This document shows, piece after piece, positions 1 through 64,000 of a stretch of DNA of 64,000 nt (position 1 is its first letter; every line of letters begins with the position of its first letter). The stretch is taken from assembly GCA_026770705.1 (NCBI GenBank), contig JANJGN010000005.1, positions 159,340,001-159,404,000 of the forward strand, given 5' to 3'. A model generated the notes under the pieces. It worked only from the letters and a program-made list of their open reading frames with translations, did no database searches and was not told where the DNA came from. This DNA is from Isurus oxyrinchus. Its lineage: Eukaryota. Both the position numbers and the translations under genes were made by a program.

Positions 1-149
1 ACAAGTTCCAGTGACACCGCCAGGGCCGGCACACCATGGCATACGTTGACTTTTTTTTCCCCACACTTTTCTTACCTGAGATTGTGGCCTGAAGGGGAAA
101 GAAATGAGAAAATCTGCAATGGGCTATTCTTATGTATTTCCTGGCTGCT

Positions 150-460
150 AATAGAAATATAGAACATAAGGGCAGGAGTAGGCCATTTGACCCTTCAAGC
201 CTGCTCCGCCATTCATTATGATCATGGCTGATCATCCAACTCAATAGCCTGCTCCTGCTTTCTCCTTATATCCTTTGATCCCTTTCACCCCAAGAGCTAC
301 ATCCAACTCCTTCTTAAAAACATACAATGTTTTGGCCTCGACTATTTTCTGTGGTAGTGAATTCCACAGGCTCACCACTCTCTGGGTGAAGAAATTTCCC
401 CTCATCTCAGTCCTAAATGGTCTACCCTGTATCCTCAGACTGTGACCCCTGGTTCTGGTG
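150..460 (-). mobile_element. CR1 LINE 3' end fragment
   Basis: Translation RTRGHSLRIQGRPFRTEMRGNFFTQRVVSLWNSLP is the typical CR1 ORF2 C-terminus, followed by a 3' UTR. Confidence 0.85.
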
Positions 461-984
461 GTTGAATTGATTATGACCATTAAGCTGGCAACCTGTCTTG
501 CCCCTTAGATGCAGAAGATACATATCATTGGCAGAAGAAGCAATGCTGTTCTCACCCAGGTGAGGGTGCCTGTCATCAGGAAATTTAAAAAGTAGAGAAG
601 AACGAATAGTTTATCTTAAATCAAAGACTTTTGCAGTTTTCATTTCTGTCTGCAATATTTTGCATTGATGCTTTATTGGCAAGTAATTGGAAATAAACTT
701 TCCAGAATAGCCCATTCTCTATCTTCGCCCACCACCTTAAATATCACCTTCTTGGTGTTAGCAACTATACCATGCTAGCAGCATAAAGTGCATTTCGAAT
801 GGTGAACAGAAGTAAGTCATTCCAGTGAGAGGCATGTAACAGCACCATCTGTATTTGTAGTAATGTGTCTAGCTGAGAGCTTGGCTGTATGTGTGATATT
901 TGCTACTGATAATTTCTTCTGAAATGGTTATGATACAAGAAAGCATACTTTAATGAAAAGATTGTGTTTGTGGTATATATAAAC

Positions 985-1930
985 CATTTAGACTTGAATG
1001 TAGGAGGGTTGATCAGTAAGGTCGCGGATGACATGAAAATTGTTGGGTTGGTGAATAGTGAGGAGGATAGCTTAGATTACAGGAGGATATAGATAGGCAG
1101 GTCAGATGGGCTGATCAGTGGCAAATGGAATTTAATCTGGATAAGTGTGAGGTGATGCACAAAGCATGGGAATACACGATGAATGGTCGGACCCTGGAAT
1201 GTACCAAGGATCAGAGGGACCTTGGTGTGCATGTCCACCGGTCCCTTAAGGTAGCAGGACAGGGAGATAAGGTGGTTAAGAAAGCATATGGGATACTTGC
1301 CTTTATTAGCCAAGGCATAGAATCTAACAGCAGGGAGGTTATGCTGGAATTGTATAAAACGCTCTTTAGGTCACAGCTAGAGTATTGTGTGCAGTTCTGG
1401 AATCTGCATTATAGGAAGGATGTGATTGCACTGGAGAGAGTGCAGAGGAGATTTACCAAGATGTTGCCTGGACTGGAGAGTTTTAGTAATGAGAAGAGAT
1501 TGGATAGACTGGGGTTATTTTCCCTGGAGCTGAGGAGATTAGGGTCGGGGGAACATGATTGAGGTATATAAAATTATGAGAGGCATAGATAGGGTAGACA
1601 GGAAGGAACTTTTCCCCTTGGTAGAGGGATCAATAACCAGGGGGCATAGATTTAAAGTAAGGGGCAGGAGGTTTAGAGGGGATGTGAGGAAGAATTTTTT
1701 CACCCAGAGGGTGGTGGGAATCTGGAACTCACTGCCTGAAAGGGTGGGGGAGGCAGAAATCCTCATAACATTTAAGAAGTATTTAGATGTGCACTTGCGA
1801 TGCCATGGCATACAAGGCTATGGGCCTAGTGCTGGAAAATGGGATTAGAATAGTTAGGTACTTGTTTGAACGGCGCAGACTCAATGGGCCAAAGGGCCTT
1901 TTTCCGTGCTGTCGACCTTTGTAACTCTGT
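985..1930 (+). mobile_element. 5'-truncated CR1 LINE (RT C-terminus and 3' UTR)
   Basis: ORFs 1125-1562 and 1555-1848: MEFNLDKCEVMH, LEYCVQFW, TRGHRFK, FFTQRVVGIWNSLP; frameshifted. Confidence 0.9.
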
Positions 1931-2032
1931 TGAAGTTTATGTTTTTCCAGTTTGATGAAGGTTTTAGTGAGCCAGCTGCTTGAACGAATGTTCCTTTTCC
2001 CTTAGTGACTTATGAGTATATTTTCCTTTCAG

Positions 2033-3134
2033 GAAAATCTGCTGAGGCAGGCTGTGACTGGGACCAGTTCCACTGCGATAATGGAAAATGTATCCCTGAT
2101 ATTTGGAAATGCAACACGATGGACGAATGTGGTGACAATTCTGATGAAGAACTATGTGAACGATCAATGCCCCCAACTACCTTTCCATTTCAACCTTGTA
2201 CCTATGATCAGTTCCAGTGTCTCTCAAGATATACTGCAGCTTATACGTGCTTACCTGAAGCCTTGCGTTGTGATGGCAATATTGACTGCCTTGATTTGGA
2301 AGATGAAATAGATTGTGATGCCCCTAGTTGTGGGGACTGGCTGAGAAATTTTTATGGCACGTTCAGTTCTCCAAATTATCCAGCATTTTATCCACCTGGG
2401 AGTAACTGCACATGGCTGATAGATACTGGAGACCGACGGAAAATTATTTTGCGTATCACTGACTTTAAGCTGGATGGCACTGGCTATGGTGATTATGTCA
2501 AAGTGTATGATGGCCTGGAGGAAAATTCACACAAGCTGCTACGTGTCCTGACGTCTTTTGATTCCCGACCACCGATCACTGTCATCTCCTCTTCTGGACA
2601 GGTGCGAGTACATTTTTATGCTGACAGGGTAAATGCAGCCAGAGGTTTTAATGCGACCTACCAAGTTGCAGGGTTTTGCCTTCCATGGGAGATTCCTTGC
2701 GGAGGCAATTGGGGCTGCTATACTGAACAACAGCGCTGTGATGGTTATTGGCATTGCCCAAATGGACGAGATGAGCGCAATTGCAGCTCATGTCAGAAGG
2801 ATGAGTTCCCCTGTTCTCGCAATGGTGTGTGCTACCCTCTGTCTGACCGATGCAACTATCAGAACCATTGTCCAAATGGCTCAGATGAGAAGAACTGTTT
2901 CTTTTGTCAGCCTGGTAACTTTCACTGCAAGAACAACCGTTGTGTATTTGAGAGCTGGGTTTGTGATGCACAGGATGACTGTGGTGATGGTAGTGATGAA
3001 GAGAACTGTCCTGTGATTGTACCCACCAGGGTGATAACTGCAGCAGTCATTGGAAGTTTAATCTGTGGACTATTACTTGTGATTGCACTAGGATGTACCT
3101 GCAAACTGTACTCTCTGAGAATGTTTGAACGCAG
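2033..3134 (+). CDS. LRP12: LRP12 large internal exon (2 LDLa, CUB, 3 LDLa, transmembrane helix)
   Basis: Acceptor ttcctttcAG ending 2032, donor GTaagt at 3135; LDL-A repeats ([20 protein letters not shown]), CUB domain ([15 protein letters not shown]) and [24 protein letters not shown] match LRP12 as I recall it. Confidence 0.95.
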
Positions 3135-3944
3135 GTAAGTGTGGTGTGAAGATGAAATATTAATGTGAAGATGAAATATTGATGGTTTCTGTACAAAATG
3201 AAGTAGAGTCCTTGCATTTCAATTGTCAGATTATTTATTTCAAGTTTATCTCTTGATAATTTGAATAAACCTAGCAGAAGCATTTATTCTTGTATTGGGG
3301 TGAGGGGTAAATATTTTCTTATCTGTTATGTTCTAAACATTTTGGTGGTTTATCAATTTGAAGTTTGGAATAGCTGCTTAAGAAATAGAAGAAGAGAAAA
3401 TGAGGAAGCAACTCAGTAGGACTCCTATAAATCATAATTGTTTAGTAATTTTTTTCTTGGGCTTTATCTTGGAGAAACAATGATGCTTGATGTGTAGGAA
3501 AACGAAGCTTGGAGGCAAGGAGGGGACTTTTTGATTGGATGAGAAATTTAGCAAGAATGTCAGCAGGCTTGCTGGATAAACAATTAATTTCATGCAGAAA
3601 TCTTTGAGCATGCTATTCCCATTATAATACCAGTGTTACAATCCTAATTTTGCAACGTCAGTGTTTATATCAGTTGACAGTGACTCAACACCGCAGCTCG
3701 TAAGTAATGGGAAGAAACTGGTGGAAATAGTAAAACAAATATTGGCTTATGTTGTGCTTTTCCATTTCCTACACGATGCATGGAAGCTAGGTTGCAATCC
3801 TAAAAGATATTGCATTACCCTTGTATCCCCTAACTCATTTCTAAAGCTGACCTACAAGGCCATCCCTTCCTTAAAGTTGAGATATTTCTGGTCTGAAATT
3901 TACTGCTTCAAAATATGTATTCATCATTCTCGAGGATAGATAAT

Positions 3945-4600
3945 TTTTTTTTATTCATTCATGGGATGTGGACTCCGTTGGCCAGCATTTATCGCCAGCC
4001 CCTAGTCACCCTTGAGAAGGTGGTGGTGAACTGCCTTCTTGAACTGCTGTAGTCCATGTTGCGGAGGTATACTCAATGTTTGATGAAGGGAGTTCCAAGA
4101 TTTTGACCTAGTTACAGTGAAGGAACGGCAATATATTTCCAAGTCAGGATGGTGAGTGACTTGGCGGGGATCTACCAGCTGATAGTGTCCCCATTTGTCT
4201 GCTGCCCTTGTCCTTCTAGATGGTAGTGGTCGTGAGTTTGGAAGGTGCTGCCTAAGGAACCTTGGTGAATTCTTGCAGTGCATTTTGTAGATGGTACACA
4301 CTGCAGCTACTGTGCGTGGGTGGTGGAGGAAGTGAATGTTTGTGGATGTGGTGCCAATCAAGTGGGCTGCTTTATTTGGACAATGTCAAGCGTCTTGAGT
4401 GTTGTGGGAGCTGCACTCATCCAGGCTAGTGGAGAGTATTCCATCACACTCTTGACTTGTGCCTAGTAAATAGGCTTTGGGGAGTCAGTGAGTTAGTCAT
4501 CGCAGGAGTCCTAGCCTCTGACCTGCTTTTGTAGCCACAGTGTTTCTATGGCTAGTCCAATTCAATTTCTGGTCAATGCTAACCCCTAGGATGGTAACTC
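3945..4600 (-). mobile_element. CR1-group LINE 3' fragment (second family)
   Basis: ORF remnants ILGVSIDQKLNWTSH, VAAVCTIYKMHC, SKSWNSL, FKKAVHHHLLKG; T-rich tail at the left end. Confidence 0.8.
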
Positions 4601-6508
4601 CCAAGCTGGCCATAGCACTTGTGTCTGCAAATGGCATTGATAAATAAGAGTTGTGTCCATAGCTATATTTGTATAGCAAGCCAATAATGTATAGCTTTTT
4701 GTTTCCATTTTTAATATTCCCAAAGTATAAGATTACTGCAGATTTCATTTTCACACCCAGTATTAGGATGATTTAATCTGTGTCCAGATACAACATAATC
4801 CAGCGGCAGGACAAATCTCTCTCTTTTCTATGCCTGATAATAAATCTTAATCCCAACCTTAGAGCAAGAACGACTATTGTGCTCAGGATGGTTACTCTTG
4901 GACTCTCTCAATTAAGATTGTTTATTTGTATGGATTATGGGAGGTGGGTGTTATCTATTATTTTAGGAGTTTGGAATGGAGTACCAGTATGTTTATAATA
5001 AAGAGGGAGGTGGATGCCTGTGCTTAATAAAGTGAGAGCTCCTTAACCCAGGACGTGTAAAGGCCGGTTGAGTCTCTATATCATTTGGCTGTTGGTGAAA
5101 TTGCAACTTTGTTCAGGTAATTTGGAGGTCAGTTTTTGAGGATGATTATAATCCACGCACCTTGGAATTTGCAATATTTAACAAGTAGAATTATTACAAG
5201 CACTCCCCTTAGTCTCAATCTGAATGTGGAGTGTCAAGGTGACTGTGTGTGTTGTACAGGGTAATTTACTGTATTGATCTTGATTGTGAATAGTAATTTG
5301 GAATACCTGGTGATGCTTGTACAGTAGAAATTTCTAACAAGTAATTATCAAGTGTTCATCACTTCTGATTATTAGCTGGCTAAATACACTGTCTACTGTA
5401 TGATAAATCATGCAACTTGCATATTAATACTTGTGTGAAAGTGTGCTACCATGTCAAAGTCTCCAAGAACTTGACGCAATGATGTGCACTGGCTTGTGTC
5501 TTATTTTGCAACAGAGCAATATGGGCAGAAAAGGCTGTGAATGATGCAGATGTTGATTATTAAAGCTAGAAAATAACTATTTTATAAGAGATAAATGGGC
5601 ATTAAATCAATAGGCACAGCGCCATTGACAGTCTTGAGACTAATTACATAGAATATGGATGCATATTGTTATTAGGAATGTCTAGATCAAAAATATGAAT
5701 GGAAATACTTGAAGCAATACAATAAGGTCTCAACCAAACCACTTAATTCCTGTAATTAAGTCTACACTTCTAAAGGTGGTTCACAAAATTTCACACAAGG
5801 TGTTATAAGCGTGTAAGTACCTTCTTTGAAGCAAGGTCATATCTTCAAAGTAAATGTGGATGATATGTTTTATGAAAGCAATTGCTTAATTTCTAGTTGC
5901 TTCATTTCTTTGAACATGGCGAAAGCTGAAAACCCAGTGGTGAAAGTTGAAGATATTGGGACAACTTGTGTCTAAAATTCATGTTTTTTTATTTGTTCAT
6001 GGGAGATGTGCGTCGCTGGCAAGACCAGCATAGCCCATCTTTAATGGCCCTTGGTGTGTGATTTGGGGGAGAGAGGAGCTTGCAATTTATGCTGTTCCCA
6101 CGCATCTGCTGCCCTTGTCCTTCCACATGAAGCAAGTTGTGTGTTTGGAAGGTGCAGCTGAAGGAACCTTCACGAGTTGCTGCAATGCATCTCATAGATG
6201 GTAAACACTGCTGCCACTGTGTTCAAGTGATGGAGGGAATGAATGTTTAAGGTGGTGGATGGGCTACTAATCCAGTGGGCTGCCTTGACCTTTTTTTGTC
6301 GAGCTTCTTTAGTATTACTGAAACTGGGCTCGTCTTCCTGACTTGTGCCTTGTAGATGGTGGACAGGCTTTGGGGATTCAGGAGGTGAGTTAATTGCTAC
6401 AGAGTTCCCAGCTTCTCAAAGATAAAACGAAAAAACTGCGGATGCTGGAAATCCAAAACAAAAACAGAATTACCTGGAAAAACTCAGCAGGTCGGCGGAG
6501 AAGAAAAG

Positions 6509-6547
6509 AGTTGACGTTTCGAGTCCTCATGACCCTTCGACAGAACT
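6509..6547 (-). ncRNA. minimal hammerhead ribozyme-like motif (variant core CUGUCGA)
   Basis: Reverse complement reads agtt CTGTCGA a gggtc atgag gactc GAAAC GTC aact. Confidence 0.6.
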
Positions 6548-6951
6548 TGAGTTCGAGTCCAAGAAAAAGTTGAAATATAAGCTGGTTTAAGGTGTGTGTG
6601 TGGTGGGCGGAGAGATAGAGAGAGAGAGAGAGGTTGGGGGGGGGTTGGGGGGTGGTTGTATGGACAAACAAGCAGTGATAGAAGCAGATCATCAAAAGAT
6701 GTCAACAACAATGGTACAATAGAACACATAGGTGTTAAAGTTAAAGTTGGTGATATTATCTAAACGAATGTGCTAATTAAGAATGGATGGTAGGGCACTC
6801 AAGGTATAGCTCTAATGGGGGTGGGGGGAGCATAAAAGATTTTAAAATATTTAAAAATAATGGAAATAGGTGGGAAAAGAAAAATCTATATAATTTATTG
6901 GAAAAAAAAGAAAGGGGGAAACAGAAATGGGTTGGGGATGGGGGAGGGAGC

Positions 6952-8380
6952 TCACGACCTAAAGTTGTTGAATTCAATATTCAGTCCGGAAGGCTGTAAG
7001 GTGCCTAGTCGGAAGATGAGGTGTTGTTCCTCCAGTTTGCGTTGGGCTTCACTGGAACAATGCAGCAAGCCAAGGACAGACATGTGGGCAAGAGAGCAGG
7101 GTGGAGTGTTAAAATGACAAGCGACAGGGAGGTTTGGGTCATTCTTGCAGACAGACCGCAGGTGTTCTGCAAAGCGGTCGCCCAGTTTACGTTTGGTCTC
7201 TCCAATGTAGAGGAGACCACATTGGGAGCAACGAATGCAGTAGACTAAGTTGGGGGAAATGCAAGTGAAATGCTGCTTCACTTGAAAGGAGTGTTTGGGC
7301 CCTTGGACGGTGAGGAGAGAGGAAGTGAAGGGGCAGGTGTTATATCTTTTGCATGGGCATGGGGTGGTGCCATAGGAGGGGGTTGAGGAGTAGGGGGTGA
7401 TGGAGGAGTGGACCAGGGTGTCCCGGAGGGAGTGATCCCTACGGAATGCCGATAAGGGGGGTGAAGGGAAGATGTGTTTGGTGGTGGCATCATGCTGGAG
7501 TTGGCGGAAATGGCGGAGGATGATCCTTTGAATGCGGAGGCTGGTGGGGTGATAAGTGAGGACAAGGGGGACCCTATCATGTTTCTGGGAGGGAGGAGAA
7601 GGCGTGAGGGCGGATGCGCGGGAGATGGGCCGGACACGGTTGAGGGCCCTGTCAACGACCGTGGGTGGAAAACCTCGGTTAAGGAAGAAGGAGGACATGT
7701 CAGAGGAACCGTTTTTGAAGGTAGCATCATCGGAACAGATGCGACGAAGGCGAAGGAACTGGGAGAATGGGATGGAGTCCTTACAGGAAGCGGGGTGTGA
7801 GGAGCTGTAGTCGAGGTAGCTGTGGGAGTCGGTGGGTTTGTAATGGATATTGGTGGACAGTCTATCACCAGAGATTGAGACAGCGAGGTCAAGGAAGGGA
7901 AGTGTCAGAGATGGACCACGTGAAAATGATGGAGGGGTGGAGATTGGAAGCAAAATTAATAAATTTTTCCAAGTCCCGACGAGAGCATGAAGCGGCACCG
8001 AAGTAATCATCGATGTACCGGAGAAAAAGTTGTGGACGGGGGCCGGAGTAGGACTGCAACAAGGAATGTTCCGCATACCCCATAAAGAGACAAGCATAGC
8101 TGGGGCCCATGCGGGTACCCATAGCCACACCTTTTATTTGGAGAAAGTGAGAGGAGTTGAAGGAGAAATTGTTCAGCGTGAGAACAAGTTCAGCCAGACG
8201 GAGGAGAGTAGTAGTGGATGGGGATTGTTCGGGCCTCTGTTCGAGGAAGAAGCTAAGGGCCCTCAGACCATCCTGGTGGGGGATGGAGGTGTAGAGGGAT
8301 TGGAAGTCCATGGTGAAGAGGAAGCGGTTGGGGCCAGGGAACTGGAAATTGTTGATGTGACGTAAGGTGTCAGAGGAATC
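6952..8380 (-). pseudogene. Penelope RT (C-terminal half) plus GIY-YIG endonuclease, 5'-truncated, one frameshift near 7890
   Basis: LFTMDFQSLYTSIP, GVAMGTRMGPSYA, FLRYIDD, FLDL, NLVYCIRCSQCGLLYIGETKR, GLN motif. Confidence 0.92.
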
Positions 8381-9011
8381 TTGCGGTCTGTCCGCAAGAA
8401 TGACCCAAACCTCCCTGTCGCTTGCCATTTTAACACTCCACCCTGCTCTCTTGCCCACATGTCTGTCCTTGGCTTGCTGCATTGTTCCAGTGAAGCCCAA
8501 CGCAAACTGGAGGAACAACACCTCATCTTCCGACTAGGCACCTTACAGCCTTCCGGACTGAATATTGAATTCAACAACTTTAGGTCGTGAGCTCCCTCCC
8601 CCATCCCCACCCCATTTCTGTTTCCCCCTTTCTTTTTTTTCCAATAAATTATATAGATTTTTCTTTTCCCACCTATTTCCATTATTTTTAAATATTTTAA
8701 AATCTTTTATGCTCTCCCCACCCCCTTTAGAGCTATACCTTGAGTGCCCTACCATCCATTCTTAATTCGCACATTCGTTTAGATAATATCACCAACTTTA
8801 ACTTTAACACCTATGTGTTCTATTGTACCATTGTCGTTGACATCTTTTGATGATCTGCTTCTATCACTGCTTGTTTGTCCATACAACCACCCCCCCCCCA
8901 ACCCCCCACCACCCCCACCCCCCCCAACCTCTCTCTCTCTCTATCTCTCCGCCCAGCACACACACACCTTAAACCAGCTTATATTTCAACTTTTTCTTGG
9001 ACTCGAACTCA

Positions 9012-9050
9012 AGTTCTGTCAAAGGGTCATGAGGACTCGAAACGTCAACT
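9012..9050 (+). ncRNA. minimal hammerhead ribozyme-like motif (degenerate core CUGUCAA)
   Basis: agtt CTGTCAA a gggtc atgag gactc GAAAC GTC aact. Confidence 0.55.
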
Positions 9051-9317
9051 CTTTTCTTCTCCGCCGATGCTGCCAGACCTGCTGAGTTTTTCCAGGTAAT
9101 TCTGTTTTTGTCCCAGCTTCTCAATGCTGTTGTTACCACAGTATTTATCTGGCTGATACAGTTAAGTTTCTGGTCAATGGTAACCCCCCAAGATGTTGAT
9201 TGTGGAGGGATTCAGTGATGTCAGTTCACCAAAACTTGGGGTTAATGGTTAGATTTGCTGTTTTTTTTTAAATCGTATTATTTATATTGATATATAACCA
9301 GTTGATTGGTAGTAAGA

Positions 9318-9497
9318 ATATTTCTGAAAAGAGAGACATGTTGCTGATGTTTTTCATCTTGCTCTCATCAGGACAAATGCAAGAATGCCAAATTTCAAAC
9401 GATCACAACAATTTATAATACAGGAGAAAAGAGTGCTGATTGTTTGGCATGTCAACCATTGACTTGCTTTGGCAACATGTCTGTCTTTTCAGCAATA
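9318..9497. mobile_element. short inverted-terminus element with degenerate hammerhead core (second Penelope-related family)
   Basis: Imperfect inverted ends tatttctgaaaagagagacatgttgc / gcaacatgtctgtcttttcagcaata; - strand gtcCTGATGAgagcaagatGAAA. Confidence 0.5.
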
Positions 9498-10445
9498 TTA
9501 ATAAATAAATAAATTTCAAAGAGTTGGCACAGGAAAGATGAGCCAAATGGCCCTCTTCTGTGCTGTATGATTCTTTGTTTTTTTAAGGTTGGAGGATAAT
9601 TTTGGGATCTTGCGCTTGCAGGGAATGGTGGCCATTGTTCTCACACATCTACCTGGGCTATCTTAAGCAGTGACATTCTCACTGGGTATGTGACTTAATT
9701 CCAGAGGTTGCCACAGGACTATAGATTTTTTTCCCCCATGTTTTTCCCATCCCTCTTTCTTGTTAAAGCATGGATCTTAACGTAGTTTGCCAATGACAAG
9801 ACCTTGAGAGGTCTCCTACTTGACATAAAATAGCAAAATTTGTGTGAAGTAGTATGTGGGAGGAAATCTGTTTGCACTTGTGAATTTTTAAAAGTAATCA
9901 TTCAGCCCTGCCTATGCTTCACATTTAAGATATGCCACTCCCACTACTTCTCTTGCCACTGTCCACCTGAATGCTCCTCACTTGACACTGCATTTGTAAT
10001 CAAACTGTGAGCAGGAAGGAGAGCTTTGTGTTTGTTAACTTGAAAGATCTCTACAGAAGAAATCCATCAATAAACAAATTATTAAGTCTTCTGGTGATCA
10101 TTGTTTTAAAATACTTTGCAGATTTGTGCAGGTATTTTTGAAGAAAAAGTAGTTGGTCATGTACAAATTGTGTAAACTTTGTGGTGCTCTTGAGAGTGAC
10201 AGATGGTAATTTTGCATACAAATTGTTGTGGTAGTGTTGAAGAATCTATACCATATGTCATGTTCCTAAAGCAACAATGCAATACACTCAGAACTGAGCA
10301 GCGCTGTTGTATTAGCAGTTTTATTCTTCAGAGGAAAATAGTTCTCCGGTTTAGCTTTATGTATTTGAATTAAATATATCTAAACCATTAACTTGTCCCA
10401 TTTGACCTGCATAAAAGGTCATGGATAAATATCAATAACTGTTAC

Positions 10446-10541
10446 AATAAAAACAAAGTGCTGGAAATATTCAGCAGGTCTGGCAGCATCTGTGGAAAGA
10501 GAAACATAGTTAATGTTTCAAGTCAAATATAACTTTTCTTA
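10446..10541 (-). mobile_element. solo Penelope 3' terminus
   Basis: gctggaaatattcagcaggtctggcagcatctgtggaaagagaaac is shared with the other Penelope ends; 12-bp TSD aataactg(t/c)tac at 10434-10445 and 10542-10553. Confidence 0.75.
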
Positions 10542-10606
10542 AATAACTGCTACTGAGTTTGTGTCAGTATCAGGAGATCTCAGTTGTTTTCATCCTTGTT
10601 TATAAG

Positions 10607-10739
10607 GTCTTTTGAAACCCATCTGTCAAGAGTTGAAGCTGAACTGCTGCGAAGAGAGGCTCCTCCATCCTATGGCCAGTTAATTGCGCAAGGCTTGATT
10701 CCCCCAGTAGAAGATTTCCCTGTTTGCTCATCAAATCAG
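10607..10739 (+). CDS. LRP12: LRP12 penultimate coding exon (juxtamembrane cytoplasmic)
   Basis: AG at 10605-10606, GT at 10740; 133 bp, phase-compatible with both neighbours; encodes SFETHLSRVEAELLRREAPPSYGQLIAQGLIPPVEDFPVCSSNQ; too short for the ORF track. Confidence 0.95.
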
Positions 10740-11979
10740 GTAATGGCTTATCATTTTTGATTTACCTTGTATTTGACACATTCCTTCTACAAGCTGTATT
10801 GTTTCAATTTTTTTTAGTACAAGATTCTGAGGTTGCAAATGCCTTCTTCAATATAATTCTAATCAAATGAACCATGACCTTGCTGTAAACCAGTGAGAAG
10901 TCTATTTGAGTACAAAACCATTATGATAATCAGCTGTGTAATTGAACAAAACCTGAATTACTGTGTCATCTTTTTTTTTTGGAAGCATATTTACCCAACC
11001 GTTGGGTATTCAGTTACAGTTTGTTTTCATGAGCTTTTTTCTGCTTGTTGATCTGTGGTTTTGCATATCTGCTGTCAAGACCAAATGTAAACATTAGGTC
11101 AAACAGGATTAGGGTGATAATTGAACTAAGGGAGAGAGGCTGAGAGAGCAGGCAGATAATGGTCATTACTCAGTGACTGGATGATTCTGCCAACATACTC
11201 GCTAGCAGAGAGTGGGATGCCACCAGCATGGTGAAGGAGGGTGTCATTGGCATACTGAGATCATTCTGTGAGTGGCACAACCCTGATGGTATAGAAGGAG
11301 GGGTTGACTGAGGGTGAAGTTAATGTACTAAATGCACAAGTTGGGGAACAATGTTGTTTGAGGGCACACCAATTTTCATCAAAATAAACCTGAGACATGG
11401 AGAACAAAACCATTGGCTTTGGTGTTTGCAGAAACACATCTGAGTTAACTAATGTTACATGCCCAATGTATGACTTTATTATTGCGCAGCTACTGGAAGT
11501 ACAAATAGGCATGTTTATAATAGGAGAAATAAAGGGGAGGAGGCCAACAAGGTATTTTTAAAAAGAAAATTTGGAATAGAATGCTGCAACCCAGTTGTAA
11601 TTTTATTGTAATTCTAGTCAATCCCCTGTGGCTTTTGAGCAACAAGGCATCCAGATCACGTACATAAGGCAGGCAGGGTCCAACGGTGGAGGGGAAACTC
11701 AAAACCAGAAAAAGGCAAGGGAAAAGGAGAGAGATAGGAGGGGGAAATAGAATGTTTCCATAACTCCCATCCACAATAAAAGGAGATGAGAGAGAAGGAT
11801 GGGGTGGGGAGGAGGAGGATGATTGGGGAACATGGACAGCAAGGGAGAGAGCAAATGAGGAGGGGTAGAGAGGTTTAGGTGGTTAGTATTCCGAAGGTGG
11901 TGTGAGGCAACAGTTTCCTGGGCCTGTGTTGATGCTCTGCTGAGAAAGTGTCAGTGCTCCTGGGATAGTCTCACTACTC

Positions 11980-14030
11980 ACAGAACCATAGAATGGTTAC
12001 AACACAGAGGAGGCCATTTGGCTCCATCATGTCTATGACAGCTCTGTGCAAGAGAAAATCAGCTAGTTCCACTCTCCAGTCCTTTCCACTTAGCTGTGCA
12101 AATGTTTTTTCTCTTCAGGTGCTTATCCAATTTCCTTTGAAAGCCAATGTGGAATCTGCATCTACCACACTCTCAGTGCATTCTAGATCCTAACCACTCA
12201 CTGCATAAGAAGTTTTCTCACATGTCACTATAGTTATTTTTCCATTGACCTTTATATCAGTGTCCTCTGGTTCTTGACCCTTCCACCAATGGAAACAATT
12301 TCCCTCTATTTATGTCTAAATTCCTCATGATTGTGACCATTTCTATCAAATCTTCTCTTAACCTTCTCTAAGGAGAGCAGCCTGAGCTTCTCCCATCTAT
12401 TCACGTAACTGAGATCCTTCATCCCTGGAACTATTTTCATTAATCTTTTCTGCACCCTCTCGAAAGCCTTCAATCCTTCTTAAAGTCCAGTTGAGGCCCA
12501 ACCCTTGTTTTATAAAGGATTACCGAACTTCTTTGCTTTTGTACTTCGTGCTTCTACTTCTAAAGCCCAGGATCCCGTATGCCTTTTTTAAACATTTTAT
12601 CAACCCACATTCATTGATTTGTACACATTTACCCCCAAGCCCCTCTGCTCCTGGACCCTTTATTTTATATTGCTTCTCCTCATTCTTCCTACCAAATTTA
12701 TTACTTCACACTTCTCTGCATTACGTTTCATCTGTCTTTTGCCCACCCATTTGAACCAGCCTGTCTTTGCCCTCTTTAAGTTTATCACTATCCTCCTCAC
12801 AGTGCACAACTCTTCCAACTTTTGTGTCATCTGCAAGTTTTGAAATTGTGTCCTGCACCCCTAAGTCTAGGTCTATTAATATAGATCAAGAAAGGTCTTA
12901 GTAATGATCCCTGGGGAGCCCCACTGTATACAGTCTGAAAAACAACCATTCACCTCTACCCTGTTTCCTCTTACTCAGCCAATTTTGTATCTATGCAGCC
13001 ACTGTCCCTTTTACTCCATGACTTCAAATTTACTGACAAGCCTATTATGTGGCATTATGTATACCACATCAACTGCATTACCCTTATCAACCCTCTCCAT
13101 TACCTCATAAAATACTCAATCAAGTTAGTTAAACTGGATTTGCCTTTAATAAATTCATGCAAGGCTTCCTTAATTAATCTGCAATTGTCCATGTAACTGT
13201 TAATTTTGTCCTGGATTATTGTTTCTAAAAGCTTTTCCACCACCAAGGGTAAACTTACTCGACTATAGTTGTTGGGTTTATCTTTACACCCTTTTTTTGA
13301 ACAGGGGTGTAACATTTGCAATTCTCAAGTGCTTTGGCACCATCCCTATTACTAAGGAGAACTGGAAAATCATTGCCAGTGCATCTGAAATTTTCTCCCT
13401 TACTGCCCTCAGCATTTTTGGATGCATCTCATCTGATTCTGGTTACTTATCAACTGTAAGTACAGCCAGCCTTTCTATTACAAATTTTTACCCCAGCAAT
13501 GTCTCATTTACCTCTTCTTTCACTATGACTTGGACAGTATTTTCTTCATTGGTAAAGACAGTGGCAAAGCATTCATTTACTACATCATTTGCGCCCTCTA
13601 CCTCCATGCGTAGATCCCCTTTGAACCAACCCCTCCCCTTACTACCTTTTTACTATTTATATGCCTATAAATAACTTTTGGATTCTCTTTTAGGTTAACT
13701 GTCAAACTCTTCTCGTATTTGTTTGTTCCCCTCTGAACTTTCTATATTCAGCCAGGTTATCAGGTATAATATAAACATGGCATCTGTCACACACAGTCTT
13801 TTTCTGCTGCTTCATAATCTCTATCTCTTTCATCATCCAGGAAGCTCTGTTTTTGCCCCCTTGTGGTGATGTACCTCGACCATATCCAAATTATCTCCTC
13901 TTCAAAGGTAGCCCATTGTTCCTTTTATGTTTTGCCTGCCAGTCTGGGCCAAAATCTGTTCTCATCCCACTGAAATTGTCCCTCCTCCAATTAATTATTT
14001 GTACTCTAGATTGCTCCTGATCCTTAATGA
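11980..14030 (-). mobile_element. old degenerate CR1 LINE remnant(s)
   Basis: Tail agaaccatagaat at the left end; remnants KKGCKDKPNNYSRVSL and HEFIKGKSSLTNLIEYF. Confidence 0.75.
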
Positions 14031-14679
14031 GGGTTAAGGGACCTGGATCAATTTATTTGTCAGCTCACTAGGAAGGCAGCAAAGCCTGAAACACTATTGT
14101 TGTGGGCATGGTGAATTGGTCATTTTGGTGGGGTGGTGGGGAGACAGGGGGACAAAAGCTGCTCAGTTTGGGCTGTACATTGGGAGGTTGTGAGAAGTGA
14201 AATAATCGTGCTCTGTGGTGATGGAAGAGGATTACAAAGTCAATGTGCTTGTCAATGGGAACTAGGGGCCAAAATTCAAAATGTTTCATAGCTTGGTTGG
14301 AGAGTGCGGTAGTAGCACAGAGGCTGTCTGTACTTTCAAATTGCTGCTTCTAGGAGGAAACTATGGAGCACAAGTTGATTGGTTGAACTGGGAAATGTCA
14401 TGGTCAGTTCCAGTTCTGTTCAATTACAAAGATACAAAGATGAATGGAGAATGAGTAAAATTCTGAAGGCATATGTTCAGTAACTTGTGGACCATGCAGA
14501 TACTAAAAGATACCAGAGGTACAGAATGAGCTGGAAAGCTGTCTTAGTGTCTGCCCAAGGGATCAGATGGGGTCTGAAAGAATTGACACACATTTCATTT
14601 TATTCCCAGACTTTAAAACATACCTAGTTTATTTACTTATATAGTTCTTTGCAGAGAACAACTAGCAATTGCATAATAA

Positions 14680-16000
14680 AACGCCTGAAGGTCTTAAAGA
14701 AGGACAGAAAGTTAAAGAGACGGCGAGGTTTAGGAAGGAACCAAATCACAGAATCATTAAGGGTGCAGAAGGAGACCATTCAGCCCATCGTGCCCATGCC
14801 TGCTCTATAGAGCAATCCATCAGCTCCATTCCCTCGCTCTATCCCCATAGCTCTCCAAGTTGATTTCCTTCCAGTGCCCGTCCAATTTCCTTTTGAAATC
14901 ATTCATTGTCTCCACATCTACCAACCATATAGGAAGCAAGTTCTAGGTTATTACCACTTGCTGCACAAGAAAGTTCTTTCGCACATGTCCCTTACATCTC
15001 TTACATCTATGCCTCCTAGCCCTTGTGCCATCAGCTAATGGGAACAGCTTTTCTTTGTCTACCTATCCAAACCTGTCATAATCCTGTAAAATGTTGATTT
15101 AATAATGTAGGCACTTAGGGCCTAGGCAGCTGAAGGCACAGCTATCAATGATAGAGTAATGAAAATTGCATAGGAGGTCAGAATTGGAGGAGTGCAGAGA
15201 GTTCACAAGGTAATGGGGTAGAGATAGGAAGAGGCAAGGTCAAGGTGGGATTTGAAAATAAGGATGAGGATTTTAAAATCAAGGCATTGATGGATTGTGT
15301 TGGTCAATAAGTACAGGGTGATGGGTGAACAGGTCTTGGTGCAGTTAGGATATAGATAGTAGAGTTTTGGATGAGCACAGGTTTACAGAGGCTGGCCAGG
15401 AAAACATTGAAATAGTTGAATCTAGATGTAGCAAAGGCAATAGATGAAGATTTCAGCAATGAAAGCAGTTTATACTTATATAGAACCTTATAGTGTAATA
15501 AAGGCGCCTCACAGGAGTGTCACAAAGCAAAATTTGACATCAAGCCCAATTGAAGCTACTGGGACAGATGACGAAAATCCTGGTCCAAAAGGAGTGCCTT
15601 ATAGGAGAAAAGAGAGGTAGAGAGAAGGAGAGATTTAGAGAGGGAATCCCAGAGCTGAGGATCTTGGTAGTGAGGATGCAACCACCAATGATGGAACAAT
15701 TAAAATTGGAAGTATTCAAGAGGCTAGAATTAAAGGAGTGTAGATATGTAGGAGAGCTGTGGGGCTGGAGGAGATTACAGAGATAGGGAAGGGCAAGGCC
15801 ATAGAAGGATTTAAAAATATGAATGGGAATTTTATAATCGAGGCATTCCTTAACTGGGAGCCAGTGTAGTTCAGCGAGCACATGTGAATGGGACTTGAAG
15901 TAGGTGAGGACATGGGATGACCTCAGTTTATGAAGGGTACAAGAGAAGCCAGGAGTGCATCGAATAGTCAGGCCAGAGGTAACAAAGGCATAGAGGAGCA
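14680..16000 (-). mobile_element. L2-like LINE remnants with a CR1 3' fragment at ~14745-15090
   Basis: LAELHWLPVKECLDYKI resembles the L2 ORF2 C-terminus; CR1-type tail cacagaatcattaa. Confidence 0.6.
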
Positions 16001-16709
16001 TCCTACACTTATTCCCCTGTTGGCAGAGGCTCACTTGGCTCTGGCTCCGGGCCCTGTGAGATATGCCTATAACTGCATCTGGATCTGATTTCAGCTGAGG
16101 TGGGTTTACACCCTGAGAGTGGCTGGCACTGGTGGGCAGTAGCCCAGACTCATGTGTGTGTTTCTGTGTGCCCCTCCCATCCCAATTGTGGAGAGCAGTG
16201 GTAGGGTATTATCGTGCCTGTTTTATTAAATTCTGTTTGGTACTTTGAACTGATATTTCTAAAAAGTTGACATAAAGCAGAATTGTAAGATGTTATTTAT
16301 CCTGCACGGTGAGGAAACACTCATCCAGATTGTCACTGAAGTTCAGTTGGCTTATAATTGAAATTCTTGATTAGATTACAACATTGAATCCCGTTCCTTA
16401 TTGAACATTTTCTGTACATTTACATCCATGCTCTTTCCCTTTCGCCCTCTGATTTCTGTTTCATTGCATCAAATAGTTGGAATTTGAGATGAATGTGATC
16501 TTAGTTTATTATTGTAAATTGGGAACTGTATTTAGAATCCAAATTTGAGAGAAAATACCAAAAACACTAAGGAAGAATGGTATCCTGAACTCATGTGCAA
16601 ATGAAAAAGGAGTTTCTGAAAATCAAAAAGTTGCCCCTGAAACCCAAAAATAGCCCTCAAGAAAATCTCAAGAACTGGGGGATGGTTGGGTTGGTTTATG
16701 TTGACCCTG

Positions 16710-17225
16710 TGTTAAACCTCAGTTCACCCAATTCTAGGCACCACATTTTAGGAAGGATATTTCAAGGTCTTGGAGATGATGCACAGGAGATTTCTTTGAA
16801 TGATACCATGGATGAGGAGCTTCAGTTATGTGGTGAGACTGGAAAAGCTAGAATTGTTCTCCTTGGAGCTGGGAAGATGAAGGGGAGATTTAGTAGAGGC
16901 GTTTAAAATCATGAAGGGTTTTGATAGAGTAAATAAGGCGAAACTGTTTCCGGAGGCCATGTATTGAAGCTAATTGGCAAAAGAAAATGGTGAGATGAGA
17001 CACATGTTTTTATGCAGCAAGTTATCATAATTTGAAATACACTGCACAAAGGTTGGAGGAAGCAGGTGCAATAGTAACTTTCAAAGGGGAATTGTATAAA
17101 TATTTGAAGGGAAGAAAATTTTGAGAGCTGCTGGAAAAGTGCTTGAAAGTAGGAATAATTGGATATCTCATTCAAAGCAATGGAATATCATCGTCCTAAG
17201 CTGTAAAATTCTATTATTCTATGAT
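16710..17225 (+). mobile_element. degenerate CR1 3' fragment
   Basis: ttctaggcaccacattttaggaaggatat and ggggagatttagtagaggcgtttaaaatcatgaagggttttgatagagt are CR1 3' motifs; tail ttctattattctatg. Confidence 0.7.
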
Positions 17226-19105
17226 AGTGGACAGAGTATTCAACTGCAAGTAGAGTCAACCATTTTTGATTTAACTACTAATCTGTATATTAATTACTGT
17301 TGGTTGACCACTGACACATGACTTTTAAAGTTCAAAAACTTACCAAGGTTAAATTTTGCCACCTTTGTTATGGGTTTTCCCACAGATTGTATGACATAGG
17401 AATTTTCAGGACATTTTGAAATGGAAGGCTGCACATCATTCAATAATTTTAATGGACAATAGGAAATTTTCTTTTCAGATGTTGTGATTAGCAAGTGCAA
17501 GAGGATTAACCAATCCTTAAAATGTAATAAAGTTCAATTCTTGTAATAGATTAATTGTATTAGATCAGAATGTCAGCTGGAGCTGTTAATTATTTAGAAT
17601 GATGTGTCAAATTGAGAAGATGAGTGTCACTGAGAAATTGAGCTTTTTAGCTCAATTTAATCAAGATTAGCATTTGCTATCTGGGTGTTTTGCACTGAAG
17701 AATTCAAGTATGACAGGTTTGTTAATGCTGCACATAACTGTACTGCTAACACACACAGGCACAGAAGACAAAACTCTGGGTGTGTATAAGCCATGACCAT
17801 ATGGTGAATTATCAATTCCAGCAGATTGAATCTTGACCGAGATGTGGATTGTGTGGTTCCATATTAGCTATGTACACCTGCCTGAAATCTATTAGAAAGA
17901 AGCACTGCCTAGGATCAGAGTGAAGCTGGACAATTTGGCTGGATTTTTCTGCATTTCCTGCATTGCAATCATTTCATTTGCAGCGCAGGATCATGATCAT
18001 TGAAAGACCCTCTAGCTGTAACCGAGCAAAAGTGCAGGACAGCCGATGCAGCAGAACATAAGTTAATGGAGCAAACGCTCTGCCACCTGACCCTTTTGAT
18101 TATTTAAAAGTTAGGGTTATCAATAAGTGCAGACCTTCAAGGACAAGGTGAAGTTTTCTTTGCTTAGACCCCTTCCATCTTTTGCACTGCTGTCCCATGG
18201 TCTGCTGCCACCTCTCTCTCGGGGATTCCCGGTGTCGCCATTAGTAGCGGTGTGGAAATTGGGAAGGTTCCTATGTCCTGCTCCTTCCATCATTTAAATG
18301 CACCACAGTAAACAAATTTTAAGAGACTGTATCCTTGGGACAGAGGAGGGAAAAAAAATACTGCTGCTCTGGTAGAGTTTGGAATGTGATGGTGGGGCTC
18401 ACAACCCTTCTAGTGTTAATTTTGCATGGTATAGCAGAAAAAAGTCTAGCATAGTGTGCCAGGCAACTGGACCAAAGAAAGGAAAGAAAGAAGATATTTT
18501 TAAAAGGCATGCACATATAGCAATTTGATTTAAATTAGCATGCTGCTCAGATGCAGCAAATTATTTTAGATAGTACAGAAAATGTAGAACTTGTAGAAAA
18601 AACACTACCTGTAAATTTCAGCTTTACAAATAGATAATAACCAGTAATTACAATGATATAAATTCATCATATTTGTTTTGAAATGACCCAAATTAGTTTT
18701 AACATTTACAATCGATTAATGCAGGAGTTCCCAGTGCAGCACACATTGCTCTTTGATATGTGAATATTTCTAAGTGTTTTTCTTTTCCCTATTAATTATA
18801 GATATGGCAATTACAATACTAGCTTAAACTCATGTTTGTCCTTTTATTCACAATGTCTCATGGGTGTAAAATTTCATTTATCAAAATCAAACCTGAAGAT
18901 AGTAGTGTAGTATAAGTTAATGCCATCTGCAGTGCAGCTGTTCAACAAAGGGTTTAGTTCATTGTTCAGGATTAATAGCTTTCTTGTGAAAGCTTCATAG
19001 TTCAGTTTGCCTCAACAATCAGGGGAATTGCTCAGGGATTTGAAAATTGGACTCAAATAATCATCCTTGCATGTTTCAGCTTTTAGATGCACATACATGA
19101 GTTTT

Positions 19106-19422
19106 TTGGAGGTCTTGTGTTGCAGTGGGTAATGTGCCCGCCTCTGAATCAGAAGCTACCCCTTCAAGTCCCAAATCAGGACTTGATAGCCAAGGGAGGT
19201 GTGTTCATAATGTAGCCAAACAGGTTGATTATCAGCCTGCAAATCCTTTTAACACACACCAATGACATACATTTTGAGCGGGGCAGATTCCTGGTCAGCC
19301 ATGTGATGGAAAGTAAGTTGGAGCCTCTACCATTACTATCTATAACTCCACACTACATGCATGTAAAAGTGCATGTTACTATAGCAACTCTGACTCCGAG
19401 TGATCTGTAACACATCACCATC
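19106..19422 (+). mobile_element. tRNA-derived SINE
   Basis: A-box-like tgttgcagtggg, B-box-like ttcaagtccc, cat/cac-type tail, 11-bp TSD acatgagtttt at 19095-19105 and 19423-19433. Confidence 0.65.
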
Positions 19423-20275
19423 ACATGAGTTTTGCCTGTTTGACTCCCAGTGACTTTCTGGTTTCTGCTACATCATCCTCTACATTTTCTCTAACTGGAA
19501 ACTTAAATTGTAGTTTTAAACTAATTATATTTTGTGACTATTTTGCCTGTATTTCTTTTGAAGACTTCAGTTCATAAAGTAATACCAATGGCTTGTGGAC
19601 TGCCATCTCCACTATGTAACTTACACTGTGTAATTTTCCACTGTGTGACATGTGCATTGCTTAATGCAGGGATCAGAATTTTGCAAATCTGGGAAAATAT
19701 AAGCTTTTCATGTGATAATCATTACTGTCACCACATTAACTTACAGCATTGAAAGTCAGTTTTCAACCCTGTTCTAAAATATGACCACACTGAAAACCTT
19801 GGTGTAGTTGGGATCTGTTTTCTCTATTAAATTCTGCATAATTGTTTTTTTAACTACACTATATTTTAATTTTCAAAGCAGCTTGGCAAATGTATGAAGT
19901 GCTCTAATATTTTGAAATGCAACCTCAGAAAGCTGGATTAAAAAAACAATGAATTGTGTCAATCAGCGTGTATACATAGAAGGCAGGAAGTACTGGAAGT
20001 ATATAACAGTCCAATCTGCACCTTGTATTAAAAAAAACAGGTTTTGGGATCATCCGACTTGTTTTCATAAATATTTTTTCATATAATCTAATGTTCTTCC
20101 TTCACTCACAGTACCAAGACTACATTCTGGTACATTGTTTGCAAAATTGTTTTTTATTGTAATTTTTGGTATAAGAAATTCCTTGAGGATTCTGAAAGGT
20201 GTGATGTGAAACCATTTAAACAAAAGTTTTTATGAGGTTTGCTGCTGGACCTAATTCTCTTCAATTACATTTTAG

Positions 20276-21139
20276 GCATCTATTTTGGAAAACCTCAGAC
20301 TGGCAGTACGGTCACAGCTTGGATTAACTTCTTTTCGATCCACTACATCCAGTAGGCGATCTAACCTATGGAACCGTGTCTTTAGCTTTGCAAGATCCAG
20401 GAATTCAGGGTCTCTGGCACTTGTGTCAACAGATGGAGGTGATGCAGCTGGTGAACAGAATGTTACAAGGGAAACAGAAAGGAGCAGTCTGCACAGAAGT
20501 CTTCAGGCACTCGACTCTGATGAAGCAGATAGAGATGGTGAGCAGAGAGATATGCCAGGTGCGGTTGGTGGTGTAGCAGCCCCTCTACCTCAAAAATCTG
20601 CACCAACCTCTGCAGTAGAAGCTGTTGTAGGAGCAACAGGAATTTCCGCTGGCTGCCACACTAATGTTGCTACTGAAATAGTTCCGTCACAATCGAGAAG
20701 CACAGAGCAGCCAAGCATTAGTCCAGCAAGACAGCAGTTGAGCAGTGCACTGAGCAGGGTAACTCAGAGTTTGCGCTGGGTGCGGTTTTCTATTGGGAGA
20801 TACAATTCAGGTCAGAACCAGAGTCCCTTGCGACAGCTTGATAATGGAGTGCGTGGAAGAGATGATGATGATGATGTTGAATTGTTAATTCCCATTTCTG
20901 AGGCAGCATCGGATATGGATTCGAGGGACCGTTGCAGACCAGTAACTGAGCCTGGCACCAATAGGGTACAGGGAACTAGACAACATTATATTTCAACTCC
21001 TCACAGAGAACAGTCTAATAATAGAGATGGGCCTTGTGAGCACTGTGGAATGGTTCATACAGCCCAGATACCTGAAGAGTGCCTAGAAGCAACACTGAAG
21101 GGTGAAGCCAGTGATGATGAATCCTTGCTTGTCTGCTAG
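20276..21139 (+). CDS. LRP12: LRP12 terminal coding exon (cytoplasmic tail)
   Basis: Acceptor ttttAG ending 20275; ASILENLRLAVRSQLG, RNSGSLALVS, ALSRVTQSLRWVRF, DDDDDVELLIP, CEHCGMVHTAQIP, SDDESLLVC* match the LRP12 C-terminus. Confidence 0.95.
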   Translation, partial: ASILENLRLAVRSQLGLTSFRSTTSSRRSNLWNRVFSFARSRNSGSLALVSTDGGDAAGEQNVTRETERSSLHRSLQALDSDEADRDGEQRDMPGAVGGVAAPLPQKSAPTSAVEAVVGATGISAGCHTNVATEIVPSQSRSTEQPSISPARQQLSSALSRVTQSLRWVRFSIGRYNSGQNQSPLRQLDNGVRGRDDDDDVELLIPISEAASDMDSRDRCRPVTEPGTNRVQGTRQHYISTPHREQSNNRDGPCEHCGMVHTAQIPEECLEATLKGEASDDESLLVC

Positions 21140-21388
21140 ATGTGCAATACATCGACTAATTTTATTTATGCTCCTGTCGGTACAGTGCATATTGTGAGTT
21201 TTAAGTTCTTTTGGTACTTGAAAAGGAAACCGGATTTGTCTGACTGTGCGATACAATATTTATTATATTTTACTTTGATTTATGGGAGTCAACTAAGTGC
21301 ATGGTAACATGTCCCATGCAGTTTTTTTTGGTTTGTATCATGCATTCAAGATATGTACGTATAAATTTGTTTTAAAATGTGGAATGAA

Positions 21389-21567
21389 AATAAATTATAA
21401 CTTAAGTTTCTGCATTTACACTTCCTTTTCCTAGCTGTTTCTAAAATATTGTCTTTATTTATTCCTTTTGTCATAAATAGCATGTTTTATGATTTTTAAC
21501 TATTAGACTTGTTAGGTGCCCTGAAAACTGAGTCTGGAACGTGAAGAATAATGTAAACACAAATAAA
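21389..21567 (+). terminator. candidate LRP12 polyadenylation signals (AATAAA at 21389 and 21562)
   Basis: Canonical hexamers in AT-rich sequence 250-430 bp after the stop codon. Confidence 0.4.
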
Positions 21568-24103
21568 AATCCACTTTTACAGTAACAAAAGTTTTTTTTT
21601 ACTACTGCTATCCTTTTCTATTTTCCTCCATGCGTCAAGAGAACTAACTCCACAGAAGGTGCAATATTTGTTCAGGTGCCTTCTATCAATCATGATTCTG
21701 AAGCATTATTTTTACTTGAATAACTTGAGATATTTTGACTTATCTTAACAATGACTTCCTGATAGAGTCATGCCATTTGAAGAGGGGCATGTGATGCTAT
21801 ACATAAATGAATATTCTGCCTAAAATATTTGATATAGCTGCTTCTGGGGACTCCTGGCAAACTTTCTCAGTAACATTTTTAAATAGTAAATAGAGTTTTT
21901 TTAAACTCATTTTATTTTTTGGATTCGTTGCAACTTAGCTCAAGAATGGCAGTCAGCCAGGATACTATTGGGAAAAAAATGGACTGATAAATGAACTTCT
22001 TGGTGCACTTGAGAATTTAATCCTACCACTTTGCATGTTCTGAGTGAGCTAAAGTATTCAGTTCACATTTCCATCCTTGGGTTTACTGTTGCTGTTGAGC
22101 AAGGATCACATTATTTGCAAATGAAAATTATCAAGAATTATCAAACAGTGAATCTAATAATTTTCCAATGTTCCCCATCATGCCCTGCACCCAGTTCAGG
22201 GCAAGAACTGGCCTGAATTGATTGAGCGATATCCAAGATTCTGTTATTTTTGCTTTGAATTTAGCTCCACTGCTAGGTGTTAAAAGCAGTTGGGCATTTA
22301 CCCTCCAGATGGTTGGATGCGAAGACTTGTCTCTGGACTTCAGGGAACTTTGGAAGTTGTTTGAACACAGATCAACATCATTGAATCAAACTGTGTTTGC
22401 TTTACCAATGATGCTTTGCTTCCAGCACTGTATATGAAAACGTCTGAGGAGCCTGGAGTTTTTCTTCCTTTAGAGAAGTCAAGACTTCTGTTGATCCCTC
22501 CCCAGGATGGATCAGTCAAAATTGGAATTGTCAGTGCCATTCTCTACAGCATGTTGCACTAATGACCTAATATTCTGTGTCCCTTCACCATTTGCACCCC
22601 CCTGGGGTTGTAACCTGTATGGAATAACAAACCATACTCTGAGCATTCAATATTAGATTGAACACATCTACAACCTAATGCCAGTTTTTTTGATTGCTGC
22701 ATAGAACAAGTCAGATTGGATTTGGAATTTGACAAAATGCAATTTTTTTTGGGAGGGTGAGTTGATGAAATCAAGTTGACAGGAAAGTGTGTTGTATAAA
22801 AACAAAATCTTGGATCATTTTCAGTTGTCTAATTAAGATTGCTTGATTATAAAATCTAAGTGGGCTTGTTGCTAGATCAGTGCTCCCAAGATGTCCTGGT
22901 CCTGTTAATGTGATTACTGTTCCATCCCATTTACACCATACAAACCAATACAAAAAGGACTGATTATTTCCCTAGGCTGCTAGCACTCTGTAATCTCCAG
23001 GTTGACATTGCACAATGGATTTGGAGCATTGGTGGCAACACCTCTAATGCAATTGTCAGGCCTGAAATTAGATCATAAAATCGTATAGCACTGAGAGAAA
23101 ACGATTCAGCTCATCGTACTTGTGTTGCCTGTCTGAAATTGCTATCAATTAATCCTACCATTTTTCTACCTCATTCTACTTGATTAGTCTTTTCCTTCAT
23201 AACAGAAGCTGTTATGAACACTAAGCTTGAATTTATCCTCTCACATTGTCTAGCCGACAGCTGCTGGCAATTCAGTCTTTAAAACCCTGGCAACTTAGAT
23301 CTTTTTGAGCTTATGTTTATTTGTTGGTTTAAAATTTGTCAGACTAAAGTTTTGGAAAGGGCTGATTTAGTACTGTTACATCATAGACACATTCTAAATC
23401 CGAAGACTCCAGTCTTGTAGCAGCAGTGTGATATATATTTAAATTAGCTTAACTCTATGCTGGTAGAGTTGCCTTGGGTGCAATTGGTGATTCAGGTGCA
23501 AATTGCACTCAGTTTGGGAAGGTTTTTTTTCCCCCCTCTGGTTTCTGCGCTCATTTGCATATCACACAAATCTGCCATGAGCCAGCACAATTAGGTAGCA
23601 TTTTAGAATTTGTTTTAATATAATATATTTTTAAAATATAATATATCCCTTTTTAATAGGAGTGGCTGTGTTTTGATTAATACAGCATTTTAGTGGACTG
23701 CAGAACAGTTGGACGACTGGGCACATTGTGCAATCTCCTTGCTAAAGCTCACTGTGGAGCAGTCACTGTGGAAGGGCTCACAGCCCCTTGCACTGTTATC
23801 ATCCCGTTTTGGATCAGTCTCCCCCATGGTTCAAGCTAACAGTGCAGCCACGTAGCTTGGGTTAGGGGAATGCCTGTGTCCAAACTGAGAGCACAGCATG
23901 CAGTCCAATGGGCAAGGTTGCCCATTGGGTGGAATGGTGCGGAGGAGGGTGGGGTTTCAGGCAGCTACGCAGTGCACTAATCTCTAGCCATCCAAGTGGT
24001 GACCAGCACTCTCTGGGATGCGTGAAGGGGCCTTCAAACTTAACCAAGGCAGGTTCTTAGTACACCCATGCTAACCCACGCATCTCTCTCTTTCATCCTG
24101 CAG

Positions 24104-25260
24104 GAGGAGTACATCAGGAGCATGAAGCCTGGTGACCTAGCTGTGTGCCTCATGGCATACAGAGAGCAGAGATGACTGAGAAGAGAGCGACTGAGACACC
24201 AGGCTGTACAGAGGGAGGAGCAGCATCCTCTGGAAGAAGGTGTGGCTGGGGCTCCTGCACACGCCGCAGAAGAGCCTCAGCAAGCCATCGCTGACCAGCG
24301 CCTAGCCAAACCCAGAGTCTATAGACACTGCCTTTCATTTCTGCAGATGACCAAGAACCAGTCTCAGGAACTAGTCGGTCACACCTGCAAGCTACTGCAG
24401 GATTTGGTGGCACGGGGACGTGGAGGTCATCTATTGCCAGTGGCTGTGAACGTGACCGTAGCTCTCAATTTCAATGGCAGTGGCACCTTTCAGGACTCCA
24501 CAGGTGACCTCTGTGGGATGTTACAAACCTCCACCCACAAATGCATCCATGAGGTCACGGATGCCATCTTCGTGAGGGCGCACAACTTTGTGCAATTCAC
24601 CCGGGACCAGTTAGCATGGAAAAGCAATTGGATTTGCCCAGATCTCAGGTTTCCCCACAGGCACAGGGTGCCATCGACTGTACTCATGTGGCACTCAGAT
24701 CTCCATGGCAACACTCGGTCAACTGTGTCAACCGCAAGGGATTCCATTCTCTGAATGTGCAGCTGGTGTGGATCCTGCAGGTCTGTGCACAATTTCCAGG
24801 GACTGTCCACAACTCCTACATCGTCATTTAGTCACAGATCCCTGATGTTTTCCAGGGTCCACAGAAACTGCAGGGATGGGTCCTTGGGGACAAGGGCTAC
24901 CTGCAGAGGATGTGGCTGATGACACTCCTGTGGTGGCCTCAGATTGCAGCACAACAAAGGTATAACGGGGCTCATGCTGCAACTTGCATCTTAGTGGAGC
25001 AAACCATTGGAATGCTGAAAATGAGGTTCCAGGGCCTGGACCGGCCTGGTGGAGCCCTGCAATATAACCCACAGAAGGTATCACACATTGTCGTTGTCTG
25101 CTGTGCCCTTTACAACCTGGTGCTGCAATGGGGAGAGGAGATGGAGGAGCTAGAGGTCTCCCACGCTGTGGAAGATGCCAATGGGGATGAGCGGTGAGGA
25201 GGTCCTCGCAAGCGGCGATGACAGGGATGAGGCCCTCATGCTGGCCAGATGAGGCAGGTG
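24104..25260 (+). pseudogene. HARBI1-like DDE transposase, frameshifted
   Basis: [65 protein letters not shown]. Confidence 0.9.
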
Positions 25261-26190
25261 ATAGACTTAAGGAGGATTTTGACAACATGCGGTGAGAAGA
25301 CACTATAAGATCCTCACATCGCATCTGTGAACGTTTGACTCCAGTCTTGCTTATGGCAGCACAAATACTCTGTGATAATGCTCCTGTCATGGAGATGCAG
25401 TGGAGGCCCTCATAGTTGTGCGATTGCAGGAGGATGATGACGAAATGCAGTGAGGGCACTCCATAGGTCTTCACATAGCCTCTGAGAATGTCTGACTGCT
25501 GTCTGGTCGAGGGTAGCTCGCTTGCACTCTTGTGATCAGGGACATATCATAGAGACACAGCCATGAAACTTCAAAAGCATCTGATCCTTTGTCTGCCTAC
25601 AGAATCTGACCCCTTCAGGAGCACAGCATCATTGGTCACAGATGCTGAAGAGATGGGGGGCCAGCCCCACCCTAAAGGTGCTGAGAGCACACAGAGAGAA
25701 TGACAGTACTTTATGACGCTGCCCACAACATTCTGGCAGCAATGACAAGCACCGTCGATATGCAGGCATCACTAATGTGTTCAGAGAATATGAGACTGGA
25801 CTGTCACTTTGGTCTGAAGGCTGCAAAAAGCACGGGGAAGAGGCCCTGGACTCAAGACACCTGCCTTTATCTTGTGCAGAAAGGTTTCACATCTGAATGA
25901 CAGAAACCCTGCTCATCAGAACAAGGAGCCATAGGCAGGGAGACATTCTTGGGAGTTTATCAGCAAAAGTGAACAGTATGTACAGGTGTTTAACACCTGT
26001 GTCCAGGCCGTGCAGCATTTGAATCACAGCCATCCAGTACTACTTACACTTCAAACCAATAGTGCACAGGGCACTGCTGTGAAGAAATTGAGTCTGGGTT
26101 CCTCAGTTGTATGTGACAGAGCTCAAAAAATGCTACCCAGGAAAAGCATGTTTAATGTTTTCATTTACTGGTGAATGATACTGAATAAAA

Positions 26191-29100
26191 GTAGCTCTTC
26201 CTGATTGGGCTCAGGTGCACCTTGTTGCTGCCTGGGTGGGAGCTGTTGCTTTGTGCTGTGCCTGAAGCTGGAAGGAGCCAGGAGTTACTGCTGAGATTTT
26301 GCTGCTTACTGTCTTTTGCCTCGGGCACCTCAGGACTTCTTTATTTCCTGTTTTGCTGCTGCCCAGAGGACACTAAAAGCGTGTAAAACCTCATTGCTGG
26401 TGTTTTTGCTGCAGCTGCAGGGCCTGAAGCATGAAGCCTTGGAGGAGAGAGAGGGAGAGGAGGTACTGCAGGACAGGGAGGCCAGGAGGCTTTACCTAAC
26501 ACCTGAGGTCGCTGTATGGACATTTGTTTGGAGGGGGCAGAAGACAACCTCGTGCTTTATGGGGGGGTGGAGAGAAGACATTTGTAGAGACTTAGGGAGA
26601 AGGGGCGTGTGCGTTCATTTAAGATCTTGCCGCAACCCTACCCCAACCCCGTCACTTCGCTGGTGTCTACGTTCAGTAGCTGGTGCTGCCTGGTGAAAAG
26701 GGATGGTGCCGATTCCTGTGTGCCAGGCAGTGCTGGCTGCCTGGTGAAGACATTGTCCTCCCCCCAAAGGAAGACCAGCAAGGCCCCAATTCCCCCCTAC
26801 TCCACCAAGTGACACCTGCCTGTTCTCCCTCTCCCTCCTCTCCTCTCTGTTTTTGCCATTTCAGAGGGAGAGGTCACAACATCCTTTCCCCTCTCCCCCG
26901 GGTGGGATATTTTTGCATATAGAGCTCAGGCGGCTATGGCTGAGCCCCTAGGGCTGTGACAGGGTTGCCTCCAGCCAGGCCTTCCTGGGCAAGCATGGAG
27001 GCGGTGCTGTCACCGGTGGCGGGGCTCCCCAAGAAAACATGCGGGTGCAGCTGCTTCTGTGGCCCCTCCTGCTTCCACAACCCCATCACCCATCCGTTTC
27101 CTTACTAAGACCCTGGGTGTCGAGCTACACGCACCCCGAAATGACAATCGAAGCGTGTGTTAAGGCTATGGCTGGGGTCCTCTGCCCCTCAGCCATAGTT
27201 GCCGCCTCGAAGATATATAGCAAAGCCATATTTTTCTTGAGGTCAGAATGGGCGGTGCACCTGGCCCTTGAAAAGTGGCTCACTGTGGGACATTACTGGC
27301 AGTGGACCCTTTGGCGAGAGCCCAGAGGATCATAATTTCGAACGTCCCCAGTGAGCTCCTCCTCCCTTCACCTCCATCAACTGGGGGAGGTTAGGTCAGG
27401 GGTCGTACCCATCCTGCTTAGCCTCAAGGAGACAGCTCTCCGCCATGTGCACTCCTTATAGTGCCAGATTTTCATCCGCCTGGCGCAGGAGGAATGCACC
27501 AAGGGGGGCTTTAGTGTTGAGCACGAGGGGGGCCGCCCACCAGGTACTCTGGACTGTGGATGGCCTGCAAGGAGGTGCGGCATGTCCAAAAGCACTGCCC
27601 TGCCTCCAAGGCTGCCAATGTCACATGGGTGGCCGCGGCTGCCACCGCCACTCCTCCCCCCTCCACCATCCCATCTTCCTCTCCACAAGGGTAGGAGCTG
27701 CCACCACCTCAGTTGCCGGCAAGGTGGAGGAAAGAACCCCATGCCAGAAGCATGTGTTGTGCTTCCTGCAGGGAATACCCGCCTCGTGGTCACAGCCCCC
27801 CAAACCTGCCCTGACCCCCCAGACCCTTGAAGACACCGGCTTGAGGTGAAAATAAGTCTTGCAGCCCTGGCGACGTAACTGTGCATGCTCCCTGGCCCAT
27901 GGGGATCTCAATGCCATGTCCTGGGCCTGGCATCGTCCCTGTGCAGGTTCCTGGGTCCAGCAGCAAAGGGGCAAGTGATCCTGAGCCGGTGATCCTCAAG
28001 AAAATTGACCTGCTCATACCCCAGAGGGCAGAGCAACTTGGGGGGGTGAGAGGGTGGGCTGGTGGAGGCCTTGGAGATGGAGGTCTCAGCAACACCCAGC
28101 CTACCCCAGAAGAGGTGCCACACCTTGGAAGGGGATCGTGAGGTCCACTGTGTTTCCTCCCCTGGTGAAAAGGTGGTGGCTTTTCAGCCCCAGAAATCCT
28201 TGCTCTGCCCTCTGAGGGAGCCCAGATCCCTGACTCTCGCTGCAGTCCCCTGAGCAGGGCCCCTCGGGAGTTAGTGAGTCCATCACCCTTGCAGTGGTGC
28301 CCCACCCTGACCCACCTTATATCCCCAAAATGCCATCTGGCGTGGCAGTCCATTCATGGCCCCAGTGGTGGGTCATCGGGCAGCAGTGGCGAGGAAGGTA
28401 TCCCTGCTCCCTCCCGACCTTCAGCTCCGGGCGGCTCCATCCAGATCTTTATCCGGACTCGCCAGGCCACCCGGTGCCTGAGGAGGAGTGGGGCTCTGAG
28501 CCGCTGCCAACCTTTGGCCAACATCCCCAAGAGGACACCAGAGAGGACCCCTCTGCCCTTTATTCTGGTGGCAGCTCTGAACCAACCCCCGTACTCGATA
28601 TGGGGAAGGGGTTGGAAGCTGGAGGCGATGACCTGGGGATGGACGGGATTTAGGTGGCGAGCACCGGGGAGGACTTAGAGTTGCTGTCTGGTGAGGAAGT
28701 GTCTCCTGGTGTCCCCCCATCGATTCTCCCCTCATCCCTGTACGGGAGCCCCAGCATTTTCTAGCGAGCAATCGCAGTCATCAAGACAGTGTCCAGTTGG
28801 CCTTGGACCGGTGGCATTCTTTTCTGCTGGTGTTCTGCTCCGCCCATGAGGCTCTCAAGGCCCCTGGGCTGGACCAGAAAGCCAAACTGAGGGTATTTAC
28901 ACTTCTTGCGGAGTGGAAGGTTTAAAAAATCCCCTCCTCCTTGCACTTTGCACTAGGTGATGGTAGCACTTATTTCTGGAAATGAAGACAACCATAGCTT
29001 GCTCTAACATCAACGGCAGCAGGGACGCATAGCGCAGTTTCCAGAACTTCTCGGTCCTCAGGGGCAGGAAGTAAGTGGTGTGCTTCCTGCAGGAAACCAT

Positions 29101-32100
29101 ACCATTTCGGGAGTTAGAGCTACATGGCTCCTGGAGTAGCGAGGGGGGGATCTGCATGAGTCCCTTGCCTCCAATTCTGGCGGGGTGGCTATCTTATTGG
29201 CTCCACATTTTAAGCTGGAGATATTGAGGGCCAAGGAGCCGGTGCCAGGCAGGTTGCTGCACCTTACTGTGTGCCTAGGGGGTGCGGCACTTCACTTCGT
29301 GAATGTGTATGTTCCCCTGGGCTCACAGCAGCAAGCGAGCTTCTTTGAGGAAGTGTCCACTCATCTGGGCTCCATTGACGCGGGCGATGCATTGTCCTCA
29401 GGGGGGATTTCAACTGTATCCTTGAGGCCCGGGACCGTCACAGTACCCAGCACCGCATGCCAGGTGTGAGTAAGTTGAGGGACCTGGTGGGTGCCTGGCG
29501 GCATCTCCATCCTGACTCCAGCATTTTCACTTTCGTGCCAGAGTGTCCACACTGCACTCAGACGGGCTCCACGTACGGGCACTTTATCAACCTGCTGCTG
29601 GGGGTGTGTGGTGCCTGGACTCGTTCCATCATTTCTGGGCTGGCTGGAGAAGAAAGCAGGGAAGCTTCCCCTCCTTGAGGCTATGGCGGGACGTGGGCAA
29701 GGCTCACGCTCGCATCTTCTGTTAGGAGTACGTGAGGGGGCCGACAAAGAGGTGGAAACCCAGGATTGAGGAGTAGGAGAAGGAGGTGTCCGACCTGGAG
29801 GCACGTCTCCGTCAGCCCGACGCGGACATGGCCCTGCGGCTGGCGTACAAAGAGAAGGGTGCGCTGCAGGAGCTGCAACTCATCGGGTCTCACGGCGCGT
29901 ACGAGATCGCAGATCCTTCCCCAAGGACCTGGACCGCAACTTCCCCCTTCCCGCTGAAAATAAGGCATGAGGTCCGTCAGCAGCTACTTACGCTGGTGGC
30001 TGATGACGGATCCCTTGTCTCAGATCCGGAGGCCATCAGGGCCATTGCCAAAATCTATTAAACTGCCCTGTTCTCTCTGGATCTGTCCAGCGAGGATGCT
30101 CGCAGAGTCTTGTGGGAGGACCTACCGCAGGTCAGCCCGGAAGGCGCGAGAAAGTTTGACTCCCCTATAAGTCTGGGGAAGCTGACTGGTGCCCTCGACA
30201 GCCTCTCCAGGGGTAAGTCCCCAGGGCTGGACGGGCTGACTGTGGAGTTCTTCAGGGCATTCTGGGAAGTCCTGGGGAACGACCACGTGGGGGTCCTGGG
30301 GGAAGAGTATCGTGACTGGGGAGATGCCCCTCTCGTAGCGCAGGACGGTCATTGCCCTGCTGCCCAAGAGGGGCATCTCCACCAGCTTAAGAATTGGCGC
30401 CTGGTCTCCCTCCTCAGCATGGATTACAAGATCTTTGCCAGGACAATATTTTCTCGCCTTGGCACTGTGTTAGGCCACATGATCCACCCTGACCAGTCCT
30501 ACACCGTCCCAGGACGGACCATGTTTAATAATATCCATCTGGTCTGGGACATCATCCACTTTTTCCAGAGAACTGGACTGTTGAGTGCCTTCCTGTTTCT
30601 TGACCAGGAGAAGGCATTCGACAGGATGGATCACGAATATTTATTCGGGACTCTGCGAGCATTCAGGTTCAGGGTGCATTTCGTCACCTGGATCCGACTT
30701 CTGTACACCACCGCGGAGTGTCTAGTGAAGGTTAACAGGTCCCTGATGGCGCCCCTTCACTTTGGCAGAGGAGTGCGTCAGGGCTGCCCCCTCCCCGTCT
30801 AGCCAATTGTATTCTATTTGCGTGGAGTTTTTCCTGCGCCTCTTGTGGAGGAGGTTGTCGGGATTGGTTCTGCGCAGGCCGAGCATTGGGGTTGTCCTCT
30901 CACCTTACACCGATGATGTGCTCCTCACATTCTCCAACTCGGCTGACTTGCGAGTGCCAGGAGGTCTTGTCTGCCGTGTCCTCCACCAGGATCAGCTGGA
31001 GCAAGTGTTCTGGACTTCTGGTCGGTCGGTGGCAGATGGATCCCCTGCCCAAAGAGCTCAGGCCTTTCACTTGGAGCAGGACCAGTCTCCTCTACCTGGG
31101 GGTCTATCTCTGCCCTGCTGAGGAATCCTGGCCGGCAAACTGGCAGGAACTGGAGGCTAAAGTCATCACTCAACTGCGACGCTGGACAGGACTGCTCCGA
31201 GTGCTGTCTTACCGGGGTCGAGTACTAGTCATAAACCAGCTGATTGCTGCCATGTTGTGGTACCGGCTGGTCACTTTGACCCCTCCTCTGGACTTTGTCA
31301 CAAAAATCCAGAGAATGCTTGTTGATTTCTTCTGGGACAAAAGGCTGCACTGGGTCACTGCTGAGGTACTGAATCTCCTGCTTAGGGAGAGTGGGCAGGC
31401 ACTGGTGTGCCTACGCACATAGGTGGCGACCTGCCGCCTTCAGACCCTGCAGCGATACCTTTACGTCGAGCCCCCTCCGAGATGATGTGCCCTGGTGACC
31501 TATTTTTTCCGCCAGGTGTATGGCTTGAATTATGACATGCAGCTCCTGTTTATAGAGCAGAGGGGCCTCGGTGGATCCTTGCAGGCGTTGCCCGTATTTT
31601 ACCAGGACCTGATCAAAGTCTGGAACATGGTTGCCTCGTGTCGCAGCTCCCCGCCATCAGGTGTAGTGGCTATCATCAGAGAACTGCTCAGGAATCCGCA
31701 CCTCCGCCATTTTTGGTGGCTGGTGGAGAGGAGGGCTGTGGCTGCCAGGGTGACAAGGATCAGGGATGTGCTGGGTGGCAGAGGAGTGGGCTGGATGATT
31801 CCACAGGAGTTGTCGCATCGCGCATCGGTGGACGTCTGGCTCACGGCTAATGCCATCCATGGCCTTAGGATGGCCGTGCTCGGTCCCGACGTCATTCTGG
31901 GTCTTGAGATAGCGCACGTGCATGATGGTCTTCTGTCTGAGCATACCCCTGTTCAGATGGAATTCCACATTGGTCCAAAATCATGAACACTCCCTCAGGA
32001 GCCGGAGCCCGCAAACTGAGTCACCTTGAGGAAATGCCCTCTGTGTCCTTTGGCGCGGAGGGGTTTCCTGTACAGGCTGCTGCTGCACACCCTTCACGTC

Positions 32101-32796
32101 ATTGCCCTATCCCGCTGCTTCACCTTGTTGCCATCTGGCAGCGGAGGCCCCCAGTGGGGGTTCCTCTACGGGTTGTTCTCCTACTTTCCATCAGGGACCT
32201 GGAGTGGAAGGTGTTGCACGCAGCAGTCCCATAAAATCGTTGCATGTGTCGGTTCACGGACTTCCAAAATGCCTGCCTTTTTTGCAGCCTTGTGGAGTCC
32301 ATGGACCATGCTTATATAAGTTGTTTTAGGTTGCACCCCCTTTTTAGTTATTTGAAGAACCGTTTATTGTTTTGTTTGCGTGTTAGTCCCATGCTCCTGA
32401 TCTACAGGCACCCAGTGCAGAGAGGAGTGGGGAGGGAGGAGGACCTCCTCGTGAACCTGTTCCTGGGCCTTGCCAAGTTGACCATGAACAAGCCCAGGCA
32501 GCGGGTGATCGAGGGGGTCGTCTGGCCCGCCTGTCTGCCCCTCTTCCACGGCTACGTTCGTGGCCGGGCATCCCTGGAGAGGGAGCACTTGCTGTCCACC
32601 GGCACCATCGAGGCCTTCCATGCTCGGTGGGCACAGCAGGGACTAGGGTGTTTTATTGACCCTCTTCACATTTTGGTTTGATGTTTGTAAGTTTTCTTCA
32701 AATTTTGTCTTTGTTTTTGCAGTTTTCCTTTAAGGGGCTGCTTTTTAATTTGTCTCTGATTTTGTTAATTTAGCTTATTTGCTTTGGCTCAAAAGA
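26191..32796 (+). mobile_element. Tx1-clade LINE copy 1 (near full length, decayed): 5' UTR, ORF1 ~26936-28955, ORF2 28982-32681
   Basis: ORF1 AIVAASKIYSKAIFFL; APE motifs SNING, LQET; RT motifs KSPGLDGLTVEFF, LDQEKAFDR, GVRQGCPL; C-terminal CLFC..ESMDH...C. Confidence 0.92.
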
Positions 32797-35700
32797 GTTG
32801 CACCTTCTTGATAGGAATCAGACGCAGCTAGTTACTGCTGAGTTGCTGCTCTTGCTGCTGCTTTGGATCGGAAGGCAAGAACAAGAAAACATCTTTCCTG
32901 GGGCGCTTACCTATCTGATGAGAGAAGGGAAGGAAAAAACAGAACACTGCTGATAAGGGAGGAGAACTGCTGCTCTTGGAGGTGGCCTATAGAGAGAGGC
33001 CTCAGGCCTTGGACCTAGCCCCATTTGCACAGAGAAGACCAAGTGGGAGGAAGTCGCATCTGGACCAAAATCTGTTGTGACGTCAAGAGATGGGTGTTGT
33101 GGACCTGAGTGGGGGAGGGTGGGTGGAAGATTTCTGTCCAGGGGATCATTGTGCTGACAGGAGCTGGCGGAAGAGCAAATAATACTGGTGGGGTGTGGCT
33201 GTGTTTGTGGACTTTCTTTTTGACATCTTGTGACTATTTGCACCCACCTCACCCTTCGCCTTCCTTTCAAGTTCAGGCTAGCTGGGGCTGCTTGGTGAAT
33301 AATACCATCTGTCTCTAAGACTCTGTGCTGGGCAGTTCTAGCTACCCGGATGAAGACGCTTGCTTCCCTCTGTCCAAAAACATTTTATTGTGCAGGAACC
33401 ACCTACCCACCAGTGGCACCCGACCACCTTGTGACATTCCATCCTCCTGTTCCCTCCTCCCTTTCTACCCTCCTCTCTCTGACCTTTGTTGTTTGGAGAG
33501 TACATTTCCCAACCTTATCTCCCTGTATTATATTAATATCAATAACATTTTAGGGTGGCTGTGGCTCCGATAGCCCATGGCTACACCATTTCCAGTGGTG
33601 GCCAGGCCATTGAAAACCACCTATACGAAAGAGGTAGTTTCTCCATCTCATGCCGCTCCCATGGCCCTGTCACCTTTTCGTCTGGTGACTCGGGGGCGTG
33701 GTGTTAAAAGCTACACCCACCCTGATGTGTCTATTGAGGCCGGCGTGAAGACAATGGCCGGGGTTGTCAGCCCATCGGCCACTTTTGTGGCCTCTAAAAT
33801 GTATGGCAAGGCCATGTTCTTTCTGGTCCAAGTGGGTTGTGCACCTGATCCTGGAAAAGGGGCTTACTGTGAGCGAGTCCTTTCTGGCGGTGGGTCCTCT
33901 TGAGGCCACCGACCAGAGACTTGTATGTCCAACGTCCTGCCCTTTGTCAGTGAGCTCCTCCTTCCCCACCTCTTATCTACTGAGGGAGGTCAGTTCCGAA
34001 ATTGCGCTAACCCTGCTCAGCCCGCATAGATTCCTTTTGGCACCAAGCATTTGTGCGTCTGACCTGGGAGGAGTGCATGGAGGGGGGGGCTTCAGTGTAG
34101 AGCATGAGGGGGTCGCCTACAGGGTCTTCTGGAATGCAGTTGGTGTGCGGTGCCATGCCTGAAAGGAGGTGGGGCGCATCTGAAAGAACTGTCCCACCTC
34201 CAAGGCCACCAACGTCACTGAGGTGGCAGCTCCACACCAATCCCCGCCAGCACTCCAATTACAAGGGGATGTGACACCGGATGCTGGCGAGACCAAGGGA
34301 AAGAAGGTGCAGAGGAAGACCAAGCATCTAGAGGCTGCTTCCAAACTCATTCCCAACCCCAGCCTGAACCCCAGAACCCCCCCAAGACACAGGCTCAGGG
34401 GAGAAAACAACATATGGCCCTGGCGATGTAACCACGCGTGCTCCTGGGCCCATAGGCATCTCAGCACTAAGTGCTGGGCCAGGTGTCGTCCCTGCGCGGG
34501 TTCCCAGGTCCACTCGCGATGGAGCATGAGACCCCGAGCCAGTGGTCATCCTCAGAAGGATTGACCAGCCAAAACCCCAGAGTGCGGAGCGCCTGGAGGC
34601 AGTGGAGGCCTCACAGATGGAGGTCTCCCCAGCCTATCCCTTGGAGGGGGGAGGATCTCGTGACTTGTAAGGTCAAATGTGACTCCTGCCCCGATGAAAA
34701 GGTAGGAGCATCTCCACCTTGCTAGTCCTCGCTCTGCTCACTGAGTGGGGCCTAAAACAATGACTCCTTGCCACAGTTCCCTGAGCAGGGCCCGTCGGGG
34801 GTCAGTGAGAGTAACACGCTTGCGATGGTACCCCACCCCGACCCACCTTGCATTCCCGAGATGCCAACTGGCCCCCAAGGGCACTGCAGCAGTTGTTTTA
34901 CTGCCCCAAGCACTGGGCCATCGGGCAGCGGTGGTGAGGAAGGCCTCCCTGCTCCCTCCCAACCTTTAGCGCCAGGCGCCTCCATCCTCAATCCAGAGTT
35001 TTCTCTGGACTCATTGGCCGACTTGGCGCCTGGAGTGGAGCGAGATTCTGAGCTGCTGCCACCCTGTGGCCCAGAACCGGAACTGGAGACCAGAGAGGAC
35101 CCCCTCTGCCCTTGATCCTGGGGGTGGGATTAAGGGGGAGGTGGAGCTGACTGGCAGTTCCAAACTAGCCCCCATACTCAACACGGGGGAAGGAGTTGGA
35201 AGCTGAAGGTAATGACCCAAAGGAGGATGGCGTTTCGGTGGTGAGCACTGGGGGTGACTTAGAGTCGTTGACGGGTGAGGTGGTGGATCCCCTGGTACCT
35301 CCCATCGATTCTCCCCTCATCCCAGTACGGGAGCTCTAGGATTTTTTAGCAAGTAATCATGGTCGCCGAACAGAGTCCAGTTGGTCTTGGACCGGTGGCA
35401 TTCATTTGCACTAGTGTTCTGGTCCGTCCATGAGGCCCTCAAGGCCCTCGGACTGGACCGGAATACCAAGTGGAGGGTCCACGTGTTTTTCACTGGGCCC
35501 CTGAAGGAGAGGAAGACTTAGTATTTCTCTCCTTCCACTATCTGAGGTGTTGGTGATGGGTTAAACACTTCTGATAATGAAGAGTACTATAGCTAGCCTT
35601 AGTATCAAAGGCAGGAGTGACACACAGCACGGGTTCCAGAACTTCTCAGTCCTCAGGGATGGGAGGTATGCGGTGTGCTTCCTGCAGGAAACCCATAGTA

Positions 35701-38272
35701 TTCCAGGATTCAAAGCTACGTAGTTCCTGGAGTGGCTAGGGGGGATCTACATGAATCACCTAGCCTCCAATTCTTATTAGCCGCACATTTTCAGCCAGAG
35801 ATAATGAGTGTCAAGGAGTCAGTGCCAGGCTAGTTGCTGCACACTATTGTGCGCCTAGAGGGTGAGGCACTTCACTTTCTGAACTTGGTGCGCAGCAGCA
35901 AGCGAGCTTCTTTGAGGAAGCATCCACTCATCTTGACTCCATCGACTCGGGCAAGTGCATTCTCCTTGTGTGGGGGTGTACCCTTGGGGCCAGGGACCGT
36001 CTCAGTGCCCAGCACCTAAGTTGAGTGCCCTGGTCTTCAACTTGGTGAATACCTGGCAACATCTCCATCCTGACTCCAGCCTTTTCACTTTCGTGCCACC
36101 TGAAGTTGGAGTGTCCAGATGCGACCGCCTTTATATTTCCAAGGCATTGCTGCCCTGTGTTCCATCGGCTTCAGTGCAGCAAGTGCCGTGCACAGACCAC
36201 CGCCTGAAGTGGGTGAAACTTGGTCCTTTCTGCGCTCAACTGGGGTCCATGTACCGGCACTTCAACAACCTGCTGCTGATGGATGAGTGGTTCCTGGACT
36301 CGTTCCGTCATTTCTGGGCCAGCTGGTAAAGGAACTGGGGAGGCTTCCCCTCTTTGAGGCTATGTTGGGATGTGGGCAAGGCTCACGTCCGCATCTTCTG
36401 TCAGGAGTACGCAAGGGGGTCGACAAAGAGACGGAAACCCAGGATTGAGGCGTTGGAGAAGGAGGTGCTCAACCTGGAAGCACGTCTCCGTCAGCCCGAT
36501 GAGGACCCGGCCCTGTGGCTGGCATACAAAGAGAAGAAGGCAACTCGCCGGGTCCCGCAGTGTGTTTGTGAGGTCGTGGATCCGGTTCCTTAAGGACCTG
36601 TACCGTGGCTCCTTCTCGCTAGAAAGAAGGCACGGAGTCCGTCAGCAGCTCCTTACACTGTTGGCCAATGACGGATCCCTTGTTTTTGATCCGGAGGGCA
36701 TCAGGGCCGTTGCCGGAGCCTACTACACTGCCCTGTTCTCTTCGGATCTGTTCAGCGAGGATGTTCGCAGAGGTTTGTGGGAGGGCCTGCCACAGGTTGG
36801 CCCAGAGGGCGCTGGACAGCTTGACTCCCCTAATAAGTCTGGGGGACCTGACTGGCTCCCTTGACAGCCTCTCCAGGGCCAAGTCCCCAGGCTGGGTGGG
36901 CTGACCTGCAGCCCTTCAGAGCATTCTGGGACCTCCTGGGAAACAACTACGTGGTAGTCCTGGGGGAGAGTATCGTGACCAGGGAGATGTCCCTCTTGTG
37001 GTGCACGGCTGTTATTGCCCTGCTGCCGAAGAGGAGGGATCTGCGCCATCTTAAGAACTCAAATCCGGTCTCAATCCCCAGCAGGAATTACAAAATCTTT
37101 GCCAGGGGAATGTCTTCTCTCCTAGATAGTCCCAGGCCGGACCATTTTTGATAATATCCACCAGGTCAGTCTCAGACCTGAGGGGCATTCGTGGTTCCTT
37201 GCAGGTGTTGCCTGTCTTTTACCAGGACCTGATCAAAGTCTGGAACATGGTCGCCTCGCACCGCAGTTCCTCACCATCAGGAGTAGCAGCTATCATCAGA
37301 GAACCACTGCTGAGGAATCCACACCTCTACCACTTTCGGTGGCTGGTTGAGAGGAGGGCTGTGGCTGCTGGGGTGACCAGGATCAGGGACGTGCTGGGTG
37401 GCAGAGGAGTGGGCTGGGTGCTCCCACAGGAGTTGGTGCATTACAGCCATCCATGACCTTAGGACGTCGTCATTCTGGGGCTCAAGATGGTGTGGGTGAG
37501 TGATGGTCTTCCATCCGAGCACAGCACTTTTCAGACGGATTTCCACAATGGCCCCAAGCCCTGAACCTTCCCTCAGGAGCTGCAGCCCCACAACCTGAGT
37601 CACCTCACAGAAATACCCCCCCCCACCCCGGGAGTCCTACATGGGAGCCCTCCCCCTTTCCATCGGGGAGCTGGGTGGAGAGTGTTGCGTGCGGCAGTCC
37701 CATACAATCGTTGGACGTGTCGGTTCACACTCTCAAGATGCCTGCACTTTTTTTGAGACCTTGTGGAGTCTGTGGACCATGAATATGTAAGTTGTTGTAG
37801 GCTGCACTCCCTTTATGGTTTTTTGAAAAACCTTTTGCTTTTGTTTGCGTTTCAGTCCCGCTCTCCTGATCTACAGGCACCCGGTACGGAGTGGGGCGGG
37901 GAGGGAGGAGGATCCCCTCGTGAACCTGCTCCTGGGCCTGGCCATGTTGGTCGTTAACAGGTCCAGGCAGCGGGCAATCGAGGTGGATGTCCGACCCAAC
38001 TGTCTGCCCCTCTTCCACGGTGACGTTCGCGGCCGGGTGTCCCTGGAGAGAGAGCGCGTGGTGTCCGCTGACACTGTTGAGACCTTCCATGCTTGGTGGG
38101 CACCGCAGGGAATGGGGTGCTTTATAGACCCCTTTAATCACATTGTGGCTTAATGTTTGTAAGTTTCTTTTAGATTTTGTCTTTCGTTTCTGCAGTTTCC
38201 CCTTAAGAGTCTGCCTTTTAATTTCTCCCTTGATTTGTTAATTTAGTTTATTTGTTTTGTAACTCAAAAAGA
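32797..38272 (+). mobile_element. Tx1-clade LINE copy 2: ORF1 from 33577, ORF2 35577-38153 with an internal deletion near 37165
   Basis: Colinear with copy 1; ASKMYGKAMFF, TDHR, FYQDLIKVWNMV, GCFIDPFNHI*. Confidence 0.9.
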
Positions 38273-39179
38273 GTTACATCTTCTTGATTGGATACAGGTG
38301 TGCCTCGCTGCTGCCTGAGCTGTGGCTGTGGCTGGAGATGGAAGGAGCCAGGAGCTGCTGCTGTTGTTGCTCTTCTCTAACATCATTGGACTCTTGTCTG
38401 TTTTCAGACCCTCCAGACTCTGTACAACTGTTGCTGCTACTACTCAGAAGACAGCCTCCCAGTAAAACCTGCTGCTGCTTATATTAGGGCTGCAGGGCCA
38501 TGGAGCCTGCAAGGCCTGAAGCCTACTAAGGAATTGGAGGAGAGAGAGTGAAGACAGTGCTGCAAGACGGAGAGGCCAGGAGGCAGGCATTTAATTACAA
38601 ATACCAGAGGTGGGTGTCTGAGCTCCTGTTTGGTGGGGGCCAAAGAGATGTCATGTGCTTTATGGGGTGAGGACAAGGAAACTTGAAAGACCTGGGGAGA
38701 TGGGGTTTCTCTGTGCTCTTAGCCCCCCAGCCCCCTCCTTCCCTCCTCCCTTTGTGCTCAAGTCCAGGTAGCTGGTGCTGCCTGGCGAAGAAGGATTACG
38801 CTGGCTTCTCTGTGCCAGGCAGTGCCGGCTGCCTGGTGAAGGTATCATTGCCCTCCCCAAAGCCCACCTTACTAGAAGAACAGCGGGCCCCCACCCCACC
38901 CCACCTAGAGATATCCACCCACCGTGCATCCTCTATTCTCTCCCTCCTGTGTCTCCCTGCCCTCCCCTCCCTATTTTACTACATAGAGGCCACACCATCC
39001 TTTTTCCCCTTTCCCCATAGTGGAATATAGGCATCAAAATCTGAAGGAGTTCAGGGTGGGTGTAACTCATCCCCTATGGCTGATGCAGAATCACCAGTGG
39101 CCAGGCCCTCCGGGTGACTGTGGAGGCAGATTCATCACTAGTGGCGGGGCCCCCCAAAAAAGCACATGCGGGAATAGCT

Positions 39180-39412
39180 AAAAGCAAAATACTGCGGGTG
39201 CTGGAAATCTGAAACAAAAACAAAATTTGCTGGAAAAACTCAGCAGGTCTGACAGCATCTGTGGAGAGATAGACAGAGTTAACGTTTCGAGTCTGTATGA
39301 CTTGAAGAAGAGTTCTGTAGAAGAGTCATACGGACTCGAAATGTTAACTTTGTCTTTCTCTCCACAGATGCTGTCAGACCTACTGAGTTTTTCCAGCAAT
39401 TTTTCTTTTTGT
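39180..39412. mobile_element. non-coding fold-back mini-Penelope element inserted in Tx1 copy 3
   Basis: Two inverted copies of the Penelope terminus; 13-bp TSD tgcgggaatagct at 39167-39179 and 39413-39425. Confidence 0.88.
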
Positions 39413-40805
39413 TGCGGGAATAGCTGCTTGTGTGGCCTCCTCTGCTCCTGCGGCCCCATCACCATTTTGCCTCCTGACCAGGGCCCTCAGGGTAAAGAGC
39501 ATCCCGCGACGACTATAAAAACAAGCATAAAGGTTTTGGCCAGAGTTGTCGGCCCCTCTGCCATCGTTGCAGCCTCGCACATGTATGGGAAGGTGGTGTT
39601 CTTCCTGAGGTCCGAGTGGGTCGTGCACCTGGCTCTTGCCAAGGAGCTCATCGTAGGCAGGACCTATTTGGCATTGGATCCTCTTGAGGCCACCGCAGAG
39701 GGGCTTATTTTATCCAATGTCCCGCCCTTCGTTCCCGATGAGCTCCTCCTCCACCACTTTCACCAACAGGAGGCGGTCAGGTCTAGGGTGGTGCCGATCC
39801 TGCTTGGCCCCAGGGAGCCCAGTCTCCACCACGTATATTCCTTCCGCCAGGCCCGGGAGGAGTGCACAGAGGAGCAGTTTGTTGTAACCTTTGAGGGGGC
39901 TGCCTACCACATCTTTTGGTGAGCAGACAGTGTGCGGTGCCATGCCTGTAAGGAGGTTGGGCATGTGCAGAAGAACTACCCTGCCTCAAAGGCCGCCAGC
40001 ACCACCCAGACAGCGACGGCTGGCACCGCCACACCTACCCCCCTCCACCACTCCATTTGCTTCCCCCCAGGGATCAGAGTTGCTGGCAGTGGAAGTCACC
40101 CTGTCCACCAGTGAGGCGGGGAAGGAGCATCCCGCAAGAAGAAGCTGCAGCAGAAGGCTAAGCATGCCGAGGCGGTTCCCAGCCCCAACTGCAAACCACA
40201 ACCCAATCCAAGACACCTTCTGCCATCAGCTCGGGGAGTGTTGACAGTTCCAGGCTCGGCATCGATCTTGCATGCGATCACAGGTCCGTAGGCACCTCAG
40301 CATAGAGTGTAGTGCCCGTCAGCCCCCGGGTCCGGTGACAGAGGTGCATGCATCCTTGAGCCAGTGATGGTGCTACAGTGGGTCAGAGCACCCAGGTCCC
40401 AGAGGGTGGGGAGCCAGGAGGAGGAAAGCGAGGAGAGGTGGGGCCTCCGACATAAAGGTATCCCCCACCCGACCCTCACCCGGAAGGGGCGCCAACCCTC
40501 GTGTCATGTGCAAGGTCAAGCATGCTAATCCCTCCCCCAGTAAAGAGGCAGCAGTGCCCTCACCCTCCCAACCCTGTGATCCTTCGCCCCACATTCTGGG
40601 AGACCAGGATGACACTGACTAGCTGCCACAGTGCCCTGAGCTGGGCACCTAGCAGGGTGGTTAGGGTGCAGCTATTCTGGCGGCACACTGCACGGAGCCA
40701 CCCCGTAACCCTGAGGCGCCTGCTGACTCATCGGGGGACTGCAATAGTGCCAGTGACGCTGGTTCATTGGGTGGTGGCGGCGAGGAAAGTCTCTCTTTCC
40801 CAACC

Positions 40806-40875
40806 TTTGGCATTGGATCCTCTTGAGGCCACCGCAGAGGGGCTTATTTTATCCAATGTCCCGCCCTTCGTTCCC
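40806..40875 (+). repeat. exact 70-bp duplicate of 39667-39736
   Basis: tttggcattggatcctcttgaggccacc...cccttcgttccc occurs twice; peptide LALDPLEATAEGLILSNVPPFVP appears in two ORFs. Confidence 0.9.
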
Positions 40876-43800
40876 TTTGGTGCCAGGTGCCTCTGTCCTG
40901 GTCCAGAGTTTTTTCTAGACAAACTGGGTGATCCAGTACCTGAGAGGAAGTGGGGCTCTGAGCTGCTGCTACTCCTTGGCCCATACTCTCAAGAGGAGAC
41001 CAGAGAGGACACCTCTGCCCTTGATCCTGGGGGTGGGAATGAGATGTGGGGCTGATTGGCGGCTCCAGTCCTTTACTTTTCTAAGGCGTTCATGTCCTGC
41101 ATTCTATCGACGTCTGTGCAGCAGGTGCTGTGCACAGACCACCATCTAGTGTGGGTGGAACTCATCACGTACTGTGCTCAGATGGGGTCCGCGTACTGGC
41201 ACTTTAACAACCTGCTTCTGGAGGACGAGTGGTTCCTGGACTCGGTCCGTCATTTCTGGGCCGGCTGGAGAAGGAAGCAGGGATGCTTTTGTCCCTGAGG
41301 CTATGGTGGGATGTGGGCAAGGTTCACGTCTGTGTCTTCTGTCAGGAGTACGTGATGGGGTCAACAAAGAGTTGGAAATCCAGGCTCAACAAGTTGGAGA
41401 AGGAGGTGCTTGACCTGGAGGCACATCTCCATCAGCCCGATGCGAACCTGGCCCTGCAGCTGATATATGAAGAGAAGGGCGTGCTGTGGTACCTGCAACT
41501 CGTTGGGTGCCACAGTGCGTACGTGAGGTCATGGATCCAGTTCCTCAAGGACCTGGACCACTGCTCCCCTTTCTACTCACTGGAAAAAAGGCACGGGGTC
41601 CATCAGTAACTCCTGATCGATGACAGATCCCTTACCTCAGATCCTGAGGGCATCAGGGTTCTTGCCCGAGACTATTACATTGCCCTGTTCTCTCCGGATC
41701 CATCCAGTGAGGATGCTTGCAGAGTTTTGTGGGAGGACCTGCCACAGGTTGGCCCAGAGGGTGCAGGAAAGTTTGACTCCCCTATAAGTCTGGGGGAACT
41801 GACCGGTGCCCTCGACAGCCTCTCCAGGGGCAAATCCCCAGGGCAGGGCGGGCTGACTGTGGAGTTCTTCAGGGCGTTCTGGGACGTCCTGCGGAGTGAC
41901 TATGTGGGGGTCCTAGTAGAGAGTATCCTGACCGCAGAGATGCCTCTCTCATGGTGCAGGGCTGTGATTGCCCTGCTGCCTGAGAGGGGGGATCTCTGCC
42001 ATCTTAAGTACTGGCGCTCGGTCTCCCGCCTGGTCTCCCTCCTCAGCACGGATTACAAGATCTTTGCCAGGGCAATATCTTCTCACCTTGGCACCATGCT
42101 GGAACATATGATTCACTCTGACCAGTCCCACACTGTCCCAGGCTGGACCATCTTTGATAACATCCATCTGGCCCGCGACATTATCCACTTTTCCCAGAGG
42201 ACTGGGCTGTCAAGTGCCTTCCTGTCTCTTGACCAGGAGGCGTTTGACAGGGTGGAGCACAAATATTTATTCAGAACTCGGCGAGCATTCATGTTTGGGG
42301 TGCATTTCGTCACCTGGATCTGACTTCTGTACACTGCCGCAGTGTCTAGTTAAGGTTAACGGGTCCTTGATGGCACCCCTTCGCTTTGGGAGAGTTGTAT
42401 TCTTTCTGCGTGGAGCCTTTCCTGCACCTTTTGCGGAGGAGCTTGTTGGGACTGGTTCTGCATGGGCCAGGCATCGGGGTGATCCTCTTGGCTTACACTG
42501 ATGATGTACTCCTCATGTTCACCGACCCAACTGACCTGCGGAGGGTGTATGAGTGCCAGGAGGTCTATTCTGCCGCATCCTCTGCCAGGATCAACTGGGA
42601 TAAGTGTTCTGGGCTCTTGGTCGGTCAATGGCAGGTTGATCCCCTACCTGAGGAGCTCAGGCCTTTCACTTGGAGCAGGACCAGTCTCCTCTGCCTATGG
42701 TTCCACCTGCTGAGGATTCCTGGCCAGCGAACTGGCAGTAGCTGGAGGCCATAGTCACCATTCACCTGCGGCGCTGGACAGGACTGCTCCGAGTGCTGTC
42801 TTACCGGGGTCGAGTTCTGGTCATAAACCAGCTGATTGCTGCCATGTTGTGGTACCAGCTGGTCACTTTGATCCCTTCCCCGGAGTTTATCACAAAATCC
42901 AGAGAATGGTCATCAATTTTTTCTGAGACAAAAGGCTACACTGGGTTGCTGAATGTCCTTCTTAGGGAGGGCGGTCAGGCGCTGGTGTGCCTATGCACCC
43001 AGGTGGCAACTTTCCACTTTCAGGCCCTGCAGCGATACCTTTATGTAGAGCCTCCTCTGAGATGGTGTATTTTTCCGCCAGGTGCACGGCCTGAATTATG
43101 ACGTGCAGTTCCTGTTTCTAGACCTGAGGGGCCTTTGCGGCTTCTTGCAGGCGTTGCCCATCTTTTACCAGGACCTGATAAAAAGTCTGGAACATGGTCA
43201 CCTTGCAACACAGATCTCTGCCGTCAGGAGTAGCGGTTATCGTCAAAGAGCTGCTACTCAACAATCTGCATCTCTGCCACTTTCGGTGGCTGGTAGAGAG
43301 GAGGGCTGTGAATGCTAGGGTGACCAGGATCAGGGATGTGCTGGGTGGGAGAGGAGTGGGCTGGATGATTCCGCAAGAGTTGGCATATTGTGCATCAGCG
43401 GATGTCCAGCTCACATTCAATGCCATCCATGAGCTTAGGACAGTTGTGCTCGGCCCAGACGTCATACTGGATCTCAAGGATGCGCAGGCGTGCGGTGGTC
43501 TTCTCACCGAGTGTAACCCTGTTCGGTTGGAATTCCACATTGGTTCCAAGCCCTGAACCCTCCCTCGGGAGCTGCAGACCCGCAACCTGAGTCACCTCGT
43601 GGAAATGCCCTCTGTGCTGTTTAAGTATGACTGTATGGGCTGCTGCTGCACACCCTTCACTTCCTTGTCCTCGCCTGCTGCCTGGGCATGCCCTGGTGTA
43701 CCTTGTTGCCATCTGGCAGCGGAAGTCCCAAGTGGAGGGCTCTCTATACGGGAGTCCTCCCCCTTTCCATCGGGTACTTGGGGTGGAGGGTGTTGCACGC

Positions 43801-44371
43801 AGCAGTCTTGTACAACCATCGGTTGTGTCGGTTCACAGACTCCCAAAAGGCCTGCGTTTCTTGTAGCCTTGTGCATCCATGCACCATGAATTTGTAAATC
43901 ATCGTAGGCTGCACCTCCTTTTTCAGCTATTTTAAGAACTTTTTACTGTTGTTTTATTAGCGTTGGACACCTACGGGCACTTGGTGCTGTTGGGGAGGGA
44001 GATGCGGGGATGGAGAAGGACCTCCTCGTGAACCTGCTCCTGGGTCTGGCCAAGTTGGCCATTAACAGGTCCAGGCAGCAGGCGATCGAGGGGGTCATCG
44101 GACCTGACTTGCCCCTCTTCCATGGCTAGGCTTGCGGTCAGGTGTCCCTGGAGAGGGAACACGTGTTGTCCGTTGGCACCATCGAGCCCTTCCATGCTTA
44201 GTGGGCACCGTGGGGATTGGGGTGTTTTACTGACCCCTTTAATCATATTTTGATTTTTTTTGTAAGTTTCCTTTAGATATTGTTTTTTGTTTTTGCAGTT
44301 TCCCTTTAAGGGGCTGAGTTTTAATTTGTCCCTTGATTTGTTAATTTGGTTTATTTCTTTTGTAACTTGAG

Positions 44372-46019
44372 TTACATCTTCTTAACTTTCCTAAACCTGC
44401 CACTACGTCTTGGTGCACCCCGGCCATCCACAGGCAGGGCAGCCTGCTGACTGTTATGCCCTGTCTGTGATAACCTTGGCGAGCATCCTCATGAGGCCCA
44501 AGACCTGGAGGACCCCAGCCTGCTTTTGGGGTCCTGCTGTGTGGCAGTGTCAACCTCCTTGGCCTGTGGAGCTGGCGCTGCTGAGGTCACAGGAAGAGGG
44601 GATTCGGATGAGCCGGACACTCTGGGAGTCACCTGAATGGATGGCCCCAGGGGTGTACAGCCGCTGATCGTCCTCTCTATGGGTATCCAAGCGCCCCTGA
44701 CTGACTCCTTGAGGAGATGGGGTAGCTGGAGTGAGATCAAGGTGCCCTGCACCTCTCTCACATACATACTATTGGAGGTCAACTATGGCATCAGCGATGG
44801 AGTTCAGCCCGCGCAGCGATGCGGTAGTGATGTCCTGGACCCAGGTCTCCATGGCAGCCGCCATCCTACCAGTGTTGACTTCAGTGCCTTGGCATGCCGG
44901 TGTTATGACTTCAGCCTGAAGACGGACGGACTCCTCCGTTGTGCCTTGCAATCTGAAGAGTGCAGAGAACATCCCTCTCTGATGTTCCCTAGCTTGCCTT
45001 TGCAGCTCCAGCAACTGTGACATGGCCGAGTCCAGAGGCTCATCATCTGACTTGGACTCAATAGATTTCTGGCCACCAGCAGTCTGCCGAGTGCTGACAC
45101 CTGGGAAGTCCCTGCCGCTGCCTGCTGTAGATCAGAAGGTGCGATGTGCTCACCAGATTGTGATCCCGAGGCTACTCTAAAGCTAGGTCTCAACAAGGCG
45201 TGTGTGTCTGCAATGGTGGAAGGTGGGGGTGAGCGCTGTGATGGGACTTCAAGGACAATGCCTTTAGATTCCTCTTCAAAAATTTCTTCGGGGCTTCATT
45301 GGGGGGTCTGGGTCATGGACTCCGTCAGCTGTTTCCCAGATGTGCCTGTGGAAGCAAAGGGAGATAATTAGTGCTTGGCAGTGGATGTGAATCAGGACAC
45401 CTCACTCACAGCATGGTTGTCTGATAGATGTTGCACTGCTGGATCCTCACTTGGTAGAGCACAGGAATGGTCCAGATCGTTGTTGGCCAGCTGGATAGCT
45501 CTGTTTTCAAAATCTGTGATTTCAGGCATTCCTCCACCGGTCTGCGACCTCTCCCTCTTGTGTGCCAGCTTGTCCTGCATGAATAGAGATGGAGCGAGTG
45601 TAAGCAGGATGCCTGACAGACCAGGTGAAAAGTATGCCTGGCCTGTGTGGGTGCTGAGTGGTCCCATGGATGGGATGCGGACAATGAAGGTGAGTATGAG
45701 AGAGTGAATAGTGATGCCCCTTGAACTGACAGTGAGGGAGGGCCCTGTGGATGTGTGATGAGTTTGTGAGTTGAGAGTGATGAGAAGACTTACCCTGGTG
45801 GAACCAAGGAGATTCATTCTCTTGGGTGGCTGTCCTCTTTTCAAGGGCCTTGGCGCTGACCACCACTGCCTCCCAAGCCGGATTAGTGAGGTTGCTGGCC
45901 ATCCTGCAGCCAGAGCAGGGGTAGTGAACATCACGTCGGGCCTGCACTGCGTCCAAAAGGCACTCAAGGGGCGCGTCATTGAACCTGGGTGCTGCAGTCC
46001 TTTTGCCTTTCAGGGCCAT
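44372..46019 (-). pseudogene. Harbinger Myb/SANT-like DNA-binding gene, 3 exons (46019-45794, 45574-45410, 45345-44372), decayed
   Basis: MALKGKRTAAPRFNDAPLECLLDAVQARRDV...AWEAV; donors GTAAGT and GTGAGT, CAG acceptors; ends PRRSGRFRKVKKM* with TAA at 44374-44372. Confidence 0.8.
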
Positions 46020-46919
46020 GTCTTCTTTGTAGCATTGGTGGGCTGGAAGCACTGAGATGTGTGCATGCGGCGGACTTTAAATATGGTGCCCGGCATGCTG
46101 AAGTGGTGAGGTCATGGCATGGGTGAATGAGAGCCTGTCCACCATGGAAGTGGTGCATTTCCTGGGAATGCATAATTAATACTGCGCGATTGGGGACGAT
46201 ATGGTGTGAAAAGCCGCCATTGGGGCCAGCGGATAAAATGTCATTTTACCTGCCTGCTACTGCACTTTGGGTGGAATCGTCCCAGATTCGCACAATGTCT
46301 CTTTTCCACAAACTCTCATCCATGAATAAAATAACATGTGCAACTCAATTCATTTATAGCATGTTTAAATTCTAATGTTGGAAGTTTTAACTATTACAAT
46401 AAGTGATTTCAAAAATGTGACTTTTGTATAAATGCAAATTAAGGAGTTTATGGATGTCAGATTAACCCTTGACCTTCTGAAAATCTTTTTTTCAATAAAC
46501 AAAAAATCATTTGTAGCATATTAAGTGTTTAAAGAGATATGACTTCAATGGGGAATTTTCAGCTGACTTGATTCTTGCTCAAGCTGGTTTAATATCTACT
46601 GACTTCAATTATAATTTTAGACAACCAGATGCAGTGCTGACTTGTATCAGGCAAAGATTAGAAATAATACATTCGTAACATCAAATAAGATTTTTAACTG
46701 CTGTGATGTTATTCTGATTCCTAACCTAGTAAGAACACATAGAAGGTGAGAATGGGAAAAGATCATGAATGTTCCAGTGATTTGTGTTCATGTGCAATGC
46801 CCTATCTTTAGTTTCTGTTTTCAGTTTCCCCCTGCTTTAACAGTGTGTTTCCTTAACTCCAAAAGCAGGAAGCTGTCCATCTTTCATTGAAATTATTTAG
46901 CTAAATCAGTGTGCTTTAC

Positions 46920-47043
46920 TTTTCAATAAACCAATTTAACTAAATTAGGAAAAACGAGAGACAAAACAAGGGACACTGCAAACTAAAAGGAAACTTAGAA
47001 ACGTTAAACCAAAATATGTTCAAGGGGTCTATAAAGCACCCCT
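46920..47043 (-). mobile_element. short Tx1 3'-end fragment
   Basis: Reverse complement ggggtgctttatagaccccttgaacatattttggtttaa...aagtttcc...tttgcag matches the ORF2 end and 3' UTR of copies 1-3. Confidence 0.7.
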
Positions 47044-47118
47044 AAATTAGTGCGCTGTGGAGCACTCTTCCATAAATTAACCATTCTTTAACAACCAAGT
47101 GATTAATCTTTAAGTTAT

Positions 47119-47157
47119 AGTTGACGTTTCAAGTAACTATGACCCTTCATCAGAACT
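47119..47157 (-). ncRNA. minimal hammerhead ribozyme motif (canonical core, eroded stem II)
   Basis: Reverse complement agtt CTGATGA a gggtc atagt tactt GAAAC GTC aact. Confidence 0.65.
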
Positions 47158-49132
47158 AAGACATATAGAAATGAGATGAAATATAAGCTGGTAGAAGGGG
47201 ATGGGACAGGAGAGCTCGTTAGGGGGCCAGTGATAGGTGGAGGCCAAGAAGAGACTGCCAAAGATGTCATAGACAAAAGGACAAAGGGGTCTTGATGGTG
47301 GTCTAAAGGATGTGCTAATGGGGACATTAAGGGAAGCAAGCTAGTGGTAGATAGCCCTAGTGTGGGTGGGGTGGGGGGAAGGGATCAAAATGGGCTAAAA
47401 GGTGGAATTGAAACAATAGATCGAAATAAATTTAAAAATAGGAGGTAAAAGAAAAAATATAGTGTAAAAAAATGATAAATTATTGGAAAAAGGGGGATCA
47501 GAAAGGGGGTGGGAATGGAGGAGAGAGTTCATGATCTGAAATTGTTGAACTCAATATTGAGTCCAGAAGGCTGCAAAGTGCCTAGTCGGAAGATGAGGTG
47601 CTGTTCCTCCAGTTTGCGTTGATCTTCACTGGAACATTGCAGCTGGCCAAGGACAGACGTGGGCATGAGAGCAGGGTGGCGTGTTGAAATGGCAAGCGAC
47701 AGGGAGGTCTGGGTCATGCTTGCGGACAGACCGAAGGTGTTCTGCAAAGTAGTCACCCAGTCTGCGTTTGGTCTCTCCAATGTAGAGGAAACTGCATTGG
47801 GAGCAGCAAATGCAGTAGACTAAATTGAGGGAAGTGCAAGTGAAGTACTGCTTCACTTGAAAGGAGTGTTTGGGCCCTTGGATGGTGAGGAGGGAGGAAG
47901 TAAAGGGGCAGGTGTTGCAACTTCTGTGGTTGCATGGGAAAGTGCTGTGGGCGGGGGTTGAGGTGTAGGGGGTGATGGAGGAGTGGGCCAGGGTGTACCG
48001 GAGGGAATGATCCCTGGGGAAAGTCACCAGGGGGAGTGAAGGGAAGATGTGTTTGGTAGTGGCATCATGCTGGAGTTGGCGGAAATGGTGGAGGCTGCTG
48101 GGATGATGAGTGAGGACAAGGGGGACCCTATCATGGTTCTGGGAGGGAGAGGAAGGTGTGAGGGTGGATGTGCGGGAGATGGGCCAGACATGATTGAGGG
48201 GCCCTGTCAACCACCGTGGGTGGAAAATCTCGGTTAAGGAAGAAGGAAGACATGTCAGAGGAACTGTTTTGGAAAGTGGCATCATCAGAACAGATGCAAC
48301 GGAAGCGAAGAAACTGAGAGAATGGGATGGAGTCCTTACAGCAAGTGGGGTGTGAGGAGCTGTAGTTGAGGTAGGCTTGTAATGAATATTGGTGGACAGT
48401 CTTATTACCAGAAATTGAGACTGAGAGGTCAAGGAAGAGAAGGGAAGTGTCAGTGATGGACCACGTGAAAATGATGGAGGTGGAAATTGGAAGCAAAATT
48501 AATAAATTTTTCCAGATCCAGACAAGAGCATGAAGTGGCACCGAAGCAGTCATCGATGTACCGGAGAAAGAGTTGTGGGAGGGGCCTGAGTAGGAGTGGA
48601 GCAAGGAATGTTCCATATACCCCATAAAGAGACAGGCATAACTGGGGCCCATGCCCCTTTTTCCAATAATTTATAATTTCTTTTACACTATATTTTTTTC
48701 TTTTCCCTCCTATTTTAAAATTTATTTTGATCTATTGTTTCATCTCCACCTTTTAGCCCATTTCGATCCCTTCCCCCAACCCTACCCGCACTAGTGCCAT
48801 CTGCCACTAGCTTGCTTCTCTTAATGTCACCATTAGCACATCCTTTAGATAATATCACCACCGTCAACACCCCTTTGTCCTTTTGTCTATGACATCTTTA
48901 GAAGTCTCTTCTTGGCCTCTACCTATTACTGGCCCCCTATCGAGCTCTGCTGTCCCACCCCCTCTACCAGCTTATACTTCATCTCATTTCTATATGTCTT
49001 AGTTCTGATGAAGGGTCATACGGACTCGAAACGTCAACTGTATCCCTCTCCACAGATGCTGTCAGACCTGCTGAGTTTTTCCAGGTATTTGTGTTTTTGT
49101 TCTAGATTTCCAGCATCCGCAGTATTTTGCTT
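47120..49132. mobile_element. Penelope-like element B, inverted fold-back (long - arm 47120-48653, short + arm 48654-49132)
   Basis: 17-bp TSD ttaatctttaagttata at 47103-47119 and 49133-49149; RT and GIY-YIG remnants MGPSYACLFMG, FLYIGETKRRL, GLNIEFNNFRS. Confidence 0.92.
49001..49039 (+). ncRNA. minimal type I hammerhead ribozyme motif, best-preserved copy
   Basis: agtt CTGATGA a gggtc atacg gactc GAAAC GTC aact: stem I agtt/aact, 5-bp stem II, GUC triplet, no stem III loop. Confidence 0.8.
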
Positions 49133-49713
49133 TTAATCTTTAAGTTATATATACCTTCAGATCTCCTTAGTTTAGAATCAAGTTCCTTTTGGTTTCTGAT
49201 CATGCTGTTAGCTTGTGAGCATCCTAATTCATTTAATAATTTAAAAAGATTTCTCTCTCAAAAACAATAAGTAAAGGATTATCTCCCCTGTTCTGACTGA
49301 AGAACCAGTAACTTCCTACCTGCTTTTCTTATGAGCCCTTTCCAACAACTGTGTTTCTAAACATTTGTAAAAAAAAAAGGTGTTGAAGATTGGACTGAGC
49401 ATTTATTTTTCAGTGATGCTAACTTCTTGTGTATCTGTTTAAACATCTTAACCTTGATTTATTGCCACAAAGATGATAATTGCACAATTTAGATACAAGT
49501 AGCATTCTTCAGTTGGGTGGTGAATTGAAGTAAATTACAATTATAGCACACATCGTTCAGTGCCATGATTTTCACACAATGGGCCAGATCTTCCATTTAA
49601 AAATAGCGGGGAACTTTGCAACAGCCGCCATTGTTGTGCACTGGCGGCCAGAGGAAGTCCCACTGTTCGCACACATGGTACTAGCGTGTGAACCTTAAAG
49701 TTCCTTTGGGCAG

Positions 49714-50871
49714 TGTCACGACTCACAGGGGATTGCGCACTGTAATATCAAGCCCCATTGTTCCCCAAGGGGTGACAAATGTGAAGTTTGACCAAACCAC
49801 CAGATTGCCCCAATTCTACCTGTTTAATTTAGGTTAACAGAATACGAGCACCAAGTTCGTAAATTTAATAAGTAAATAACTGCTTATTGGACAAATTATC
49901 TTTAAGTAATGGCAAAAGAAAGAAATATGAACTGCTAATGTCTACACTACAACTTAAACTCTACCCCCTTTTTCAATCCCTATACACTCTCTCTCTCTCT
50001 TTCTCTCTCTCACACACATACACACAAGATATACAAAACCTGGATTTTAAGAGTGGGATAAAACAGTTTAATAGCATCAATCCGGGGTACAGGATTTGAT
50101 GGGTTGATTTTGATCGATGTCTTCGAAATTCCAGAAAGTCCTGGACGAAGGGAGCTGCCTGATAACAGCATTTTAATTGGCTCTTGATCAGGTGACCAAG
50201 ATTTTGTGTGAAGAGCAGGGCAGCACAAAGCTCTTGGCCTGCAAAGAGAAAACACCTAAAATCTCTATTTCTCATATCTCTATAACCTGCTCTTTCTCTG
50301 AGGAAACCCCTGTAAAGAGGCCAATGGAAAAACCACTGTTAGAGACATTGAAAAGCAAGATCTCAACCAGTGAACTAAATACTGAAAATGCTGGAAGACC
50401 ACCTTGTGTCATCAACAAGAACTGAAAGGAATTTGTCTTATCCTGTCTTTCATGGCACACTCTGTTCCAGAGCTGCAACATATATATCTCTCATCCTGTT
50501 CCAGTGGACATGCCTTTCAACCTGCATCCATTGTAATTTCAATTCCCAGTCCAACAGAAAATAAAAATATATGTTCTTTACAACAGTCCAACAGAAAGAA
50601 AAAGAGATAAAAACAAAAAAACTGCGGATGCTGGAAATCCAAAACAAAAACGGAAACAGAATTACCTGGAAAAACTCAGCAGGTCTGGCAGCATCGGCGG
50701 AGAAGAAAAGAGTTGATGTTTCGAGTCCTCATGACCCTTCAACAGAACTAGTCATGAGGACTCGAAACGTCAACTCTTTTCTTCTCCGCCGATGCTGCCA
50801 GACCTGCTGAGTTTTTCCAGGTAATTCTGTTTCTGTTTTTGTTTGAGAAAGAAAAAGATATGTTCCTTACA
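49714..50871 (-). repeat. 3' LTR (contains a mini-Penelope insertion and an inverted segment)
   Basis: tgtcacg...tgttccttaca, homologous to 58881-59767. Confidence 0.9.
50606..50845. mobile_element. non-coding fold-back mini-Penelope element inserted in the LTR
   Basis: 13-bp TSD agaaagaaaaaga at 50593-50605 and 50846-50858; the other LTR shows the empty site near 59745-59760. Confidence 0.9.
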
Positions 50872-51040
50872 TGCCTCCACCTTTAAAAGAGATGATAAGC
50901 TATTTCAAAAATGTGTTTCATCACAAGGTATGTGACACGTGGACTACAAAACACGAGACTACTTTCATTCACCCTTCCTCCCCCCTATGCAATCTTATAC
51001 AATCTTCAGCATTTCTTACTCCTTTAACTTCTTTAGTATT

Positions 51041-51590
51041 TTACACTTGGGCCAATGCATTCATGATCACATTATCTTTGCCAGCAATATGAGCAATCTT
51101 TACATTGAATAATTGAAACAATAGACTCCATCTAAATAGTCTCACATTTCGAATTTTAAACTTTTCAATGAAAACCAGCAGATTATGGTCAATGTCGATT
51201 AGTGTTGCTTTGTTATTTTTGTTGGACATAAACTTCAAAGTGTTGAAGAGACAGCAACAATGCTAGAGTTTATTTTTCTACTGTAGAGTACTTCCTCTGA
51301 TATTAATTTAGTTTCTTGGAAAAGTACCCCACTGGCTTCTCTATCCTTAATTTATCGCCTTGTAATAGGACTGCACCTACCCCCAAGTCGCTAGCATCAG
51401 TTGCCATTTTAAAAGATTTGGTAAAGTCAGGGGGGCCATCACTGGTTCATTTATTAAGATTGCTTTCGCCTTTTCAAAGGCTGCTTGGCATTCTGCTGAC
51501 CATAGCACTTTTGCCTGTTTTCTTAACGAATTGGTGAGAGGTACAGCTATTGTGCTGAAGTTAGGCACAAACTTCCTAAGTAACCTTATT
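51041..51590 (-). pseudogene. RT thumb/connection and RNase H remnant of the Gmr1 element
   Basis: RKFVPNFSTIAVPLT...WSAECQAAFEKAK; DHNLLVF...RLFRWSLLFQLFNVKIAHIAGKDNV. Confidence 0.85.
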
Positions 51591-51699
51591 AGATCTTCCC
51601 ATGGTCTTTCCTTAAACATGAGAACACAGTGTTTAACTGTCCCAGTATTGTACTGGCTTAGTCGAATTGTAGGAGGTTCTCTTTCTCCTTCTATCTACT

Positions 51700-52900
51700 T
51701 CTCCTTCTATCTTGCCCTTACTGCCTCTGTCATCCTCTACTACTCCTAACACCTGGCATACTTGCTCTGTCTTATTACTTTCTCTGCGATTATATTGCTT
51801 CAACATGTTTATGTGACATAATTGTTTCTTCTTCCTGCGCTCAGGAGTATCTATCAGATAAGTCACTTTACTAACTATCCTAACTAACTTGTAGAGGCCA
51901 CTGAATTTTGCTTTCAGAGGTTCACCCAGCAAAGGCAACAAAACCAATACTTCATCTCTTGCTTGGAACGTCTTATTTGTAGCATGTTTGTCTTGGGAAA
52001 TTTTTAAGTGTCCTCATACTACATTACATACTTCTGAGAGTCTTTCTTGAAACATAGGGGATTTGTCTTTCTGCTTTAGGTACTTTTCCTTAATCATTTT
52101 TAATGGACCTCTTATTTCATGACCATAGATCAATTTGAATGGACCAAATCCAGTAGATTCATTCGGAGATTCTCTGGTAGCAAATAGTAAGAAATCAGAT
52201 CCTTTGTCCCAATCCTTTGGGTTATTCTTGGCAATAGGTCTTAATCATGGTTTTGAGTCTGATGGTGTCTCTCTAAAGCTCCCTGTGTCTGTGGTGATAG
52301 GCAGTAGACATTATTTGTTTGATATCCAAATTACTGATTATGGCCGGGAAAATTTTAGACATGAAGTTAGAACCTTGGTCAGATTGTATTTCAATTGGTA
52401 GGCCATAACGAGTGAAAAACTGACTTAGCTTTTCCACTACCACATTAACTGTAATTATCTTTAAAAGAATAGCTTCTGGAAATTGGGTTGTCATATTCAT
52501 GGTTGTAAGGATATATTGATGTCCTGCTTTCGTTTTGGGTAATGGTTCTACACAATCTACTAACACCCGACTGGTTCTTCAAAAACTGGCATGGGTATTA
52601 AAAGTACTGGTTTGATTACATGTTGAGGCTCACCTACTACCTGACATGGTTTACAAAATTGCACTATGTCTTTATATAGTCTTGGCCAGGTAAAATGTCT
52701 GTTTATCAATGCTTGGAATTTCTGTATACCTACATATCCTGCAATAGGGATTTCATGTGCTACACGCAATATCTCCTTACGATATTTGGGTGGTACCACT
52801 ATCTGATGAACAACCATCCATTCCTCATCCGCAGGTCTGTGGGGGTGTCTCCACTTCCTCATCAGAACTCTGTTTTTAAGGTAACACCGGAACTCCTTCT
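51700..52900 (-). pseudogene. integrase remnant (zinc finger, DDE core, GPY/F)
   Basis: AHEIPIAG...CKPCQ; VDCVEPLPKT...IQSDQGSNFMS; KFSGLYK...HINMLKQY. Confidence 0.88.
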
Positions 52901-55497
52901 GCCTCAGCTTCAGTGCGAGCTGACTGTGCTAACTTGTTTAACTTTGGATCTGCTTTCTGAGCCTCAATTAATGAAAACATGCCAAACACTTCCTTTGAAT
53001 TATCCTCATCCGTAAAGAAAGTTTCGGCTACTCTAACATTTGATCGTGGTATTACTTTGATTTCTGGTGATGGACTTTGTTTAGCTCTGGTCACCACACA
53101 TGATGGAAAAATACCAGGAAACAACTTCTTGTAACAGCTTGGCCTCTTCAGCCTCTTTTGGACTTTTCCTTATGATGGGCAAAGTTATCACTGCTGCCAA
53201 ATCATTCCCCAAGAATAAATCAACTTGATCCAAGGGTAATTTCTTAACCACTCCTACAAACACCGATCCAGATGACAAATCGCACTCCAATTGCACTTTG
53301 TACATTGGAACTAGGATATGCTCTCCCATTTACTTATCCTGTTTACCAATATTTTAGCTTTCATTGAACTCTCTGGAGGGAAAACTAGGCCCTTCTCCAG
53401 CAAAAGAGTTTGAGCTGTGTCCCTTAATATAGTTATGGGTTTGGCTGCATCATTTGATGAAAAAGAGGTTACCTTTTCTTTGGACAAAAACCCTTTATAT
53501 CTCTCAATTACCTTATTCACTTCACTTGCATTCACAGCAGTGTTTACCTCTAGAACCTTATTTGTAGTTAAAGCTACAAGTTGATCTGTGGCATTTTCTT
53601 TTTAAGTTCCCTTTCCTGACTCACTCTTATGAACTCCAATAAGTCCCATGGGCTTCCCTTGCAACTTCCAGCATTCTGAACAAGTATGTCCCACTTTATT
53701 ACAATGGAAACATTTGGGCCTTTGGGTTTCACCTCTACCATCAGTACCTTCCTTCCTGGTCTGGAGAGGAATTCTCAAGGCCTTCCCAGCTATCCATTCT
53801 TTACCCTGGCTTCTTGCCCTCATTTCACTCTCCCACTTTCTATACTTTTCAAATGTACGAGGGCGATGGAAAAATGTTTTAGTTTCATGGATGAGCTCAT
53901 AATCATCAGCCGTTACTGCTGCCTGTCTAACAGTTATAACCCTTTGGTCTTCAACATGGGTTCTTATTACAGAAGATGGGGAGTTTTTAAATTCTTCCAA
54001 GAAAATGGTCTCTCTCAGAACTTCATAGGTTGTTTTAACTCTTAATTCTCATATCCATCTGTCAAAGCTACTTTGCTTAATTCTTTCAAACTTAATGTAA
54101 GTTGCCCAGGCTGTTTCCTTAAATTTTGAAACTTTTGTCTGTATGCTTCAGGTACCAATTCATATGTACTCAAAATAGCTTTTTACGCCACATCATAATC
54201 CCTAGAAACCTCCTCTGACAGTGAAGCATAAATTTCCTGGGCTCTACCTGTCAATTTGCTCTGCATGGGTAATGTTTAGATTTCCTTTGACCAGTTCATC
54301 TGTTTAGCTATCTTCTCAACTGAAATAAAGAATGCTTCAACATCCCTTTTCACAAACTTCAGAAGAGCCTGCACAAATTTAAACATCTCCCCACTGGGTT
54401 CTGATCTTGAAATAAGTCTCACCCCACCCACTGGTGTCTCTTTTTTAACTGCCGGCATTCTAAGCTGGAATTCTCTGTCTCTGTCTCTGTCTCCCTTTCT
54501 CTTTCCTCCTTTTCTAACCTTGCTATTTCTAATTCCCTTTCTTGTTTTCTTTCTCTCTCCTGCCTTTCTGTCTGTTCCCTTTGAAATGATCTTTCTTTTT
54601 CTGCTGCCTCTAGTTCCAATTTTTTAATTTGCAACTGAATTAACATAGTGCGAAAGGAGGTACTAGCGGGTTTAGCGGCCTTAAAAGTGGATAAATATGC
54701 AGGCCCGGATGAGGTGTATCCCAGACAGTTGAGGGAGGCAAGGGAAGTGATATCGGGGCCCTGGTAGTTATTTTCAAATTCTCTCTGGCCACAGGTGAGT
54801 TGGCAGAGGACTACTAACATTGTCCCATTATTAAAAATGGGAGCGAGGGATAGACCAGGAAATTACAGGCCGGTCAGTCTAACCTCAGTGGTGGGGAAGC
54901 TACTAAAAAGAATTCTGAGGGACAGAATACATCTGCACTTGGAGAGATATGGATTAATCAGGGATTGCCAGCATGGATTTGTTAAGCGAACGTCGTATTT
55001 GACAAATTTGAATTTTTTGAGGAGGTAACCAGGAATGTCGGCGAGGGTAATGCGTTTGATATAGTCTACATGGACTTTAGCAGGGCTTTTGATAAAGTCC
55101 GTCATGGCAGGCTGGTCAAGAAACTAAAAGCCCATGGGATCCAAGGCAAAGTGGCATGTTGGATCCAAAATTGACTGAGAGGCAGGAAGCAGAGGGTGAT
55201 CGTAGAGGGATGTTTCTGTGACTGGAAGTCTGTTTCCAGTGGGGTTCCACAGGGCTCGGTGCTGGGACCCTTGCTGTTTGTGGTGTATATAAATGATTCG
55301 GACTTAAATGTAGGGGATATGATCAAGAAGTTTGCGGATGACACGAAAATTGGTAGGGTAGTAAGTAGTGTGCAGGATAGCTGTAAACTGCAGGAAGGAT
55401 ATCAATGGACTGGTCAGGTGGGCAGAACATTAGCAAATGGAATTCAAGCTGGAAAAATGTGAGGTAATGCACTTGGGAGGGCTAACAAGGCAAGGGA

Positions 55498-57260
55498 TTG
55501 TTGGCCCCTTAGAGGACAAGACTAGGGAGTTAATAGTGGGGAATGCAGAAATGACAGAGATGCTTAATCAATATTTTGCCTCAGTTATCACAGTGGAGGA
55601 CACTAGTACCACCCCAATAGTAACAGTGCAGAGGGTACAGAGAAGGAGAAACTTAGGACAATCACCATCACTACAAAAAAAAAGTACTGAGCAAACTATT
55701 GGGATTAAAGGGTGACAAGTCCCCAGAACCTGATGGCCTACATCCTAGGGTCTTAAAGGAAGTGGCAGCAGAGATAGTGGATGCATTGCCTATAATATTC
55801 CAAAATTCCCTGAATTCTGGAAAGGTTCCAGTGGATGGAAAAATGCTAATATTCAAAAAGTGGGGAGGCAGAAGGTAGGAAACTATAGAGCAGTTGGTTA
55901 ACGTCCGTCATTGGGAAATTGTTGGAATCCATTATGAAGGAAGTAGTAATGGGACATTTGGAAAGTCAAATTGCAAACCATCAGAGTCAGCATAGTTTTA
56001 TGAAGAGTAAATCATGTTTGACTAAGTTGCTAGAGTTTTTTGAAGATGTGACAAGCAAAGTGGATAATGGGGATCCTGTAGATGTATATCTGGACTTCCA
56101 GAAGGCCTTTGACAAGGCACCACACAAAAGATTAATACACAAGATAAGATCACACAGAGTTAGGGGTAATATATTAGCTTGGATAGAGGATTGGCAGAGA
56201 GTGGGGATAAATGGTTCTTTTTCTGGATGGCAAGCTGTAACTAGTGGGGTGTCACAGGGTTCGGTCCTTGGGCCCCAACTATTTACGATCTATATTAATG
56301 ACTTGGACTCAGGTAGAAGGTACTATAGCTAAATTTGCAGATGACACCCGAATAGGTGGGAAAGTAAGTTGCAAGGAAGAAATAAGAAATTTACAAATAG
56401 ATATGGACAGGTTAGGTGAATGGGCCAAAATTTGGCAGATGGAGTTTAACGTGGATAAGTGTGAGGTTATCCATTTTGGTCAGAAGAATAAAAAGGTGAC
56501 TTATTATTTAAATGGAGAGAAACTTCAGAATGCTTCAGTGCAGAGGAATCTGGGTGTCCTCGTGCATGAATCGCTGAAAGCTAGTATGCAGGTACAGCAG
56601 GTAATAAGGAAGGCAAATGGAATTTTGGCATTTATTGCAAAAGGAATAGAGTATAAAAATAGGGAAGTATTGCTGCAACTGTACAAGGCATTGGTGAGAC
56701 TGCACCTGGAGTACAGTGCACAGTTTTGGTCCCCTTACTTGAGGAAGGATATAGTTGCACTGGAGGCACAGAGGAGGTACACTAGATTAATTCCAGAGAT
56801 GTGGGGCTTGACTTATGAGGAGAGATTGAACAATTTAGGCCTATACTCATGAGAGTTTAGAAGGATGAGAGGAGATCTAATTGAGGTATATAAGATACTA
56901 AAGGGGATAGACAAGAGTAGACGTGGAGTGGATGTTTCCCCTTCTGGGGCATTCTAGAATGAGAGGCCATAATTTTAGGCTAAGGGGTGGTAGATTTAAA
57001 TCGGAGATGAGGAGGAATTACTTTTCTCAAAGGGTCGTGAATCTGTGGAATTCACTACCTCAGAGTGCAGTGGTTACCAGGACGCTGAATAAATTCAAGG
57101 AGATAGACAGATTTTTAAATAGTATTGGTTGAAAGGTTATGGGGAGAGGGCGGGAAATTAGAATTGAGGCCAAAATGAGATCAGCCATGATCGTAATGAA
57201 TGGCGGGGCAGGCTCGAGGGGCTGAATTCCCTACTTCTGCTCCTAGTTCTTATGTTCTTA
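55498..57260 (+). mobile_element. nested CR1 LINE with ttcttatg-type tail
   Basis: [38 protein letters not shown]; tail gttcttatgttctta. Confidence 0.85.
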
Positions 57261-57432
57261 TTACACTATGAATGGTAGGAGCCTGGAATGTACTGAAGAT
57301 CAGAGGAACCTTGGTGTGCATATCCACAGATCGCTGAAGGTAGCAGGGCAGAGAGTTAAGTTGGTTAAGAAGGCATATGGGATACTTGCCTTTATTAGCC
57401 GAGGCATCAAATACAAGAGCAGAGAGGTAATT

Positions 57433-57960
57433 ATCTGGTCGCCACATTACCAGGAGGACATGGAGGCATTGGAGAGGGTGCAGAGGAGGGTTACCAGGAT
57501 GCTCCCTGGTAATAACCTCATGAGGAGAGGTTGGAGAAACTTCGATTGTTGTCACTAGAACAACAGAGATTGAGGGGCGACTTGATTGAAGGTTACAAAA
57601 TTATGAGTGGCACGGACAGAGTAGATAGTCAGAAGCTTTTTCTCAGGGTGGCAGAGTCAATTACTAGGGGACATAGATTTAAGGTGAGAGGAGAAAACTT
57701 TAGAGGAGATGTGTGGGGCAAGTTTTTATGCAGAGGTTAGTGAGTGTCTGGAATTCGCTGCCAGAAGAGGAGGTGGAAGCAGGTATGAAAGTGGTGTTTA
57801 AGAGGCAGCTTGACAAATTCATGAATAGGATGGGAATAGAGGGATACGGACCCCGGAAGTGCAAAATGTTTTAGTTTGACAGGCAATATGGTCGGCGCAG
57901 GCTTGGAGGGCCGAAGGGCCTGTTCCAGTGCTGTACTTTTCTTTGTTCTTTTGTTCTTTG
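57433..57960 (+). mobile_element. nested CR1 3' fragment with ttctttg-type tail
   Basis: WSPHYQEDMEALERVQRR, TRGHRFKVRG; tail ttctttgttcttttgttctttg. Confidence 0.82.
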
Positions 57961-58856
57961 TTATGCTGGAACTATATAAAATGCTGGTTAGCCAATAACT
58001 GGAGTATTGCATGCGGTTCTGGCCGCCACATTATAGGAAGGATGTGATTGCAATGGAGAGGTGCAGAGGAGATTTACCAGGATGCTGCCTGGGCTGGAGG
58101 GCCTGAGCTATGAGAAAAGGTTGTTTTCCTTGGAGCAGCGAAGGTTGAGAGGGGACCTAATAGTGGTGTTTAAGATTATGAGGGGCATAGATAGGGTGGA
58201 TAGGAAGGCACTTTTTCCATTAGTAAAGGGGTCATTACCAGGGGGCATAGATTTAAGGTAAGAGATAGAAGGCTAAAAGGGGAGTTGAGGAGAATTTTTT
58301 TTATCCAGATGGTGGTGGGAGTCTGGAACTCACAGCTAGAAACGTTGGTTAAGTCAGAAACTCTCGTAACATTTAAGAAGTATTTAGATATTCACTTGCG
58401 TTGCTGTAGCCTCCAGGGCTATGGGCCAAGCGTTGGAAAATGGGATTAGTGTAGTTATATCTTTGTTGACTGGCATGGACATGTTAGGCTGAATGGCCTC
58501 CTGTGCTGTAAACACCTTTGAGTCTGTGAATTTGAGCTCATTACAATGAACCGCCCCTTGGAGAACTCGGTGTCTCAGGTATTCCTTTCGATTTCAAATG
58601 CTGTGCCATCACTTTGATTATCTCTGCCTTCCTAGCTTTCGCAGGCAATGCTACTCTTTATTTACTTGCCAATTCAATTCTCCTGGCCTTTGGGAACCCT
58701 TATAAAATCATCAGGAGCATCTCTTCCACTTACAGGAAAGCTTTAGCAGTTTCCAGTGCTATCTTATTTTTGATATTACAAACCTGGTGTTTCCTTTTAG
58801 CTTTTATTACTTACTAAATCTACACCCAATCCTTGTTGGTCTTTTGTTCCAAAATA

Positions 58857-58876
58857 TCCCAGACCTGAGCTCCCAA
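58857..58876 (-). promoter_or_regulatory. degenerate primer-binding site, tRNA-Pro-like
   Basis: TGGGAGCTCAGGTCTGGGAT just inside the 5' LTR resembles the tRNA-Pro PBS TGGGGGCTCGTCCGGGAT. Confidence 0.55.
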
Positions 58877-58880
58877 ACCT

Positions 58881-59767
58881 TGTCACGAATTCCTGGGGAT
58901 GGTGCACTGTAGTATCAAGCCCCATTGTTCCCTGAGCTGTGACAAACGTGAAAAGTTTAACCAAACCATCAAATTGTCCCAATTCTACCTAACTGTTTAA
59001 TTTAGGTTAACAGAATACGAGCACCAGGTTTATAACTTAATAAGTAAATAACTATTTATTACAAATTGTCTTTAGTGGCAAAAGAAAGAAATATGAACTG
59101 CTAACTTCAAACATCAAAACTTAAACTGTACCTCCTTCTTAAATCCCTACACACACACACATGATACACAAGATGCACAAAACATGGATAGTAAGGTTGG
59201 AATAAAACAGTTCAATAGCACCAAACCGGAGTACAGAATTTGATGGGTTGATTTTGATTGATGTCTGCCAAATTCTTTTCAGTTCTTGTTGATGACACAA
59301 GGTAGTCTTCCAGCACTTTCAGTATTTAGTTCACTGGTTGGGATTTTGCTTTTCAATGTCTCTAATAGTGGTTTTCCCCTTTCCCTCTTTACAGGGGTTT
59401 CCTCAGAGAGAGGGAGAAAGAGCAGGTTATAGAGACATGAGGAACAGAGATTTTAGATGTTTTCTCTTTGCAGGCCAGGAGCTTTCTGCTGCCCTGCTCT
59501 TCACACACAACATTGATCACCTGGTCAGCAGCCAATTAAAACACTCTTGCCAGGCAGCTCCCTTGGTGCAGGACTCTTTTCCAGCATCATCCTGTCTTAC
59601 ATGGCACACTCTGTTCAGGGGCTGCAACATTGTATATATATCTCATCCTTTTCCAGTGGACATGTGCTTCATGGAGGCCATTGTAATTTTAATTCCCAGT
59701 CCAACAGAAAATAAAAATATTGTTCTTTACAATAGTCCAACAGGAAGAAAAAAAGATGTTCCTTACA
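58881..59767 (-). repeat. 5' LTR
   Basis: tgtcacgaattcc...tgttccttaca, homologous to 49714-50871. Confidence 0.9.
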
Positions 59768-60019
59768 GCAGAGATACACTGCCTGAGTCCCTGCGTAGAT
59801 CCTTCTGAATTAATCCCAATGCCACCATTGTCAACCTGGGCTACATTGGGCTAGTTGCCCAGAAATTTACACTTTTTTTCCAGGATTAATCTTTAATCGC
59901 AGACATGGGATTTAGATGAGAAATGATTTATAGTAGAAGTTGTATTGGGAAGGCCTTTTTCTTCTAAAATTATTCTTAAAAATACACTTGCTGAACAATC
60001 CCATCTCCACCCATCCTCC

Positions 60020-60312
60020 ACACAAAACTGTGGAAACACAGAAATGTAATTGGTTCTGAGTAAGTGAAAGGGAGGAAGAAAGAACAAAAGGGAAGATCTG
60101 TAATAAGGTGGAGAGCAGACGAGATTAAATGGCAAAGGGAGTAGTAATAGGTAAAGTAAAGATACAAAAAGTATGTTCAGATGAGGTGCAAATGACTGTA
60201 TAGGATCCATGAGAAGTGAAGGAATAAAGAAAGAAATTAAATAAAAACTGCGCCAACCAAAAAAAGAACAAAATTGAAGCAGAAGTTATGATCTAAAATT
60301 GTTAAACTCAAT
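60020..60312 (-). mobile_element. older Penelope 3' remnant, target of element C (resumes at 63421-63432)
   Basis: Rejoined flanks atgatctaaaattgttaaactc(g)atgttgagttcaga encode the LNIEFNNFRS C-terminus on the - strand. Confidence 0.6.
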
Positions 60313-63300
60313 AAAAGCAAAATACTGCGGATGCTGGAAATCCGAAATAAAAACAGAAAATACTGGAAAAACTGAGCAGGCCTGACAGCATCTGTGGAGA
60401 GAGAAACAGAGTTAACATTTTGAGTCCGTATGACTCTTCTTCAGAGCTAAAGACAAGTAGAAAGTGATGGAATTTATACTGTTTAAGGGGTGGGTGGAGC
60501 AGGTAAAGCAGGATAGAAGGTCAATAATAGCTAGGAGCTAAGGAAAGATCGACAAAGATGTTATGGACAAAAGACAAAGGCAGTGTTAATGGTGGTGGTA
60601 AGGGCTGAAGAAGGTGGTGATCGTGGCATAAAGGTAAGAAAGTAGAATGTATGAATGGCAGAACAAGAGTCAGAACTCTTGTGAAAGAACAGCATAGAAC
60701 AAATGACAGATGGCCCTTTTGGGGTGCAGTGAAAGTGGGACCTGTGGTTGGGGGAAAAAAGATAGAAAAAGGGGGTTAAAAGGGATAAAACAATGAATAA
60801 AAATAAGCAAATAAATACATTTTTAAAAGGGATTACAAAAGGGGTGAAGATGGAGGAGCGAGTTCAATGTATTTCAGGTTCGGCACAATGCTGAACTCTC
60901 CTTCCACTGCCTTCGTCTCCATGCTCACTTCTTTGGGCAGGAATCCTCCCCAGTTCAACGGATCCTTTCACCCACCTCCAAGTAACTTCCCTCCACCTGA
61001 ACCCCTCCCTCTGGCCTCTTACCTGCTCTTGATCTTTTCATTGAGAATTTTGACACGATATCAGCTGTCTCAATTTCTCCGCTCCTCTCCACCATTCTAA
61101 CCTGTCTCCTTCTGAACTTGCTGCACTCCGTTCTCTCAGAACCAACCCTGACTTTGTTATCACCATTGGTGGTGCTGTTGTTGCCTGACGTACTGACCTC
61201 TACCTCGCAGTGGCTGAGTGCCAACTCTCAGACACTTCCTCCTACCTCCCCCTGGACCGTGACCCCACCACGGAACATCAAGCCATTGTTTCCAGGAGCG
61301 TCACTGACCTCATCTCCTCTGGAGATCTTCCCTCCACAGCTTCCAACCTCATATTCTCCCAACCCCAGACCTCCTTTCCAAAATCCACGATCAGGACTGT
61401 CCCAGCAGACTGATCGTGTCAGCCTGTTCATGCCACACACAACCCATTTCTTCCTATCTTCACTCCATTCTCTCTCCCCTTGTCCAGTCTCTTCCCACCT
61501 AACATCTGCAATTTCTCTGATGTCTTACACCATATCAACAATTTCCAGTTCCTTGACGCTAGCCACCTCCTCTTCACCATGGATGTCCAATCCATCTACA
61601 TCTCCATCCCCCACCAGGATGGTCTGAGGACACACCACTTCTTCCTTGAAAAGTGGCCTAAACAATCCCCATCCTCCGCCTGGCTGAACTTGTTCTCTCA
61701 CTGAACCATTTCTCCTTTAACTTGTCTCACTTCCTCCAAATGAAAAGTGTGGCTATGGGTACCTGCATGGGCCCCAGTTATGCCTGTTTCTTTCTTTATG
61801 GGGTATGTGGAACATTCCTTGTTCCAATCCTATTTGGGCCCCCTCCCACAGCTCTTTTTTTGGCTTATCAATGACTGCATCAGTGCCACTTCACACACTC
61901 TTTTGGACCTGGAAAAATTTATCAATGTTGCTTCCAATTTCTGCCCTTCTATCATCTTCATGGTCCATCTCTGGCACTTCCCTTCACTTCCTTGACCCCT
62001 CTGTCTCAATTTCTGGTGATCGACGTCCACCAAGATTTATTGCAAGCCCACTGACTCCTACAGCTCGTCACACCCTGGTTCCTGTAAGGACTCCATCCTT
62101 TACTCTCAGTTTCTTCACCTCCGTCACACCTATTCTGATGATGCCATCTTCCAAAACGGCGCTTCTGACATGTCTCCCTTCTTCCTTGACTGAGGTTTCC
62201 CCCACACTATAGTTGACAGGGCCCTCAGCTGTGTCCCCATCTCCCGCACCTCTGCCCTCACACCTTACCCTTTCTCTCAGAACCATGTAGGATCCCCCCT
62301 TGTCCCTACCAGCCTCCGCATTCAAAGGATCATTCTCTGGCATTTCTGCCAACTCCAGCATGTTGCCACCACCAAACACGTCCCCCACCCCCCCACTCCC
62401 GTAAGCAGCCATTCCTTCCGGAACACCCTGATCCAGTCCTCCTTCACCCCAACACCTCATCCCCTTCCCACAGCACCTTCCCATGCAATCGCAGCAGATT
62501 CAACACCTGCCCCTTTACCTCCTCCAACCTCATCGTCTTAAGAGCCCAAACACTCCTTTCAGGTGAAACAGCGCTTCATTTCCACCTCCCTCAATTTAGT
62601 CTACTGCATTCGCTGCTATCAATGCAGTCTTCTCTACATTGGGGAGACGAAACGCAGATTGGGTGACCACTTTGCAGATCACCTTCGGTCTGTCCTCAAG
62701 CATGACCCAGACCTTCCTGTCACTTGCCATTTCAACACACTATCCTGCTCTCATGCCCACATGTCCATCCTTGACCTGCTGCAATGTTCCAGTGAAGCCC
62801 AACATAAATTGAGGAACAGCACCTCATCTTCTGACTGGGCAATTTACAGCCTTCCAGGCTTAACATTGAGTTCAACAACTTCAGACCATGAACTCTGCCC
62901 TCCATTTTCACCCCTTTTTAAAATTTATTTTTATTTACTTATTTTTATTTATTTATTCATTGTTTAATCCCCTTTTTATCTCCTTTTTATCCATTTTCCT
63001 ATCCCTTTTCCCCAACCACCACTCCCTCACACCAAAAAGGGCCATCTGTCACTTGCTCTATTTTGTTCTTTCACAGAGTGCTGACCTTTGTTTTGCAATT
63101 CACACATTCTGCTTTCTTACCTTTTATGCCACTATCAGCATCTTCTTTAGCCCTTACCACTGCCATTAGCACTCCCTTTGTCTTATGTCCATGACATCTT
63201 TGTCAATCGCTCCTTAGCCGCCACCGATTGCTGACCACCTATCCTGCTTTAGCTGCTCCAACTCCCTTAAACAGTATCAGCTCCATCGCTTCCTACTTTT

Positions 63301-63405
63301 GTTTAGCTCTGAAGAAGGATCTTATGGACTTGAAACGTTAACTATTTCTCACCCCACAGATGCTGTCAGACCTGCTGAGTTTTTCCAGCATTTTCTGTTT
63401 TTATT
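60313..63405. mobile_element. Penelope-like element C, inverted fold-back (short - arm 60313-60866, long + arm 60867-63405)
   Basis: 15-bp TSD attgttaaact(ca/tg)at at 60298-60312 and 63406-63420; LFTMDVQSIYISIP, LLYIGETKRRLGDHFADH; hammerhead-like motifs at 60410-60448 (-) and 63305-63343 (+). Confidence 0.9.
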
Positions 63406-63434
63406 ATTGTTAAACTTGATGTTGAGTTCAGAGA

Positions 63435-63530
63435 TTGTTTTTATTCATTCTTGGGATGTGGGCATTATGGCTAGGCCAGTATTTATCACCCATCCTAATT
63501 GTCCTTGAGAAGGTGGTGATGAGCCGCGTC
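63435..63530 (-). mobile_element. 3' tail of a CR1-group LINE (family of 3945-4600)
   Basis: ttttattcattcttgggatgtgggc...ccttgagaaggtggtg. Confidence 0.7.
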
Positions 63531-63539
63531 TGACCCAAA

Positions 63540-64000
63540 TTTTTAATTCCTCTCTGGCCACGGGGGAGGTGCCAGAGGACTGGAGAACAGCTAATGTGGT
63601 TCTGCTATTTAAGAAGGCTTGTAGAGATAAGCCAGGGAACTACAGGCCAGTGAGTTTCACGTCAGTGGTAGGGAAACTATTGGAGAAAATTCTGAAGGAA
63701 AGAATCGATCTCCACTTGGAGAGGCAATGTTTGATCAGGGATAGTCAGCGTGGCTTTGTCAGATGGAGGTCATGCCTAGCAAATTTGATTGAATTTTTTT
63801 TTGAGGAGGTGACCAGGTGTGTAGATGATGGTAGTGCAGTTGGTGTAGTTTATATGGATTTCAGCAAAGCCTTTGACAAGGTCCCACATGGGAGACTTAT
63901 AAAGAAGCCAAATGCACATGGGATACAGGGTAATTTGATAAGGTGGATTCAAAATTGGTCTAGTTGTAGGAGACAGAGGGTGATGACAGAAGGATGCTTT
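63540..64000 (+). mobile_element. CR1 LINE RT fragment running off the window
   Basis: PEDWRTANVV, KPGNYRPVS, VYMDFSKAFDKVPH. Confidence 0.85.

Follow-up and report, generated by a model that had tools for sequence, protein, structure and literature searches.

Inverted pairs of a Penelope-like retrotransposon in Isurus oxyrinchus: one tailed and one tail-less arm within a single target-site duplication

Penelope-like elements form the sister group of telomerase and have attracted interest as enzymes for RNA-templated gene writing. In the twin priming of L1, the second nick in the target also primes on the RNA used by the first, at an upstream position that varies, resulting in an inversion within one target-site duplication (TSD), non-overlapping arms, and microhomology at the joints. 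Inverted pLTR arrangements are known for Penelope, as the earlier note stated, and an inverted 5'-truncated copy, one TSD, and a one-sided tail of 30-40 nt are described as typical in the cited passages of PMC3846280 and PMC8557442. The origin of these inverted repeats is called unresolved in the same part of PMC8557442, and self-priming or resolution of an intermediate by the endonuclease has been proposed for the units of endonuclease-bearing (EN+) elements (cited passages of PMC3846280, PMC8557442). According to the cited passages of PMC11167929, both target strands are cut and extended in vitro by PAc (a Poseidon element from Anolis carolinensis), whose tail is set by two internal RT start sites and whose protein is predicted to dimerize. 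The head-to-head layout itself is thus ordinary, being already known for Penelope-like elements; what the genome sample described here adds is the frequency of the pairs, a strict one-tail rule, a common sub-lineage of the two arms, and coupled 5' ends, and priming from both nicks is supported.

The window, a stretch of 64,000 nucleotides from the I. oxyrinchus genome (contig JANJGN010000005.1, positions 159,340,001 to 159,404,000), contains five inverted pairs with both 3' ends outward in one TSD. The earlier note had reported all five, and they were confirmed, together with their TSDs, by self-BLAST, an inverted-repeat search, and reading of the sequence (Table 1). When applied to random pairs of positions, the TSD caller gave a call for 33 of 2000, and therefore the presence of TSDs around all five pairs is not due to chance. 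As had also been noticed, one arm of each pair carries the full terminus and its partner is shorter at the 3' end; in A it is the long arm that has the full terminus, in B and C the short one. The tail-less arm ends 29-36 nt before the full terminus in A, C, and the mini pairs m1 and m2, and about 97 nt before it in B. Arm-to-arm identity over aligned bases is 98.7% for A, 92.1% for B, 85.1% for C, 92.1% for m1, and 97.9% for m2. The arms of m1 are separated by a locally repeated filler of ~8 nt. Pair C lies within an older copy of the same element.

Table 1. Positions of the Penelope-like features in the window
Feature	Positions	Strand	Remarks
A, left TSD	6406..6419		14 bp
A, long 5'-truncated arm, full tail	6421..8380	-	RT C-half, thumb, Zn linker, GIY-YIG, 3' UTR, hammerhead-like motif
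A, head-to-head junction	8381		one untemplated base; other copies diverge at 8380 and 8382
A, short arm, tail-less	8382..9110	+	ends at -36
A, minimal hammerhead-like motif in short arm	9012..9050	+	variant core; by eye against PMC4209133
A, right TSD	9111..9124
Solo tail-less stub, unpaired	10444..10540	-	same family
m1, whole mini pair	39167..39425		13-bp TSDs at 39167-39179 and 39413-39425
m1, tail arm	39180-39302	-
m1, tail-less arm	39311-39412	+
B, left TSD	47103..47119		17 bp
B, long arm	47120..48654	-	~97 nt short of tail end
B, short arm, full tail	48656..49132	+
B, right TSD	49133..49149
m2, whole mini pair	50593..50858		13-bp TSDs at 50593-50605 and 50846-50858
m2, tail arm	50606-50749	-
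m2, tail-less arm	50751-50845	+
C, left TSD	60298..60311		11 bp exact, 14 bp with 2 mismatches
C, short arm, full tail	60312..60866	-
C, long arm, tail-less	60864..63405	+	about -2635 to -33; degraded ORF
C, right TSD	63406..63419

Judged by its motifs and domains, the element is an EN+ Penelope-like retrotransposon with a linker of the Neptune/Nematis type. A profile search of the window copies and of one copy from the genome sample (L095) found RT and GIY-YIG domains, the latter scoring slightly below the Pfam cut-off. The ORF in the long arm of A is disrupted by a frameshift; L095:1153-3933 is a single ORF of 926 codons, stop to stop, with RT (RVT_1, E 7e-08) followed by a C-terminal GIY-YIG (E 9e-04, 19.9 bits against a cut-off of 22.6). 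The DKG motif was read as ADKGG in this ORF, and the two cysteines between GIY and YIG (CCHH finger) were read as VYCIRCSQCGLLYIG; both are given as EN+ features in the cited part of PMC8557442. Furthermore, CPRKRCNTC between RT and EN fits the CX2-5CxxC Zn-finger linker, which the same source places in the Neptune and Nematis clades and describes as absent in Penelope and Poseidon. Neptune is favoured over Nematis on the single ground that Neptune has been reported from fishes. Partial tandems upstream of full-length copies form pLTRs (L095, L105, L110, L130, and others). Every arm long enough to include the region contains a hammerhead-like motif, whose core, helix I, and helix II were readable by eye with the minimal hammerhead description of PMC4209133, the A-type core being a variant; an Rfam search of the motif gave no match at the gathering score. 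Putative hammerhead cleavage at about -101 does not account for the main pile-up of 5' ends, which lies at -128 to -146.

The census covered 154 stretches of the I. oxyrinchus genome in anchored and unanchored subsets, with L127, L128, and L133 excluded as segmental duplicates of L126. Five insertions (L072, L073, L121, L129, and L134) continue into a downstream ORF past the sampled stretch, so that their far ends are off the sample; L129 and L134 were omitted when tails and 5' ends were counted and were included in the haplotype test of 48 pairs. The complex pairs L091, L104, L105, L117, and L132 are in the tail tally and not in the 5'-end test. The latter used a table of 54 pairs compiled manually from BLAST alignment ends; in a few cases the alignment had strayed into the TSD and the 3' end was corrected. 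Depending on the sample, inverted pairs make up 28-53% of insertions, with ordinary TSD-flanked single-arm copies at least as common as pairs. Pair formation is therefore a major mode of integration and not the default that the earlier note had suggested. That note would have given up its reading had fold-backs been rare genome-wide or had the arms possessed separate TSDs; neither was seen in the sample, where a single TSD (median length 14 bp) encloses both arms of the TSD-flanked pairs. Tiny stubs of a second arm were sought in 41 TSD-flanked singles and none was found, the 5' joints being ordinary, and obligatory double priming is thus unsupported. A non-autonomous palindromic (MITE-like) unit was rejected because the central junctions vary among the 25 listed short pairs and others; for annotation, such short palindromes are one-off insertion scars and not a MITE family.

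The tail was present on exactly one arm in all 76 TSD-flanked pairs (56 anchored and 20 unanchored), and tail/tail or tail-less/tail-less combinations were found in none of them. For independent 50:50 ends, the probability is 2e-16 in the 52 pairs sampled regardless of tail state. The two exceptions, L106 (tail on both arms) and L063 (on neither), both lack a TSD. The 3' ends of the element are bimodal across the sample and the tail is optional: TSD-flanked singles comprised 13 tailed and 10 tail-less copies in the anchored subset (n = 23) and 12 and 6 in the unanchored subset (n = 18). Both terminus positions therefore serve as start sites. The two sites have in common a TTTCCAG...T-rich motif, lie 29-35 nt apart, and show slippage. 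The earlier note had proposed that both ends of a staggered cut prime reverse transcription. This part is upheld by the single event with one TSD, by outer junctions that both resemble reverse-transcription start junctions, and by the match with PAc in vitro (cited passages of PMC11167929); its assumption of two RNAs or of a multimeric or circular RNA is not. We give a marginally better than even chance to the reading that each pair is one insertion in which both nicks would prime the same RNA at two sites ~35 nt apart.

The tail rule also bears on fold-back self-priming, in which one nick would give a tailed cDNA whose 3' end folds or jumps on itself, is copied to about -35, and becomes joined to the target's other end. 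Arkhipova et al. 2013 put self-priming forward, with an antisense template as one possibility; junction palindromes are so interpreted in the cited passages of PMC3846280. This explanation requires the copy to halt exactly where an independent start site lies, and tail-less singles with TSDs are common, yet no TSD-flanked pair is tail-less on both arms. It gains from the coupling of the 5' ends, which lie within 25 nt of each other in 26 of the 54 pairs (null mean 4.7, maximum 14 in 100,000 shuffles), at positions from -136 to -2326, and in 17 of 44 pairs after removal of the minis (null 2.5); among the 26 simple unanchored pairs, mostly minis, the coupling fell short of significance or barely reached it (p = 0.05-0.28). 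Equal 5' ends and matching haplotypes follow from fold-back without further assumption, and are predicted equally by dual priming on one RNA. Furthermore, hairpins or palindromes already in the template were used at some joints (L082, L104, and a background mini in L101), and the inserts at 14 of 22 equal-end joints could be loops. However, L093 and L120 have centres of 0-1 nt where the template hairpin is absent, and of 26 clearly unequal pairs, 14 have the tail-less arm as the longer one (15 of 28 including L063 and L106); in most of the slightly unequal pairs, too, it is the tail-less arm that reaches beyond its partner at the 5' end (14 of 20, p = 0.12). Fold-back accounts for unequal arms by deletions at the palindrome centre, and a later deletion would be needed each time. 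We regard it as rather unlikely, though as a serious rival. Microhomology of at least 2 nt was found at 11 of 24 unequal joints versus 3 of 22 equal-end joints (p = 0.03).

A third possibility is dual priming on two RNAs, for instance transcripts of one locus paired by dimeric hammerheads, or a pair of units within a tandem transcript; the earlier note had likewise proposed two RNAs or a multimeric or circular RNA, and had asked whether the arms of young inserts carry different subfamily SNPs. For the most part they do not: diagnostic sites were discordant at 20 of 538 comparisons (3.7%) within insertions versus 6497 of 15770 (41%) between insertions in the 48 pairs, and no clear sub-lineage chimera was found in these pairs, although the sample holds many coexisting haplotypes. 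The contrast was weaker in the older B set (8 of 42 within versus 171 of 367 between). Site -356, at which the arms differ in 15 pairs, was removed before this count; it was rejected as a two-template signal because its rare allele is in the search query, always on the anchor arm, and on many haplotypes, which makes it an ascertainment artefact. Gene conversion was rejected as the cause of arm similarity, since 18 private variants are common to both arms and 211 are on one arm, indicating little later conversion. The use of two RNAs would dispense with two enzymes on one template, minimal hammerheads of Penelope-like elements are thought to act as dimers (PMC4209133), arm lengths are unrelated in about half of the pairs, and one active locus per cell would give matching haplotypes anyway, so that SNPs alone cannot tell. 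In addition, L107, L117, and L044, whose arms differ at 3-5 shared sites, could be two-template chimeras on the basis of these sites. Nevertheless, symmetric partners predict the tail/tail and tail-less/tail-less pairs that were absent from the 76 TSD-flanked pairs, coupled 5' ends are not predicted, and the sub-lineage alleles are common to both arms; we consider two RNAs quite improbable.

The census already refutes the readings of a pair as two insertions made independently at the same site, as the result of later rearrangement, or as an artefact of long-read assembly. It is true that the element can enter its own kind, as in C, and that public contigs did not bridge the junction of A; against this, a single TSD flanks both arms, the haplotype is common to both, private changes amount to 0.3-4% between arms of A type and 4.5-10.7% of B type, and the end asymmetry is strict.

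If both nicks prime one RNA, the enzyme would likely cut the two DNA strands ~14 bp apart, and both free ends would likely prime at the two start sites ~35 nt apart, with a protein dimer presumably holding the RNA by one subunit at each U-rich site. The trailing enzyme is assumed to displace the leading cDNA. Near-equal arms could arise when both enzymes halt at the same point, be it the RNA end, a break, or a pause, or alternatively when the trailing enzyme switches onto the 3' end of the leading cDNA; an early stall of either enzyme would give unequal arms, joined by microhomology, and annealing of the second nick to the end of the first cDNA would give an ordinary single-arm copy. Near-equal 5' ends are centred on an offset of 0 to +5 nt rather than +35, and a lock-step dimer is thus unsupported. 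More tentatively, and with some doubt, twin priming may be programmed, with a dimeric RT-endonuclease engaging two tandem motifs on one RNA, one per nick, and the trailing RT displacing and then copying the leading cDNA. If true, a single step, completed in about a third to half of integrations, would yield the tail and the inverted pLTR as well as second-strand synthesis. The census makes the origin of the inverted repeats testable at the bench with the existing in vitro system, as a choice between one RNA and two and between two nicks and fold-back.

The pairs have much in common with the canonical EN+ unit, such as Pen2a_Av of Adineta vaga: a neighbouring 5'-truncated copy in inverse orientation, a single TSD enclosing the whole unit, a 30-40 nt tail at one end, head-to-head as the most frequent orientation, and partial tandems giving pLTRs (cited passages of PMC3846280, PMC8557442). 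The median TSD of 14 bp in the shark differs from the 8-10 bp of the Adineta examples, and the cited passages of these two accounts give examples with an optional tail and no figures for how strictly the tail is confined to one arm, for the coupling of 5' ends, or for the haplotypes of the arms. PAc resembles the shark element in its RT with C-terminal GIY-YIG and its two tail-defining start sites, near which it has a hammerhead and the shark element a putative one, whereas it belongs to the Poseidon clade and has no Zn linker; its start sites were alike on both strands in vitro, which gives no support there to a strict one-of-each coupling, and the cited passages contain no model of inverted inserts (PMC11167929). 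Unlike the products of L1-type twin priming, as the earlier note rightly pointed out, the two arms overlap from their 3' ends and copy the same stretch, as seen by self-BLAST and in the census. The second start site is fixed ~35 nt from the first in the shark pairs and variable upstream in L1. Nearer to the L1 pattern are the internal inversions in L046, L056, L095, and L125, which stop short of any 3' end and in three cases lie mostly upstream of the main arm.

The five head-to-head structures that the earlier note described in the window were confirmed: in each, a minus-strand arm is followed by a plus-strand arm within one TSD, and both arms end at the 3' terminus of the element. The full terminus, including the tail (its last ~30-40 nt), is carried by one arm per pair, and the partner ends 29-36 nt sooner, or ~97 nt sooner in B. 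The TSD caller returned false positives for 33 of 2000 random position pairs. The window arms encode pieces of RT and GIY-YIG. Outside the window, genome stretch L095 contains an intact copy, preceded by a partial tandem, whose 926-codon frame encodes DKG, RT, a CX4CxxC linker and a GIY-YIG domain bearing internal cysteines. By features given in passages of PMC8557442, its sequence is that of an endonuclease-bearing Penelope-like element of the Neptune/Nematis type. A minimal hammerhead-like motif was read by eye at about -135 to -97 (0 being the tail end), and an Rfam search gave no match to it. The inverted pairs are a real and known Penelope architecture; the family found here is not linked to any named element. 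The ORF-end motif at which C apparently inserted is the kind of site that serves as in vitro target in PMC11167929.

Features of the window, with TSDs of the inverted pairs (m1 and m2 are short pairs)
Feature	Window position	TSD	Remarks
A	6406-9124	14 bp	~10 bp missing from long arm at 6493-6494, present in short arm and other copies
B	47103-49149	17 bp	
C	60298-63419	11 bp exact; 14 bp with two mismatches	apparently inserted at ORF-end motif of older antisense Penelope copy
m1	39167-39425	13 bp	
m2	50593-50858	13 bp	
Older antisense Penelope copy	59790-60311, 63406-63430		
Large exons (+)	1984-3138, 20276-21139		LDL-receptor-type and CUB-like repeats; presumably an LRP12-like gene
Three related degraded retrotransposon copies (+)	26196-44383		65-81% alike; m1 inserted in one; taken to be L1/Tx1-like
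Transposable-element-like fragments	24176-25197, 44769-46076, 49714-54862, 55275-58457		presumably include Harbinger-type transposon genes, CR1/L2-type RT pieces and a degraded LTR-retrotransposon (repeats at 49714-50608 and 58881-59757)

If the exons are LRP12-like, A and a solo stub would sit in introns of that gene.

The same genome (4.98 Gb) was sampled with 114 anchored stretches of 10 kb each and two blocks of 200 kb chosen arbitrarily. The anchored sets comprised 39 B-type stretches, picked irrespective of tail, 39 A-type, for which the tail was required, and 36 young A-type, picked on an internal segment (33 once a segmental duplication was collapsed). They are biased towards the query sequences, because only the best 40 candidates per search (of 1536, 1621 and 209) were scored. 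Four small contigs (C365, C220, C112 and C70, with stretches L126, L127, L128 and L133) have at least 10 kb in common, 97.7-99.3% identical; the common part contains a full-length tandem copy and is a segmental duplication or array. Among these best-40 sets, raw pair fractions were 16/39 (B-type), 26/39 (A-type) and 17/33 (young A-type); corrected for the double sampling of pairs, the share was 29% for B-type and 36-45% for young A-type. Unanchored copies, from the blocks and flanks, included 29 pairs among 103, and 20 among the 38 bearing a TSD; the overall 28% is probably low, because many singles (one-arm copies) without TSD are old or partly matched by the references. Pairs are thus a major insertion mode and not the sole one, and the suggestion that they are the family's default did not hold.

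The tail was found on one arm, with an earlier end on the other, in each of the 76 pairs flanked by a TSD (15 B, 24 A, 17 young A and 20 unanchored; the anchored ones from the best 40 per search), and the tail-less arm usually ended at -27 to -43, sometimes at -48 to -117. In the 52 pairs picked irrespective of tail, this exclusivity has P = 2e-16 under a 50:50 independent choice, and independent site choice at each end is excluded. Two of 12 pairs without TSD (L106, L063) violate the rule. TSD-flanked singles were of both kinds, 13 tailed and 10 tail-less among 23 anchored (best 40 per search) and 12 and 6 among 18 unanchored. Both 3' ends sit in similar U-rich motifs showing slippage, and TSD length had a median of 14 (range 10-17, n=51). 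In L107:6277-7612 and L132:3010-3345 (oriented coordinates), the tail-less arm contains a tandem duplication of its own 3' end (-281..-34 next to -1182..-32), as though copying had restarted at one site.

The earlier note proposed two RNAs as one possible template, with arms differing at subfamily-diagnostic SNPs as the check. At 35 non-CpG polymorphic sites (one more was removed as a query artefact), arms disagreed in 20/538 comparisons within insertions versus 6497/15770 between insertions (48 pairs), and the older B set agrees weakly (8/42 versus 171/367). Private variants common to both arms numbered 18, versus 211 confined to one, and an arm was about as distant from its partner as from the nearest other copy, which indicates that the arms already matched at insertion. 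Possible chimeras are L107, L117 and L044. Furthermore, the 5' ends of the two arms lay within 5 nt in 14 of 54 simple pairs (null mean 1.6) and within 25 nt in 26 (null mean 4.7), or in 17 of 44 versus 2.5 without minis. Coupled ends are spread along the element (e.g., -632/-632, -564/-564, -1558/-1571, -2311/-2326); in 26 simple unanchored pairs, mostly minis all stopping near -134, the excess was slight. Independent RNAs would not produce such coupling, and two RNAs from one locus, one per nick, fail on tail exclusivity also, making this origin distinctly improbable.

Each pair is one event, with one source lineage, one tail and coupled ends, and the idea of priming from two nicks stands. 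We favor, at about even confidence, a process in which both nicks prime on the same RNA. Two nicks ~14 bp apart would leave two 3' ends, each priming at one of the two start sites; the leading cDNA would be displaced by the trailing RT, and the arms would be joined end to end or by template switching to the leading cDNA; strand displacement and template jumping are proposed by analogy with R2-type enzymes. Fold-back of a single cDNA, which accounts equally for equal 5' ends and matching haplotypes, is rather unlikely, since it leaves the absence of tail-less/tail-less pairs unexplained although tail-less singles are common, and needs later deletions in the 14 of 26 unequal pairs whose tail-less arm is longer.

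The 46 head-to-head joints comprised 21 with inserts, 14 with microhomology of at least 2 nt, seven blunt and four sharing 1 nt; inserts were favored at equal-end joints and microhomology at unequal ones (p = 0.03-0.04, tests picked post hoc). No second-arm stub was seen in single copies, whose 5' joints with TSD were ordinary. In short copies (genome loci, m1 and m2), whether paired or single with a TSD, the 5' ends cluster at about -128 to -146. This is the 5' edge of helix I in the hammerhead and not the cleavage site (about -101), and the cluster could mark a splice site, the start of the RNA or a place where RT pauses; a passage of PMC4209133 places a D. virilis intron end at helix I. A break at this edge occurs twice in a background copy (L098), and L104 is broken at -147/-148 in both arms. 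Internal inversions in L046, L056, L095 and L125 stop short of any 3' end, and the TSD search gave no match for them; three of the four are located for the most part upstream of the main arm, in a pattern resembling L1-type twin priming.

No published counts of tail exclusivity, arm haplotypes or 5'-end coupling were found in titles, abstract openings and passages, and older statements may exist. The measured constraints are the main value of this work, making the Penelope mechanism testable. In passages of PMC3846280, the typical structure is an adjacent inverted pLTR enclosed by a single TSD, with an optional tail of 31 bp at one end, head-to-head being the commonest arrangement, and self-priming is proposed; parts of PMC8557442 report the same structure across clades and list how the tandem and inverted structures arise among the unresolved questions. 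According to PMC11167929, a Poseidon protein cuts and extends both strands, extension starts at two internal RNA sites bounding the tail, and a dimer is predicted. The layout is therefore already known, and two-strand priming has an in vitro precedent.

What the first reader, a model, noticed from the sequence alone, without database searches (positions are those of the whole stretch)
26010..44400. Tx1 LINE array inserted 1 nt past the stop codon of the Harbinger Myb-like gene: candidate LINE that targets a DNA transposon
Seen: the 18 kb block lies between the convergent Harbinger genes. Its right junction is aacttga|Gttacatcttcttaac, and on the - strand ttacatcttctt is KKM-TAA, the last codons of the Myb-like gene. 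The insertion site interrupts neither Harbinger coding region. Known: Tx1-clade LINEs are often sequence-specific; Xenopus Tx1L/Tx2L target the DNA transposons Tx1D/Tx2D, while Keno, Mutsu and Dewa target U2 snRNA, 5S rRNA and tRNA-array spacers. Inference: this may be a Tx1 family using a safe site in Harbinger and hitchhiking on it. I do not know of a described Harbinger-targeting Tx1. One locus cannot show specificity.
Basis: partly seen in the sequence, partly recalled or inferred. Interest (0 to 1): 0.82.

Follow-up and report, generated by a model that had tools for sequence, protein, structure and literature searches.

The report
Shark Tx1 LINEs stacked in Harbinger
Three decayed copies of a Tx1-type jumping gene sit head to tail at one 14-base site at the end of a gene inside an old Harbinger DNA transposon, a shark example of a targeting habit already described for Tx1 elements in frogs and crocodilians.

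Summary
The block is real. It is three head-to-tail, full-length but decayed LINEs (26203-32795, 32810-38271, 38286-44369). They lie between a decayed Harbinger transposase gene (DDE_Tnp_4) and a convergent Myb/SANT-like gene. The RT piece is 55% identical (249 bits) to Xenopus Tx1 ORF2, against 65 bits to human L1 ORF2p, so the Tx1 call holds.

Its left edge (26010) is about 190 bp too far left.

The 14-mer AGTTACATCTTCTT, or a decayed form, stands at all four junctions. At the right end it supplies the gene's last codons, KKM-stop. I read it as a target-site duplication regenerated at each insertion. Uneven divergence between the copies argues for separate insertions, not local duplication.

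A genome-wide test of specificity could not be run, because the tool that fetches other loci was closed. Reads show only that both families are high-copy.

Kojima 2015 (passages read) describes Tx1-9_AMi, which inserts preferentially into alligator Harbingers, besides Tx1L in Tx1D and Tx1-Mar in Mariner. Hitchhiking is untested.

This scan has already noted the same association on other DNA of this genome (unchecked AI notes). Verdict: a new member of a known kind, of moderate interest.

The parts
24242..25194 (+). Decayed Harbinger transposase gene; the C-terminal part 24832-25194 matches DDE_Tnp_4
   Evidence: Pfam PF13359 E 5.2e-15 on 24832-25194. Three-frame reading shows frameshifts and stops.
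25195..26189 (+). Non-LINE sequence left of the array, read as the Harbinger region downstream of the transposase gene. AATAAA stands at 26184-26189, directly before the motif.
   Evidence: No significant similarity to the LINE 3' UTRs. AATAAA position. That it belongs to the same Harbinger copy is inferred.
26190..26202 (+). Junction J0: decayed target motif AGTAGCTCTTCCT
   Evidence: Alignment A1; sequence.
26203..32795 (+). Tx1-clade LINE copy 1, full length and decayed: 5' UTR, ORF1-like region, ORF2. APE homology 29014-29537, RT 29621-30953, C-terminal part to 32663. 3' UTR ends ...GGCTCAAAAG.
   Evidence: tblastn with Xenopus Tx1 ORF2 P0167 covers residues 14-1291 in 6 pieces of 34-51% identity. 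RVT_1 E 2.9e-17. 55% identity over 229 aa.
32796..32809 (+). Junction J1: motif AGTTGCACCTTCTT (2 mismatches)
32810..38271 (+). Tx1-clade LINE copy 2, the most decayed. About 1.1 kb of RT is missing (37123/37174 against 30459/31554 of copy 1), and the 5' UTR is only partly alignable to copies 1 and 3.
   Evidence: blastn; tblastn; 5' UTR alignments; longest branch 0.83 in the tree.
38272..38285 (+). Junction J2: motif AGTTACATCTTCTT (exact)
38286..44369 (+). Tx1-clade LINE copy 3. It has the full 5' end, lacks most of the APE region, and carries a nested palindromic element at 39173-39417.
   Evidence: blastn; tblastn; RVT_1 E 7e-11 on 41727-42323; inverted repeat I1.
44370..44383 (+). Junction J3: motif AGTTACATCTTCTT (exact), continuous with Harbinger sequence. 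Bases 44372-44383 are KKM-TAA on the - strand.
44372..46019 (-). Decayed Myb/SANT-like second gene of the Harbinger. It starts at ATG 46019, has at least one intron-like gap around 45794-45578, frameshifts, and a premature TGA at 44489-44491.
   Evidence: Three-frame reading. ESM Atlas nearest clusters are Myb_DNA-bind_5, score 0.92 with 200 shared features. No Pfam hit. High read depth.

Best explanation
A shark lineage of Tx1-clade non-LTR retrotransposons carries an APE-type endonuclease that recognises a short sequence in a high-copy Harbinger DNA transposon. The core is AGTTACATCTTCTT, which is the last three codons plus the stop codon of the Myb/SANT-like gene and two bases beyond.

Proposed mechanism (inferred, not shown):
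1. The bottom strand is nicked at the left edge of this sequence.
2. The LINE RNA is reverse-transcribed from that nick (target-primed reverse transcription).
3. The top strand is cut about 14 nt further on, so each insertion is flanked by a duplicated copy of the target.

Both duplicated copies stay usable, so later insertions land beside earlier ones and build a head-to-tail array with one target copy at every junction.

In this locus three separate insertions occurred. Copy 2 probably came first. Copies 1 and 3 then went into the two target copies that flanked it. All three LINEs and the Harbinger have since decayed.

Shown here: the anatomy, the Tx1 affinity, the motif at all four junctions, and uneven divergence between the copies.
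Inferred: the cleavage positions, the order of insertion, and genome-wide specificity.
For: (1) Tx1 affinity.
- Copy 1 aligns to Xenopus Tx1 ORF2 (YTX2_XENLA, P0167) over residues 14-1291.
- The RT piece scores 125/229 identical and 249 bits to P0167, against 65 bits to human L1 ORF2p chains.
- The three copies group with whale-shark gene models and next to Xenopus Tx1 in an RT tree (96/97 support for the shark group).

(2) Motif at the junctions.
- It stands at J1, J2 and J3 with 2, 0 and 0 mismatches, and in decayed form at J0.
- It is followed by the conserved LINE 5' end GATTGG at J0-J2 and by Harbinger coding sequence at J3.
- It is preceded by non-LINE DNA at J0 and by LINE 3' ends at J1-J3.
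- It therefore belongs to the target, not to the LINE.

(3) Separate insertions rather than local duplication.
- Copies 1 and 3 are 78% alike in ORF2 (3304 nt) but 65% in the ORF1-like region (696 nt) and 72% in the 5' UTR.
- The 5' UTR of copy 2 aligns to the others over only 142-222 nt.
- Copy 1 against copy 3 differences that are not CpG-type number 75/50/87 at codon positions 1/2/3 (p 0.004); transversions number 24/18/36 (p 0.03).
- J2 and J3 are identical to each other. J0 and J1 share G at position 5 and C at position 8. These look like two duplication pairs (read).

(4) Reads.
- The Harbinger side has 648-3152 reads per direction per bin, and the LINE 3' region up to about 1000.
- Depth is 144 (X21) at 44368 and 1137 at 44433. 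The bin means imply that the high Harbinger depth runs up to about 44372 (my estimate).
- One contig of a related species (X5) joins ...motif+AACT (to 44387) to a 5'-truncated LINE 3' UTR (from 44286). That is a stacked insertion at the same site elsewhere.

(5) Precedent.
- Kojima 2015 (passages) reports Tx1L in Tx1D, Tx1-Mar in Mariner-N4_AMi and Tx1-9_AMi in Harbinger. It also notes tandem SINEU-3 insertions 'sandwiching a TSD'.
Against: - Specificity rests on one locus, one contig joint, and unchecked notes.
- Codon-position bias is absent for copy 1 against copy 2 (p 0.77) and copy 2 against copy 3 (p 0.96), on 160-230 codons each. The bias for copy 1 against copy 3 is modest.
- Relationships inside the shark group are unresolved in the tree. 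It does not show that the copies are nearer to copies elsewhere than to each other.
- A related LINE 3' tail fragment at 46930-47050 (- strand) lies outside any Harbinger and is not followed by the motif. Related tails are therefore not confined to this site.
- The J0 motif is weak, about 10 of 14.
- The Myb label has no Pfam support.
- Harbinger termini were not found convincingly.
Confidence: 0.75

Rival explanations
1. One chance LINE insertion into this Harbinger was followed by local tandem duplication of the unit (LINE plus its 14-nt duplication), for example by unequal crossing-over, and then by neutral decay. No targeting is needed.
For: - All copies have the same orientation and are separated by the same motif.
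- There is no codon-position bias in pairs involving copy 2.
- The tree does not resolve the copies from each other.
Against: Neutral decay after duplication predicts equal divergence along the unit. Observed:
- For copy 1 against copy 3, 78% identity in ORF2, 65% in ORF1 and 72% in the 5' UTR.
- The copy 2 5' UTR is mostly unalignable.
- Copy 1 against copy 3 shows an excess of third-position changes, also among non-CpG changes (p 0.004).
- Branch lengths differ (0.12, 0.21, 0.83).
- A contig joint in another species shows a truncated LINE at the same motif.
- Several unchecked notes report the same site on other pieces of this genome.
Confidence: 0.1
2. The 14-mer is part of the LINE itself (its first or last bases). 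The first LINE landed next to the Myb-like gene by chance, and later LINEs inserted into LINE sequence. The target would then be the LINE, not the Harbinger.
For: - At J1 and J2 the motif is embedded between LINE ends, so those junctions alone cannot tell.
- The last bases of the LINE, GTAACT(C), are the reverse complement of the start of the motif. This shows some sequence relationship between the LINE end and the motif.
Against: - At J3 the motif runs straight into Harbinger sequence and encodes KKM-stop in the frame that stays open in most genomic copies.
- At J0 it follows non-LINE DNA.
- Bin depths imply that the high-copy Harbinger signal reaches about 44372, that is, includes the motif (my estimate).
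- The X5 contig joint has the motif plus four further Harbinger bases in front of a truncated LINE rather than the LINE 5' end.
Confidence: 0.05
3. Insertion here reflects a regional preference without recognition of this sequence, for example open chromatin or an AT-rich gap between two convergent 3' ends.
For: The site lies between an AATAAA signal and a stop codon in a short AT-richer stretch.
Against: Three insertions share the same boundary to the base and the same 14-nt duplication. A regional preference would scatter the junctions.
Confidence: 0.05

Closest known systems
Tx1-9_AMi of Alligator mississippiensis (Kojima 2015, Genome Biol Evol 7:1702, PMC4494074; passages read, supplementary figures not available)
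   Same: A Tx1-clade LINE that inserts preferentially at a fixed position in Harbinger DNA transposons.
   Different: - The site is about 300 bp from the 5' end of three Harbinger families. Here it is the stop codon of the Myb-like gene, between the two convergent genes.
- The host is a crocodilian, not a shark.
- An alligator 'TX1 149 kDa protein' model (P0172) is only 43% identical to copy 1 in RT and groups elsewhere in my tree. Whether P0172 is Tx1-9_AMi is unknown.
Tx1L/Tx2L of Xenopus laevis, inserted in Tx1D/Tx2D (cited in PMC4494074 and PMC6719617 as Christensen et al. 2000; those primary papers not read)
   Same: - 55% identity in RT, and homology along the whole ORF2 with APE, RT and zinc-binding C-terminus.
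- A LINE that homes to one site in a DNA transposon.
   Different: - The target is a non-autonomous piggyBac-type element (as stated in PMC4494074), not a gene end in an autonomous-type Harbinger.
- The target sequence is different.
Tx1-Mar / SINEU-3 in Mariner-N4_AMi of crocodilians (Kojima 2015)
   Same: Repeated insertion at one 16-nt duplicated site in a DNA transposon, with tandem insertions 'sandwiching a TSD'. The architecture is the same as the array here.
   Different: - The target superfamily is different.
- The stacks described there are mainly SINEs. Here there are three full-length LINEs of about 5.5-6.6 kb.

Membership tests
Tx1 clade of non-LTR retrotransposons | RT domain groups with Tx1 rather than with L1 or other clades (clades are defined by RT phylogeny; recalled, and stated in PMC4494074 methods) | tested here: met
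   249 bits and 55% identity to Xenopus Tx1 ORF2, against 65 bits to human L1 ORF2p and 30-34 bits to R2. The copies sit next to Xenopus Tx1 in an RT tree of 14 rows. Caveat: no named L1 sequence was in the tree, so the clade boundary itself was not drawn.
Tx1 clade of non-LTR retrotransposons | N-terminal APE-type (Exo_endo_phos) endonuclease in ORF2 | tested here: met
   Copy 1 at 29014-29537 aligns to P0167 residues 14-192 (34-36% identity, E 5e-17). Pfam places Exo_endo_phos at residues 7-230 of P0167. Direct Pfam scan of the 94-aa window piece gave no hit. Copy 3 lacks most of this region.
Tx1 clade of non-LTR retrotransposons | Cys/His zinc-binding region after RT | tested here: met
   Copy 1 at 32196-32663 aligns to P0167 residues 1136-1291 at 41% identity, overlapping zf-RVT at 1117-1179. 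The ORF at 32244-32681 shows C-x2-C-x7-H-x4-C. The window piece itself has no Pfam hit.
Target-specific LINE family (criterion of Kojima 2015: one kind of sequence in more than 20% of flanks) | Same flanking sequence at many independent genomic copies | not testable with these tools
Metagenome and viral scans were blank.
PIF/Harbinger DNA transposon | DDE_Tnp_4 (PIF/Harbinger-type) transposase | tested here: met
   PF13359 E 5.2e-15, and Plant_tran E 0.0035, on 24832-25194.
PIF/Harbinger DNA transposon | Second gene for a Myb/SANT-like DNA-binding protein | tested here: inconclusive
   ESM Atlas nearest named clusters are all Myb_DNA-bind_5 / MADF (best 0.92, 200 shared features). There is no Pfam hit even at E 10 for the three pieces tried. 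The exon pieces were searched apart and never joined.
PIF/Harbinger DNA transposon | Terminal inverted repeats and a 3-bp target duplication | tested here: inconclusive
   Only a 9-nt exact inverted match was found (23723-23731 / 46290-46298, E 1.4). By eye it extends to about 13 of 15. No clear 3-bp duplication was seen.

The most novel reading that the evidence does not exclude
The LINE may be co-adapted to its Harbinger host rather than merely parked in it.
- It enters the few bases between the AATAAA of the transposase gene and the stop codon of the Myb-like gene, and restores that stop codon by target duplication.
- Its 3' UTR carries an antisense AATAAA 15-20 nt from its end (copies 2 and 3). 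This could replace the displaced polyadenylation signal of the Myb-like gene, so a loaded Harbinger could stay expressible and carry the LINE along when it transposes.
- The last bases of the LINE pair with the first bases of the co-transcribed target (8-bp hairpin at J2, z -2.4). This may help position the RNA for target-primed reverse transcription.
Probability: 0.12. Interest if true: 0.7.

Novelty: new member of a known kind. Interest (0 to 1): 0.4.

Why it matters
Tx1-clade LINEs are the main vertebrate example of retrotransposons that home to other transposons. A shark lineage that uses a Harbinger gene end would extend this habit to cartilaginous fishes. It would also add a second, different Harbinger site to the one known from alligator.

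The site would offer a defined 14-nt target for studying how APE-type endonucleases acquire sequence specificity. Arrays like this one also explain how 18 kb of LINE sequence can pile up at one point.

It does not open a new principle. The behaviour, the tandem stacks around a regenerated duplication, and a Harbinger target are all in print (PMC4494074). My three paper searches listed no paper whose title or abstract start describes the shark case. They cover open-access text only. Repbase Reports and the supplements of Kojima 2015 were not visible.

Tried and rejected
- Fourth LINE remnant. I asked whether the DNA left of J0 is a truncated fourth LINE, because it ends in AATAAAAG like the CAAAAAG at the LINE ends. 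This was rejected: local alignment scores are no better than shuffles.
- Tree test of independent origin. I asked whether copy 1 or copy 3 is nearer to whale-shark or ENA sequences than to each other. The result was unresolved.
- Codon-position test. It gave a signal only for copy 1 against copy 3. I added the CpG control because CpG decay alone could mimic the bias.
- Harbinger termini. Not found convincingly.
- ORF2 C-terminal piece against the protein collection. There were no hits. That search sees only proteins of 80-254 aa, so it says nothing about longer relatives.
- Names of the nearest proteins. They were mostly unnamed turtle (Caretta, Lepidochelys) and whale-shark models. This was of no use for the clade call, which came (YTX2_XENLA).
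- Read depth as a measure of how many LINE 3' ends adjoin Harbinger. Rejected, because clipped reads still count on each side and the junction's loose ends were not among the rows shown.
- Findings search. By sequence it was blank, and one search by words was blank.

Full report
**What is there**

The window is AT-rich (38-43% GC), except for a block at about 24000-46000 with 52-58% GC.

At the left of this block a + strand reading frame, broken by frameshifts and stops, matches the PIF/Harbinger transposase domain DDE_Tnp_4 (24832-25194, E 5.2e-15). At the right, on the - strand, a gene starts at ATG 46019 and runs with at least one intron-like gap and several breaks down to TAA at 44374-44372. 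Its first exon piece has no Pfam hit. Its nearest ESM Atlas clusters are all Myb/SANT-like (Myb_DNA-bind_5; best 0.92, 200 shared features). I searched its exon pieces apart and did not join them.

**The LINE array**

Between the genes lie three head-to-tail LINE copies:
- Copy 1, 26203-32795.
- Copy 2, 32810-38271. It has lost about 1.1 kb of RT.
- Copy 3, 38286-44369. It lacks most of the endonuclease region and carries a nested 240-bp palindromic element.

All three have many stops and frameshifts. All three keep both the family's 5' end (GATTGG..TCAGGTGC) and its 3' end (...TTTATTTGTTTTGTAACT). They are therefore full-length insertions.

**Clade**

- The Xenopus Tx1 ORF2 protein (YTX2_XENLA, returned as P0167) aligns to copy 1 over residues 14-1291 of 1308.
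- The 230-aa RT piece is 125/229 identical to it (249 bits). The best solved-structure hits, human L1 ORF2p chains, reach 65 bits, and R2 proteins reach 30-34 bits.
- Pfam places Exo_endo_phos, RVT_1 and zf-RVT on P0167. The window aligns across all three.
- In an RT tree of 14 rows the three copies group with two whale-shark gene models and one ENA contig protein (support 96/97). This group sits beside Xenopus Tx1, a sturgeon protein and sea-turtle proteins.
- No named L1 was in the tree. The clade call therefore rests mainly on the score contrast.

**The junctions**

Alignment of the four junctions gives:
- J0: ...ACTGAATAAAAG | AGTAGCTCTTCCT | GATTGGG...
- J1: ...GGCTCAAAAG | AGTTGCACCTTCTT | GATAGG...
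- J2: ...TGTAACTCAAAAAG | AGTTACATCTTCTT | GATTGG...
- J3: ...TGTAACTTG | AGTTACATCTTCTT | AACTTTCC...

The 14-mer with up to 2 mismatches occurs 4 times in 64 kb, three of them at J1-J3. The expected number is 0.59, and 0 of 100 shuffles reach 4.

The motif is preceded by non-LINE DNA at J0; that DNA shows no similarity to the LINE 3' UTRs. At J3 it is followed by Harbinger coding sequence. It is therefore a direct repeat of target DNA around and between the LINEs. This is what repeated insertion with a 14-nt target-site duplication produces.

On the - strand the motif reads AAG AAG ATG TAA CT. The duplication thus contains the last three codons and the stop of the Myb-like gene.

In this copy the frame has an earlier TGA at 44489-44491. 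At 44491, however, 1605 of 1771 X21 reads from all genomic copies carry the other base, which turns that codon into AGA. KKM-stop is therefore probably the real end of the gene.

Its left edge (26010) and its predicted empty site are not.

**Independent insertions or local duplication?**

Evidence for separate insertions:
- Copies 1 and 3 are 78% identical over 3304 nt of ORF2, only 65% over 696 nt of the ORF1-like region, and 72% over the 5' UTR.
- The 5' UTR of copy 2 aligns to the others over only 142-222 nt.
- Between copies 1 and 3, differences fall 113/86/144 on codon positions 1/2/3. After CpG-type transitions are removed the counts are 75/50/87 (p 0.004), and transversions alone are 24/18/36 (p 0.03).

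Neutral decay after a local duplication would give even divergence and no codon bias. At least copies 1 and 3 therefore diverged partly as active lineages.

Evidence against, or neutral:
- Pairs with copy 2 show no bias (p 0.77 and 0.96), on only 160-230 codons.
- The tree cannot resolve the copies.

Order of insertion (inference only): branch lengths are 0.12 for copy 3, 0.21 for copy 1 and 0.83 for copy 2. J2 and J3 are identical. J0 and J1 share G at position 5 and C at position 8. Together these suggest that copy 2 came first and that copies 1 and 3 then entered its two flanking target copies.

**Other copies in the genome**

The scans of metagenome and viral contigs found nothing. The protein search with the ORF2 C-terminal piece was blank within its length limits.

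Reads laid on 43600-45400 at 80% likeness show the following:
- Both families are high-copy. In X21 48,095 reads were laid. Per direction and bin, depth is 648-3152 on the Harbinger side and 10-1013 on the LINE side.
- Depth at 44368 is only 144 (X21) and 113 (X22), against 1137 and 1147 at 44433. From the bin means I estimate that the high Harbinger depth reaches about 44372.
- Most Harbinger copies therefore do not have this particular LINE 3' tail beside them. Many family members differ from copy 3 after 44293 (997 reads with one common loose end), so this does not measure occupancy.
- The loose ends at the junction itself were not among the rows shown.
- One contig of a related species (X5) joins the motif plus AACT (to 44387) to a 5'-truncated LINE 3' UTR (from 44286). 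This is a stacked insertion at the same site on other DNA.
- In the other direction, a related LINE 3' tail fragment at 46930-47050 (- strand) lies outside any Harbinger and is not followed by the motif.

This scan's earlier notes list the same association on several other pieces of this genome. Among them are two follow-up reports and a note on this very stretch (s1-900809) that reads the four junction motifs as I do. These are unchecked AI notes. I count them as leads, not support.

**Known relatives of the phenomenon**

Kojima 2015 (PMC4494074; abstract and passages read, supplements not available) states the following:
- Xenopus Tx1 inserts into Tx1D, a non-autonomous piggyBac family.
- Crocodilian Tx1-Mar families and SINEU-3 insert into Mariner-N4_AMi with an expected 16-nt duplication.
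[quoted passage not shown] Cosby et al. 2019 (PMC6719617, passage read) cites Tx1 in Tx1D as an example of transposons that target other transposons. The whale-shark genome paper (PMC8455134, passages read) says only that sharks possess Tx1 L1-like repeats.

Three searches listed no paper whose title or abstract start describes a shark Tx1 homing to a Harbinger gene end. I judged the listings by title and start of abstract only. Subscription journals and Repbase Reports are not covered.

**Verdict**

The anatomy is confirmed with corrected boundaries. The targeting reading is well supported for this locus and plausible genome-wide. The claim that no Harbinger-targeting Tx1 is described is wrong. 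Hitchhiking is untested.

The most interesting loose ends are these:
- The antisense AATAAA in the LINE 3' UTR, 15-20 nt from its end in copies 2 and 3. It could serve the Myb-like gene after insertion.
- The pairing between the LINE's last bases and the first bases of the target.

Both could be chance in a T-rich tail.

Noticed in passing
window 39667-39736 and 40806-40875: A 70-bp stretch of the ORF1-like region of LINE copy 3 recurs 1.1 kb downstream at 100% identity, although the copy is otherwise old and decayed. This points to a recent local duplication, a gene conversion, or an assembly artefact.
   Followed up: no
window 39173-39417: A roughly 240-bp palindromic element (arms 90 nt, 92% complementary) is nested in the 5' part of LINE copy 3. 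Related copies lie at about 6420, 9012, 10444, 49001, 50602, 60312 and 63305. Other notes of the scan call these mini-Penelope-like.
   Followed up: no
window 46930-47050, - strand: A fragment related to the end of ORF2 and the 3' UTR of the LINE (86% over 64 nt to copy 2) ends ...GGTTTATTGAAAAG. It lies outside the Harbinger and is not followed by the 14-nt motif. It may be a truncated copy of another subfamily or the tail of a partner SINE.
   Followed up: partly
window 38258-38279, 44361-44377, 32786-32800: The LINE's last bases, GTAACT(C), are the reverse complement of the first bases of the target, (G)AGTTAC. A hairpin therefore spans each 3' junction: 8 bp at J2 (z -2.4, 6/200 shuffles), 6 bp at J3 (z -1.7), and weak at J1.
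   Followed up: partly
window 38247-38252 and 44350-44355 (read on the - strand): An antisense AATAAA stands 15-20 nt from the 3' end of LINE copies 2 and 3 (AATAAG in copy 1). It lies just downstream of where the Myb-like stop codon adjoins the LINE. The native left flank has ATTAAA on the - strand starting at 26156.
   Followed up: partly
proteins P0001, P0004, P0010 and others: Many of the nearest proteins to the shark RT piece (50-59% identity) are unnamed gene models of sea turtles (Caretta caretta, Lepidochelys olivacea). One model, P0001 of 1555 aa, contains four RT stretches, which suggests tandem Tx1-like copies in a turtle genome too. The loci could not be fetched.
   Followed up: no
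window 44007-44293: About 900-1000 reads per run match this part of copy 3 but leave it at 44007 and 44293 with uniform loose ends (agreement 0.89-0.94). The commonest genomic subfamily therefore differs from copy 3 by indels just outside this stretch.
   Followed up: no

Follow-up and report, generated by a model that had tools for sequence, protein, structure and literature searches.

Probable right-to-left stacking of three Tx1-like LINE copies at a rebuilt target site in a Harbinger transposon of Isurus oxyrinchus

The 64-kb stretch of Isurus oxyrinchus DNA analysed here (the window, to which all positions refer) contains three LINE copies arranged head to tail, with short motifs at the four junctions of the array (J1, 26191; J2, 32797; J3, 38273; J4, 44371), which raises the question of how distinct copies came to stand one behind the other at one spot. 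The first-pass annotation had answered that successive insertions at one nick each left a fresh target, either as a target site duplication (TSD) or as the 5' end of the element itself. In our analysis both routes were found to occur genome-wide, and we are fairly confident that the three copies were stacked from right to left (copy 3, then 2, then 1), each in a site that was rebuilt beside the left arm of the host transposon.

Comparison of the window with itself revealed three related elements, with identities of 70-81% in ORF2 and the 3' UTR and of about 65-72% in the alignable parts of the 5' UTR and ORF1. Copy 1 (26196..32798, plus strand) is full length and has the most complete ORF2 of the three, in broken form; its RT stretch is 55% identical to the Xenopus Tx1 ORF2 (YTX2) over 98% of the query, tblastn with the Xenopus protein covers aa 14-1291, and RVT_1 was recognized by Pfam. 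Copy 2 (32799..38274, plus strand) is full length with internal deletions, and copy 3 (38286..44372, plus strand) has full-length ends, lacks the endonuclease domain and harbours an unrelated repeat at 39173-39413. Judged by their sequences, that is by an APE endonuclease and an RT closest to Tx1 proteins, the elements are assigned to the Tx1 clade. For ORF1, a decayed CKEVRHVQKHC-like stretch, a candidate CCHC knuckle, is visible in the translation, and Pfam gave no match. Against the Xenopus Tx1 ORF2, the gaps fall at about aa 193-263 in copy 1, at about 617-914 and 1004-1137 in copy 2 and at aa 1-206 in copy 3, confirming that the copies carry separate deletions, as had been proposed. An ORF1 tree of 50 rows placed copy 2 in a five-row clade (support 100/98) that includes the loci L208 (TACACCTCC) and L209 (TACACCTTCC), copy 3 in a clade of 17 rows (100/100) and copy 1 in a group of six (93/86).

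The host of all three copies, which the first-pass annotation had missed, is a Harbinger DNA transposon; the locus lies about 5 kb beyond an LRP3/12-like stop codon. Its left arm (23684..26013, plus strand; outer end missing) contains, at about 24100-25200, the broken gene of a transposase with a DDE_Tnp_4 domain (Pfam, E=2.5e-15) and the motifs GAIDCTHV and GDKGY in its translation, and terminates in ...CAGGCCGTGCA, immediately 5' of the target. The right arm (44373..46294, minus strand) holds a second broken gene that starts near 46019, convergent with the transposase; from the motif pattern in this convergent frame it may be Myb/SANT-like, and Pfam gave no match for the frame. The right end is common to eight Harbinger copies; the copy in the window lacks its left end. 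The insertion point, CAAC^TACATCTTCTTAAC in Harbinger, falls in the interval that separates the two convergent genes, with about 1.9 kb to the right end and more than 2.3 kb to the left. The start of the array does not coincide with the edge of the host, the left arm stopping near 26013.

Among the 29 other loci that best match the right arm, 23 are empty, with the two arms continuous, and six are filled, all with a single breakpoint. The empty loci read CAGGCTGTGCA-AC-TACATCTTCTTAAC (GTGCA-AC-TACATC at the site), and the filled ones have GAAAGA-GT ahead of TACATC in six of six cases. Searches with exact 24-mers counted 702 empty and 612 filled sites genome-wide (reversed controls, 0). Given that about half of the sites are filled, a triple stack is unsurprising: assuming independent hits, some 2.6% of sites are expected to hold at least three inserts. 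Three full-length copies together are rarer than a triple. Both Tx1 copies and a tRNA-like SINE use the site throughout the genome, and the varied 5' truncation points with TSDs among the Tx1 inserts point to separate insertion events, all at the same nucleotide of a target present in many copies. Of 28 Tx1 3' ends examined elsewhere, 22 run into the Harbinger site directly or via a tandem and six are off-target; insertions at other TACA, TATA or TACT sites were also seen at L225, L250, L251 and L260, and the site specificity of these copies is not strict. Foreign pieces are found at the Harbinger site as well, for instance a histone H2B coding piece in L216.

The motif strings that had been reported are all present at J1 to J4. 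Exact matches to GTTACATCTTCTT occur twice in the 64-kb window (38273 and 44371) and not on the minus strand; allowing two mismatches adds 32797 and two unrelated places. J2 agrees with J3 at 16 of 19 positions (differing at 2 of the first 13) and J1 with J3 at 14 of 19 (only 8 of the first 13). The motif is composite, with GT as the end of the 3' hairpin of the upstream element and TACATCTTCTT as the target, and only GT or GTTACA belongs to the Tx1 3' UTR. The proposal of a related motif at all four junctions is partly confirmed; J1 is half foreign. Since empty sites read AC and filled sites GT before TACATC, the GT lies outside the target and arrives with the insert. The 13-bp TSD suggested for copy 3 was therefore too long; its TSD is TACATCTTCTT, of 11 bp (10 if the T is counted as the element's), with the likely left member at 38275..38285 (plus strand), identical to the Harbinger target, and the right one at 44373..44383 (plus strand), which is the downstream half of that target. 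The A-run preceding the first three motifs is no poly(A) tail of the Tx1 copies: at J2 and J3 it is the loop of a predicted hairpin and at J1 it comes from another repeat. This repeat (26014..26195, plus strand) is a fragment of a foreign LINE-like element of the poly(A)-tailed type, cut just 5' of its tail; it has eight other copies of 80-86% identity, most of which carry on as AATAAAAGTAGCAATTTTCTAAAAA. It supplies the AATAAAA and GTAGC of J1, where only TCTTCCTGATTGG, the 5' end of copy 1 without TACA, is Tx1 sequence. The fragment was likely acquired by template-jump capture or in a fourth insertion event, and the TACA of copy 1 would have been lost on joining it.

Elsewhere, the left TSDs of 5'-truncated Tx1 copies and of the tRNA-like SINE read TACATCTTCTT(AAC), and truncated inserts have TSDs of about 8-17 bp that begin with TACA. 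Among the six off-target inserts, duplications starting with TACA are seen as well, of about 15 bp in L075 and L079 and weaker in L077 and L085. In many full-length copies, the 5' end carries a look-alike of the target, TACA[G/C/T]CTTCCTGATTGG, and four kinds of start follow CAGGCTGT. The first, GCTTCCTGATTGG, is without TACA and is the commonest full-length 5' junction (57 exact matches); the second and third, GGAGCTTACAGCTTCC and GCAA(T)TACAGCTTCC, are seen in solo copies after the Harbinger arm; the fourth is the TSD-like GCAACTACATCTTCC. Because the second and third contain letters absent from Harbinger, it is the element's own 5' end that resembles the target, and because the commonest junction has lost TACA, regeneration of the site is not universal. 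A TSD as the usual full-length 5' junction was considered and rejected: the left arm followed by TACATCTTCYTGA gave 15 matches, comprising 12 empty Harbinger variants, three truncated or SINE inserts and no full-length copy (0/15), and a looser version of the pattern gave 12 matches of mixed types.

Copy 2 starts with TGCACCTTCTTGATAGG (TGCACC), and as its ORF1 relatives share the CACC form (TACACC), the element's own 5' end is the likely source of J2. For J3, which is identical to the Harbinger target while L205, the ORF1 sister of copy 3, begins with TACACC, a true TSD is likely. An alternative account, which we consider unlikely, would be plain double insertion of the R1 or SINEU-3 type, with all the motifs as decayed Harbinger TSDs and the 5' end of the element irrelevant. 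It accommodates J3, which agrees with the target at 11 of 11 positions, the TSD-type full-length junctions in L067, L088, L148, L152 and L154, and also J2, whose few differences could be decay. However, solo copies start with letters that Harbinger lacks (GGAGCTTACAG), the G and CACC forms appear at every junction of an array and track the downstream element (L192, L203 and L208), and the duplicated stretches contain CTGATTGG (L188 and L206). Junctions made of host sequence throughout, as in R1 and SINEU-3, are contradicted genome-wide, where the junctions hold element-derived letters; in the window J3 alone fits.

The direction of growth was read from other loci. We fetched 60 stretches around full-length 5' ends and obtained 22 arrays with an insert upstream of a full-length copy, most of them chosen for their junction pattern or a similar 5' UTR. 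In 11 of these the left TSD can be read (the other 11 being uninformative), and it has the 5' form of the downstream element in 11/11 and the Harbinger type in 0/11, repeating private changes in L188 and L189 and CTGATTGG in L206. Later inserts hence duplicate the 5' look-alike of an older element, and 3' junctions are almost never reused. Of 36 loci selected by 5' UTR likeness and sorted by eye, 13 keep TACA, 15 are without it and 8 are unclear, and an upstream insert is present at 7 of the 13 that keep it. In 54 copies lacking the 5' TACA (40 of them newly fetched), the 3' end was readable in 34, with 31 joining Harbinger directly, two nested at internal sites and one ambiguous. Reuse is thus 7/13 for TACA-keeping 5' ends versus at most 1/34 for 3' junctions (Fisher p=2e-4); the classes were sorted by visual inspection, and a difference in age between them is possible. 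Exact tail-to-head junctions number 11 genome-wide (control, 0). A hit at a TACA-less junction should leave a spacer that none of 22 tail-to-head pattern matches shows (four of the 22 are unrelated DNA).

In the readable stacks of this genome, the newcomer lies just upstream of the older copy; at L225 and L260 it is at another site upstream. The site that adjoins the Harbinger left arm seems to be the live one. Given that GGAGT-TACAG next to the left arm is reused (L190) and AGAGT-TACAT at 3' ends is not, recognition may extend further upstream, or the hairpin may block the 3' site. Growth from left to right, with each newcomer at the 3' junction of the previous copy in the order 1, 2, 3, would be compatible with the sequence of the window, and TACATCTTCTTAAC is intact at the 3' junction; we regard it as very unlikely, as the 31 of 34 readable 3' ends join Harbinger directly and none of the 11 informative arrays fits. 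The order 3, 2, 1 proposed by the first-pass annotation agrees with the polarity at other loci, from which it is likely to apply here too. The window itself cannot show it, because all three copies are full length, and each of its junctions could also be the product of a later insertion on the downstream side, with joining by microhomology.

The array might also have been assembled through recombination or gene conversion among filled copies of Harbinger, or have spread as a composite by Harbinger transposition. Harbinger and Tx1 copies have similar divergence (about 82-85%), the commonest full-length junction has flanks with slight clustering on the tree (20 changes versus 25.6 in shuffled data, reached in 2 of 500), and repeated units with one truncation point in L144, L203 and L206 indicate later unequal exchange. 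Yet the similarity among flanks of the commonest junction (0.824) does not exceed their similarity to empty sites (0.836), in a comparison that kept 94 of 116 flanks after low-identity rows were dropped; the many truncation points with TSDs speak for independent insertions; and hitchhiking copies arrays, it does not build them. Some copying of composites in this way is possible, hitchhiking as the sole cause is not supported by the flank comparison, and we find this class of explanation most unlikely for the array.

The ORF2 sequences do not separate the three copies. The RT tree had been expected to yield three subfamilies; three groups were recovered in ORF1, but the ORF2 tree of 34 rows is star-like, with 4 of 31 branches supported. 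Among the three copies ORF2 identity is 81-82%, at ranks 10-28 of 33 and no closer than random pairs, and shared ORF2 substitutions (26 pairwise and 4 three-way, versus random means of 19 and 2) are within the 5-95% range, on its high side. Each copy has closer relatives elsewhere, none closer than 85%, and, as the first-pass annotation would have it, the three are not each other's closest relatives. That the array is an ancient tandem triplication of a single Tx1 copy, with the motif in the repeat unit, deserves next to no credence, for although an AU test does not reject a single ORF2 clade (p=0.5), there are three ORF1 groups, two of them fully supported, besides the separate deletions and the closer relatives of each copy elsewhere. 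Dating by end branches (ORF2, 0.16, 0.20 and 0.14; ORF1, 0.18, 0.19 and 0.14) did not order the copies. All copies examined are old.

For right-to-left stacking, a mechanism can be outlined that starts from the 3' ends. A small hairpin with an A-rich loop is predicted for copy 1 (32786..32799, plus strand; RNAfold), where the A-run forms the loop, and for copy 2 (38258..38278, plus strand), where an 8-bp stem extends into TACA; similar stems are predicted in most of the 28 folded Tx1 3' ends. Because one common predicted form requires a terminal TACA for its stem, the folding suggests a Tx1 RNA that ends in TACA and primes through 4-5 bp of homology. The endonuclease would nick the bottom strand at CAAC^TACATCTTCTTAAC, needing Harbinger sequence upstream, and the RNA would end in the hairpin, whose last TACA would pair with the primer. 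Insertion of copy 3 would have rebuilt the site as a TSD (J3) and that of copy 2 by its own 5' end (J2), whereas copy 1, joined to the foreign fragment, would have lost the site at J1 and ended the stack. More tentatively, and with considerable doubt on our part, the Tx1 5' end (GGAGCTTACAGCTTCC) might be an inherited ancient junction of tail and target (AGAGT-TACATCTTC), selected as a built-in landing pad that restores the site without a TSD, diverts later copies, SINEs and captured RNAs to a harmless upstream position and gives rise to strictly polar stacks in a DNA transposon, in a HeT-A-like manner away from telomeres.

With thousands of natural integrations at a single site, the rules of a site-specific APE retrotransposon become readable, namely TACA at the nick, a TSD of 8-17 bp, an apparent need for the upstream flank and a predicted hairpin in place of poly(A). 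Polarity together with a self-carried half-site would account for the growth of mixed head-to-tail LINE arrays away from telomeres and rDNA, and both suggest a LINE that came to occupy, between the two genes, about half the members of a DNA transposon family. The interest is limited by the age of the copies and because the phenomenon in general was known already.

Related features are known from other clades. In R2, 5' sequence is derived from the target and extra sequence guides 5' joining, and in HeT-A, 5' tags stem from the upstream neighbour. As in the present family, a 5' end thus resembles the flanking target or the 3' end of a neighbour; the clades differ, and the extra sequence of R2 guides 5' joining, whereas that of the window family apparently restores the site for the next copy.

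Within the Tx1 clade, Xenopus Tx1L inserts in the apparent DNA transposon Tx1D, and in the strand cut by its endonuclease the nick is followed on the 3' side by AGTT, according to PMC1950540. This corresponds to the top-strand AACT at the Harbinger site, a match of four letters only. The two families share a Tx1 ORF2 and site-specific insertion in a DNA transposon, but the host here is a two-gene Harbinger instead of Tx1D, and stacks of mixed subfamilies with a 5' look-alike of the target were not found described for Tx1L in the consulted passages of PMC1950540. In crocodilians, according to PMC4494074, Tx1-9_AMi targets Harbinger about 300 bp from its 5' end, and Tx1-Mar and SINEU-3 reside in Mariner-N4_AMi, where SINEU-3 tandems sandwich a TSD and are explained as sequential; R2 co-transcription is mentioned there too. 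As here, Tx1 families and passenger SINEs target a DNA transposon and form tandem insertions, but the window family sits between convergent genes and not at the Tx1-9_AMi position. Neither polarity nor a self-carried target was found described in the consulted text, and supplementary figures S3-S6 of the paper might show such junctions. In the openly searchable literature, we found no cartilaginous-fish Tx1 targeting Harbinger, no such polarity and no self-carried target or half-site, and the available parts of the papers on Mutsu (PMC5340908) and Utopia (PMC4640811) contain nothing relevant to self-targeting. The Drosophila R1 tandems, described in 10.1101/158386 as a double insertion with one shared 33-nt TSD followed by expansion through unequal exchange, likewise consist of copies placed head to tail, with a target duplication between them, after one site was hit repeatedly. 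Unlike R1, the units of the window array belong to distinct subfamilies, and the element itself provides some of the site; stacking at a fixed target was already known, and what appears new is the site supplied by the element and growth in one direction.

Several loci elsewhere in the same genome carry foreign RNA pieces at or close to the Harbinger site used as a target by Tx1. At L216 (positions 1712-2000 of the locus), a full-length Tx1 5' end has a piece of coding sequence attached, which we take from its sequence to be histone H2B. At L215 (1640-1985) a piece presumed, likewise by sequence, to be histone H4 lies approximately 20 bp upstream, and what we assume to be tRNA-like heads are found near the target at L188, L224 and L039. 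In one group of Tx1 copies (L192, L194, L200 and L225, of which L200 and L225 stand close to one another), the Tx1 3' tail has given way to the tRNA-like SINE's 3' half.

Tx1 ORF2 itself holds secondary insertion sites (L205:1667, L251:5263 and L250:4242), with TACTGGCAC used at two of these three loci and TATAAG at the other. Truncated copies also occur in runs sharing a single truncation point (L144, L203, L206 and G000:C1:263314361-263315433), and these runs likely reflect post-insertion expansion by unequal exchange.

Within the window, a 70-bp stretch of ORF1 of Tx1 copy 3 is present twice (39667-39736 and 40806-40875), and the duplication lies near the deletion that removed the endonuclease. 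The 100% identity of the two stretches points to a templated repair event, which would be much younger. The same ORF1 contains an inverted pair of an abundant, unrelated repeat (39173-39413) with an apparent 13-bp TSD. At the right end of the host Harbinger, the final 27 bp (46268-46294; see also L198) are inverted in comparison with other copies and adjoin a short palindrome.

The Tx1 array lies about 5 kb past the apparent stop codon of a CUB and LDLa receptor gene (exons at 1984-3138 and 20276-21139), presumably LRP3/12-like. Penelope-like copies with inverted segments, assigned through a weak GIY-YIG match, are located at 6458-9111, 47116-49139 and 61511-63405.
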